From assembly GCA_036785375.1 (NCBI GenBank), contig JAWMAR010000129.1, positions 5,022,001-5,086,000 on the forward strand: a stretch of 64,000 bases of DNA, in the 5' to 3' direction. The notes under the pieces are model-generated. The model did not search any database, was not told the DNA's origin, and saw nothing but the letters and a program-made list of their open reading frames with translations. Of the stretch, positions 1 through 64,000 are shown in pieces. The position numbers and the translations under genes are program-made. Position 1 is the stretch's first letter. Each line of letters starts with the position of its first letter. Source of the stretch: Leucoraja ocellata. Its lineage: Eukaryota.

Positions 1-270
1 TAGTGAGGAAACAGGCCTTCAACCCACTGAGTCCGTGGAGACCAGTGATCACCATGTACACGAAACACTATCCTACACACTCAATTTTATTGTAGCCAAT
101 CAACCTACAAACCTGTACGTCTTTGGAGTGTAGGAGGAAACTGCTGTACCCTGAGAATACCCACGCGGTCACATGGAGAACGTACAAACTCACCAACAGC
201 ACTCGTAGTCAGGATCAAACCTGGGTCTCTGGCGCTGTAAGGCAGCAACTCTACCACTGCGCCTCTGTGC
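1..270 (-). mobile_element. tRNA-derived SINE (HE1/V-SINE type)
   Basis: Reverse complement shows a tRNA-like head (GGCGCAGTGGTAGAGTTGCTGCC...GGTTTGATCC), the central core CTCCAAAGACGTACAGGTTTGTAGG and a CR1-like 3' tail. Confidence 0.8.
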
Positions 271-1071
271 AGCCCCTGGTGAAATTGTAGCGATTGCAAA
301 ATTGGAGTAGATGTTCCAGTCAGGATCATCTAATGAAGAAAGAATGTTTTTTTGAGGGGATTTAACTGCTGCAGAACTCATTTAAAGGTGTATCGGTGTT
401 CCCTCTGCACACAGGAAGGATTCTCTACAGCGGCCTGATTGACATTGTCACTGAATGTGTCCCCTTCCCATCCGAAGTCCACCTTCCTCTTCCTTGTAGC
501 TTTTTACTCTGTTGAGGATAGGACACAAACAACTCGTTTACTACACATTTACTGCTTTGGATGTAAATGTGTGGAACTGGCAAAGTTTACGGGGTGTGCA
601 AGAGATGAATGGCTTAATTGTACTCATGTGTGGTGTGATTTGACTGCATTTCAGGCAAACAAAACCTTTCACTGTACCTCAGCAAACATGGCAATAATAA
701 ACAAATACCAATAGCGACATTATAGCTTTGGATTTATTATGCTTGGAAGGTCACCTTGACACTTCGTGTGATAGATTGTCCCATTGTTCTTGGATTCTTT
801 CTCCTGGTACGTAGCTTTAATGTCTTTCTCTAAAATCAATTTGTTCCATTTGCATATCTTCCTCAGCCTCTCCTCTACATAGCAGCCATTTTGAGTATAG
901 CTGTTGTCTGGTTGCTATGGTGAGTGTACCATCCTTCTCCGGATTCTGCGCAGTAAAATAGTGCAGCTGCAGTATTCTGGGTGTGTTCTCATTGGGACCT
1001 ATACAGGCCATGATTTAATGCATCTAATTTGGGGGTAAAATCACATTTAACATAGAACAGTGCAGCATAGG

Positions 1072-2010
1072 AACATAGAAAATAGGTGCAGGAGGAGGCT
1101 ATTCAGCCCTTCGAGCTAGCACCGCCATTCTTTGCGATCATGGCTGATCGTCCCCTATCAATAACCCGTGCCTGCCTTCTCCCCATATCCCTTGATTCCA
1201 CTAGCCCCTAGAGCTCTATCTAACTCTCTTAAATCCATCCAGTGATTTGGCCTCCACTGCCCGCTGTGGCAGGAAATTCCATAAATTCACAACTCTCTGG
1301 GTGAAAACATTTTTTCTCACCTCTGTCTTAAATGACCTCTCCTTTATTCTGAGACTGTGGCCCCTGGTTCTGGACTCGCCCAACATTGGGAACATTTTTC
1401 CTGCATCTAGCTTGTCCAGTCCTTTTATAATTTTATATGTTTCTATAAGATGCCCCCTCATCCTTCTAAACTCCAGTGAAAACAAGCCTAGTCTTTTCAA
1501 TCTTTCCTCATATGACAGACACGCCATCCCAGGGATCAATCTTGTGAACCTACGCTGCACTGCCTCAATCACAAGGATATCCTTCCTGAAATTAGGAGAC
1601 CAAAACTGTACACAATACTCTAGATGTGGTCTCACCAGACCCCTATACAACTGCAGAAGAACCTCTTTACTCCTATACTGAAATCCTCTTGTTATGAAGG
1701 CCAACATTCCATTAGCTTTCTTCACTGCCTGCTGTACCTGCATGCCAACTTTCAGTGACCGGTGTACAAGGACACCTAGGTCTCGCTGTACCTAACCTAA
1801 CCCCATTGAGATAATAATCTGCCCCCTTGCATTTGCCGCCAAAGTGGATAACCTCACATTTATCTATATTATACTGCATCTGCCACGCATCTGCCCACTC
1901 ACTCAACCTGTCCAGGTGACCCTGCAACCTGCTAACATCCTCTTCACAGTTCACACTGCCACCCAGCTTTGTGTCATCCGCAAACTTGCAAGTGTTGCTC
2001 CTAATTCCCT
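1072..2010 (-). mobile_element. CR1 LINE, 5'-truncated (RT C-terminus and 3' UTR)
   Basis: ORFs 1216-1743 and 1712-1954 give CR1 ORF2 motifs ([38 protein letters not shown]); tail ends in TTTCTATGTT. Confidence 0.9.
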
Positions 2011-2313
2011 AATTCCTAATAGTGCAGCTTTGGCCCTATATGTCTGTGCTGAACATGATGCCAAGCTAAACTAATCTCCTCTGCCTGCACAGGATGGATC
2101 CATTCCCTGCAAATCCACGTGCTTCTTAGGTCATAAGTGATAGGAGCAGAATCAGGCCATTCGGCCCATCAAGTCTACTCTGCCATTCAATCATGGCTGA
2201 TCTAACTCTCCCTCCTAACCCCATTCACCCATAACCTCTGACACCCGTACTAATCAAGAAGCCTTTGAACATCACTATCATGTTTGCCTCCACCACCACC
2301 TTCCATGTGAAAA

Positions 2314-2481
2314 TCCTGAGGTAGACAAAAATGCTGGAGAAACTCAGCGGGTGAGGCAGTATCTATTTCGGCCCGAAACTTTGGCTATTTCCTTCGCTCC
2401 ATAGATGCTGCCTCACCCGCTGAGTTTCTCCAGCATTTTTGTCTACCTTTGATTTTCCAGCATCTGCAGTTCTTTCTTAAA
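2314..2481. mobile_element. Fold-back non-autonomous Penelope-terminus element with 10-bp TSD
   Basis: Inverted arms GTAGACAAAAATGCTGGAGAAACTCAGCGGGTGAGGCAG / CTGCCTCACCCGCTGAGTTTCTCCAGCATTTTTGTCTAC; CATGTGAAAA duplicated at 2304-2313 and 2482-2491. Confidence 0.75.
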
Positions 2482-2732
2482 CATGTGAAAAACCAGTCCT
2501 GGACATCTCCTTTCACCTTTGCCTCTTACATCTCGAAGCTATGCCCTATGGTCTTTGACATTTCCACCTTGGGGAAAATGGTTCTGACTGTCCACCCTAT
2601 CGATGCCACACTAACATTTTGCACACATGTTTGCAGCCAATACTGTGAGCCTTTTGAGGGGACACTATTCCGTGTTGGTTCTGTATGCCACCGCGGTTTA
2701 GCAGGTCAAAAGGGTGAAATCTGATTTGGACT

Positions 2733-3005
2733 GTGGAGATACAACAGAAACAGGCGCTTCGGCCCTCCGAGTCCGTGCCGACCAGCGATAACTCTGTACA
2801 CAAACACTGAGGAAAAATTACAATATTTACTGAAGCCAATTAACCTACAAACCTGTATGTCTTTGGAGTGTGGGAGGAAACCGGAGCACCCGGAGAAAAC
2901 CCACGAGGAAAACGTACAAACTCCGTGTGGGCGGCACCTGAGGATTGAACCCGGGTGTCTTGCTCTGTAAGGCAGCAACTCCACCGTTGCACCACCATGC
3001 CGCCC
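2733..3005 (-). mobile_element. tRNA-derived SINE (HE1/V-SINE type)
   Basis: Same head, core and tail as the other copies. Confidence 0.8.
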
Positions 3006-3214
3006 TCTGGGTGGTAGTTGGGTTTCTGACGCTTGTTAATCCCAATCCAGCGGGAAGTCTCTGGTCATCTCAGAGAAATCCGCCATGAGGCTGCCACATC
3101 ACTGATGGCTCTGCCCCTGATCAATGCTGTGGAGCAATCGTGTCCTGGGAAGTGGAAAACTCCTCTAATGTCATGTTTAACAAATGATGGCTATTGGAAA
3201 TTGATGAGGGCAAT

Positions 3215-3573
3215 TGATGGAGCATCCATCACCTATGGATGATATCAAATGCATTGACTACTGAGATGAGAAATAGGGGGTAGAATTTTAGTTCAAATGA
3301 CAGGTGGGGACTGGGAGCGAGCAGGTTAGTGAGAGATTTGAATGGAGTAAGAGAGATAATGCATCAGAAACGTTGTGCGACCCTCACCAGGTCTGTAGTT
3401 CTCAGGGTCGCACAACGTTTCTGATGCATTATCTCTCTTACTCCATTCAAATCTCTCACTAACCTGCTCGCTCCCAGTCCCCACCTGTCATTTGAACTAA
3501 AATTCTACCCCCTATTTCTCATCTCAGTAGTCAATGCATTTGATATCATCCATAGGTGATGGATGCTCCATCA
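3215..3573. repeat. Perfect inverted repeat, 170-bp arms with 19-bp spacer
   Basis: 3215-3384 is the reverse complement of 3404-3573; spacer CACCAGGTCTGTAGTTCTC. Confidence 0.95.
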
Positions 3574-5992
3574 GTGGAGAACTTCTGAGATCAGGACTTT
3601 ACAGTTGGAAGCCATAGTGCTCAAAGTAGTCATTAGCATTGAGAGAGATAGAAATGAACAGCTGATTGATTGAACAACTGAAAGGTACAGTATTTTTGGT
3701 GAATGTTAGCTTTTGGAATGGCCCAAGAACCAGACACACGTGTCCCTTCTTCAGACTGATTGTAGTTCCAACTTTCTCTGTCCCTACTACAAGGGTCCTG
3801 ACCTGAAACATCGCCTATCCATGTTTCTCGAGAGATGCTGTGTGACCTGCTGAGTTACTCCAGCGCTTTGTGTCTTCTTTGTATCCAGCATCTGCAATTC
3901 ATTGTGTCCATAGGAATAGCTGAGCCTGGAGGTAACAAAGGCATATATACTGACCTACTGATCGGTATGCAGAGGACGCCTTAAATTGAATAATAGGTCA
4001 CCCTTCAACACGGTTTCCTAATGAGGCACTTTCTCACACACTCATGACATAGACATTGCTAACAGAAGCTGCTGCCTTTAGCCTTTCAGATGTTGTTCTC
4101 AGTGGGAATTTAAATGTTCAATTCTTTGTATTTAAGGTATACACACAAATCAGGACACAACATGTCTTGAAGAGCGATTTAGAAAGGAATGATAGTTGTA
4201 CAGTTCCCTTTTATTTTTCACTACTGTGATGAGGAATGTTTGATGTTTGATGTAATTGCTGCTTTGCTCTGTGCAGGAGTGTAATTCTGTAGCTCATTAG
4301 GACCGATGCAAATATTATTCTGCAGAAATGAAATACGACCTGACAGCTGATGTTACGTCTGCCACGTTAAAGCAGTCGTACCGACCATAATTTACAGAGC
4401 CCAACAAAATATGTTATCTCATGTAAAATAATTCATCCAAACACATCAGTGGAACGATTCCTCACCAATCTTACATTCATTAGCATGCTGCATGAGTAAG
4501 TTGTGTAGAGTCAGATTGTTACCACATTTTCTGGCGAATAGCTTTACGTAGGGTCAAAATGTAACACCGTTTGAGTTTAGTTTAGTTTATTATCATCTTT
4601 TTACCGAAGTACAGTGAAAATATTTTATTGCGTGCTAACCAGTCAACGGACAGACAATACATGATTACAATCGAGCTATCCACAGTGTACAGATACATGA
4701 TAAAGGGATTAACGTGAATAATGTTTACAGTATATAATATATTCTTAACACTTCTTAGTCATAGAGTCATACAGCGTGGAAACAGGCCCTTCCATGCAAC
4801 CTGCCCATGCTATCCAACATACCCCATCTGCACAGGTCCCACCAGCCTTTACTTGGTCCATGATCACAATGAATGGGTCAAAGGGCCAAATGGCCTCCGC
4901 CTGCACCTATTTTCTATGTTTCTGTAACCCACTAAACCTATTCCTTCTCTCCAGAGATGCTACCTGTCCCGCTGAGTTACTCCAGCTTTTTGGGTCTATC
5001 TTAGGTTTAAACCAGCATCTGCAGTTCCTTCCTACACAAACCTATCCGATCTTTGTACCTGTCCAAATGTCTCCTAAACCTTATGATAGCACTTGCCTCA
5101 ATTACCTCCTCTGGCAGCTTGTTCCATATACTCACTACCCTTTATGTAAAAAGATTACCCCTCAGATTCATTTTAAATTTTTCCCGCTTCACCTTCTCAC
5201 CTTATCTCATAAACAATAGGATCAATATTTTTATTTCAATAAAAGTTAAAATGTAGTACCTGTATTAGAGGGGACAAATTAGGGTGAAGAGACACAGAAC
5301 TGGAAAGCATTTAGAGGAAGTTAAAAACTCAAAATCTGAAAATGCCTGATATGTAAATAGAACAGAACAGGACAGCAGTAGAACAGGCCCTTTGGCCCAA
5401 AATGTCCACACCAGAAATGATGCCAGGTAAAACCTAATCTCCTCCGCATGCACATGATCCACATCCCTCCATTCCCTGCATATCATTGTGATTATCTAAG
5501 AGCCTCTTAAACATCACTATTGTATCTGTTTCCACCACCACACCTGGCAGCATGTTCCAGGCACTGAACACGTCCTGTATTTAAAAAAAACCCAACCTTC
5601 AAACTTTGCCCCTCTCACCATAAAGCTATGTCCTCAAGCTACCGTTGCACCTCTGTTTAATTTTATTTAGTTTAATTTAGCTTAGTTTAGTTTGGTTTAG
5701 AGATACAACATAGAAACAGGCTCTTCGGCCCACCGAGTCCATGCCAACCACTGACCACCCGTTCACACACGTTCTATGTTATCCCACTTTCTCATCCACT
5801 CCCTAGGGGCAATTTACAGAGCCAAGTAACCTACAAATCCGCACGTCTTTGGTATGTGGGAGGGACACTGGCGTATTTAGTAAGAATTATGCCACAGAAA
5901 GCATGCAATGATGATGAAGGAAATGTCATACTTCGAAATTTGCTTCAATCTGACTATCGTCCATTAATTAGTCCAAGGAATGTGTAGTCGTA

Positions 5993-6270
5993 TGGCACCA
6001 CAGTGATGCGTGGTAGAATTACAGCGCCAGAGACCTGCGTTTAATCCTGTCTGTGAGTGCTGTCTGTACGGTGTTTGTAAGTTCTCCCTGTGATCACGTG
6101 GGTCTTCTCCGGGTGCTCTGTTTTCCTCTCGCACTCCAGAGATGTACAGGTTTGTAGGTTAATTGACCATTAAAATTGTAAATTGTCCCTATTGTATGAT
6201 AGTATAAGTGTATGGGGTGATTTCTGGTTGGTCGAAGGGCCTGTTTCCGCGCAGTATTTCTAAAGTCTAA
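5993..6270 (+). mobile_element. tRNA-derived SINE (HE1/V-SINE type), diverged
   Basis: Degenerate tRNA-like head, core GTACAGGTTTGTAGGTTAATTG, tail GAAGGGCCTGTTTCC. Confidence 0.7.
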
Positions 6271-7699
6271 AGAAAGGTCTCAACCCAAAAGGTTGCCTGT
6301 CCATTTCCCTCCACAAACTCTGCCTGACCCATTAAGTTCCTTCAAGTTTGTTTTTGCTTGAGATTCCGGTATCTGGAGTCTCCTGTGTCTCTGTAATGAA
6401 GAAACAAACAGAGAACTAGAGAACAAGAGGACCCTCCCTGATGAGGAAGTTATTGCAACCTCATTTAGCTAAATAAATATACCAAGCAAAGCTGGGCCAC
6501 CATGAACTGAATCGGCTTAATGGTGTTGATAAAAGTAACCCCATCATATGGAAAGATGTTGCATTAGGACGACAGTTCGCTAGAAGTACCAATATTTTTT
6601 TTAATAACTTTTCCAGCAGAACCTTGTATGTCCCTAGTGCTGGAGTTAAAGCATGTTGGCTTTCAACAGGTGAATGTGGAAAAACATTTTGCAAATACTT
6701 TATTGTTCATTTGGGGGGTTGTGAAAAAATCTGAAAAGGCTGCAAATCACTATATCAGTTGCAAGGTGGAAATTAAGCCAGTTACATTACCTTTCTTTAC
6801 TGAATAACAAATTTCAATTGCTAATGAAAAAATCACATGAGTTGAAAATAATTTGAATTTGACATTTATTGTAAAATTGGAAAATAGATTCTCCTTTTCA
6901 ATGTTATATTTCGTCCATTTCTTTTTTTCATTGATTCTTTTTTTTACAGGGTACTATGTTTACATATTCTGTTGTGGTACGTACGAATTTCATGGTTCTG
7001 TTTGGGACGCAGGACAATAAAACATTCTTGGTTTTGGACTCTTAAACTTGAAAAAGGAAAGACTATGTTTCATAACATATGGGCTGAGAAGAAACAACTG
7101 CTGGTTTCTCCATTTGAAGCTAATAAGGAAAAGGAACACCTAAATTAAACCCTTCAGTATCAGGTTAGGCGCATAAACTAGCATTTCCATTTCCCGACCT
7201 GCATTGTCAACCTGCCCATTCCCTCACACATGCTGCCTGATCCACTGAGTTCTTCCGACACTTTGTGTTTTGCTGACGATTCCAGCATCTGCAGTTCCTC
7301 CATTCCCATTTCTTCTCTTAGATGTTTATTTTTTGAGATGAAGTAGCCAGTTAAGTATTTCTTAATGCTTGGGTTAGTGATCTGGGCATACATTTAAATA
7401 TCATCAGGGGAAGTACTGAATTTAAATTCAGTTAAAAAATGACTTAGTGTCTTAAAATTTATCGTGTAAAATTAATGGTGTAGCTAGTTGTAAAAATATA
7501 TCTAGTTCATTGAAACTAAAACAGAAAATGTTGGAAGAACTCAACGGAAAATGGAAGTTCAAAAAACTGCAGATGCTGCGAAACTGAGACAAAAGCAGAA
7601 AATACTGAGACAATATTCAGGCAGCATCTGTGGAAAGAGAAACAGTCAACATTTTGGTCTGCGACCATTCATTGGAACTTTCCTTTAACCTTTAGAGAT

Positions 7700-7910
7700 A
7701 CAGGACCTCAGTCAGTTGCCTGATAACAGCTGGGAAGAAATAGTCCCTGAATCTGGACATATTTGTTTTCACACCAATATCTCCTGCCTGATGGGAGAGG
7801 GGAGAAGAGGGAATGACCAGGGTGAGACTGGTCCTTGATTATGTTGGTGGCCTTGCCAAGGCAGTGTGGAGTGTAGATGGAGTCATGGAAGGGAGGTTGT
7901 TTTGTGTAAA
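7700..7910 (-). mobile_element. Rex1/Babar-like LINE fragment
   Basis: Reverse strand reads ...SRFRDYFFPAVIRQL, a Rex1/Babar ORF C-terminal motif. Confidence 0.55.
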
Positions 7911-8119
7911 TGCATCAGTCGTCTGTATTGTAAAGGCAGTTTAACGGCTTTTATTTAAAAAATAACTAAGCTTCATAGTCCAGGAAGCCGCGAGGAACCA
8001 TGGCCTTCTTAATTTAACTTTGAAAACAAGATACGAGTTGAAGGAAATTGGAAATACATTTTTCATGCACACACAGACAGGAAGTACTTCAGTTTGACCC
8101 GAGGGAATGAATAGATGGT

Positions 8120-8480
8120 GGAATGACAGGATGACACGAGTTCATCCTGCTGCCCTCTGGAAGGCGCTATAGGTGCATCAAATCCAGGACAAACAGACTC
8201 AGGAATAGCTGCTTCCCGAGAATTATATCTACCATAAATTCAAATCCACACATGCACTGACTACACCGCCCAACACGGACTTCCATCTGTATATATGTAT
8301 ATATGTATGTAGCGCCGTAGAATTTGTGCACCTATTCCCCCCCCCCCATCTCCCTTCTGTTTTGTTTTTCTGTTTCTTGTTTTTTGTGTAAAATTGTATG
8401 TATGCACTGAGTACGAGCAGCTTTCAGTTTCACTGTACATGTATAGTGACAATAAATGGCATATCTATCATCTATATCTC
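8120..8480 (+). mobile_element. Rex1/Babar LINE 3' end
   Basis: Translates to LLPSGRRYRCIKSRTNRLRNSCFPRII, followed by GTGACAATAAA and a short tandem tail. Confidence 0.7.
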
Positions 8481-8969
8481 ATATCTTCATTAGAATTTAA
8501 CTTTCCTGGCACCCCTGTGTCTAACTGACCACAAGAATTACAAATTTACAACAAAGCAGCAACTATGATACCATGAAGTCAGGTCATCACCCAAAGCCTT
8601 TGAAACATTGGTTTTCAAATCCTTGCTGGAGTAATCTTTCAGAAGCTGATAAACCCAGAACCCATTGGTGATAGAAACATAGGTGCAGGAGTAGGCCATT
8701 CGGCCTTTCAAGCCAGCACTGCCATTCAATATGATCATAGCTATTCATCCAAAGTCAGTACCTCGTTCCTGCTTTATCCCCATATCCCTTGATTCCTTTA
8801 GCCCCAAGAGCTAAATCTAACTCTCTTGAATATTAGGAGTCATAAGTAAGGAGTCGTAGAGTAATACAAAATAGAAACAGTCTGAAGCTGGACACAAAGT
8901 GCAGGAGTAACTCAGCGGGTCAGGCAGCATCTCTGGAGGGAAGGAAGAGACAGTCAATTTAAACTCTTT

Positions 8970-9142
8970 ATCAAAGCCAACTAACCTGCAAAATTGTATG
9001 TCTTTGGAATGTGGGAGGAAACCGGATCATCTGGAGAAAACCCACGCGGTCACAGGGAGAACGTCCAAACTCCATACAGACCGTACCCATAGTCGGGATC
9101 GAACCCCGGTCTCTGGTGCTGTAAGGCAGCAACTCTACCACC
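8970..9142 (-). mobile_element. tRNA-derived SINE, partial
   Basis: GGTAGAGTTGCTGCCTTACAGC head and GGTTCGATCCC B-box on the minus strand. Confidence 0.75.
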
Positions 9143-9429
9143 TGACCTCTACTACCTGAGAGAAAGCATTGCACATTGGGGTGAAGAGTGTCGAATTAAC
9201 TTTATAGATTATCAAACATGGACACCCGCAGCCTCGTCATTTTTCATTATCGCTGTGGGTAAAAAACTTGACCAGGTGGAAACAGAACCATTCTGGCCTG
9301 TTGGCGGTGGACTTAAAGATGATGCAGCACAGAAACAAGTCTTTCTGCGCACTCTGATGCCTCCTTATGTTAATCCAATTTGCCTGCATTAGGTCCATGT
9401 CCCTCTACACTGCTCCAATCCAAATACCT

Positions 9430-10080
9430 GCCAGATTAGGTGGTATTAATTACAAGGAGAGGTTGGACAAACTTGGATTATTTTCTCTGGAACGTTGGAG
9501 TTGAGTGGAGTCCTGATAGAAGTATATAAAATTATGAGAGGGATAGATAGGGGAGATTGTCAGAACTTTTTTTCCCAGGGTGGAACACTAGAGGGCATAG
9601 CTGTAAGGTGAAAGGGGGAAAGTTTAATGGAGATGTGTTGGGCAAGTTTTTTTACACAGAGAGTGATGTGGGCCTGGAACACATTATCAGGGGTGGGGTG
9701 GTGGAAGCAGATGTGATAGTGACATTTAAGAGGCTTTTAAATTGGCATATTGGCATCAGAACCTTTCTTCCAGGATGGTAAAATCAAAAACTGGAAGGCA
9801 TAGCTTTAAGATGAGCAGGGCAAAATTTAAAGGAGATGTGCGGCACAAATTTTATTTTTACACAGAGGGCGGTGGGTGCCTGGAAGGTGTTGCCAGGGGT
9901 AGTGGTGGAGGCAGATATATTACTGGTGTTTTAGAGGCTTTTAGATAGGCACATGGTTATGCAGGGAATGGAGCGATACAATGCACGTGCAGGCAGAGGA
10001 GATCAGATTATCCTCCCGTTATTTCCCCATGGACATTGTGGGCCGAAGGGCCTGTTCCTGTGCTGTATGGTTGTATGTTC
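9430..10080 (+). mobile_element. Old CR1 LINE 3' fragments, partly duplicated
   Basis: Degenerate EERLDKLGLFSLE and TRGHS motifs, the latter region present twice; tail GGGCCGAAGGGCCTGTTCCTGTGCTGT. Confidence 0.7.
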
Positions 10081-11360
10081 TGCCTGTCCAAACGCCTTTT
10101 AAACAAAGTACATTCCACCCTGGCTATTACAGACCTCTATAGAACGAATTTCGGTTATAGCAGACCAAAGCATCCGTTCGTGGTGGAGGTTGGTTGGTGG
10201 GCGGCATACTGTGCAGCGTTGGGGAGAAAGCGGGCAGTAAAACACTCATGAAGATCGTGGCATTGGGCAGGGGTTTGCAGTTGCTGCCAGAAGCTGAGGT
10301 CCCATGGTGTTGGATACAGACACAGCCCACACCTCTACACCTGTGTCGCCCTGTCAATGCATGTCTCGGTCGCCCAGTAATGGTGCCAGGCTCCCGTTGC
10401 ACCGTACCCCACTTCCACTAGGTTACCCAATGCTGGAACGGAGAGAGTGAGCAGCATGAAGGCGGCAGGAATACAGTGCCCGGCCCCGGCGCACCGCCTT
10501 GTGGGGCTGTAATCACGTTGGAAGTAGGCGACAGGAAGCATAAAACAAAAGAACCATTTTCTTTATCAAATTCTACTTTTACATTGTCCAAAATCAAGCA
10601 AAATCCGAAATCTGATAAAGTTTGCTCCTGAAGATGCCAGATTTGTCCTCGTACTATTGTCTTGGTTTTTTTTTTGCATGCAGGCTTTTTCTTTAATTCT
10701 ATACTGTACATTTTTCAATATTGTCCCCGACTCTACATATCTGTGATAACACTGGAAACAAGATTTTCATTGTACCTGTACATGTGACAATAAACTCGAC
10801 TTGACCTGAAATAATAAAGCAATGTTTTGCATCTTTAGGGAAAAAAGGTGAGTGGGAGAAACGGGTTACATTGGGGGAACAGATGAGTGGTGGAATATTG
10901 CATTGGGGGAAAGGGGCCCAACGGGTCCTACTTGGTCTACTATCTATGTAATTTAAATTCTCATCTTGACCACTTCCTGTTTGCACGGAGCTTTGATTTT
11001 AGAAAAAAAAGCTACTACCACATGTGGCTGTGATTTTTTGGTCATCTTACTCAGAGTACTCCTCCGCTGCGCAGGCCCTGAGGATTTTTCTGATCAATGA
11101 AAAATAAAAGACTTATTAGTGTTTAAAAAATCTTGAGATTCTCTCTCCTGTCCATCGCCGCCATGAAGGCCACACCCCTTCCAGTGGGAGGGAGGAGGGA
11201 CTATAAAACCCAGATGTGTGGGCATGGCTCAGTCTGTCTGCAAGATGGTGAGGGAGAGGTCCCAACTCTCTGTCTGAGCTGGGAAACTACAGAATACTGT
11301 GAGTATGCAATGCACTTGAATAAATGATTTGTTAGCCCTTAACGAAACTTAAATTGAGTT

Positions 11361-11702
11361 GTTTGGCCTGTCCTGTGCTTGAAACTGCAATGGCAATGGA
11401 AATGAAGTGAAAATGCAATGAGCTGTTTGGCTTGGGCCTGCCCTGTGCTTGAAACTGCAATGGCAATGGGAATGTAGTGAAAATGCAATCAGCTGTTTGC
11501 TTCAGCCTGCCCTATGCTTGAAAGTGCAATGGCAATGGAAATGAAGTGAAAATGCAATCAGCTGTTTGGCTTGGTCTGCCCTGTGCTTGAAACTGCAATG
11601 GTAATGGAAGTGAAATGAAAATGCAATGAGCTATTCGGCCTGCCCTGTGCTTGAAACTGCAATGCAATTGGAAATGAAATGAAATTAGTTGTTTGGCCTG
11701 CC
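11361..11702. repeat. Minisatellite, about 5 units of 58-70 bp
   Basis: Unit core CCTGCCCTGTGCTTGAAACTGCAATGGCAATGGAAATGAAGTGAAAATGCAAT. Confidence 0.9.
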
Positions 11703-12929
11703 TGAAACCACTAATTTCGGCCCACGAGGCCCCTATTAACCGAGAAACCAGTCCCTTTTGCCCAAAATGCCTGCATTAGCCCAGGAGGAGCATTTTGGCC
11801 CAAAAGGCCCATGCCAGGCCAGGAGAAGGCCAGAAAAAGTGCCTTTCACTGAGATTACGCTCTGATTTTTTTTTTTAAAGAGCCCCTTCGGCCCATCAGG
11901 CCTGTACTAGCCCAGGAGTACCCCTGCAAGTATTAAACCTCACCCCAGTATTTTCCTCCCTCCCTTCACTTGCTCCCTGTGAGGTCCAGGCCAGGATAGA
12001 CTTTCCTCCTTCATTGCTGTGATCTGCCGAAAAATGGCTAAAATCGATCCTCCACCCTCTCCCCCTTCTCTCTCACAATCTCTCACCTGTTTTGGGCTGA
12101 ATTTCTGGCAGTTTCTGAGCAGCAGCCCACCAGACCCGAGTACCTGAGATACCAGCCCACCAGGCCCGAGTGACTGAGCTGCCAGCCCAAGAATCCATTC
12201 GGCCCACAATGTCCATACTATCCCATTGGAAATCAGTCCCTTCGACCCACATCACCCATACTAGTGCTCCAGAAAGCCCCCCCCCCCCCCCCCCCCCCCC
12301 CCGCCACTGGCCAACAATATTGGAATTGGTGGAGAGGTGGAATATTGCATTGGGGGACCATGCCTCCCCTGTGAACATGGGACCCAACTTAGTCTAGTAT
12401 ATTACTAAAACTCTCACCTTGTTTGTTTGTTTGTTTGTATGTGTGCGTGTCATGGACACTCCGCCAAAACGGTACACAATAGAGCTACAATTTTTGGCCC
12501 ACCTTACTCACCATTATCCTGGGGTGTGCATTAGCCAAGTTTCATTCAGATTGAAGTTATATTTTACATGTTATTGACATTTTAAACATTACAAAAAACA
12601 ACTTTATAAAACCACTTTTCCACTTCCCCTGCCTTTCAGCCGTATTCGACATTACAATGATGTCACAATTTGATCCCGAATTTCATTTACATTTAAAAAA
12701 TCGCGATTTTCACTGACATTGATGTTATTCTAAATAAAACTCCGTTTTAATCAAGTTTCATTAACAGCTAACATTGTGTTTAGGTTATTTTAATGAAAAA
12801 CGCGGTTTTCATTGAGAATTTCATTTTTTTCAAACATTGCGATTTTCATTGTGTGTGTGTGGGGGGGGGGGGGGGGATAAAGGGGTGGTTTCATTTTTTT
12901 AAATCGCAATTTTCATTGTGGGGGGTGGG

Positions 12930-13297
12930 ATAGTGGGGAGGTGAGGAGTGGGGGAGCAAGGGGATAGAGGGCGAGGGGGAGGGGGTAGGGAGGGAGAGGG
13001 AAAGGGAAAGTGGAGAAGGTGAGGAGGGAGAGTGGGGAGGAGGGGGAGATAGAGGGGGAGAGGGGTTATGGAGGGAGGGAGTATCTGAGGGTAGGGGACA
13101 GGAGGGAATGAGTGGGGGAGGAGGAGAGGGGAAAGAAGTGGGAGGGTGAAGAGGAGGGGGGGAATGGGGGAGGATAGGGGTAGGAAGATGGAAGGCGAGG
13201 CAATGGAGGAGCGGAGGGAGAAGGGGTTGAGGGGAGGAGGGTTGGTGGAGGGTGGGAGGATAATGGAGGAGGGGAATAGGATACTGAGGACGGAGAT
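12930..13297. repeat. Polypurine low-complexity tract (GA-rich)
   Basis: Nearly all G/A on the + strand. Confidence 0.85.
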
Positions 13298-14259
13298 TGA
13301 AATGCGTTCACATTGATCTTTTATTTTTACAGGTTATTGTCATTTTAACTTTAAAAAACGTCGCAGTCGTGCTCCCACTTGCCAGTCGCGCCTGCACAGT
13401 TGGGTGGAGGGTTGCCGTGACTCGCGACACAACGGCGATCTCTGGCGTCACAATGGGAACCCGTCAGCCGCGCCTGAGCATGTGGGGGCTATGGGTGAGT
13501 GGTGGAATATTGCGTTGGGGGACAGGCCCAAAGGGTCCGCACCTGGTCTAGTCCTTTTTAAATGAGATACTATTTGGAAAGTAGAAATTCCGCTTTGTCG
13601 TAAATTACAACAGTCAGAGAGAAATATTTTTCAGTGGAGTGCATTTAGTTATGGGAAAGTTGAGCCCTTGATAGATATACATTGTAATTACATATCGAGC
13701 TGCCAGCTGTATTGATTTATTTTTTCTCAGTTAGAAAATCCCCCGAGAAGATAAAATGATCTTAACTCCGAGATTAATAGTGCACCACTCATCACTTTAG
13801 TGACAGCTTGTATACATTGCTGGCCAGGAAAGCTAGTTTTATATTGCTACCAGAAGATCTATAGACAGACATTCGCTTCTTCAGCAGAACCCGGTGTTTA
13901 ACCTGTATGCAATAGCAAAAAGATCGTTTTCAAACTCAATGTTGCATCTTGCTGTGTGCAGCTATCATGGACACTTTAGTTGTCATCCTATATTCTGCTT
14001 GTTCAAGATTTGCTGAAGGTTTGATTTTTGCTGACAGAATTCGTAAATACTTCAACACGTTGCAGATTCAATCTGGCACCATTATTCAATGGGAAAGGTA
14101 ATGGAACAAAAATCAGGTCGGGTGGCTGTCTGAGCTGATGAAGGAATCTAGAAGCCGTTTGCTGTCATGTCATGTAGCGTGGAACATGATCTGGGCTCAG
14201 TATTTTATTATCAAGCATTACAAACACTGAAAGTAAAATTCTGCTCGCACCTGGGTGGC

Positions 14260-14385
14260 ACCTGGAGAAAACCCACACGGTCACTGGGAAAATATGCAAA
14301 CTCCGTACAGACAGCACCTGTAGTCGGGATCGAACCCGGGTCTCTGGCGCTGCGAGGCAATAACTCTATCGCTGCGCCACTGTGC
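14260..14385 (-). mobile_element. tRNA-derived SINE head
   Basis: CAGTGGCGCAGCGATAGAGTT...GGGTTCGATCCCGACTAC on the minus strand. Confidence 0.7.
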
Positions 14386-14636
14386 ATTGTGTCGTCTGCA
14401 AACTTATTAACTAGTCCATCGAGATTTCTGTCTAAGTCATTGACAAAAATATCAAAAACATCAGGGGTCCCGCAGAAACCGCCTGCCGAACACCACTGGT
14501 CACAGACCTCCAGTCAGATTAATAACACCCTTCCACCACTACCCATCGACTTGTATGGGTAAATGTTCTGATGCCGGTTTCCAATGCCTCTGTGACATTC
14601 TAACCCAAATATCACCAGATGAGTGATGTGTCTGCA

Positions 14637-14915
14637 CTCTCCTCCTCCCTCCTCCTCCACCTCCTACGCTTCTCCTCCTACTCCCCCTCTCCTCCTGCTC
14701 CACACTCCTCCTACTCCCCTTTCCCCCTGCTCCCGTCTCCCCCTGCTCCTGTCTTTTCCTTCTCCTCCCTTTGCCTCCTCCTCCTTTCACCTTCACGATT
14801 CTCCCACCTATCTCCTTCTTCTCCCATCCTAGCCCCTACTCCTCTTCTCCCCCCCCTCCCATTCTCCATCCTCCTTCTCCCCTTCCCTCTCTTTCCTCCT
14901 TAATCTTCCCTTTAC
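14637..14915. repeat. Polypyrimidine low-complexity tract (CT-rich)
   Basis: CCT/CTCC-rich run. Confidence 0.85.
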
Positions 14916-15236
14916 CCTGCTACAACATCCTTTGGTAGGGGCGGGGTGGGGCAAAACTGTGCACTGTATCCCAGTGTGGCCCCACTTCAAAGGGAAGGAA
15001 CTGCAGAGATTCTCCACCCTCTGAGAGAAGAAATTTCCAGTTAAAAATCATCACACCACGACATTAGATACATTTTAAGTAGTTTTCAATAGTTTCTAAT
15101 CTTTATTCCGTCTAAATACATATACAGAAAATGTAATGGCAAAGCATAACTATTGGAGCTTTAAAAAGACACAATAATAAGGAGCACATGGTATGCGCTG
15201 TACTATTACAGATGAAAAGACACTGATAACTCACAT

Positions 15237-15336
15237 CGAAGACTCTGAGGAAGGGTCTCGACCCAAAACGTCGCCCATTCCTTCTCTCCAGAGATGCTGA
15301 TTCACCCGCTGAGTTACTCCAGCATTTTGTGTCTAC
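15237..15336 (+). mobile_element. Single Penelope-terminus unit with degenerate hammerhead core and 14-bp TSD
   Basis: CTGAGGAAGGGTCTCGACCCAAAACGTC core; CTGATAACTCACAT at 15223-15236 and 15337-15350. Confidence 0.75.
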
Positions 15337-15809
15337 CTGATAACTCACATTCTACCCATACAGAAAGTGCATACACTTTGCCAGCTTTGAATTATTTTAA
15401 ACCCTTGTGATTTGATTTTAAATTAATTTACATTTTGATTCTAAATTAACTCGCATCCTTTTCTATTGGCATCAGATGATTGGCTTATAATACAGGAGAG
15501 AAACAGCAGGGGATTTAACTAATTTCAGTTGATCTAATTGACTTGATCTAACTTAATGATTACACCATGTAAAATGGAAACTACGAGACAATAATCAGTA
15601 CTGTATTATATGCACGGTACAGTAATTATTGCACGCAACAATAAAGAAGATTGCTTCAGCTGTAGAAAGTCACTACTCATTAAAATGAACATAACGCACC
15701 ATAATAGAAACACAAGGAACTTCAAATGCTGGTTTACAATAAAAAACACAAAGTGCTGGAGTAACTCAATGGCTCAGGCAGCAGATGTGGAAGGGATGTA
15801 TAGGGAGGT

Positions 15810-16280
15810 TGCACGGCAGTCGAGGTCACGACCCGTGACCCGTACTGTTGCCATGCAACGCCAACTGGAGTACACGCGGTGAACCGCAGGTAAGCACTTA
15901 CTATGGCTCTTCTTCCGTCCCAGCATCCGAACTTCACGATGACTGGTTCCACACTCGCAGTCTCCGGGCCGTCTATCCCCGCGGCCTGGGGTGGAGGGAA
16001 GGTGGAGGTCGGGGTGCCGGTGCAGCGCGGTCAGTGACTCTGGGTAGGCGGAGGGACCAGACTGTCCCCAACTCTGCTGCAGCTGATGGGGACGTTGCCA
16101 GGTTTTTGCCCCCTATGCGGCCCCGCTCCACCCGGCCCCGTGTGTGTATGCGCTCCTGACCCACAGCCTGTGACAGTGTGGCTCACAGGAGAAGACGGGG
16201 TGAAGGGCGGCCGTGGCTGGACAGCGCTGACCCCGGGGGGAGAGTGGGGGCTGTAACGGAGGGATGCGCTGCTTCCGCTG
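15810..16280 (+). promoter_or_regulatory. ANKRD46: CpG island: probable ANKRD46 promoter and non-coding exon 1 (donor after 15889)
   Basis: CpG-dense; strong donor CAG|GTAAGC at 15889/15890; X-box-like GTTGCCATGCAAC at 15847-15859; palindrome GGTCACG-ACC-CGTGACC at 15824-15840; unused acceptor at 20909 downstream. Confidence 0.6.
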
Positions 16281-16514
16281 CTTATACCTTGATGCTCAGG
16301 TTCAGAGCAAAGATACTGGAGCATTTGGTTTAGAGCACTCAGTCACCCTCCACAATTATTTTACAGCGCAAAATTTGACCATTTTGGTGGTTTTTAACAG
16401 ATAAGAAAGTACGCGTTTCGTGTGATAACAGTGTGTGCGGGAGGCTGCCATGTCCTCCAGACAGATTGAGCGTCATGCCTTTTGACCCAATGACCTTGCA
16501 TGCAACCCCCCTAT

Positions 16515-17000
16515 AGGCAACGTTTCAGTTCAGGATCCTTTTTCAAACTGTTCGTAGTAGGGTGGAGAAAACTGGAAAAGTGATGGAGATGGGACAAAGC
16601 CTGGCAGATGGGTGAACAAAGGCTAGAGATGCAAAGGAGACACAAGGGTGTGAGATAGTCAGAAGAGGTGTGAAATGTGAAGTCAGAGGAAGGGATATAG
16701 TTGGAATGAAATGGGAAAATGGGGGGGGGGGGGGGAATTGTGGGAGAAATTGGTGGGCACCAGGGTGGGGCAAGGGAAGGGGAATAGAAACAAGGAACTG
16801 CAGATGCTAGATTACAAAAATAAGACCCAAGGTGCTGGAGTAACTCAGCGAGCCAGGCAACACACTTGGAGAACATGGATAGGTGACATTTCAGTTCGGT
16901 ACCCGCTGAAGAAGAAAGGTCACAACCCAAAACGTCACTTATCCGTGTTCTCCAGCGATGCTGCTTGACCCGCTGAGTTACTTTTGGACTTTGTGTCTGT
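16515..17000. mobile_element. Degenerate Penelope 3' region plus fold-back terminus element
   Basis: GGTGCTGGAGTAACTCAGCG...CTGAAGAAGAAAGGTCACAACCCAAAACGTCAC...CCGCTGAGTTAC. Confidence 0.6.
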
Positions 17001-17732
17001 TTTAGCAACAAATGCCTCGCTTTGTTTGGGAGGGTACATTTAGTGTGGACTTGGCAAGGCCACATTGTGGATATTGGAAATTTAACACGAACAACATTAA
17101 AAGATAGAAATATTGAACAGAATAATATGAGTATTTGATATGTAAAATACTCACATCTTTAAACATCATTTAGCTGCAGAAAATTGTCTATATTTCCTTA
17201 TTAACATCAGGTTAATTGGCCACTGTAGCTTTCCCCTTAGAAAGGTGGGTAGTGGAATCTGGGGGGAAGTTATAGGGGTGTGGGGAGAATACAATGGGCT
17301 TTGAGAAGCATTAACGTAAATAGATGCCTAATGGTTGGCATGGACTCGATGGGGCCAAAGGCCAGTTTCCGTGACGTTCTATTATGCAACTGAAATTATC
17401 TTGAGTATAATTTTTATTTCAATTCTGCGACTTGGCTGTAAATTAACTGTGTACATTTCTGGTATTTTAGTTATGCATTACATTAAAAAAATATGTTGTT
17501 ATTTAATCCGAGTGGAGAAATGCACATTCGAGAGACACAGGAGATGGAAGATGCTGGAATCATGAGCAAAACACAAAGTGTTGCTGATGCGTTTTTAAGG
17601 CAGAAATAGATAGATTCTTGATTAGTACGGGTTATGGGGAGAAGGCAGGAGAATGTGGTTGAGAGGGAAAGATAGATTAGCTATGATTGAATGGCGGAGT
17701 AGACTTGATGGACCGAATGGCCTAATTCTACT

Positions 17733-18212
17733 CAAATTGGAGGAACAGCACCTCATATTTTGCTCAGGCAGCGTTGATTTATTTAAGTAACTCCTGCATT
17801 CCTCTCCCCACCTCCCCCTCGCCCTCCCCCTCGCCCTCCCCCTCGCCCTCCCCCTCGCCCTCCCCCTCGCCCTCCCCCCCTCTCCAGTCATCCTACTATT
17901 TCCACTGTTCGCATCCTTTATCCCTGTCGTTAGCACATCATCCGCAGCCAACAATGGGCCTTTATGGACTCCACTCTTCCTGTGGTCTTCAGTTGCCAGC
18001 CCAGTTTTGTTCTGGTCTTCTCGATCTTTCAACTCCTCTCTGAGGAATTGTCTGGACCTGAAACGTCTCCCATTCCTTCTCTCCAGAGATGCTGCCTGTC
18101 CCGCTGAGCTACCAGCTTTTTGTGACTATCTTCTCTATCTTTCAGTCTGAAGAAACATCACCTATTTAGAGATGCTGCATGACCCACTGAGTTACACCAG
18201 CATTTTGGGTAC
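17733..18212 (+). mobile_element. Degenerate Penelope 3' end containing a 12-bp tandem repeat (CCTCGCCCTCCC)n
   Basis: AAATTGGAGGAACAGCACCTCATATTT (KLEEQHLIF) followed by the 3' UTR and two terminal units. Confidence 0.65.
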
Positions 18213-18221
18213 CTTTCCATG

Positions 18222-19265
18222 TAGGTATGTTACAAAACTTACCTTCAGCGGCGCTGCAGATCTGTCGCTGCCCGTGTGCGCGACTTTGGCGCCTTTGAAT
18301 GGGGGGCGGGTTTAAAATGCCTTGTTTCTCCAGCCTATTCAAATCGATGTCTGTCAGGCTGTTTAGCTGCTAAAGAATAATCCCTTCGACTGCCGTTTTA
18401 TTAAGTTTCTTTTAAACTGCACTGGATATTTTACGAACAGGAGTAAATTAAAAATAATCTTCTAAAGCCGTCAACGCCGACAACGAGGACGGATTTCATG
18501 TACCGGACAGGTAAAGGAAAGCCGTTTATTTTATATATAAACTTGCTTCTAAGGATGCCTTTAATCAAAATTTCACGGTGCAAAAATCTCATTATGTAAA
18601 TATACGAACCGGCAGTATTTTTCCTGCCGATATGAGGTTTAAATTCACCGCAACCGCAACGTTCCAAACCAGCGCGTTCCACAAAATCCCACTAGTAAGA
18701 TGATTTAAATGACCATTAATTTACGGGAATTAAACACTAAATTCCTTCCATTTGGCCTATAAATTAATGACAATGAGATTTAAAAATCATGTTATATTGT
18801 GAATTATTGTGTGAATGTTATTTGAACACTTAGGCTATTTAAAAATGTTAACTTTTTCTTAAGAAATGGATAGATGTTTAGATCTAGTAATTGAATTTTG
18901 AAATTAGCTACAATTGGGTAACTAACTAATTATATGCTTTAATTTCAGGTCATCTACGTAAGATTGTTTCATATTTGTTTCAGAATGCTTCAATCTATAA
19001 TAACTGAAAATTTCATTCAGTTCTCTTAAATTTTAAGAAAGCTATGGGCTTTTGACTGTCCTTAATCACAGCTTTTGAGTTAAGTCAATGGAAAAGCAAT
19101 AGGGAACAAGATGCTAATTTCAGAGTATGAAAATGGCCATAACATTTGTAATACTGAAGCTATGAAAGTGAATTGGGTGTCACATTAAACTTCTTTTTAT
19201 GCTTTATCTGATGGGATAAATTGCAGACTTGCTTTTTTAAATCTCAAAATTTTGTAACATTGCTA
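18222..19265. mobile_element. Non-autonomous DNA transposon (1044 bp) with 16-bp imperfect TIR and 7-bp TSD
   Basis: TAGGTATGTTACAAAA ... TTTTGTAACATTGCTA; TTCCATG at 18215-18221 and 19266-19272. Confidence 0.75.
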
Positions 19266-19437
19266 TTCCATGGACTATGTTCTGTGAACTGTAGCACTTT
19301 GTGTCTTATTTTAAAATAAAACGGCATCTGCAGTATCTTGCTCCTACCTCTGCTGCCCCTTGTTTGTTGCTCCTACCTCTGCAGTTTCTTGTTCCTTACA
19401 TCTGCAGCTCCTTGCTGCTACATCTGCCACTCTTTGT

Positions 19438-20843
19438 TGCCACATCTGCAGCTCCTCACTGCTACATCTGCAGCTCCTCACTGCTACATCTGCAGCTCCT
19501 CACTGCCACATCTGCAGCTTCTCACTGCAACATCTGCAGCTCCTCACTGCCATATCTGCAGCTCCTCACTGCTACATCTGCAGCTCCTCACTGCCACATC
19601 TGCAGCTTCTCACTGCAACATCTGCAGCTCCTCACTGCCACATCTGCAGCTCCTCACTGCTACATCTGCAGCTCCTCACTGCAACATCTGCAGCTCCTCA
19701 CTGCAACATCTGCAGCTCCTCACTGCCACATCTGCAGCTCCTCACTGGCACATCTGCAGCTACTCACTGGCACATCTGCAGCTCCTCACTGCAACATCTG
19801 CAGCTCCTCACTGGCACATCTGCAGCTCCTCACTGCCACATCTGCAGCTCCTCACTGCAACATCTGCAGCTCCTCACTGGCACATCTGCAGCTCCTCACT
19901 GCAACATCTGCAGCTCCTCACTGGCACATCTGCAGCTCCTCACTGCCACATCTGCAGCTCCTCACTGGCACATCTGCAGCTCCTCACTGCCACATCTGCA
20001 GCTCCTCACTGCCACATCTGCAGCTCCTCACTGCAACATCTGCAGCTCCTCACTGGCACATCTGCAGCTCCTCACTGGCACATCTGCAGCTCCTCACTGC
20101 AACATCTGCAGCTCCTCACTGCAACATCTGCAGCTCCTCACTGCCACATCTGCAGCTCCTCACTGCCACATCTGCAGCTCCTCACTGCCACATCTGCAGC
20201 TCCTCACTGCAACATCTGCAGCTCCTCACTGCCACATCTGCAGCTCCTCACTGCCACATCTGCAGCTCCTTCCTCACTGCAACATCTGCAGCTCCTTCCT
20301 CACTGCTACATCTGCAGCTCCTCACTGCAACATCTGCAGCTCCTTCCTCACTGCCACATCTGCAGCTCCTCACTGCCACATCTGCAGCTCCTCACTGCCA
20401 CATCTGCAGCTCCTCACTGCTACATCTGCAGCTCCTCACTGCCACATCTGCAGCTCCTCACTGCCACATCTGCAGCTCCTCACTGCCACATCTGCAGCTC
20501 CTCACTGCAACATCTGCAGCTCCTCACTGGCACATCTGCAGCTACTCACTGCTACATCTGCAGCTCCTCACTGCCACATCTGCAGCTCCTCACTGCCACA
20601 TCTGCAGCTCCTCACTGCCACATCTGCAGCTCCTCACTGCCACATCTGCAGCTCCTCACTGCCACATCTGCAGCTCCTCACTGGCACATCTGCAGCTCCT
20701 CACTGCTACATCTGCAGCTCCTCACTGCCACATCTGCAGCTCCTCACTGCCACATCTGCAGCTCCTCACTGCCACATCTGCAGCTCCTCACTGCCACATC
20801 TGCAGCTCCTCACTACCACATCTGCAGCTCCTCACTGCTACAT
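19438..20843. repeat. 22-bp minisatellite, about 64 units
   Basis: Unit CACATCTGCAGCTCCTCACTGC with variants (GCC/GCA/GCT/GGC; occasional extra CCTT). Confidence 0.97.
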
Positions 20844-20975
20844 CCCCTAGCTGCTCCATGGCCAACTGCGGGGTCGTTCATTACTTTTGTTTTCTTGTTC
20901 TTGCCGTAGTGGGGCTGCGGCTGCGCCGGCGCACTGCGCCTGTGCCGCTGCTGCCAGTGAGCCGCCGCCGCCGCC

Positions 20976-21286
20976 ATGTCGTACGTGTTCATCAACGACT
21001 CTAGCCAGAGCGGGGTGCCGCTGCTACAGGCCTGCATGGACGGCGACATCACCTACTCCAAGCGGCTGCTGGAGAGCGGCTTCGACCCCAACATCCGCGA
21101 CGCGCGGGGCCGTAGCGGCCTTCATGTGGCCGCCGCCCGCGGCAACGTCGACATCTGCCGCCTGCTGCACAAGTTCGGCGCCGACCTGCTCGCCACCGAC
21201 TACCAGGGCAACACAGCGCTGCACCTCTGCGGCCACGTCGACTCCATCCAGTTCCTCGTCTCCAACGGCCTGAAGATCGACATCTG
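20976..21286 (+). CDS. ANKRD46: Ankyrin repeat domain-containing protein 46, coding exon 1
   Basis: MSYVFINDSSQSGVPLLQAC...GLKIDI matches the ANKRD46 N-terminus; GCC-rich Kozak context; acceptor at 20909, donor GTGGGT at 21287; 311 nt, phase 2. Confidence 0.97.
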
Positions 21287-21634
21287 GTGGGTCACTGGGA
21301 GGCCGTGCACCCCTCCACCCGCTGCTAGCCCCTCCGCTTCATAGGACATACAACATCACAGCTGTGTAGGAACTGCAGGTGCTGCTTTACAAAAGACACA
21401 TAGTGCTGGAGTAACTCAGCATCCATGCTGCCTGACCCCCACCCTGAGTTACTCCAGCACTTTGTCTCTTTTGTAAACTAGCATCTGCAGTGCCTTGTTT
21501 CTACATAGAAGGCACACCACAGTAACGGGCCCTTTCATGCAATAATGTCTGTGCCGAACATAATATCAAGACCATCTCTTAACTGCCTGCACATAATCCA
21601 TAATCCTCCATTCCCTGCATATTCATGTTTTAGT

Positions 21635-22105
21635 TTGGAGATACAGTGCAAAATCAGGCCCTTCAGTCCACCGAGTCTGCGTCGACCAGCCCCCCCTCCC
21701 ATACACTAGATAGACACAAAATGCTGGAGTAACTCAGCGGGACAGGCAGCATCTCTGGAGTGAAGGAATGGGTGACGTTTCGGGTCGAGATCCTTCTTCA
21801 GACTTCACCCATTCCTTCTCTCCAGAGACGCTGCCTGTCCTGCTGAGTTACTCCAGCATTTTGTGCCTACCTTTGATTTAAACCAGCATCTGCAGTTCTT
21901 TCCTACACCCCAATACACTAATGTCCTACGTACTAGGAACAATTTACAATTTTTACCGAAGCCAATTAACCTACAAACCTTTGGAGCGCAGGAGGAAACC
22001 AGGGAAAACCCATGTAGTCACAAGAAGAATTTACAAATTTTGTACAGACGGCATCCGTAGTCAGGATCAAACCCGCATCTCTGGTGCTGTGAGGCCACTG
22101 CGCTA
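21635..22105 (-). mobile_element. tRNA-derived SINE interrupted by a fold-back Penelope-terminus element (21709-21912)
   Basis: SINE tail 21635-21708 resumes at 21913; insert arms span 21711-21869; ATACACTA on both sides. Confidence 0.75.
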
Positions 22106-22129
22106 TCGTGACGCCCCCTATGTCATATG

Positions 22130-22490
22130 TTCATGCTTCTATTTCTTGCCCAATGTGTCTATCTAAAAGCCTCTTTAACTCCATTATTGTATTGGCCTCC
22201 ACGGCACCATTCCCACCACCCCTGGCAGTGTGTTCCAGGCACCCACCACATATGTGTGAAAAAAATCTTGCCCTGCACATCTTTAAATTTTGTCCCTTTG
22301 CCCTTAAAGCTATGCCCTCTAGCATTTGATATTTCCATTCTGGAAAAGAAGGTTCTGACTGTCTTCCCAAGAAATGCCTCTTTTTTCGTACTTCTATCAG
22401 GTCTCACCTGAACCTCCAAGTCAGTCCAACCTTTCCCTGTGGCTAATATCCCCCCTAATCCAGGCATCATTCTGGTAAACCACCTCTGCA
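22130..22490 (-). mobile_element. Old CR1 LINE 3' fragment
   Basis: QRWFTRMMPG and ARGHSFK motifs in ORF 22159-22491. Confidence 0.7.
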
Positions 22491-22509
22491 CTCATAGCTC
22501 TCAGTATTC

Positions 22510-22692
22510 TTAGATAGAGGAGATGCTGGTTTATACCAAAGTTAGACACAGAGTACAAGAGTAACTCAGCGGGTCAGGCAGCATCTCTGGAGAAAAAGGA
22601 TGGGTGTCTTCAGAGATCTTTTCTCTAGAGATGCTGCCTACCCCGCTGAGTTTATCTTCGGTACATACCAGCATCTGCAGTTCTTTTTTTCA
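22510..22692. mobile_element. Fold-back Penelope-terminus element with 12-bp TSD
   Basis: Inverted arms AGATGCTGG...AACTCAGCGGG / CCCGCTGAGTT...CCAGCATCT; CTCTCAGTATTC at 22498-22509 and 22693-22704. Confidence 0.7.
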
Positions 22693-24253
22693 CTCTCAGT
22701 ATTCCTATCTGTCTTAAGCCCTTCCCCATCAATTCCCACCACTTTTTGGGCAAGTTTGCTGTGCTGAAATTAGCTGGTATGTGGTGTGGGTGTATTTTTG
22801 GCATGTGTACTGAGGTACAGTGAAAAGCTGTGTCTGCGTACATACACATCTCTGAAGTTTATAATGGGTCTTTGGACTCAACAACTTTTTTGTGAAGATA
22901 TAAAATAAAAGTTTAATGACGTCACAGGACAGAAGAAATAGAAGCAAGAACAGGTTGTTTAGACACTTGTACATGCCGTAGCAAAATTCAGGGAATCACA
23001 GTGGTGCATTCACAATGTCAATGCAAGATGTGTCAATTCCATTGTTATTTGATTGCTTTCTCAACCTGAAAGCATATACTCTGCTCATATCTCGTGTGAT
23101 TGTGAGCAGAATTTAACACTTACCCAGCCTGCCACCAAATGTTTGTCTTTCTCCATCAGTACTTAATGTGATTTATATCCCGAGCTTTGGACAAACATTG
23201 GAAACCTGTCCATATATTTCTCTTAGTTTAACTTATACAGTTTGGTTAATTTCTGGAGGCATAAGGAACTGCAGATGCTGAAATCGTGAGCAAAACAAAG
23301 TGCCGGAGTAACTCAGCGTGTCAGGCAGCATCTCTGGAGGACATGGATAGGTACCGTTTCTGGTTAGGAATCTTCTCAAAACTTTTAATTTCTGCAGAGT
23401 TTGTGTAGTGTTCCACAACTAATGACTTATGTGGTTGAATTTAAGCATACAGATCAATCACTTGGTTCAAAGATAATCCACTAATCTAGGAAAAAAATAA
23501 GCCTGCATACTGTATCTTCTCTATTTGAAATTGAAACGGGAACAACTTTTTATCTACAGAATGCTTCCCTGATATTTCCACATACTTCACTGATATTCAT
23601 GAAGGCTTCCTAGGCCCTTTTAACATTTGGTCATGAATCTTCCTTCGCCTATGTAATGCTGTGGAAATCCAGGTAAAGTCTTGGAGTGAATTAAGGATCA
23701 ATAAATTGCACCTCATTTATAGGTTCTGATTTATAATTTAATGACTGTCCCTGAATATATTTTATGAACGGACATGTTGAGCTTAATCTCTTTTTGCAGT
23801 ATTTTATTGCTCCGGATTCCAATATCTGCTGCCTTTTGTCTCCATTTGTTTTCTCGCATTCATGTCCAATAGCCCGACTTCCAGTTCAAGTTGTCTGACG
23901 TGACTATATTTTTATTCAACCCCGGCATAATTCCTGGAGTTTCAATCACAGACATGAATGAGCTATATAGTTACAATTCTAATGCATTGCTGTTTGTAAA
24001 CATATTGTTCCAATGGTATTCTATTGGCAAGAAATTATTATTAACTGTTGCAGCTGCTTCACCTCCATGTAATTAGACTCAGTAGGCCTGTTGCTTATTA
24101 ATGTGATTTCCTTGGAGAATGTAACATGGCATCTCTAATCTGACTGTAGTAAATAGTACTGAATTGTGTTGTTAGACAAAGTTCAGGTCCATTAGGGCTG
24201 TGGAGCAGTGTTGAAGATTAGTATGAGTGATGGATCAAGGATTCACCCTTCCA

Positions 24254-24720
24254 GTTTAGTTTAGTTTATTGGCACGTGTACCCAGATACAGTGTAAAGCT
24301 TTTGTTATGTGCTAACCAGTCAGCAGAAAGAGAATACATGATTACAATTGAGCCATTCATAGTGTACAGATACACGATAAGTGGAATAATATGAATAATG
24401 TTGAATGCAAGATAAAGCCAGTAAAGTGAGATCAAAGATAGTCCGAGGGTCTCCAATGAGGTAGATAATAGTTCAGGACTGATCTCTAGTTGTGATAGGA
24501 TGGTTCAATTATGGAAGAGGGGAAAAGACGGAGTGGCCAGGGTGCGACTCGTCCTTGATTATGCTGATGGGCTTGCCGAGGCAGCATGAGGTATATGTGG
24601 AGTCAATGGAAGGGAGGTTGGTTTGTGTGATGGTCTGGGTTGCATCCACAATCCTCTGCAATTTCTTGTGGTCTTGGATTGAGCTGTTCCCAATAAAATG
24701 CTTTCTACGTCACACCTAGA
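24254..24720 (-). mobile_element. Rex1/Babar-like LINE 3' fragment
   Basis: Tail (CTAAA)n preceded by GCCAATAAA on the minus strand; similar to 7700-7910 and 4570-4720. Confidence 0.55.
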
Positions 24721-25344
24721 GGTTGGTGAGTGTAGGGGACATGCTGAACTTATAAGCCTTCAAAGGAAGTCAGAAAGTAGAGGCGTGTGGTTCATAGTAA
24801 ATCAAGTTAAAACGTATAATTGTTTTAAAAAACGTTGGAAGTCACCAACTCAACATCTGAGAATGTGGATGTTTTGGGTCGGAGCTCAAACACATTGGGC
24901 AAATTGAGTTTGGTTTCGGTCATCCTCCAGCTGAGAGTTTGACTGCTGCAGTGCCATCTGTACCTTAAACAGTTGCAATGTTGAATAGAGTTAGGAATTC
25001 AGTGGCTATGAAGCATTCCACATTGACTGTGTTTGTATTGTATCGTATAACAGAAAAGTTTGGTTAATATTTAGTTCTCTATCAACTCCTTTGCTCATTT
25101 AAGAATGTTTGTCCGGACTCTCAATCATTAGTGCAAATTGTATTTGAATGGCAGTGATAGTGAAATAGAAAGCAAATCTTTGAAAGAAAAATAAAACAAC
25201 ATAGTCCAAAGCTTTGAGGCATACTCCTGCCATTTTGCCATCCAGCGCCTGCAAATGATATTTTCTTAAATCATGCCAACTATTTAAATCTCTTGTGGCT
25301 GATCTTTAGGTAATATTTGAACCTGAAAGGTTTCGTTTTTTTTT

Positions 25345-25595
25345 AGTTTAGAAATACAGCAAGAAAACAGGCCCTCCGGCCCACACTAACATTATCCTAC
25401 ACACACTAGGGACAATTTACAATTTCACCAAGCCAATTAACCTACAAACGTGTACGTCTTTGGAGTATGGAATTAAACTGGAGCACCCAGGTCACGGGGA
25501 GAACGAGTACAAACTCCATATAGACAATACTTGTAGTCGGGATCAAATCTGGGTCTCTGATGCTGCAAGGCAGCAGCTCTAGCACTGCGCCGCCA
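25345..25595 (-). mobile_element. tRNA-derived SINE (HE1/V-SINE type)
   Basis: Head, core and tail as in the other copies. Confidence 0.75.
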
Positions 25596-25855
25596 ACTTG
25601 CCTATGTATTTATATGTTTGTAATATGCTCATGAAGAAATGGAGTGCAATATGATAGTCCGCAATTTAGTTTAGTTTTCCTATTTGATGCTTAAGATGAA
25701 GCCACCGTGTTTTTGTTTTGTATAAAAATATATATAACTACTAAGTGACAGTTAACAATTGACAGACTTTTGGTTTCCGTAGAACATTTTGGAAATAACT
25801 GAGTTTGCTTTATTGCATGAGTAAAAATCATTGATTTCATTTTGTGGTAACTCAG

Positions 25856-26014
25856 CAACCATCATGGTTCCACACCGCTTGTATTGGCAAAGCGTAGAGG
25901 AGTAAACAAAGATGCAATCAAGTTACTGGAGTCGCTGGAGGAGCAGGAGGTGAAAGGATTCAACCGTGGAACTCATTCTAAGCTAGAAATTATGCAGACT
26001 GCAGAAAACGAGAG
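25856..26014 (+). CDS. ANKRD46: ANKRD46 coding exon 2
   Basis: ctcag|C AAC CAT...: (C)NHHGSTPLVLAKRRGVNKDAIKLLESLEEQEVKGFNRGTHSKLEIMQTAENE; donor GTAAAC; 159 nt; absent from the ORF track. Confidence 0.97.
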
Positions 26015-26113
26015 GTAAACATTAAGAGGTTAAAAACCTGGGTTTGTGGATATTTTATGGTGCTTTATTATTAGATATTTTTGTAAAACTGTTGAGAACA
26101 TAAACTTTTGCAA

Positions 26114-26518
26114 GATTTAGGAGATTGAGAGGGGATCTTATAGAAACATACAAAATTCTTAAGGGGTTGGACAGGCTAGATGCAGGAAGATTGTTTCCGA
26201 TGTTGGGGAAGTCCAGGACAAGGGGTCACAGCTTAAGGATAAGAGGGAAATCCTTTAAAACCGAGATGAGAAAAACTTTTTCCACACAGAGAGTGGTGAA
26301 TCTCTGGAACTCTCTGCCACAGAGGGTAGTTGAGGCCAGTTCATTGGCTATATTTAAGGGAGTTAGATGTGGCCCTTGTGGCTAAGGGGAGCAGAGGGTA
26401 TGGAGAGAAGGCAGGTACAGGATACTGAGTTGGATGATCAGCCATGATCATATTGAATGGCGGTGCAGGCTCGAAGGGCCGAATGGCCTACTCCTGCACC
26501 TAATTTCTATGTTTCTAT
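26114..26518 (+). mobile_element. Young CR1 LINE 3' end
   Basis: RGDLIETYKILKGLDRLDAG; near-identical to 36537-36950 and 63490-63890; tail ATTTCTATGTTTCTATT. Confidence 0.9.
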
Positions 26519-26622
26519 TAGCCTTTGATATTGGCATCATTTTTAAGGACCTTTTTCTGTTCATTGTTTTAGCAGCTTGAGTTAAATATCATGCAAGTGT
26601 ATAAATTTAAGTTGCAAACTTT

Positions 26623-26896
26623 ACCAAGACATACCTGCCTGTAATCAGTGGTATCATCAATGCATGTGATTCATGATCTAGGCTTTTTGCTCCACTATAA
26701 GTTATCCCAGGCCCTCTTGCAGGTCTTGATCAAAACAGCTTTTTAATTGGGTGCTAGCAAAAGGCATGACCCTTACACACTTAATCCCCGATTCCCACAT
26801 CTCGTCAAATAATACCGCTCCTTGATTCTTGCCCAGCCGAGATCATGAATCACATGCATTGATTATACCACTGATTACGGGCAGGTATGTCTTGGT
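26623..26896. repeat. Hairpin element: 62-bp inverted repeats (59/62) around a 150-bp interior
   Basis: ACCAAGACATACCTGCCTGTAATCAGTGG...GGCT (26623-26684) pairs with 26835-26896. Confidence 0.9.
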
Positions 26897-26944
26897 TCCC
26901 TGTTTCTTTTATTTATATTATAATTTGAGAATTTGTACAATATA

Positions 26945-27150
26945 GACAATAGGTGCAGGAGTAGGCCATTCAGCCCTTCGAGCCATTCAATGTGATCATG
27001 GCTGATCATCCACAATCAGTACCCCGTTCCTGCCTTCTTCCCATATCCCCTGACTCTGCTATCTTTAAGAGCCCTATCTAGCTCTCTTGAAAGTATCCAG
27101 AGAACTGGCCTCCACCGCCCTCTGAGGCAGAGAATTCCACATACTCGCAA
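26945..27150 (-). mobile_element. CR1 LINE 3' UTR fragment
   Basis: AATAGGTGCAGGAGTAGGCCATTC...GGCAGAGAATTCCAC matches the CR1 3' end. Confidence 0.75.
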
Positions 27151-27599
27151 CACAACACTAGTTCAAAAATGCAGGAAAGAAGGACATTTCAGTAAAAATT
27201 TGTAAATTAATTGTTAGCAGATGATTGAATTGATTACAACAGCGAATTACTTTGAGGCATGCATAATGAAAAAGCCCAGGGTAGTGTTGGTTAATCTGAG
27301 GTGTAATGCATTCTGTAATGGATTAAAGGAACAGGGGAAGAAATGAAAGATGCTTTTAATGATAAATTTAATGTTTTATGACTTAGAAAGAAGGGGTGAG
27401 GATGCATAAAGAAAAAAGAATAAGGGTTAGTCTTTGACTTGGAACCAGTTCACATAAGGGAGAAGTTTAGAAAAAGATGGTGGTCATCTGGAAAACGTCA
27501 CACAAAAACCATTTGATGCTATTTCAGTTTGTTTGTATTTGCTCACCAAGGGTAATGAGGAATATGTTTTTGCTCCAGTTGATTGTACTTTTATAACAC

Positions 27600-28460
27600 A
27601 GAACAGATGGTACAGCACAGGAACAGGCCGTTTAGGCCATGATGTGTGTGTCGAATTAAGCTGATCTTTGCCTGCACATGATCCATATCCCTCCTTTCCC
27701 TGCATTCATATGCCTATCTAAAAACCTCTTAAACACCGCTATCATATCTGCTTTCACAACTAACTGGCAGCTTATTTCAGGCACATACCACTCTCTGTTT
27801 AAAAATATATTCTGCCCTGTGCATCCCCTTTAAACTTTCCCCCATGACCTTAAAGCTATGCCCTCTAGTATTTGACATAGCCACACTGGGAAAAACAATT
27901 CTCAATTTTATACACTTCTATCAGGTCTTCCCTTAGCCTCCAATGCTCCAGACAAAACAATCCAAGTTTGTCCAACCTCTACTTATAGCTGATACCCGCT
28001 AATCCAGGTAGCATCCTGGAAAACATATTTTGCATCTTCTCTAAACCCTCCACATCCTTCCTGTAAATGGACGACCAGAACTGCACAGTCTTACAAATGC
28101 AGCCTAAACAAAGTTTTATGAAGCTGGAAAATTACTTCCCGACTCTTGTACTCATTGCCCCAAGTGATGAAGGCAAGCCATGAGGGACCTTGTCAAATAC
28201 CTTACTAAAGTTCATGTATACAACATCCACTGCCCTAGCCTCATCAATCGCCTGTCGCCTTCTCAAAAAATCTCAATCAGGTTTGTGAGACATGACCTGC
28301 GCCAGACAAAGCAAAAGTTTATTGTACCTAATTAGCCCATTCTCTTCCAAGTGCGAGTAATTCCTTACCCTTTCAATCTTCTCGAATGGCTTCCCTACCA
28401 CTGATGTGAGGGTCACTGGCCCATAATACCTGTATTATCCCGTTCCATTCTTTAAAAAAG
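27600..28460 (-). mobile_element. Old degenerate CR1 LINE fragments
   Basis: Minus-strand remnants of the RT (TTTAGTAAGGTATTTGACAAGGTCCCTCATGG), TRGHS and tail regions. Confidence 0.65.
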
Positions 28461-29230
28461 GCACATTGGCTACTTCAGAACCTCGTATGTGATCATAGAG
28501 AATACAAAAATCTTTATGGCCAACGTGACTTTACAAATTAAGATTCAGAAATTATTTTTATAAATAGAAGGAATCTTTAAGGAAATTGAACTTAATTATG
28601 CTTATATGTGAGATTTTGCCCTCAGAAGGATGTATGATACTATCTGTATTTATATTAGTTGTAGAGAGTGAATGCAGTGTTTTTATATGTCGCAATTGTT
28701 CTGATATTCTTTCCTGATTCTCATTCCTCACATAGGAAGCAAGAATCCATTAAAAAAAAACACACACAATTTGCCCACCAATCAGCAAATTGCCTTTAAC
28801 TGCCCTTGCGTGGCTTTCCAACATCTGGTATGCTGGTGGTTTATCCTCCATACTAAGATGCCGCTGATTGCAGGATTGTAGGAATATACTGAGTTAAGGA
28901 TTGATGCTTCCCCAACAGGAGGGGGGAGCTGTTCCCTAATTATTCTCTTGCCTCTTCTAGCGAGCAGGAGACTCAGAACATCATCCTCAGAGGTTGGGAA
29001 ACAGAACATCAGCCCCTCAGGTAAAGTTGGTGTGTTGGTTTGCCAAAAAAATAATTTGAATCTTTCCACAAAACAACAGCTCTTGTGTTCCTTAGTTGAT
29101 CTTAATTTTTTAATGTTTTTTTAATGTATTGAGTCCTAAATGTAATTGCTTCATGATGATTCAATTGATGGTTTAAAACTGACCTGTAAGTGACCATATT
29201 TTGATATTGTATGCAAATTTTATTTTTAAG

Positions 29231-29447
29231 TGCTATGGAGAGCCACTCACTGCTGAGTCCAAATCTGCAAAATACAGAAGGTGTTCTGTCCAGCTTCCGA
29301 TCCACATGGCAAGAGTTTGTGGATGATTTGGGCTTCTGGCGGGTCCTACTGCTCATTATTGTTATTGCACTGCTGTCTCTTGGCATTGCCTACTACGTCA
29401 GTGGAGTCCTGCCCTTTGTGGAAAACCAGCCTGAACTAGTGCATTAA
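29231..29447 (+). CDS. ANKRD46: ANKRD46 coding exon 3 (C-terminal transmembrane anchor)
   Basis: ttttaag|T GCT ATG GAG: SAMESHSLL...LGFWRVLLLIIVIALLSLGIAYYVSGVLPFVENQPELVH*; total CDS 687 nt = 228 aa. Confidence 0.97.
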
Positions 29448-30123
29448 ACTGCATCCAGCAAAACTGAGTTTAATACTGATTCATGCTGTCTGTGGCAGCA
29501 TGTCAGAATGCTAGCAAACTGGTCAGCGTATGATTCTTGCCATTCCAGTTACTAAATATTCTGCAACCAAGGTTCAGCAATTGTAGCCTTGGCATCAATT
29601 TCTATCTAGATGCTCTCACTTTGATTCCAGCCTTTAACACACATTTAGTTTTGAGCATTGTAACACTAGCAAAGCTTTGTTGACCACTTCTGAAGTATGT
29701 ATCCATTTGAGCCTTGTGTAAAATGTAATCTAAAGGTAGTGCTTCAAACTGATGTGCTCGTTGCAAAATACATATCTTCACCTTTTGGGTTGTTTATAGA
29801 ATAGAGGTGAAAATATCCATTGAAACATACTTTTGTTTCCTTTGTTTTTTGTCTTAAGGAAATGTGGCAAAACTTATTCCTATGTGTCCAAAATGAAGAA
29901 TTTAGAAATAATGGCTTCATGTTATAAGATTAACATAATTAAGAAGTCAAGACTCCAATAGAATGCTGATTTCAATAATCATTGAGATATTTAAAAGTAG
30001 TTAGTCCGTAGTCCATAGTCTTCTGTATGGGGCTGTCTAAGCCTCAAGATAGAACAAAAATCTGCACTTTTAAACTGTAGTAATGTAAATTTTAATTGTA
30101 TTAACGATTACTCCATGTATTGT

Positions 30124-30129
30124 AATAAA
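30124..30129 (+). terminator. Candidate ANKRD46 polyadenylation signal
   Basis: AATAAA about 680 nt after the stop, followed by the GT-rich TGTGTGTGTTATTT. Confidence 0.5.
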
Positions 30130-30403
30130 TTGAAGTACCTGAACAATATGTGTGTGTTATTTGAAGCAGTAGGTAAATTATGCATCATCCACATTGAGGT
30201 TAATTGAAACCTTGAAACAGTTAAATTAAAGTAAATTAAAAAATATGCACAATTGTAAGTTTATGAAAATTCTGTGCCCCCCAGTGATTTGCTGGAGAAA
30301 TTTGCTGATTGTAATTATTGTTACCTGAGGGCCGTTTATCGATGCTTTATCATCATCTCATATTATGGCTGCAGAGTGGTATGTTGAAACCTTTAATAAC
30401 ATA

Positions 30404-31362
30404 GGTGGATATTCAGGGAACGGGGTATTCAGGGAACGGGGGTTCCCCTCCTCCACCATAAATGAGGCTCGCACCAGGGTCTCTTCCATACCCCGCAACA
30501 CTGCTCTCTCTCCCCATCCCCGCACTCGCAACAAGGGCCGAGTCCCCCTAGTCCTCACCTTTCACCCCACCAGCCGTCACATACAAAAAATAATCCTCCG
30601 TCAGTTTCGCCACCTCCAACGTGACCCCACTACTCGCCACATCTTCCCATCTCCCCCCATATCTGCCTTCCGCAAAGACCGCTCCCTCCATAACTCCCTT
30701 GTCAATTCTTCCCTTCCCTCTCGGTCCACCCCCTCCCCGGGCACTTTCCCTTGCGGCCGCAGGAGATGCAACACTTGTCCCTTTGCCTCCCCCCTCGACT
30801 CCGTTCAAGGACCCAAGCAGTCGTTCCAGGTGCGACAGAGGTTTACCTGCATCTCTTCCAACCTCATCTATTGCGTCCGCTGCTCTAGATGCCAGCAGAT
30901 CTATATCGGTCAGACCAAGCGGAGGTTGGGCGATCGTTTCGCCGAACACCTCCGCTCGGTCCGCAATAACCAAGCTGACCTCCCGGTGGCTCAGCACTTC
31001 AACTCCCCCTCCCACTCCGCCTCCGACCTCTCTGTCCTGGGTCTCCTCCATGGCCACAGCGAGCAGCACCGGAAATTGGAGGAACAGCACCTCATATTCC
31101 GTTTGGGGAGTCTACACCCCCGGGGCATGAACATCGAATTCTCCCAATTCTGTTAGTCCTTGCTGTCTCCTCCCCTTCCTCAGCTCCCCTGCTGTCTCCT
31201 CCCACCCTCCAGCCTTCTGGCTACTCCTCCTTTTCCCTTTCTTGTCCCCACCCACCCCCACCCCCGATCAGTCTGAAGAAGGGTTTCGGCCCGAAACGTT
31301 GCCTATTTCCTTCGCTCCATAGATGCTGCTGCACCCGCTGAGTTTCTCCAGCTTTTCTGTGT
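30404..31362 (+). mobile_element. Penelope-like element (Cys-linker/Neptune type), 5'-truncated, GIY-YIG frame intact
   Basis: ORF 30365-31156 has CGRRRCNTC linker, NLIYCVRCSRCQQIYIGQT (GIY-YIG), RFAEH, LEEQHLI and GMN; 16-bp TSD AACCTTTAATAACATA at 30388-30403 and 31363-31378. Confidence 0.9.
31273..31300 (+). ncRNA. Minimal hammerhead ribozyme core in the Penelope terminus
   Basis: CTGAAGA-A-GGG(TTTCGG)CCC-GAAAC-GTT: CUGANGA box, stem II, GAAA box, palindromic loop-less stem III; stem I weak. Confidence 0.6.
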
Positions 31363-31904
31363 AACCTTTAATAACATATATTTGTAGTCATGTAAAGGAT
31401 GGAGCATTGCTATTGGTGCTCTTCTATTTCAAAAATTCTTCTCCAGCAAAATGACTGACCCATCCAGAAAATGAGCTGAACAGCAGGAGCCAAGGAGGGA
31501 AATGGAACAACTTCACTAATTCACAGCACGTGGCTAGCTATTTTGCGATTTATATTGACCTGTGTTAGAATTTCACGAGTCCAAGTTCTTTAATGACACA
31601 AAGCTGATGGTACTGTAAGCAGTGTAGATGGAAGCATTAAATTACAAGGACATTTACAGGTTAAGCAAATATGAGATTCACTTTGAACTTGGAAAGTACC
31701 AATCCCATCCTGTTTAAATGGTTAAAAGCTAGAACCAGTGGAGGTCGATGGGGATGAGAAACCACATGGATCGATAAGTAAAATCTCATGGTGTGATTCA
31801 GAAAATAATAATGTAATCAAATGCTGGTATTCATAGATCAAGTTGCATTTATACAAAACCCTGGCTAGATTCCACTTGCAGTGCTCCAAGCATTGCTGGA
31901 GATA

Positions 31905-32220
31905 GACAAAAGGCAGGAATAGGCCATTCGGCCCTTCAAGCCAGCACTGCCATTCAAGGTGATCATGGCTGATCAACCACAATCATTCCTCTTGTTCCTA
32001 TACTCAACTCCTCTTGTTATGAAGGCCAACATGCCATTTGCTTACTTCACTGCCTGCTGTACCTGCATGCTTACTTTCATTGACTGATGAACAAGCACCC
32101 CCTGATCCCGTTGTATTTCCCCTTTTCCCAATTTGACACCATTTAGATAATAAGCTGCCTTCCTGTTTTTGCTACGAAAGTAGATAACCTCACATTTATC
32201 CACATTAAGCTACATCTGCC
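31905..32220 (-). mobile_element. CR1 LINE fragments
   Basis: Minus-strand QVQQAVK/ANGMLAFIT and NVDKCEVI remnants plus 3' tail. Confidence 0.75.
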
Positions 32221-32419
32221 ATATGATGATAATAGGTGAAGAAGGATACAGTTGTTTTGGAAGGAATGCAATACAGATTAAGTTTTGAATTTTGTTTTAA
32301 GGTATGAGTAGAAATAAGATTTATTTCCCCTGTAATTTAGAAGTTTAACAATGTTTCCATCACCTTTGGAAACTTTTATTGCTGTTTATTATCAACATCA
32401 GGACCAAAGTTGTGCCAAT

Positions 32420-33024
32420 GAAAGTCAAAATTCAAACATGCCTCAAAACCCATTGGCTGGCGGTTCATTCTACGGCAAGACAATGATCCCAAACATACTG
32501 CTAAAGCAACAAAGGAGTTTTTCAAAGCTAAAAAATGGTCAATTCTTGAGTGGCCAAGTCAACCACCCAATCTGAACCCAACTGAGCATGCCTTTTATAT
32601 GCTGAAGGGAAAACTGAAGGGGACTACCCCCCAAAACAAGCATAAGCTAAAGATGACTGTAATACAGGCCTGGTAGAGTATCACCAGGGAAGATACCCAA
32701 CAACTAGTGATGTCCATGAAGTGCAGGCTTCAAGCAGTCATTGCATGCAAAGGATATGCAACAAAATACTAAACATGACTGCTTTCATTTACATGACATT
32801 GCTGTGTCCCAAGCATTATGGTGCCCTGAAATGGGGGACTATGTATAAACACTGGTGTAATTTCTACATGGTGAAACCAAAATGTATAAAAATGGCGTTT
32901 ATTAAAATCTGACAATGTGCACTTTAACCGCGTGATTTTTTTCTATTACAAATCTCAAATTGTTGAGTACAGAGGCAAATAAATAAATGATGGGTCTTTG
33001 TCCCAAACATTACGGAGGGGACAG
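32420..33024 (+). mobile_element. Tc1-like transposon 3' half (degenerate DD34E transposase and right TIR)
   Basis: Translates to FILRQDNDPKHTAKATKEFFKAKKWSILEWPSQPPNLNPTEH...KGYATKY*; internal DR GTCCCAA(G/A)CATTA; ends next to TA at 33025. Confidence 0.85.
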
Positions 33025-33384
33025 TATAAACTTTTAAAAAGGATTTTCAGAAGAGACGAAAGGAAGCTTCCCCCATGCAGAGACTGTAATAAATTTGGAA
33101 TTATTCCAGTCAGTAATTGATGCATCAATGTTTAATTCTGAAACTATGATACAAAAGAATGAATGTAGTTTGAAGTTGGGTCATATCAGCTGCAATTGGG
33201 TAATGGATTGAGTAGCTAACTGGCAAACTCCTGCTCCAATGCTGGTGCAAGGAATTACAGATGCTGGAATTTTGAACAAAACACGAGTTTTTCAATTACT
33301 CAGTGGGTCAGGCAGCATCTGTGGAGAGTGAACAGATATTCTTGACACCAAAAACAAACATAAAACATGGTGACTCTAGTAAAG

Positions 33385-33935
33385 CAGTCCCTCATTATAA
33401 TGGACCATAGGAGGGGTAATGGTATCCATTATTGTCAGTTGTCTGCAATAACCAAAGGGATTATCATTGCATAAGTAGTAAAAACAGACCACTGCAATAG
33501 AAGGGTAATATACAAAAAGACACAAAGTATTGAAGTAACAGCTAGATCAATCAGTACCCCTGGAAAACGTGGATAGGTGACGTTTGGGTCAAGACCTTTC
33601 TTCATACCCTCGGTCTGGAACTGGGCCTGGAATCCAGTGAGTTGACGGCCTGGCCAGCCGGCGGCAGTGGGAGAGGTGAGGATTGGAGGAGTCATCGGTC
33701 GCGGGCAGCTGGAGTGCAGGTAAGGATCGGTGGTGGCAGTGGCAGGCGCATCCTGGAAGTGGTTGAGGAAGCTGTGGGCCGGTGGTGGCGGGAGTAGGTC
33801 TGGCCTGGAAGCGGTCGGGAAGGTGATACGGTCTGGGGGTGGCGTTGGGAGCCCGGCCTGGAGGTGACGTTCAGGAGGACCATCCACTATACCCAAAATC
33901 TATTATAAAGAGGTACATAATAACAAGGGTTATAG
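33385..33935. mobile_element. Possible Tigger/pogo-like non-autonomous element, degraded
   Basis: Loose terminal inverted similarity CCCTCATTATAATGGACC / GGTACATAATAACAAGGG; related sequence near 10128-10167. Confidence 0.35.
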
Positions 33936-34361
33936 ATGCAATTTATACTTTTTTAAATTTCTTCTTTGTTTCCCTCTCTCCCCCTGCATGTTTTTTTCGC
34001 TTGGGTCTTTCATTGGCGTTTGTAACATGGAGAGGGTAGTGAGAGAAGTAATCCAATAAGCACCATTTCCCACCTCACACTTCCACACCTCTCATCCCCA
34101 CATGAGCACTTGCTAAGGTACAAGGCAATAAGGAGTAAATAAAGTTTTCTGTAACAATGTAAATTCAACAGCTACAATCCTGAGTGCATTTCATTGGGAG
34201 GGTTAAGGATTGGACAGGTGGTACCAGACAAAGCTAATTCAAACTGACTTTTGTATGTGACATTTTAATGTAATTAGGGCCTCAATGTTATTCTGAGAGG
34301 ACATTGATATCTGAACATTTAAAAGAGTTTATGAAGTTTATGGTGCTTAGAGATGTCTTTA

Positions 34362-34650
34362 CTTTAGACTTAGAGATACAGCGCTGGAACAGGCCATTTG
34401 GGTCACCGTGTCCACACCGACCAGTAATCGCCCCATACACCAACACTATCCTACACACTAGGAACAAGTTATAATTTTACAGAAGGCTATGAACCTGTAC
34501 ATCTTTGTAATGTGGGAGGAAACTGGAGCACCCGGAGAAAACCCATGCAGTTTCAGGGTAGAACGTACAGACAGAACCCGCAGTCAGGATCGAACCCGTG
34601 TCTCTGGCGCTGTAAGGCAGCGACTACCGCTGTGCCACTGTGCTGCCCCT
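34362..34650 (-). mobile_element. tRNA-derived SINE (HE1/V-SINE type)
   Basis: Head, core and tail. Confidence 0.75.
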
Positions 34651-35456
34651 GTGTCTGCTGTAGGTATGGGATAATAGTGATCATTGCTGCCTGACCCAGT
34701 GGCCCTGAAGGTATTGTTCACATTGGGGTGCACTGATTATCTATCCTCTTGATCACTGTGCAATTTTCACCATCCTACATCTTGCTGTGCAAGTTCAGAA
34801 GCTGCAACATCTCTTCGATGATGTCTTAGGTTTCATCATTATTCCTCAAGCCCTCTGGGTAAAACTAGTTATTTCAAATTTAGTGTATTGTAATCATTGC
34901 TCGTGACTGCAGTCTATGTCCAATTAGCTGACAGCGAAGTTAAATGTAAACTCAAGGAACAACGGGACCTTGCTTGTTGCCACTTGATAGTTCCTAGCAT
35001 TAATTGCATAATTAAATGTGTTTAGATTAGCTCTTCAACATCGATACAAATCAGACGATAAAAGGATGTTTATAGTATTCAAAGAACTTGGATCTGCAGT
35101 AACCCTTATCTCTCTGAATAAATAGGAACTCCGGGGTTAAAGAAGACGACAGGCATGGTGACAAGAATAAGTAACTGCAAGAATGTGCTCACTTCATTGT
35201 CTACAGAGAATTATACATTTCAACAGAAACATTTTGGCTTCTGCCCAAAGTAATTCTAGCGGCAGGATTTGGATAGGTTCAGTACTGTATGAAATTGTAA
35301 GACTATTGGAATTAATAAAACTTTAATTAATTAAAACAAAACAGTATGGCAATTTTCTCTAAATCTCCAACTCCTTGGCTTCGTTCCTTTTCTCAGTTGT
35401 TGTAGTGGATTATCTGCCTTCTGCCTGACTATTAGATTATTTTCAATTTCCTATTC

Positions 35457-35753
35457 ACAGTGGCGCAGCGGTAGAGTTGCTGCCTTTCAGCGACACAGAC
35501 CTGGGTTTGATCCTGACTGCGGGTGCTGCCTGTATGGAGTTTGTAAGTTCTCTCCGTGAACGCGTGGATTTCCTCCGGGTGCTCCGATTTCCTCCCACAT
35601 TCCAAAGACGTTTAGATTTGTAGGTTAATTTGGCTTTGGTAAAGTGTCCCCCCTAGTGTGTAGGAAAATGCTAGTGTATGGGGTGATCGCTGGTCGGCGT
35701 GGACTAAGTGGACTGAAGCGCCTGTTTCTGTGTTGTATCTCGAAATTCTAAAG
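35457..35753 (+). mobile_element. tRNA-derived SINE (HE1/V-SINE type), near full-length
   Basis: A-box TGGCGCAGCGG, B-box GGTTTGATCC, core and tail. Confidence 0.85.
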
Positions 35754-36145
35754 TCAAAATATCCGTCAATGTATTCTTCCTGCCACTGCAGTCTCTATTT
35801 TATTTTGTTGCACTTTTTTTCAATAACTGGCTGAGTCTCATAGAACATTAAACAAACAGTCCAGCACTGGAACAGGCTTTTCGCCCACTATGTCAGTATG
35901 TTACGCAGACAAGCCCTTATCTGCCTGCACATGATCCCTAAACCTCCATTCCCTGCATATCCATGTGTGTATCCAAAAGCCTCTTAAACACCACTATTGT
36001 ATCTGCCTCCTCATGGCAGTATGTTTCAAGGAATGTGGGATGCAACCCATGCAATCACAGGGAGAATATGCAAACTCCACAGCACCCAAGGTCAGAATTA
36101 AACCTGGGTATTTGTGAAGCTAAGTGCACAACTCAGGATAAGCAG

Positions 36146-36337
36146 AAGAAATACACAAAATGCTGGAGTAACTCAGCGGGACAGGCAACATCACTGGAGA
36201 GAAGGAATGGCTGACGTTTCGTCTGGAGACTGAAGGGTCTCGACCCAAGACATCACCATTCACCTGCCCCTCTGAGTTACTCCAGCTTTTTGTGTCTTTC
36301 TTTGGTTTAAACCAGTACCTGCAATTCCTCTTGACAT
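36146..36337. mobile_element. Fold-back Penelope-terminus element with 15-bp TSD
   Basis: ACTCAGGATAAGCAG at 36131-36145 and 36338-36352; arms ACACAAAATGCTGGAGTAACTCAG / CTGAGTTACTCCAGCTTTTTGTGT. Confidence 0.8.
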
Positions 36338-36536
36338 ACTCAGGATAAGCAGTTTGACACAAGATTGAGACGAGGAATGAGAGAGTTGGGCACCTTTGGG
36401 TACCAGCATCCACAGCTCCACCCAGAGAGGAGTGCTGAAGATTTAGGGGTTGAGGATCTGAGGACTAGGGGGGAGGGGGGTGAAATGGGGGAAGGGGGAA
36501 GTGTGGGGGCAGGGAGAAAAAGGGAGGTGAGAGAGA

Positions 36537-38602
36537 AATAGAAACATAGAAATTAGGTGCAGGAGTAGGCCATTCGGCCCTTCGAGCCTGCACCGCCATT
36601 CAATATGATCATGGCTGATCATCCAACTCAGTATCCCGTACCTGCCTTCTCTACATACCCCCTGATCCCCTTAGCCACAAGGGCCACAGCTAACTCCCTC
36701 TTAAATATAGCCAATGAACTGGCCCCAACTACCCTCTGTGGCAGAGAGTTCCAGAGATTCACCACTCTCTGTGTGAAAAAAGTTCTTCTCATCTCTGTTT
36801 TAAAGGATTTGCCCCTTTTCCTTAAGCTGTGACGCCTTGTCCTGGACTTCCCTAACATCGGGAACAATCTTCCTGCATCTAGCCTGTCCAACCCCTTAAG
36901 AATTTTGTAAGTTTCTATAAGATCTCCTCTCAATCTCCTAAATTCTAGAGAGTATAAACCAAGTCCATCCAGTCTTTCTTCATAAGACAGTCCTGACATC
37001 CCAGGAATCAGTCTGGTGAACCGTCTCTGCACTCCCTCTATGGCAATAATGTCCTTCCTCAGATTTGGAGACCAAAACTGTACGCAATACTCCAGGTGTG
37101 GTCTCACCAAGACCCTGTACAACTGCAGTAGAACCTCCCTGCTCCTATACTCAAATCCTTTTGCAATGAAAGCTAACATACCATTCGCTTTCTTTACTGC
37201 CTGCTGCACCTGCATGCCTACCTTCAATGACTGGTGTACCATGACACCCAGGTCTCGCTGCATCTCCCCCTTTCCCAATCGGCCACCATTTAGATAATAG
37301 TCTGCTTTCCCGTTTTTGCCACCAAAATGGATAACCTCACATTTATCCACATTATACTGCATCTGCCAAACATTTGCCCACCCAGCCTATCCAAGTCACC
37401 TTGCAGTCTCCTAGCATCCTCCTCACAGCTAACACTGCCCCCCAGCTTAGTGTCATCCGCAAACTTGGAGATATTGCCTTCAATTCCCTCATCCAGATCA
37501 TTAATATATATTGTAAATAGCTGGGGTCCCAGCACTGAGCCTTGCGGTACCCCACTAGTCACTGCCTGCCATTGTGAAAAGGACCCGTTTACTCCTACTC
37601 ATTGCTTCCTGTTTGCCAGCCAGTTCTCTATCCACATCAATACTGAACCCCCAATGCCGTGTGCTTTAAGTTTGTATACTAATCTCTTATGTGGGACCTT
37701 GTCGAAAGCCTTCTGGAAGTCCAGATACACCACATCCACTGGTTCTCCCCTATCCACGCTACCAGTTACATCCTCGAAAAATTCTATAAGATTCGTCAGA
37801 CATGATTTACCTTTCGTAAATCCATGCTGACTTTGTCCAATGATTTCACCACTTTCCAAATGTGCTGCTATCCCATCTTTAATAACTGACTCTAGCAGTT
37901 TCCCCACTACCGATGTTGGACTAACTGGTCTGTAATTCCCCATTTTCTCTCTCCCTCCCTTCTTAAAAAGTGGGGTTACATTTGCTACCCGCCAATCTTC
38001 AGGAACTACTCCAGAATCTAAAGAGTTTTGAAAGATTATTACTAATGCATCCACTATTTCTGAGGCTACTTCCTTAAGTACTCTGGGATGCAGCCTATCT
38101 GGCCCTGGGGATTTATCGGCCTTTAATCCATTCAATTTACCCAACACCACTTCCCGGCTAACCTGGATTTCACTCAATTCCTCCAACTCCTTTGACCCGC
38201 GGTCCCCTGCTATTTCCGGCAAATTATTTATGTCTTCCTTAGTGAAGACGGAACCAAAGTAGTTATTCAATTGGTCCGCCATGTCCTTGTTCCCCATGAT
38301 CAACTCGCCTGTTTCTGACTGCAAGGGACCTACATTTGTTTTAACTAATCTCTTTCTTTTCACATATCTATAAAAACTTTTGCAGTCAGTTTTTATGTTC
38401 CCTGCCAGTTTTCTTTCATAATCTATTTTCCCTTTCCTAATTAAGCCCTTTGTCCTCCTCTGCTGGTCTTTGAATTTCTACCAGTCCTCCGGTATGCTGC
38501 TTTTTCTGGCTAATTTGTATGCATCATCCTTCGCTTTGATACTATCCCTGATTTCCCTTGTTATCCACGGATGTACTACCTTCCCTGATTTATTCTTTTG
38601 CC
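36537..38602 (-). mobile_element. Young CR1 LINE, 5'-truncated, near-complete RT with one stop and one frameshift
   Basis: ORFs 37599-38363 (KSPGPD, NYRPVS, QHGF, YLDFQKAFDKV), 37290-37562 ([14 protein letters not shown]) and 36628-37362; tail (TTTCTATG). Confidence 0.95.
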
Positions 38603-38604
38603 AT

Positions 38605-39225
38605 GGGGGGGTGGGTAAGATGGCAAAGGAGGAAGAAGGAGGGGAAAGGGGAGAAAAAGGGGGATGGGCGTGACGGGTGAAAGGGGAGAGAAGGGAAGGA
38701 TGGTAAAGTCAGAGGAGGGAGGGGGAAGATGTTACTAAAATTGGACAACTGGATGTTGAGGAAGATATTGGAGGGGGCAGAGGGAGGAGGGGAGGAGGGG
38801 AAGAGGGAAATGTGTTACCTAAAATTGGAGGATTGAATGTTGGGGGGGAGATTGGAGGGAGGTGAAGGATGATGGAGAAGAGGGAGAGGACCGAGAGGAG
38901 GAAGAGTAGAGGGAGGGGAGGGGGCCGGGAGGAGGAAGAGTAGAGGGAGGGGAGGGGGAAGAGTAGGGGGGAGGGGAAGGGGAAGAGTAGAGGGAGGGGA
39001 GGGGAGGGGAGGGGGAAGAGTAGAGGGAGGGGAGGGGGAAGAGTAGAGGGAGGGGAGGGGGAAGAGTAGGGGGGAGGGGAGGAGGAAGAGTGGGGGGAGG
39101 GGAGGGGGAAGAGTAGAGGGAGGGGAGGGGAGGGGGGAGAGTAGAGGGGAGGGGAGGAGGAAGAGTGGGAGGAGGGGAGGGGAGGGGGAAGAGTAGAGGG
39201 TGGGGAGGGGAGGGGTAGGAGGGAG
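38605..39225. repeat. Polypurine tract with GAAGAGTAGAGGGAGGGGAGGGG-like units
   Basis: G/A-rich strand directly upstream of the TMEM185 CpG island. Confidence 0.9.
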
Positions 39226-39229
39226 CTTG

Positions 39230-39620
39230 ACTGCCTCCCTGGCTGGTGCCCGCTGGCCGGGGCGGGCCGGGCCGGTGAGGGAGCCGCCCCCAGACGCTGC
39301 CGCCGCCGCCCGGGGAAGGAGAGCGGATCAGGGCCGGCGCTGGCTCGGTTCTGGGGTTGTGCGCAGCCATGAATCTTCGCGGGCTCTTCCAGGACTTTAA
39401 CCCGAGGTAATGGCCTGGTCCTGGTCCCCCTCCCCCTGGAGGCTGGAGGCTGGGATCTCCATCGGGGAGGAGAGGACAAGGCCGCTGCCGGGCCGGCTGG
39501 CTGGGGAAGGGGGAGAGATGAGAGGAGAGAGGCCGGGGAGAGAGGGAAGGGAAGGCCTACACTGCAGCAGGGAAGCCTCGGACGCGATTACTATCCCAGC
39601 CCGCTCTACTATCTGCGGGC
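39230..39620 (+). promoter_or_regulatory. TMEM185A: CpG island promoter and 5' UTR of TMEM185
   Basis: CpG-dense; GC-box GGGGCGGGCC near 39259; (GCC)4 at 39299-39310; surrounds the ATG at 39369. Confidence 0.7.
39369..39406 (+). CDS. TMEM185A: Transmembrane protein 185 (A-type), exon 1
   Basis: MNLRGLFQDFNP(S); donor GTAATG; 38 nt. Confidence 0.93.
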
Positions 39621-40019
39621 CTTCCTTTCCTTCCTGCCCTCGCTCTACTGCAATGAGGGGAGAGTTTTAAAAACATCCTCGACTGCAAAGAATCAACCAA
39701 CAGGCAAAAACAAAGCACGGCTTACAGCAAAAGCACGATGCAGCCAGTGTTCCATATTATTCATTCCAGCTGTTTCTTCTCCCCAGTTCCTGCAACAGAA
39801 GCTTTGTGCAACCATGCAATTTATAACACAGACGTGATCATGGATGCCTTTTAATGCAGATTGAGGTTTCCTTCACAGATGCAGCCCGGCCCGCTGAGTC
39901 CCACCAGCACTTTGTATTTTGCTCATGGTTCCGGCAAGTTCTAATCCTATTTTTATTCTTCCCACATTCCATCAGCTGCCCCAGATTCAACCACGTCAAT
40001 TTACAGTGGTCACTTGAAC

Positions 40020-40330
40020 TACTTTGTATATAGAATACTACTTATATAACCCACATCACAATATAGTGGATGATGTGTGTGTGGATGTGTATGTATAAAC
40101 TGCTGTATGTATAAATTACTGTATATATGATATATACTACTTTATATATTTCAAACTTATACATATGTTATCTATAAAGCAGTATGCACTATAAAAAGTA
40201 GTTCAAGATATACATTATAATATATATGCACATTATAGATATATATATGTATACAATGCATATACATCTATAACACACACTAATCTATATATATTTTATA
40301 TGATGCATATGTATATATTATCTATCTGTC
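40020..40330. repeat. TA-rich low-complexity tract
   Basis: Degenerate (TA)n/(TATG)n. Confidence 0.75.
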
Positions 40331-41222
40331 TAACTTGTTTGTTCATTAATGGAATATGGAGGCCTTAATTACTCTGGCTGTGATATTGAGCTGCTGCATT
40401 AAGTGATGTAGAGGTGAGTTTATAACACAGCCCTGATCGTGTATGCCTTTTAATGCAGATTGAGGTTAATTGGGAAATAATGAGCTCATGCAATTGTTGC
40501 AGACTCACTGGAAAGTGTACATTGTTTTACAGTCTCTGACACCCCTCGTTAACGCTGGCACACTGGTGTGATTTCCTTCATCTGAGGCAGATCTCTGGAT
40601 GCAGGGTTGCAGGGCCAGGGAGGACATTGTAAAGTAGATTTAAAATGTAGAGACCTAGTTGAAATCTAACTACAGCAATTGGGAAATTTTAATTTGGACA
40701 TCTAAATAAATCTGCAACCGAAATGTTGTCTGGAAAGCTGTTAGATTGCGGTGTGAGAACCCGTTTGATTCAATAATGTATTTGGGGTAGAAATCTGGCC
40801 CCGTTCCATCTGACTCCAGTCATGTGGGGATGTGGTTCAGTTTTCTCTGAATCGCTGAGCAAGCTATTCAGTTCAAGGGTATTTAGGAACAAGTAATAAA
40901 TGCTGCCTCTCCAAATGATGCATGTAAATCAATAAACCCAATGTGGTGAGAGCTGGCTGTTGCATTTTTGTTCTCTGCCAATTGAACTAGAGTTGGATGA
41001 TTGAATGCGGAGAGGTGTCCACTATTCCTGATATCCTTTGATTTTAATCATTCGTTCAGTAACCGTTGTCCTTTGTATTAATTGGTGGTTTAATTGTATT
41101 GATGTGTATTAATTATAGTAACTGTATTGCATGACGTACAACATCCAGAATTTGGTTCCATTTACTTCAGTTTCTACACTCTAATCTTTTCATTTCACTA
41201 GTCAAGTACTGACACTCATTGA

Positions 41223-41420
<198 letters not shown>

Positions 41421-41451
41421 TGAGAATTAACTGCTTCAAGTTAGGCTTCAG

Positions 41452-42032
41452 TTTAAGATTACAGCATGGAAGCATGTCCCCTTGGCCCACTGAGTCCACG
41501 CTGACCGTCGATCACCCCTTCATACTAGTTCTATGTTGTCCCACTTTCTCATCCACTCCCTACACATGAGAGCCAATTTACTGAGGGCCTATGAATCTCC
41601 AAGCTCGTTTGTCACTATGGGATATGGGAGGAAACTGGAGCACGCAGAAGAAACGTGCGATTACACAGAACGCGCAAGCATCACACTGACGGCACCCGAT
41701 TTCAGGATCGAACCTGGGTCTCTGGCGCTGTGAGGCAACAGCTTTACGACTGGGCCCCTGTGCCGCTCACCGTAAATATCTTCTGACGCGGTAGGCACAG
41801 AGTCAGCACCCTTCAAGAGGGTGCTGAAATTGTCTGCATGTATTTGACATCATTTAGCCTGTCACCCTACAAACCTGTATGTCCATGGGATATGGAAGGA
41901 AACCGGAGCACCAGGTGGAAACCCACGCGATTACAGGAAGAACGGACAAACTCCGTACAGTCAGTACCCAAAGTTACGATTGAACCAGGGTCTCTGGTGC
42001 TATGAGGCAGCAACTCTACCAGCTGCACTGCT
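41452..42032 (-). mobile_element. Two tRNA-derived SINE copies
   Basis: 41452-41770 and 41865-42032 carry SINE head and core motifs. Confidence 0.7.
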
Positions 42033-42956
42033 GTTTACCAAAGTAGATTAGAAAAATACTAAGGCGACAGCATATATGACCTCCATGTTCATAACTTTAG
42101 TTTTATCCTAGAGTATTGATTAACACAGCATAGATAAAGGCCATTTAACCCATCATATCTGTGCCAACTACTTTGACGACTTGCCTGACTCAGCTCCACA
42201 GCTCGATAGATTAAGTCAGCGGTTTTGTTTTGGGACTAGTGTAAAAGGAAAAAAACATACTTTTGGGAAAAGTAAATAGAAAGAATAAGAGGAAGAAATT
42301 GAGAACGTTGACAATATTAATGCGGTCTGTTCTTAAATCAAAGTTACTCGAAACATAATCTGATCAATCAATTGTTAAGCAATATTTTCATATTGTTTAT
42401 AGTGCCCAGTGGAAACACTATAAAACATGCATGTCCACATCGCTGGTCATTTTGGCGTCTCTCAAAGAAAAAACTGATTTTCCTCCTGGGTATGATTTCT
42501 AAGAAATGTGCAAGAATTAGTTTGGTTTGTCCTGTCAGAAAATCAGAGTTAATTTCTATAAATTGCTTAATATCCAGGAAAGATCCTTCATAGTGTTTGC
42601 CATGAGTCTCTGTATAGTAACCCCAAAGGATGAGCAGAAGATGGCATGAGATGGCAATGCTTCAGAATAACACTGGTACTTGAGAGCTTGGGTACTGTAA
42701 CACCCAGTGTGGTGCGTTGGGGAGCCCACTCGTCAAGGTAAAACATGTGTAGGAAGGAACTGCAGATGCCGGTTTACACAAAAGATAAACACAATGCTGG
42801 AGTAACTCTCCAAAGATGCTGTCTGACTCGCTGAGTTACTCCAGCATTTTGTGTCTTATCTAAGATATAGCATGATACGAGGTGCATGTTTTAACTATTT
42901 TAAACACTGAAGCAATTACTTTGCATCCATGACACAAGAGGAGCACAAGTAGATCA

Positions 42957-43285
42957 TTTAGTTTAGTTGAGATACAGCATGGAAACGGGCCCTCGGGTCC
43001 ACCCAGTCCACACTGACCATCAATCAGCTGTTCACGTTATTTCTATGTTATCCAACTTTTGCTTCCACAACCTACACACCAGGGGCAATTTATAGAGACC
43101 AATTTACAGAGACTACAGACCCGAACGTCTTTGGGTTGCGGGAGGAAACCGGAACATCCGGGAGAAAACCACGCGGTCAAGGAGAATGTCCAAATTGCAC
43201 ACACAGACAGCACCCGAGATCGGCATGGAATGCGGGTCTCTGGTTCTGCGAGGCAGTAGCTCTTCCAGCTGTGCCACTGTGACGC
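42957..43285 (-). mobile_element. tRNA-derived SINE
   Basis: Head, core and (CTAAA)n tail. Confidence 0.75.
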
Positions 43286-44164
43286 CATATGATGGAGATT
43301 GTCCAAGGAACTGCAGATGCTGGAATCCTGCGTAGAACGCAAAAATTGCTAGCTAGAGTAACGCAGCAGGTCTAGCCACATTTCTGGAGAACATGGACAG
43401 GCAGCGTTTTGGTTCGGCATTCTTCTTCAAACTCGAGAAGAAGAATACATCATCTATCCTTGTCCTCCAGAGATGCTGCCTGACCTGCTGAGTTACTCAA
43501 GCCCATTGTGTTCTTGATCATTTTTTCAGGATAGGAACCTTCCTGATATTGTTTTTCTGTTCTATCCATAATATCCATAAATGTTTCTGGTTCCAAATAA
43601 AGTCAATCCCCTGCGTTAACACCACGGAGAGGGTTAGAGAATTCCACAGATTCATCACCCCTTACGTGAAAATGTTGCTGCTTATTTTGGTCCTAAATGG
43701 GCAAACCACTATGGGTTTAGCTATTCCTGGAGGTAATACGATAGTCGTACAGCACAGAAGCTGTCCCTTCAGCCACCATGTCCATGCTAACCCTTTTGTC
43801 CATTTGCACCATATATCAGCATGTAACCCACTCTGCAATATAATAACTAATTTTATATTTAGTAAGCCCCAGAATTTAAAATCTACTTTTAAGGAAATAA
43901 GCAGTTATTTAAAAAACTAAGCAGTGCATGAATCAGATTTTATTTGAGATTGCCTCTGTGCAGTGTCTTGCTTTATTTTACCATATTAAAAGAATAATCA
44001 TGATGTTGCAGTCTGTGTTGACTCTGAATGACTGATCCAATATATCCCATTGGGTTTAAAGCAAAAAAACATTTAAATAATGTAATGTCTGTTTGTTTGT
44101 TTACATTAAGTGTGGTGATATTTCCCCAACAGCCCACTTATATGAAATGTGAAATGCTTCCTAA

Positions 44165-44605
<441 letters not shown>

Positions 44606-44800
44606 TAGCTATTTCCAAGGTTTTGTCCATCGGCCCTGATGTCTTGGTGCTGCTCCGTACAAACTGTGCTACATGGTTACTCTTGGATAATTTTGAAGCA
44701 TTTTACTTTGTTAAAGGCATTTAATAAATGCAAGTTAATGTTATTAATACATGCATTGCAGTGCTGTGTGTGGCTCTGTAAAATGTTAGAATAAGAATAA

Positions 44801-45083
44801 GGGGCGGCACGGTGGCCCAGCTGTGCCAGAGACCCGAGTTCGATCCTGACTAACAGTGCTACCTGTACAGAGTTTAGACATTCTCCCCGTGACCACGTGG
44901 GTTTTCCCCGGGTTTTCCTCTCGTAACCCAAAGACGTACAGGTTTGTAGGTTAATTGGCTTCGGTAAAGATTGTAAATTGTCCCTAGTGTGTAGGATGGT
45001 GTTAGTGTATGCGGATTGTTGGTTGGCATGGACTAGGTGGGCCAAAGGGCCTGTTTCCTCACTGTATCTCTAAACTAAACTAA
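44801..45083 (+). mobile_element. tRNA-derived SINE
   Basis: GGGGCGGCACGGTGG head, GAGTTCGATCC B-box, (CTAAA)n tail. Confidence 0.85.
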
Positions 45084-45095
45084 TTAAACGTTCTG

Positions 45096-46258
45096 TTTAA
45101 GAGGGAACTGCAGATGCTGGAGAATCGTAGGTTACACAGAAAAGCTGGAGAAACTCAGCGGGTGCAGCAGCATCTATGGAGCGAAGGAAATAGGCAACGT
45201 TTCGGGCCGAAACCCTTCTTCAGACTGATCAGGGGTGGGGGTGGGTGGGGACAAGAAAGGGAAAAGGAGGAGTAGCCGGAAGGCTGGAGGGTGGGAGGAG
45301 ACAGCAGGGGAGCTGAGGAAGGGGAGGAGACAGCAAGGACTAACAGAATTGGGAGAAGTCGATGTTCATGCCCCCGGGGTGCAGACTCCCCAAACGGAAT
45401 ATGAGGTGCTGTTCCTCCAATTTCCGGTGCTGCTCGCTGTGGCCATGGAGGAGACCCAGGACAGAGAGGTCAGAGGCGGAGTGGGAGGGGGAGTTGAAGT
45501 GCTGAGCCACCGGGAGGTCAGCTAGGTTATTGCGGACCGAGCGGAGGTGTTCGGCGAAACGATCGCCCAACCTCCGCTTGGTCTCACCGATATAGATCTG
45601 CTGACATCTAGAGCAGCGGACGCAATAGATGAGGTTGGAAGAGATGCAGGTAAACCTCTGTCGCACCTGGAACGATTGCTTGGGTCCCTGAAAGGAGTTG
45701 AGGGGGGAGGTAAAGGGACAAGTGTTGCATCTGCTGCGGCCGCAAGGGAAAGTGCCCGGGGAGGGGGTGGACCGAGAGGGAAGGGAAGAATTGACAAGGG
45801 AGTTATGGAGGGAGCGGTCTTTGCGGAAGGCAGATATGGGGGGAGATGGGAAGATGTGGCTAGTAGTGGGGTCACGTTGGAGGTGGCGAAACTGACGGAG
45901 GATTATTTTTTGTATGTGATGGCTGGTGGGGTGAAAGGTGAGGACTAGGGGGACTCGGCCCTTGTTGCGAGTGCGGGGATGGGGAGAGAGAGCAGTGTTG
46001 CGGGGTATGGAAGAGACCCTGGTGCGAGCCTCATTTATGGTGGAGGAGGGGAACCCCCGTTCCCTGAATAGTGAGGACATTTCAGATGTCCTGGTGTGGA
46101 ACGCCTCATCCGTGGAGCAGATGCGACGTAGACGGAGGAATTGGGAGTAGGGGATGGAGTCCTTACAGGAAGCAGGGTGGGAAGAAGTGTAGTCCAGATA
46201 GCCATGGGAGTCAGTGGGTTTGTAGTGTATGTCGGTTAGAAGTCTATCACCTGCAATG
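45096..46258 (-). mobile_element. Penelope-like element, 5'-truncated (RT thumb and GIY-YIG), with an inverted terminal unit at 46335-46455
   Basis: ORF 45340-46284 has TDIHYKPTDSHGYLDYTSSHP, SIPYSQFLRLRRICS and IYCVRC...IYIGET; hammerhead core on the minus strand at about 45197-45224. Confidence 0.92.
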
Positions 46259-46603
46259 GTTCTGATTGACTTAAACCAGATCAACCATGATTATCATAGA
46301 ATCAATCTTTCGGTACCAGAACAACTCTGAAAAATGATCCCGACTCGAAACGTCACCTATTTCCTTCGCTCCATAGATGCTGCCTCACCCGTTGAGTTTC
46401 TCTAGCATTTTTGTCTACCTTCGATTTTCCAGCATCTGCAGTTCCTTCTTAAACTAAACTACAATGCCTTTTAAACGTTGCTGTTGTATCTGACTCTACT
46501 ACCTCTGGTGGCTTAGTCCATATACTCACTATCAGATTGAGGCCAAATGCAAATTGGAGGATGATTTCGCTTTGGCATCTTACAACCCAGTAAATTGAAT
46601 ATT

Positions 46604-47119
46604 TTTGTTTTGTTTATTTTATTAGAAGTTAATACAGTACAAAACAGTACAGTGGAAACTAATTTTAGGTGCCAACTATGTAATACTGTAATCCATTCTA
46701 TGTACAGCCTCTAGTTTTATGTTATGAGAAGGAAGTAAGCAAGACAAGAAAAAGAAAACAATAGAAAGAGGAAAAAGTGGAAAAATAGATGGTAGAGAGT
46801 AGAAAAACGTGAAGTGTGTATATAAAAAATAAAAAAGAAAGAGAGAAAGTGGAAAGTAGAAATATAAGAGAAGGCCCCTTAAAAGAGAATTTTTCAAATC
46901 TGTATTCGGAGATGTAGATCTATCCGCTTCATGAACTGAAATCAGCAATCTTTACGGTACCGCTGCATCACATGATTCCAAAAAGTCGATGAAAGGAGAC
47001 CAACTCCTTAAGAATTGGTCATATTTATCTATTAGTCGGAGTCTCATTTCTTCAAGGCGTGCTATGTCCATCATATTCCCTATCCACATTTTAACAGTTG
47101 GTATGGTTGTATTTTTGAA
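46604..47119 (-). mobile_element. L1-clade LINE 3' end with 13-bp TSD
   Basis: IPTVKMWIGNMMDIARLEEMR...FLRSWSPFIDFL C-terminus, AATAAA and A-rich tail; TAAATTGAATATT at 46591-46603 and 47120-47132. Confidence 0.75.
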
Positions 47120-48036
47120 TAAATTGAATATTGACTTCTCTAATTTCAAGTAACCCTTGCATACTCTCCCTCCCCGTCCCTCCCCAAACACGCTAGTTGG
47201 CCTGCTAGTTTCATTGTTAGTATCTGCTCGTTATCATTTTTTGCACAGCCAACAATTGACCATTGTGGACTCTACCTTTCCTTGATCATCGTTGCTTTGA
47301 TTTGCACTTTTCATGCCTCTCATTCATTTGTTCTTTGTACCATTTCATACCTCTACTTTCCGTCTCCCCTGACTCTCAGTATGAAGGAAGGTCTCGTCCC
47401 AAAACGTCACCTACTCCTTTTCTCCTGAGATGCTGCCTGTCCCGTACTGGATTCCCCCGCCCTTAGCAAAAGATCTAATCTATTCTTTGAATGGGCCTGG
47501 TAACGGCCACCACCATTCAGCCTCCTATATTCTAGTGAGAATTAACGCAGCCTCTCCAGTCTTTCCTTCTAATTACAGCACTTCATTTCCAGACATCATT
47601 CCTGGTGGACTTCTTCTGGAGTGCCTTTATTGCTACCACATCTTCCTGAAGTGTGGTGACTAGATGTGTACACAATACTCCCAAGAGCAGTCTAACCAAT
47701 GTTTTGTACAGCTGCAATATGATGTCCCAAGTTTAGTACTCAATGTCTTGGTCAATGAAAGTAAGCATACCAAATGCCTTTTTCTCTACCCTCTCCACTT
47801 TCATGGAACAATGTACTTGCACCCCCAAGGTCTCTCTGTACATCAACATTGCCACAGTCCCTGCCATTTATTCTTTATGCCCTACCAGAGTTTGACTTTC
47901 CAAGGTGAATTACCTCGTATGTGTCTGGATTAAATTGGGATTAACATAGATGGGCATCATGGTTGGCATTGGGCGAGGTGGGCTGTAGGATCTGTTTCTG
48001 TGCCAAGCCATTCTACGATAAAAATTACTTTAAACA

Positions 48037-48360
48037 AGGGCGGCATAGTGACGCAGCAGATAGAGCTGCTGCCTCGTGCCGGAGACCCGGGTTCGAACCT
48101 GACCTCAGATGCTGTCTCAGATGCTCAGATGTGGAGTTTGCACGTTCTCCCTGTGACTGCGTAGGTTTCTTCCATGTGCTCCGGTTCCTTCCCACATCCC
48201 AAAGACATGCAGGCTTGTTGGTGAATTGGCCCTCTGTAAAGTTGCCGCCAGTGTGTAGGGAGTGGATGCGAAAGTGGGATAACATGGAACTACTGTGAGC
48301 AGGTGATCGATGGTGGATGTGGGCTGAAGGGCTGTTTTCAATGCTGCGTCTCTAAACTCA
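48037..48360 (+). mobile_element. tRNA-derived SINE
   Basis: GGGCGGCATAGTG head, GGTTCGAACC B-box, tail. Confidence 0.8.
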
Positions 48361-48619
48361 ACTATTTTTATACAGCAATTCTTGCACTCCTGTACTTATG
48401 TATGATTGTGCTTATGTATATAGTTGGTGTGGGCCCAGAGCCGGTTACTGTGCTGTATCTCTTAACTAAAACTAAACAAACTGGCTGCTTAAAGAATTAA
48501 GATCTAAGGCTTTGCCGTCTTGAGTTAATGCAGATTAATTATCATAAAGCATTGACATTATTACCCACATTAATGTTTATATGAACACGTCTGGAAAAAC
48601 ATTCTTTATAATATTCTAA

Positions 48620-48790
<171 letters not shown>

Positions 48791-48824
48791 TAAATCTTCA
48801 AATTGGGATTCAACAATTTAACAC

Positions 48825-49250
48825 GGAGAATTTAATCCAGAGAAATGTGAGGTGTTGCATTTTGGGGAGTCTAACATGGGCTGGACCTACACAGTGAATG
48901 GTAGGGCTCTGGGGAGTGTTGTAGAGCGGAGGGATCTAGAAGTACAGGTGCATGGTTCCTTGAAAGTAGAGTCGTAGGTAGATAAGGTGATCAAAAAGGC
49001 TTTTGGCACATCGGCTTTCATTGAGTATAGAAGTTGGGAGGTCATGTTGCAGTTGTGTAAGATGTTGGTGAGACCGCATTTAGAGTATTGTGTTCAGTTC
49101 TGGGCACCATGTACTCGGAAAGATATTGTCAAGCTGGAAAGGGTTCAGCAAAGATTTAGAGATTGTGGAGATATTGATAGTGATATTTCAAGAATCAGTA
49201 GAGTCAGGAGTGGTTCCAGATGATTGGAAAATTCCCAATATTATTCCGCT
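48825..49250 (+). mobile_element. CR1 LINE fragments
   Basis: FNPEKCEVLHFG and [15 protein letters not shown] motifs. Confidence 0.8.
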
Positions 49251-49289
49251 ATAACCTAGGCTTCGAAATTTGAGTAATAATCATCACAG

Positions 49290-50354
49290 GGCTCAGGGCT
49301 CAATAAACTTTCAAATGTATCTCTTGCCGATGGAAGTTTACGTGTAACTTGACAGAGAGCTTCTTCTAGCATAGACATACATCTTTCTTTGACATTTTTT
49401 ATTTCCAGGTGAGTTTCAGCACTGTTGTTCTGTAGTAGGAACTTATTACATGCTGTTAAGAATTTGATACCAAAATCAACTTGATGAGTATTTTTTTTCT
49501 GTCCTTGGCATCGTACAGTCTGTTCTGAAGATTCTTCTGGTGTAAGAATAGTTGTTGGTACAATTCATGAGGATCAGTTTTGGTTTGCTGAAAAAGGCTG
49601 TTCAGTCTTTCAAATTATTGCACAACAGATGTTGCAAACTCAAAGACTAAGTAGTTTTTGTAGTCTGACAACATTTCCTTCAGGAGATTAAAGAAGGAAC
49701 TGCAGGGGGTGAGGGGGGGAGGGGAGAAAGGAAGAGGTGGAGCCAGTGGGCTGAGGGAGAGCTGAGAAGGGGAGGAGAAAGTAAGGTCTACCTGGAGTCT
49801 TGCTTTGAATTTTGATTGGGCTCGTTCAGCAGAAGTGATTTAGGTCTTCCCAGTTCATCAAAATATTAAACATAACCTTTCCACGCACAAGCCACCACGT
49901 AAATGAAGGTTTTTTCAAAGGGGAGGGGGGCAGTTCGGGTTGGCTCAAATTCTAGAGTGTTCATCACTCTAAACAATTCTTTGTATGCTTCTCATCTTAA
50001 TTCTAATTGAGTATTTCTGACAGTAAAAATCCAATATTTGATGGTAGCTTGGATGCTGCATATTGAATGCGCAGTGTACAGCACGTGGCCTGTCTCTGCT
50101 GGGTCCTAGTGCTCCCACCCTCCTAGTTGGCGGCAGAAATATTGCCAAATGTAACTGACCATAACACGTTTCTCTAAAAGGAAAATGTTTTGGAAAATGG
50201 ATGGTATGTCATTTTCGTACAGATAATTTTAGCATGTAAAAAAGCCAGGAAAAAGCCCAAAAGCCAAATGAATTTTCTGACGCCAACCAAAATGTAAACA
50301 AAACCAGATTTCTGGAATTTGGCACTAAAAAAACAAAACAATCTGGCAACCCTG
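49290..50354 (-). mobile_element. hAT-like transposon remnant
   Basis: Minus-strand terminus CAGGGTTGCCAG at 50354; degenerate frame LLKEMLSDYKNYLVFEF...FERLNSLFQ...VDFGIKFL at about 49450-49690. Confidence 0.5.
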
Positions 50355-51545
50355 CTCATTGCTGGAGCCGCTGCTCTTCGCGCTGTATATTAATTATTTG
50401 GATGAGGGGATTGAAGGCTTTGAGGATGATACGAAAATAGGTGGAAAGGCAGGTAGTGTTGAGAAAGCAGGGAGTCTGTAGAAGGACTCGGATAGGTTGG
50501 GGGAGTGGGCAGAGAAGTGACAGATGGAATATAGTGTAGCAAAGTGTGGATTCATACATTTTGGTGGTAGGAATAAAGGCGTAGACTATTTTCTAAATGG
50601 GAAGAGAATCCAGATATCAGAGGTGCAAAGGAACTTTGCAGTGCTGGTGCAGGATTCCCAAAAAGCTAACGTCCAAGTCGAATCGGTAGTAAAAAACGCA
50701 AACACAATGCGAGCAAATATTTCGAGAGGGCTTGTATACAAAAACAGAGATGTAATGCTGAGGCTCTATAAGGGGCTGGTCAGGCCACATTTGGTGCAAT
50801 TTTGGGCACCGTATCTGAGGAAGGATGTGCTGGCTCTGGAGAGGGTCCAGAGGAGGTTTACAATACTGATCCCAGGAGTACTATAAGTAGGTTAACATAT
50901 GATGAGCATTTGACGGCACTGGGCCAGTACTTGCTGGAATTTAGAAGAATCGGGGTGGATCTCATGGAAACATACAAATTAGTGAAAGGCTTGGATAGAA
51001 TGGATGTGGAGAGGATGTTTCCACTCCTGGGAGAATCTAGGACTAGAGGTCATAGCCTCAGAATTAAAGGACGTTCTTTTAAGAAGGAGATGAGGAGGAA
51101 TTTCTTTAGTCCGAGGGTGATGAATCTGTGGAATTCTTTGCCACAGATGGCTGTGGCGGCCAAGTCAGTGTATATTTTCAAGGCCGAGATTAGATAGATT
51201 CTTGATTAGTACAGGTACAGGAGGTTATGGGGCGAAGGCAGGAGAATGGGGTTTGGAGGGAGAGATAGATCAGCCATGATTGAATGACTGAGCAGACTTG
51301 ATGGACCTAATGGCCTAATTCTGCCCCTATCACGTGATCTTATGAAAAGGTTGGTGGGTGTATGGAACAAACTGCCAGAGGTGTGAGTTGAAGCTGGGAC
51401 TATCCCAACGTTTAAGAAACAGGTACATGGAAAGGACAGGTTTGGAGGGATATGGGCAGGTGGGACTAATATAGCTGAGGCATGTTGGCCAGTGTGGGCA
51501 AGTTGGACCAAAGGGCCTGTTTCTACACCGTATCACTCTATGAAC
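50355..51545 (+). mobile_element. CR1 LINE, degenerate RT C-half and 3' tails
   Basis: ORFs 50524-50886 and 50802-51197 carry CR1 motifs. Confidence 0.85.
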
Positions 51546-52185
51546 AGGCAATCAAAACAAATGTTCACAGGAAGAATTGTAGAGATCTAGAAGATTATTC
51601 CCTGCCAAAAGGCAGTGGTAACGGCTGTGATAAAGAACTTCAAGGCTGAGACTGATAAATAGTTTTTTTCAGAAATGATGTGGAGTTAAAGTGGGTAAAT
51701 GAAGTTCAGATATTGGTGAAGTAGCCTTCAGTGACTGAATGGGCTACTTCTGTTTGCTATCCTTCTGGCTTTAAGGGTAATTCAATCCTCCTCTAATGGT
51801 CAATCTTCCCTACCATGCTACTTATATACTGAATTGGAAAGCATGACCTGCTGTTGGAAATACAACTAGTCCCTGAGTGTACAACTTGTACTGAATACAG
51901 AGACAGCTGTTCACAGACTTAAGCACACACTGTTTATTGGCATTGGATGCACTTCAACAAACAGGTCGCAGCTCAATCATGAGGCTTTCTAATTCATTAT
52001 ATGGTCGGTTAGGAAAGCCTTTTTTTAAATAACAGAATGATAAAAGCAAGTGTAGATAAACCAGTAAGCAATTCTAAGCAGCTTACAGGCTGCGTAAAAC
52101 AATTTGAGCTGTTTCTGCTACAGAATGCATAAAAGCTGCTATTTTAATGACTTGGACTTTGTTCATCAGACATAGATTCCATTGG

Positions 52186-52415
52186 TAGACACAAAATGCT
52201 GGAGTAACTCAGCGGGCCATGCAGCATCTCTGGAGAAAAAGGATGGGTGACGTTTCAGGGTCGGGACCTGTCATCAGACTCCTTAGTCTGAAAAAGGGTC
52301 GCGACCTGAAATGCCACCCATCCTCTCTCTCCAGAGATGCTGCCAGACCCGCTGAGTTACTCCAGCACTTTGTGTCTATCTTTGCCATATACCAGCATCT
52401 GCAGTTCTTTGTTTC
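52186..52415. mobile_element. Fold-back Penelope-terminus element with hammerhead-like cores on both strands
   Basis: Arms span 52186-52378; minus strand CTGATGACAGGTCCCGACCCTGAAACGTC, plus strand CTGAAAAAGGGTCGCGACCTGAAATGCC (degenerate). Confidence 0.75.
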
Positions 52416-52480
52416 TACATTGAATCCAATGGCCCAGATTAAACACGATATGCAGATGCCGAAAAGGATTTGTAGCCTGA

Positions 52481-52816
<336 letters not shown>

Positions 52817-53247
52817 TGATTGCACGATACATCCTTTTGGCCACTGAATCCACGTTGACCTTCGATCACCCGTTCATACTCGTTTTTTCACCCACCCCCG
52901 ACACACTATGGACAATTTACAGTGGGCTAATTAACCCGGAGGAAATCCACGGGGAGAACATGCAAACTCCACACAGACACAGCCCGAGGTCAGGATCGAA
53001 CCTGGCTTGGTGAGGCAGTAGCTCTGCCAGCAGACACTTTTAGAGTTAAAAGTATCTTTGCCCATTTGCTTAGTTAATCCAGCATGATAATCGTTGGCAT
53101 GTATGTGTACTTCATGTCATGCTTAAAGGTGAAATGAGCAGTGGTTATGTGGAAGCTATGGTCACAAAGCACGCGAGCCTCTAAAACCTGGGTATTTTAT
53201 AAAGAGATACTGCAAGTTATTCAGAGGTGACATCCCCTACTCTATTT

Positions 53248-53558
53248 TTAGTGTAGTTTAGAGATACTGAGTGGAAAAAGGCCCTTCGGCCCACCGAGTC
53301 TGTACCAACCAGCGATCTCCGCACATTAACACTATCTTACACACACTGGGGACAATTTACATTTATACCGAGCCAATTAACCTACAAACCTGAACGTCTT
53401 TGGAGTGTGGGAGGAAACCGAAGATCTCGGAGAAAAACCATGCGGTCACGGGGAGAACGTACAAACTCCGTGCAGGCAGCACCCGTAGTCGGGATCGAAC
53501 CCGGGTGTCCAGCGCTGTAATGCAGCAACGGGCAGCTGCAAACGCCACCGTGCCGCCC
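53248..53558 (-). mobile_element. tRNA-derived SINE, near full-length
   Basis: Head, core and tail. Confidence 0.85.
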
Positions 53559-53713
53559 GTTCCTATTCCTCATATTCCTATGTCACAGTATAAAATACAA
53601 TGCTTTCCTGCCTGTAAAGTCTGAGCATTGTACACTTTAGAAATTGAAAAGTCATTTACAAGTAAAGCAGGGGTCTACCAATAAAGCTACAGAGATATTC
53701 CACAACCATATAA

Positions 53714-53989
<276 letters not shown>

Positions 53990-55099
53990 TAATGAAACAA
54001 ATGTCTTTACACAGTAAATGTATGCCTGTGGCAATAGCTACCACGGCACAAAGTGCTGGAGTAACTCAGCGGGCCAGATAGCATCTCTGGAGAGCATAGG
54101 TAGGTGATGTTCTGGGTCAGGACTTTTCTTCAGACCTAGTCCTGAGCTAGTGATAGCCATGCTATCGTTACTGTTCATTGTCTTTTTCCTACAGTGACAA
54201 TAAATATGTCTGCAGTATAACTTAGTTTGTGGACAAATGATTCAAATTATTATTTTTTTAAATCACTATTAGTTGTGTTGGTGATCCTTTTTTAGTTTGG
54301 AGATACAGTGCAGAAACAGGCCCTTCGGCCCACCGAGGCTGAGCTGACCATGGATCACCCTGTACACTAGCACTATCACTAGGGCCAATTGTCCCTTCAC
54401 ACTGGGGACAATTTACAATTTTACTGAAGCCAATTAACCTACACACCTGTACATCTGCAGTGGTTTGTGCATAGGGATAGTGCATGAGCATGTAGCGATC
54501 GCTGGTCGATGCGGGCCAAAGGGCCTGTTTCCGCACTGTATTTCTAAAAGTCTAAAAGTTTTTAAAGTATTCCTAACTAATTTAGTCATTTTAAAAAAAG
54601 GTGAATTTTGGGATTCAAAACAGAATATGCTGACAATGCAGTTTCTGAGGAAAGGTCATCAAACTCTAACACTAACACGCTCTCACCCCTACGGGTGTCA
54701 GGTTATGGGGAGAAGGCAGGAGAATGTGGTTAGGAGGGAAAGATTGATCAGCCATGATTGAATGGCGGAGTAGATGATGGATCTCATGGCCTAATTCTGA
54801 TCCTATCACTTATGATCTTAAGGTCTCTCTTCAGTTGCTAACTGACCTGAGTAGCTCCAGCATTTCCTGCTACTTCAAATTTAGTTGCTTCTTTTTGTTG
54901 CTTTTTAGAAAATGTAAGATGTAAGAATGATTTATTTGCAGTTATAACTATGTTGAGGGTCTTTATGAATGTGTTTTTGGGTTGCTGATGTAACCGCAAA
55001 ACTGATTCTATGCTTCTGATCTTCTGGAAACTCTAACCCAGCACATCATCAGCATGTCGAAGTGAAAACTTTGAAATCAACTCCCCCGTGAGTATAGTG

Positions 55100-55334
55100 T
55101 AGAAATGAACTGCAGATGCTGGTTTATAGCGTGGATAGACACAAAATGCTGGAGTAACTCAGCGGGTCAGGCAGCATTTCCGGAGAAAAAGAATGTTGGA
55201 ACCCTTCCTCAGACTCAATGGGTGACGTTGGGTGACCGAACCTGAGGGAACGGTTCCCACCTAAAACGTCACCCATCCTTTTTCACCAGAGATGCTGCCT
55301 GACTCGCTGAGTTACTGGGCATTTTGTGTCTATC
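55100..55334. mobile_element. Fold-back Penelope-terminus element
   Basis: GATAGACACAAAATGCTGGAGTAACTCAGCG ... CGCTGAGTTACTGGGCATTTTGTGTCTATC. Confidence 0.75.
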
Positions 55335-55454
55335 TCCCTTGAACAGTTGTTTGCGGATTTGATGTTGGTAATTGTTTAAGATTGTCACATTGTCATGCGT
55401 ACTGCAGTACAGTGAAAAACGTCACCAAGTGGCACTGAACTCCCAATCACCTTG

Positions 55455-55680
55455 TGGTTTGGTTTAGTTTAGAGACACGGCGCGGAAAAGGGCCCTTCGG
55501 CCCAGCAAGTCCACGCCGACCAGCAGTCCCTCCATACTTACACTATGCGATACACAGTAAGGACAATTTACTGGAGATCCTGGAAAAAACCCATGCGGTC
55601 ACGGGGAGAGCACTTGTAGTCAGGATTGAACCCGGATCTCTGACGCTGTAAGACAGCAATTCTACCGTGCCACCACCGTA
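55455..55680 (-). mobile_element. tRNA-derived SINE, internally deleted
   Basis: Tail and head motifs. Confidence 0.7.
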
Positions 55681-55772
55681 GGGGAAACTATTCAAATTCA
55701 GACGCTGAAAAGTTCTTCCTAGAAAGTATATCCATTTCCACTGTCCACTAAACCCTTGGGAATATTTTTTGA

Positions 55773-56216
<444 letters not shown>

Positions 56217-59200
56217 GTTCTCTAGCAGGGGACACTAGAGTGAAATAGTGCTGTATGGGTATGGTACCTTTAAGTTACACATGCTCTAGCTGTTGTATAA
56301 ACGGGACTCTCTCTGGCGTACAGCACTCGGCTGCCAAACATTGTAAAAATCTAATCTATGAAGGTGATTTCTATTTGCTGTAGGCCATTTCATACTTTAA
56401 AAATGAACAGAGCTCCTGTGCTACAGTATTGCAGGCAGCAGTGCGGAATGATGCTGCGACTGCATTGCCCCCGTGGCAGCGCGTTAGTGAAATGCAGTGC
56501 TGAACCCACATTGTTAATAGAGGTCATCCAATATTAGAAATGCTTAAAAAAAAAACCTCTGAGTGGTTGAATCCTCTGCATTATAATATAGATCACAGTG
56601 TTTACTTTGTGCAAAAAAAATCATAATGATCTGAAAATTAGAACTAAGATACTTTGAAATAACGGGTTTGACTTTATTTGATAATTGCAGGAAAATGGGA
56701 AAAAAAGAATAGCGCAGTAAATGGAAAAAGCTGTTGGGTTTTCAAATGATGTTAACTCTTTATTGCCGTGGTGATTGACAGCAACTATTATGATTTCCAG
56801 GATCAGATGACTGGAAATATTCATCCATCCTCTTTTCATTAAGGCACAAAATATGTGTTTACTGTAAATAGACTATTGAAGGCAAACCTCTTCTGCGCTT
56901 GCCTTCAGTGAACCCATGTAGCCACTCTACACTGCACACAATGCTTTAATAGACTTCTTAAGGCAAAGCGTTAGGGGAGAGATTCATAGTGAATGCAGAT
57001 GAAGAAGTTTTATATTGATTAAGCATGATCCTCTTCATTCTGCGGTGCCCCCCAAACACATATTTGGGTCAAAGCTTGACATCTCTAAAACATCAGTGCT
57101 TCTTCACTCTTGGAAAGACAACAGTTCAGACATTGTGGATCGGGTCCCATTTAGTTATAGAGAGAGAGTTTGATATTATTTGGAACTGCTTGTATGTGTA
57201 ATAACCTCCTTGAATATAAAATTAGCACAAATGTGCTTGGAAGGCGGTGGGACAGGTTCTTGCTTATCCGTGAGATAGAAGAGTATAGTGGTTCTATGTG
57301 CCCGATGCTTAGCATTGTGCTTGGTCTCATTCATGGCAAAGACATGGCGTGCAATAATAACCTGTAAAAATGAAATAGAATTTTTAATGCATGAACAGAA
57401 ATGTGAACACCTTTTAGTTGTGTGATTTATTAAAGTTCATTATGTAATGCAGTTGGCTGTTCAGCCAAGTTATATCCAGCGAGTACTGCTTCTTGAATAT
57501 CTATAAATTAATACCTGCCCATGTTAAAATAATGCATGTTCCTTGTTAGGTGCTGGATGCAAATCACTGCTGTAATATAACAATGCCTACAATGCTTTCC
57601 TAGTTCTACTGGGTTCCTGACCCTTAACTGCGTGCTTCAATTTGCAAACAGAATGTAATTGGCTATTATGGAACATTATCAGTGATGATGGGGTTTGAGA
57701 TATTTGCTAGACCTCTTGATTGTTCAGAATATGTAAGAATGTGTCTTAGTTTATAGAGCAACACAATTATGCAGTATTATTGATAAGAAAGGGGGAGCAA
57801 ATGTTCATTTCCTTTCCCAATGCATCAAAGGTCTATCACTAGTTTAACCCTTTGTACTTCTAGCCTTGACTGTATAACATTTGTTTGTTTTTATTTCACA
57901 CCTGAGATTTGTGAAATGGCACGATTAGGGATATTATTTAAGTTTTGATTACTACACAATCTTCAGTGACTGAAAATGCCAACGTCCGAAATGGATGATA
58001 CAAAATATTACAAAATATTTGCCTTAAAAAAAATAAATATGATTCTCCTTTTAAAATTGAGATTAAATTATATGTAATCTAGATAATTCTCTTCAAAATT
58101 TACCTCAGGAGTTTTAATTTTGAAACTTAATCTCTAAAACCATAGCATCCACTGTCTTGAGTTTTTGTGGTAGATGTCAGGATTGAATGAATCTGGCTAC
58201 GTCCTGAAATGTTTATCACTGCTAATCAGCTGACTGATTTTTCCTACTATAAAACACAAACCATGCAATTAGCAATTGATGAAATAAATTCATGAAATTG
58301 GCATTCATTGATTAGGTGAAATGTAATAATAGGCACTGCATTACTGTAGTGTAACATCATGATTTGCAAGATTATTTTTGAGCATGTTTGGCGATCCTGT
58401 TAATGTTTTACCCAACAATGGTTCATTACTAAATAATTATTCTTGTAAAGGGGTTACATAGTTCTCAGAGTTTGTCCCGTCACGTTTTATCTCCTGATGC
58501 ATTGATTCATGGGTGTGCTGCCACTATCAAAGCTTTGAAGGGGGCAGATTTAGCTTCCACATCTGATAGCCAGATGGAATAGATTGTCTACTTGTAGAAT
58601 GGTCCAGCCTTCAGCGCATTAGCTTCCAGTGGACAAGACACTGGGAAGGTTTTAACATGAATGTGCCATGTTGGGCATGTTTCACCAGACCACTGTTGGC
58701 TGCTAACGTTATACATTTTCCCTACACATTTTGAACAGTGATTGCCCAATCAATCCTCAAATGTTTTGAATTGTTCTTTTACTTTCCAAGTAGATACAAC
58801 AAAGATCTTGAGTGCCGGAATGCCAATATTGGCATTAATTTTAAATTTCATTTTGATTGCTGTTCTAAACCCTCCCATTCAGTGTTTCGGACCGCTGCAG
58901 TTATATAGTGAAAATCCATTGCTTCTGCAAATCTAATTTGCCATGTTAGATCAAATTATCACACCAAACCATTTGACAAACCACCACATCTAGATGAACT
59001 CTTTTGGAGAACCCTAACAATTAAGTGCTCAATGATAACCGAAAATTCATTTAATAAATCGAGATACCATGTTAATTTTATGAATGTTCTGTATATAATT
59101 TTTAACCAAACTTTAAACTGCTGGAAGAGTAGGAAAGGGGTATTATGCTAAGCCGAGTGGCTACGCAAACGGGTATGAGGTGATACGTATTTCAAACCCA

Positions 59201-59624
59201 AAGATCTCTAATCTCTTAGTGCAGATTAGTGTTGATCGAAGAGGCAGCAAAGTGGCAGCTCTCAGCTGGCCTGAGGGGAAGAAGTGCAATTGTTTTGTTT
59301 TTTTGTGGGAATCACTTATTGTTGGACCAAACAGAGAGATGTTCTTTGTGAAATGTTTCCGTAATATCTGTAAATGTGTCTTGGTGTGTAATGGATACAC
59401 GCTGCTTTTTATTCAGTAAATTTAATAAATATTTCAAAATGCTGTTTCTTTTATCTATTATTAGCAGTGGGTCAATATGCCGCTGAATAGTCATGATGGC
59501 AAAGTTGGCTTCACACTGGTGTATACTTGTCATCAGTCTTTCAAATTGGGTTATAAACCAATTGACTGAGAAATACTCAGAGCTTCTCATGTAATGTAGG
59601 AATTCATTAAAAAAAATACCACCA

Positions 59625-60796
59625 TTGATACAAATACATCGATAGATGCTCCTGAACACATCATCAGTGATGTAACCTGGGGTCATTAGGTGTTTCGGGT
59701 CTTTCAACATCAGACACCCTCACCCAGGCGACCCAGCCGTGGTTGATCAGACCACGACTTGTGTTCAGGTGGCATTCGCTCTTCCCCATGGACCTCCTCT
59801 CCTGATCCAGATTCATCTCGAGGCCTTCTCCGCTGCCTCTGTGGTGTTCTTGATGGCCTTTCTCCTTGCCACTCCGTTTATGCCCAGTGCACTCAAGGCT
59901 TTGTAGAGCGATTGCCCTGCAAAACCTCTGCAGCCAACCTCGATGGGCATACACCTTGCCTTCCAGCTCTGCTTGCGGCAGTCTATGACCAGCTCTTCAT
60001 ACTTGGCCATCTTCCTCTCGTGGGCCTCCTCCAGACGGTCCTCCCAAGGCACAGTCAGTTCCAACAAGACGATGTTATTGGTCGCCTCTGAGACCAGGAG
60101 GATATCTGGCCTCAGGCTGGTCGTGGCAATGTGCCGTGGGAACTTCAGCTGTTTCACCAGGTCTACGGAAAGCTGCCAGTCCTGCGCAGTCGCCAGGATT
60201 CCTGACAGATTCCAGGCTGCTGTGGTTCTTGGCAGCTGCACTCCGGCCTTCATGAAGGCGATCGTCTGGGTGGTGGGGCATGCTCGCCTGCAGCTGCTGA
60301 TTCCCATGCTGATGGCTTCTGCAATGGGTTTAAGAACCTGGTCGCGACGCCATGTGTACCGGCCCTGCCCAAGAGTCTTTGGGCAACAGCTCAGGATGTG
60401 TTCCAACGTCCCCTTGCCTGAACATTGCGGGCAATCTGGAGATTCCGCTTTGCCCCAGATGAAGAGGTTCGATGGGCTGGGCAGGACATCATACACTGCC
60501 TGGACCAGGGACTTGATGCGCTGTGGTTCAGCCTGCCAGAGCTCAGTCCATGTGACTTTTCGGTCCATGGCCTGCGCCCACCTTGTCCAGGCCCAATGCT
60601 GCCTCAATCCAACTGCTCTGGTAGACCTCTCCTCCTCCACCACTGCCCTCACTTCCTTCTGGACCAGCCTGCGCCTCTCCTTCCCCTTGGCCTTGTCAAA
60701 CTGGGGAGATGGGAAGATTCCCAGGCCAGCTCTTCCCCGAGTCACTGCTCCCACCAGGATTCTGTGGCGTATCCGAGAATCTGCTTGCAGCACGGC
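59625..60796 (-). mobile_element. RLE-type non-LTR retrotransposon (HERO/R2-like), 5'-truncated, 22-bp TSD
   Basis: CPQCSGKGTLEHILSC zinc knuckle, RRDQ, RPDILL, LLELTVPWE, KMAKY and IEVGCRG motifs; TTCATTAAAAAAAATACCACCA at 59603-59624 and 60797-60818. Confidence 0.88.
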
Positions 60797-60847
60797 TTCA
60801 TTAAAAAAAATACCACCAAGGTCCATCAAGTTTGTCATCTGCCATTT

Positions 60848-61136
60848 GGACAGCACGGTGGCGCAAGGTGAAGTTTGTGCCTTACAACGGCAGGGACCCA
60901 GGTTCGATCCTGACTACGGGTGGTGCCTGTACGAAGTTTGTATATTCTCCCTGTGACCTGCGTGGGTTCTCCCAGATCTTTGGTTTCCAAAGACGTACAA
61001 GTTTGTAGGTTAATTGGCTTGGTATTAATGTAAAATTGACCTGACTGTGTGTACGAAGGTTTGGTGTGGGGATTCTTTGGTCGGTGCGGACTCGGTGAGC
61101 CGAAGGGCTTGATTCCGAGCTGTATCTCTAAACTAA
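60848..61136 (+). mobile_element. tRNA-derived SINE
   Basis: CACGGTGGCGCAAGG head, GGTTCGATCC B-box, tail. Confidence 0.85.
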
Positions 61137-61597
61137 TCCTGTTAGTCATACGTTGCAACATTGTTGTTGAGTAATTATAGTAAATCTATTATTAATATGA
61201 AACAGATGCTGAAATGACCATGTGGGAAAACTCCTGGGGTTAGCCAAAGTTGAATGTCTCCCAAACAAATTTGGGGTGTGTTCCAAATCACTTGTGTGAT
61301 TGTTACCTGAAAGAACTCTACGTTGCATTAAAATTAATCAATGCAATCTCCTATGATCGCCTCCATAGTGTGTCTCTTCTATAGATTCAACTATGGTACT
61401 GAGAATTATTTCATGGTTTGGCATCTTGTCACATAACATTCTGAGATCGTTCTGATATTAGCTGAACAAAAATCACTTGTATTAGGATTTGCACTAAAAA
61501 ATATTTTGTTTCGTATAACAAAAGTAAGTAGGGAAATCTGAAAATGGGGTATACAATGGCATTAATGAAAAGTGGTGAACAATATAAGATTGGCATT

Positions 61598-62020
61598 GAA
61601 TGCTGGAGTAACTCAGCGGATTAGGCAGCATCTCCGGAGAAAAGGAATAGGTGATGTCTCGGGGCGTGACCCTTCTTCAGACTGAAATGGGGGAAACGGA
61701 AACTAGAAGTATGAAAAGGTACAGAACAAATCGGTGTCTGCACCGATGGCTAAAGAACCCACACTACTCCATTGTTGGCTGTGCAGGTGATAATGAAGAA
61801 ATACAATGAAACTAGCAGGGCAACTAGACTGCGGGAGGGATGGTGAGAGAGGGAATGCAAGGGTTACTTTAAATTAGATAAACAAATATTCATACCACTG
61901 GGTTGTAAGCTGCCTAAGCAATATATGAGGTGCTCTTTCTCCAATTTGTGTGTGGCCCCACTCTGACAGTGGAGGAGGCCCAGGACAGAAAGGTCAGTGT
62001 GGGAAGGGGAAGGTGAGGCA
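61598..62020 (-). mobile_element. Old Penelope 3' fragment
   Basis: SPSHTDLSVLGLLHCQS...KLEKEHLIYCLGSLQPSGMNI plus a terminal unit with CTGAAGAAGGGTCACG. Confidence 0.75.
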
Positions 62021-62837
62021 AAACGTTTGGTGAACAGGTGATCGATGGTCAGCATGTACTCTGAGCTGCAGGGCGTGTTTGCATACTGTCTAAACTAAAA
62101 ACTGAAACTTAAGGCAAATAGCAGAAAGATGGTAAGATAGAACAGAGAACAGTGAAGTACAACAGGCCCTTCAGCCCACGAGGCCTGTACTGAACATAAT
62201 CCTTACCTAAACTAATCCTTTTCCCTGCATGTACTCCATATGCTTCCATTCCCTGCATATTCATGTGTATATATTAAAGCCTCTTAAACAACGCTTGTAT
62301 CTATGATATCCGCCAACCGGTATAACTATTCAAAATCATGAAGGATTGTTTCCGCAGGTACACAGAAAATGCGAAGGACAACTGAGGTTTAAAAAAGAGA
62401 ATGGAATGTTTTGTCACAAGCAAACGATGTGAGAAGCAATTTAATCTTTAAAGACAGATGCACTTTTTGCTGGTAAGTATTTGAAGAAGAAATAGGCACA
62501 GTCGTAGGAAGAAAGCGGGACAACGGGATTTGTTTTAGTGTTCTCTCAAAAGATAAAATTACTGTGTTGTGTGGCCGCCAACTGTATTGAGATATTGTCT
62601 TTCAAAGAGAATGCAGGACTCAGCGATGGAACAGTAGAAACCTTCTCCATCGTGGCACAATATTACGGTTAATCCAGGAGGTCACTGGAATGATGTATTG
62701 TACTCTCTCCGACTCCCTCGACCAGCTCAGCCCACGAACCATCCCCCTCACCCGACCGCCTCTGTGTCCCGGGGGCACCTCCTGCAACCGATCTTGAAGA
62801 TGCTGGAGACAATACCCTCTCCTACCAGCCCACTAAT

Positions 62838-63012
62838 TGACGTTTTCACATCGGGACCCTTCTTCAGACAGATTGGAGAATTCACTGATGAGTCTGAAGA
62901 AGGGTCTCGACTAAAAAAGTCACTCATTCCTTCTATCCAGACATGCTGCTTGACCCGCTGAGTTACTCCAGCTCTTTGGGACTTTTTTTGTAAACCACCA
63001 TCTGCAGTTCCT
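62838..63012. mobile_element. Penelope-terminus element with back-to-back hammerhead-like cores
   Basis: GGGACCCTTCTTCAGAC ... GTCTGAAGAAGGGTCTCGAC; tail CATCTGCAGTTCCTT. Confidence 0.6.
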
Positions 63013-63271
63013 TATTTGCAAAAAGAGAAAACGCTGGAAATATTTTATGTATGTCCTGCAAATGTGGAGCGAGAAACAGCGCTAATATTTTAACCCTCAT
63101 GAGCTGGAATGTTAGCTCAGATTGTTTTTCCAAAGGTGTTGCCTGACCTGCTGAATATTTCCAGCACGTTTCATTTTTATTTTGTAAGAGAGAATGATCA
63201 CTGTTCCATATTTTCTCACAGCAGAGAAGGAGGCCAGTTCAGCCCATTGAGACTCTGCTGGCCACACAGAG

Positions 63272-63891
63272 GAATTTGAGTATAGGAGGAGGGAGGTTCT
63301 ACTGCAGTTGTACAGGATCTTGGTGAGACCACACCTGGAGTATTGCGTACAGTTTTGGTCTCCTAAATCTGAGGAAAGACATTCTTGCCATAGAGGGAGT
63401 ATAGAGAAGGTTCACCAGACTGATTCCTGGAATGTCAGGACTTTCATATGAAGAAAGACCGGATAGACTTGGCTTGTACTCGCTAGAATTTAGAAGATTG
63501 AGGGGGGATCTTATAGAAACTTCCAAAATTCTTAAGGGGTTGGATAGGCCAGATGCAGGAAGATTATTCCCGATGTTGGGGAAGTCCAGAACAAGGAGTC
63601 ACAGTTTAAGGATAAGGGGAAGTCTTTTTGGACCAAGATGAGAAATTCATTTTTTACACAGAGAGTGGTGAATCTGTGGAATTCTCTGCCACAGAGGGTA
63701 GTTGAGGCCAGTTCATTGGCTATATTAAAGAAGGAGTTAGATGTGGCCCTTGTGGCTAAAGGGATCAGGGGGTATGGAGAGAAGGCAGGTACAGGATACT
63801 GAGTTGGATGATCAGCCATGATCATATTGAATGGCGGTGCAGGCTCGAAGGGCCGAATGGCCTACTCCTGCACCTAATTTCTATGTTTCTA
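63272..63891 (+). mobile_element. Young CR1 LINE 3' fragment
   Basis: [30 protein letters not shown] and following motifs; tail ATTTCTATGTTTCTA. Confidence 0.9.
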
Positions 63892-64000
63892 ATCCCCATT
63901 CCCTCCATTGTGCCTTTTGGAATGAGTCACTTGGAGGCTGAAGCTGGGTGATATAAAAGTCTTTATTAATCAAGAGAAACGCACACTCTCTGTAGATTGT

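Follow-up and report, generated by a model that had tools for sequence, protein, structure and literature searches.

Short fold-back elements in a Leucoraja ocellata window as probable insertion debris of Neptune-like Penelope-like elements

A 64-kb stretch of Leucoraja ocellata DNA (hereafter, the window) contains numerous short, non-coding inserts that share the terminus of Penelope-like elements (PLEs) encoding a GIY-YIG domain, and many of these consist of two units in inverted orientation. The first-pass annotation took them for a retrozyme-like, non-autonomous family mobilized in trans by the PLE, with ribozyme cores in both polarities. Do these fold-backs replicate, or do they only record the activity of their parent elements? 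Our analysis indicates that they are very likely by-products rather than a replicating fold-back family. The best overall explanation, which we consider probable, is that several Neptune-like PLE families left them behind as the dead products of single insertions, with no ability to copy themselves. As a family, the short elements are PLE debris of a known type, real but ordinary.

A profile HMM search of the 64 kb produced 49 matches to the PLE terminus (26 on the plus strand, 23 on the minus strand) that span 4,343 bp, or 6.8% of the window, with a density of one unit per 1.3 kb; the reversed-sequence control yielded none. By our own grouping of the HMM match rows, these copies form 35 loci, two of which include coding sequence, in agreement with the original estimate of more than 15 short inserts, and short copies far outnumber long ones. 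Among the 13 pairs of neighboring matches at most 60 bp apart, 11 are head-to-head, two are tandem and none is tail-to-tail; counting also the 3731-3912 remnant and the long 45083-46455 composite, there are 13 head-to-head structures. All seven fold-backs named in the first-pass annotation are head-to-head arm pairs, located where it placed them. Rfam searches of the whole window (11 matches) and of the coding terminus alone (5 matches) returned no hammerhead family; all of these matches are below gathering scores and stem from hairpin shape or chance, and they include weak microRNA-precursor matches drawn by hairpin shape. No tRNA genes were found in the window, which is no test of SINE heads.

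The derivation from a PLE terminus is confirmed, the arms being the terminal unit of GIY-YIG-coding copies. The longer copies are the following (TSD, target-site duplication; composite and fold-back elements, here and below, have no overall strand).

30404..31367, plus strand: coding PLE copy, 5'-truncated, with linker Zn finger, GIY-YIG, 3' UTR and untailed terminal unit; 16-bp TSD 30388/31363
45083..46455: composite insertion in one 12-bp TSD (45071/46450), with a 12-nt filler at the left end; 1.13-kb coding, tailed long arm on the minus strand; filler of ~70 nt between the arms (46250-46323); tailed short arm of a sister subfamily on the plus strand (46324-46455)
61582..61944, minus strand: longer decayed copy with the end of the ORF region, a second family's 3' UTR and an untailed terminus

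The two copies annotated as coding, which are 98.2% identical over 942 bp, do contain coding sequence but are both 5'-truncated, retaining the C-terminal ~300 amino acids or less. Their Pfam GIY-YIG matches (E 0.0015-0.0023) are under the curated cut-off; 43 longer relatives were found, most with RVT_1, the best at 50% over 306 amino acids. GIY-YIG lies C-terminal to the reverse transcriptase (RT), as in EN+ PLEs, the RT core being absent from both window copies, and the other hallmarks of EN+ PLEs (tails on some ends only, an inverted 5'-truncated copy and variable TSDs) were all found. The ORF includes both a CX4CX2C linker and CCHH-type cysteines inside GIY-YIG, placed between its two motifs, as in the Neptune clade; the linker motif, given as CX2-5CxxC in the available text of PMC8557442, is also common to Nematis and so is not Neptune-specific. 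On these sequence features, the parent elements would be classified as several Neptune-like PLE families.

The fold-backs are listed below, with arm 5' ends numbered from +1 at the AGT that precedes the CUGA box.

2319..2483: untailed minus arm (5' end +49), tailed plus arm (+15); arms 43/44 identical; 10-bp TSD 2304/2482
3731..3912: remnant of a deleted minus arm; tailed plus arm running into upstream PLE sequence
16782..17003: tailed minus arm (+12), untailed plus arm (+4); an old element with 70% identity between its arms; no TSD found
21362..21506: both arms tailed, 5' ends +67 and +53; no hammerhead sequence
21709..21908: untailed minus arm (+1), tailed plus arm (+30); 11-bp TSD with one mismatch, 21698/21910; splits a dispersed SINE-like repeat
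22510..22692: tail sequence on both arms, internal deletions; 12-bp TSD 22498/22693
36146..36337: untailed minus arm, tailed plus arm with deletions; 15-bp TSD 36131/36338
42746..42861: tailed minus arm (+70), untailed plus arm (+43); no hammerhead sequence
43302..43515: tailed minus arm (+1); untailed plus arm that, over its first 10 nt, carries the partner's own variant bases in mirror image
52186..52419: both arms from +1, 4-nt filler; untailed minus arm with intact core boxes and 3-bp stem II, tailed plus arm with core changes; degenerate 16-bp TSD (3 mismatches) 52170/52417
55098..55336: tailed minus arm (+1), untailed plus arm (+4), and between them a 25-nt filler for which the terminus served in part as template
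62795..63020: rearranged minus arm (5' end -4), tailed plus arm (5' end -6)

Rod-like folding was correctly anticipated: all ten head-to-head structures that were folded form rods, with z-scores from -5.2 to -19.0 relative to mononucleotide shuffles. The rods sit in or near host introns. A replicating family is expected to display the same internal junction in dispersed copies, and the first-pass annotation itself named unique junctions as grounds for abandoning this reading; within the window, all 13 head-to-head junctions differ, which does not support a replicating retrozyme-like family; a subset of recurrent junctions may exist elsewhere in the genome. Such diversity has P=0.006 under 20 or fewer equally common masters and P=0.18 under 50 or more, the power of 13 junctions in one 64-kb window extending to about 25 masters or fewer. 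The tail is present on one arm in nine of these structures, on both in four and on neither in none; the preference for a single tailed arm is a trend and not significant (permutation P=0.12). Within the window, nothing matches the 70-nt filler of the composite at an E-value below 0.48.

The ribozymes tell a similar story. Our descriptor, with a background of 0.04 matches per shuffle, detects three intact hammerhead motifs in the window, each with the core boxes, stem II, stem I and palindromic 15.2-16.2 pair of the PLE minimal hammerhead.

31271..31302, plus strand: minimal hammerhead motif of type I, intact, with 2 bp in stem I, a bulged A, 4-5 bp in stem II and a loopless, palindromic stem III
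45194..45225, minus strand: second intact minimal hammerhead, identical in sequence to the one at 31271
21772..21803, minus strand: hammerhead in a short arm, the sole non-coding arm passing the descriptor; one stem II mismatch

Since two of the three belong to coding copies, the label "hammerhead-bearing" fits the ancestral sequence and not most of the copies. Selection on the ribozyme in inserted copies was not seen: core columns are 87.1% conserved, compared with 88.0% in the downstream block, and a comparison of 17 arms revealed no compensatory changes (76.2% paired, versus 77.2% after shuffling). Two intact cores never occur together in a fold-back, two fold-backs have no hammerhead sequence at all, and one RNA strand of a fold-back carries only one sense core. 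Adopting the ribozyme fold costs the two best fold-backs 13.0 and 36.7 kcal/mol, versus 6-7 for the coding terminus, and the modeled rod would bury the hammerhead. According to the available text of PMC4209133, minimal hammerheads require a same-strand partner, and lone ones were not cleaved in vitro. The proposed cores in both polarities are not supported. The two tandem pairs of terminus units contain no intact hammerhead motif, and the window contains no tandem array of the unit; because there is no tandem pair of intact ribozymes, let alone the head-to-tail succession of two or more complete hammerheads that defines non-LTR retrozymes, the retrozyme definition fails. Trans-copied, retrozyme-like RNAs with working hammerheads in both polarities would account for the rod folds, the elements' own TSDs, their high density and the minimal hammerhead in the parent terminus, and animal retrozymes are related to PLE pLTRs in the accessible part of 10.64898/2026.07.22.740005; given the unique junctions, the decayed and buried cores and the missing compensation and arrays, we regard this reading as very improbable.

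How the elements reached their sites is recorded in the flanks. The four TSDs first reported (10, 14, 12 and 15 bp) are exact. Direct repeats above the 95th percentile of 287 control sites flank 12 of the 31 loci tested, with lengths of 8-16 bp, and the other 19 have no repeat above that threshold; the TSD at 7516, which overlaps the element, is doubtful. The empty-site test was informative for one of 12 inserts: excision of 21709-21908 restores a SINE-like repeat that has eight uninterrupted copies in the window, bearing out the claim that one insert splits such a repeat. The variable TSDs, together with the PLE-specific tail, support insertion by the PLE machinery. An ordinary MITE with terminal inverted repeats would likewise be short, inverted, non-coding and present in many copies, and a fixed TSD length had been suggested as its mark; the TSD length varies, the arms are unequal, solo arms are equally common and the sequence is the terminus of GIY-YIG-coding copies, so that this reading is refuted within the window and has a negligible probability. 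The solo, tandem and partial units are as follows.

4936..5038, plus strand: solo tailed unit beginning about at the hammerhead cut site; 8-bp TSD 4934/5038 overlaps the 5' end
6264..6391, plus strand: old solo tailed unit; 5' end ambiguous against adjacent short repeats
7193..7305, plus strand: solo tailed unit; 12-bp TSD with one mismatch
7516..7675, minus strand: two decayed units head-to-tail
8887..8951, minus strand: solo untailed unit; 5' end near +34
15237..15337, plus strand: solo untailed unit from +1; 14-bp TSD 15223/15337
15704..15804, minus strand: solo tailed unit
16513..16641, minus strand: hammerhead portion preceded by PLE 3' UTR sequence and truncated on its downstream side
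17549..17583, minus strand: tail-side fragment, weak (E 0.16)
18039..18216, plus strand: two untailed units head-to-tail, neither hammerhead intact
19288..19339, plus strand: tail fragment immediately preceding a 22-bp minisatellite
23255..23383, minus strand: solo tailed unit from +1; 10-bp TSD 23246/23385
33243..33334, minus strand: old solo tailed unit
33509..33607, minus strand: old solo untailed unit
39867..39936, plus strand: partial unit
44452..44583, plus strand: solo tailed unit from +1; exact 9-bp TSD 44437/44586
47340..47444, plus strand: unit with upstream 3' UTR common to the 61.6-kb copy, cut off downstream
54047..54136, minus strand: solo untailed unit starting near +2
54832..54873, plus strand: weak fragment (E 0.027)
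63101..63176, plus strand: decayed partial unit

The ends of these arms are far from random. The 5' ends were placed by hand, with 19 of 50 arms excluded (5 long, 14 with unclear boundaries), and 13 of the 31 junction-defined ends fall at +1..+4, a concentration seen in 0 of 200,000 uniform simulations; six of the 13 have a mismatch or start at +3/+4. A strict subset of seven 5' ends gives P=9e-5 in a 2-nt window and 0.022 under the most lenient setting. The site lies just before the ribozyme core and is initiator-like. Copies that continue upstream have C before AGT in 8 of 9 cases, whereas the 10 copies that stop there have G in six, A in three, T in one and C in none (P=0.010 for G, post hoc); an extra G marks capped full-length L1 insertions in the available text of PMC11702581. 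We lean slightly toward +1 being a capped transcription start, and found no report of such a cluster with a frequent extra G in the open-access literature. A splice acceptor following a very short or foreign first exon could also fix this point, a pyrimidine tract and AG lying directly before +3 in the long copies and a D. virilis intron ending at helix I (PMC4209133, as far as its text was available), and so could a pause at the ribozyme. The short arms share no upstream exon sequence and their fillers are mostly 0-7 nt, and the 5' ends do not cluster at the hammerhead cut site above chance (3/31, P=0.92); we find both variants improbable.

The arm 3' ends fall at two fixed points separated by about 35 nt, one before the tail and one after it, some 65 and 100 nt past the hammerhead cut site; the 16 untailed arms shown terminate within a few bases of one another. 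A conserved stem-loop that would connect the two points was sought and rejected (RNAalifold, 0 pairs in 21 tailed arms; 16 single folds, z -0.6 to +0.8). The fixed 5' end, the two fixed 3' ends and the excess of short copies would also suit SINE-like monomers, that is, short masters starting at +1 and mobilized in trans by the PLE protein, with fold-backs forming singly at insertion. Non-autonomous PLEs have been described (PMC8557442), and the pLTR alone was reported to suffice for trans mobilization in a rotifer (PMC3846280), both in the portions available. Against such masters, short copies appear intermixed in the tree with long or upstream-extended ones (5 label changes, 116/500 shuffles as low; 4/36 branches well supported, 22/36 open), and the same ends recur across several subfamilies, the arms falling into several groups with at least four tail types by eye. 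Moreover, copies stopping at +1 do not include the two upstream bases that complete the initiator-like motif, and all of them are without the RNA downstream of the tail that the anole PLE needs (PMC11167929). SINE-like monomers are, on balance, unlikely.

How PLEs come by their inverted repeats and tails is a question that PMC8557442 and PMC3846280 leave unresolved in the text available, and the composite at 45083-46455 bears on it. Its long arm is identical to the other coding copy at 91/91 positions and to its own partner at 74/91; the short arm is 95.9% identical to the 2.4-kb element (2319..2483), which is itself 88.9% identical to the long arm. Arms of two subfamilies, both tailed, are thus joined inside one 12-bp TSD, an arrangement that we did not find described in the open-access literature, although this could alternatively be a second insertion beside an older arm. 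Snap-back, in which the inverted arm of a by-product arises through cDNA self-priming or from an antisense template, has been proposed for PLE palindromic junctions (PMC3846280) and observed for R2, mostly after full-length cDNA (PMC11371274), in the text available to us. It is favored by arms that are 98% and 93% alike in two elements, by the mirrored variant bases at 43305 and by the 8 of 12 pairs in which each arm ranks its partner in the top five. Snap-back gives no account of untailed arms that end where solo copies end, of arms from different subfamilies in one TSD or of both-tailed pairs with different tails, and it seems doubtful as the general origin. Priming on both strands has a modest edge in our judgment; the two processes are not exclusive, and both may act.

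Two-strand priming could proceed as follows. The PLE mRNA would begin, capped, at the initiator at +1, and reverse transcription would start from two internal sites bounding the tail. Because these sites lie only ~95 and ~130 nt from the RNA 5' end, RT would usually run off after about 100-135 bases, giving strong-stop-like cDNA, sometimes with a cap-derived G, or drop off earlier. Extension of one target strand would leave a solo unit; if both were extended, end joining of the cDNA 3' ends via microhomology or filler would produce a head-to-head fold-back, often with a one-sided tail, and its two cDNAs may derive from different RNAs. The hammerhead would be a passenger that decays after insertion. 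In Poseidon PAc, another PLE, the tail lies between two internal RT start sites, nicking and extension take place on both target strands, a dimer is predicted for the protein, hammerhead cleavage is dispensable and RNA downstream of the tail is required (PMC11167929); these in vitro data concern a Poseidon element, not a Neptune-like one. We tentatively suggest that the tiny copies may record the PLE reaction itself, with integrated cap run-off cDNAs and a dimer priming both strands on two RNAs, even of different subfamilies, a reading that we did not find stated in the open-access literature.

The value of these elements is mechanistic, the fixed start point and mismatched arms being a clue to PLE insertion. 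If true, run-off and two-RNA priming would account with one mechanism for inverted pLTRs, for tails on one side and for the great surplus of solo hammerheads that animal genomes contain. A many-copy genome is a natural sample in which counts of 5' ends, added G, tail sidedness and the provenance of the arms could tell two-RNA priming from snap-back. Correct annotation is worthwhile because the hairpin shape draws weak microRNA-precursor matches and the elements are mistakable for MITEs or viroid-like RNAs. Given their location in or near host introns, the rods may supply double-stranded RNA for editing or small-RNA pathways.

Comparison with known systems, in the text available for each, places the elements among PLEs. 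L1 twin priming and R2 snap-back (PMC11702581, PMC11371274) similarly use second priming or self-priming to create a 5'-inverted arm in one TSD, with an extra G at the 5' ends of full-length copies; in L1, the inverted arm is copied from another part of the same RNA (PMC11702581), whereas here both arms are the same terminal stretch with fixed starts. Animal non-LTR retrozymes (PMC7229834; 10.64898/2026.07.22.740005) are likewise short, non-coding and pLTR-related, with type I hammerhead ancestry and TSDs >4 bp, but are arranged head-to-tail in tandem, consecutive units having complete ribozymes, and produce circular RNA, unlike the head-to-head or solo elements with decayed ribozymes described here. 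Metazoan PLE minimal hammerheads (PMC4209133) share the conserved core, the bulge before stem II and the palindromic loopless stem III; they are mostly dispersed single motifs from truncated PLEs, with dual motifs on opposite strands 100-700 bp apart in Schistosoma, and their stem I usually has 4-5 bp, compared with 2 bp here, as in a D. virilis variant. Like the window elements, PAc of Anolis carolinensis (PMC11167929) has two 3' ends bounding the tail and can extend both strands; it belongs to a different clade and has its main start 85-92 nt beyond the hammerhead cut site, and neither a conserved tail stem-loop nor a long ORF starting inside the terminal unit was seen in our elements. The closest counterparts are the EN+ PLEs Neptune and Nematis (PMC3846280, PMC8557442, PMC8969392). 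In the literature text available, EN+ PLEs were described neither with a sharp 5' end at +1..+4 nor with a two-subfamily composite, and most insertions here, unlike those described there, are the terminal unit alone (100-240 bp). The shared features are a C-terminal GIY-YIG with CX4CX2C linker, 5' truncation, a head-to-head inverted copy at the 5' end, a 30-40-nt tail on one end, variable TSDs, solo termini and microhomology junctions; terminal copies in inverted orientation, tails that may be absent, solo termini and hammerhead pairs on opposite strands have all been described before for PLEs.

The window is animal intronic DNA in which two host exons on the + strand lie among CR1-type reverse transcriptase (RT) fragments.

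Features of the window
1216-1791, 36628-38477 and 50521-51197: CR1-type LINE fragments (RVT_1 match at 37599-38474)
3322-3466: near-perfect 144-bp palindrome, unrelated to the Penelope-like element (PLE) terminus, with weak microRNA-model matches
11365-11684: 69-bp tandem repeat, 4.7 copies
19398-20844: 22-bp minisatellite, 65 copies
20961-21344, +: ankyrin-repeat protein exon (host)
30419-31156, +: PLE ORF fragment with a GIY-YIG domain at its end (weak Pfam match)
44165-44608 (near 44190), +: TMEM185-family exon (host)
45340-46290, -: PLE ORF fragment with a GIY-YIG domain at its end (weak Pfam match)
59813-60913, -: 366-aa open frame, no Pfam match

The two coding PLE copies are both 5'-truncated and 98.2% identical across 942 bp. 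Their ORF fragments have 43 longer protein matches, of which most contain an RT domain and one reaches 50% over 306 aa; the top identities, 65% and 62%, cover no more than half of the query and are to bamboo-shark proteins, which makes a cartilaginous fish host plausible. A CX4CX2C linker precedes the nuclease, a mark of Neptune or Nematis PLEs (PMC8557442). At its 5' junction, the + strand coding copy has 16 bp in direct duplication (30410-30441), probably through RT slippage. The 3322-3466 palindrome is possibly a true MITE, and the 59813-60913 frame has cysteine and PDL...ELT-like motifs that suggest the nuclease end of a non-LTR element with a restriction-like endonuclease. The minisatellite, which may have been seeded by a PLE tail (an optional ~35-nt 3' extension), starts ~60 bp past a tail fragment (19288), ends ~130 bp before the ankyrin-exon ATG, and contains the tail core motif with one change in its unit.

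A profile search identified 49 copies (arms) of the PLE terminus, 6.8% of the sequence, and none in the reversed-sequence control. Arm identity to the coding terminus is 58-90%, at least four tail types are distinguishable by eye, and a weakly resolved tree intersperses long copies with short ones. Neighbouring arms form 13 pairs, 11 head-to-head (fold-backs), 2 tandem and none tail-to-tail; a remnant at 3731 and the composite insertion at 45083-46455 are further head-to-head structures. One fold-back lies 75 bp past the apparent donor site of the ankyrin exon. The rods described in the first-pass annotation formed in 10/10 fold-backs folded, and all four target-site duplications (TSDs) that it named are exact. 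The fold-back at 21709 splits a repeat, a putative V-SINE, that has eight intact copies in the window. Direct repeats of 8-16 bp exceeded the control's 95th percentile at 12 of 31 loci tested and did not at 19. At 31363, 46450, 2482 and 15337, the right TSD copy overlaps the element 3' end at its start by ~2-5 matching bases, which may point to microhomology at priming; the anole PLE is reported to prime without homology in vitro.

These elements are a real, dense PLE product of a known kind, and are not retrozymes under the definition tested. Retrozymes, as defined in 10.64898/2026.07.22.740005 and PMC7229834, are head-to-tail units bearing complete ribozymes; none occur within the window, so the proposed retrozyme-like family is not borne out. 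All 13 head-to-head junctions differ in arm stop points and filler. Because 13 distinct junctions have P=0.006 with 20 equally common masters and P=0.18 with 50, a small replicating family is unlikely, and a very diverse one, of 50 or more masters, would still fit.

In the coding terminus lies a minimal hammerhead of type I whose stem I is 2 bp long. A descriptor picks it out in three places, the two coding copies and a single short arm (0.04 hits per shuffle), and the arm at 52277 retains intact core boxes with a 3-bp stem II; Rfam gave no hammerhead match. Across non-coding arms, conservation is 87.1% in the core, 88.0% in the downstream block and 73.5% in CpG columns, with no compensatory changes among 17 arms. 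In monomer folds excluding tertiary contacts, the energy penalty for imposing the ribozyme structure is 6-7 kcal/mol for the coding terminus, against 13.0 and 36.7 kcal/mol for the two best fold-backs. Cores usable in both polarities, as earlier suggested, do not fit the inverted pairs, in which each strand has a single sense core paired to its own complement. According to PMC4209133, minimal hammerheads require a further motif on their own strand, monomers being inactive; that paper also describes opposite-strand dual motifs spaced 100-700 bp apart, and traces dispersed motifs back to truncated PLEs.

If +1 is the A in the AGT preceding the CUGA box, the hammerhead cut site lies after +31, and 13 of 31 arms bounded by a partner arm or TSD have their 5' end at +1 to +4, a clustering reached in 0/200,000 uniform simulations; ends were hand-placed and 19/50 arms excluded (5 long, 14 unclear). 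Seven strict cases give P=9e-5, and the most lenient setting 0.022. Copies running further upstream have C before AGT in 8/9, yielding TCAGT, which resembles the initiator consensus. Promoters with Inr are known in PLE pLTRs (PMC2377424, PMC3846280). Copies ending there have G in 6/10 and C in 0/10 (P=0.010, post hoc), which would fit cap copying, where an extra G is expected (PMC11702581). A splice acceptor at this site is the rival to a capped start. Searches of an open-access collection, which omits most subscription papers, Repbase and Dfam, yielded no description of a fixed PLE 5' end or of a two-subfamily composite.

The composite has a single 12-bp TSD. Its long arm matches the other coding copy at 91/91 positions and its partner arm at 74/91; the partner arm shares 95.9% identity with the fold-back at 2.4 kb. 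The simplest reading of these sequences is two RNAs within one insertion event, although a later insertion adjoining an older arm could also give this arrangement. Between the arms lies a 70-nt loosely palindromic filler (46250-46323) with no source within the window; a 12-nt left-end filler (45083-45094) shares 9 bases with sequence just past the right TSD.

Work in vitro on the anole PLE shows nicking and extension on both strands of the target, with synthesis that begins inside the RNA and requires RNA past the start site; ribozyme cleavage is dispensable and a dimer is predicted (PMC11167929). By analogy, RT starting ~95 and ~130 nt away from a capped RNA 5' terminus would yield short run-off cDNAs; priming of one strand would give a solo unit, and priming of both a fold-back whose end-joined junction is unique. 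Short copies lack sequence downstream of the tail and would be poor templates, although in a rotifer pLTRs alone reportedly mobilised a gene in trans (PMC3846280). Snap-back synthesis (PMC3846280, PMC11371274) may have produced some arms, as in the fold-back at 43305; partners rank within the top 5 for both arms in 8/12 pairs. The recurrent 5' end and the composite of two subfamilies turn a question of PLE insertion into one that can be counted. Head-to-head structures carry one tail in 9 cases, two in 4 and none in 0, a trend only towards one per pair (P=0.12). Arms end 3' at ~+94 to +98 when untailed and ~+130 when tailed, matching the optional PLE tail of 30-40 nt; the anole PLE has its tail between two RT start sites (PMC11167929).
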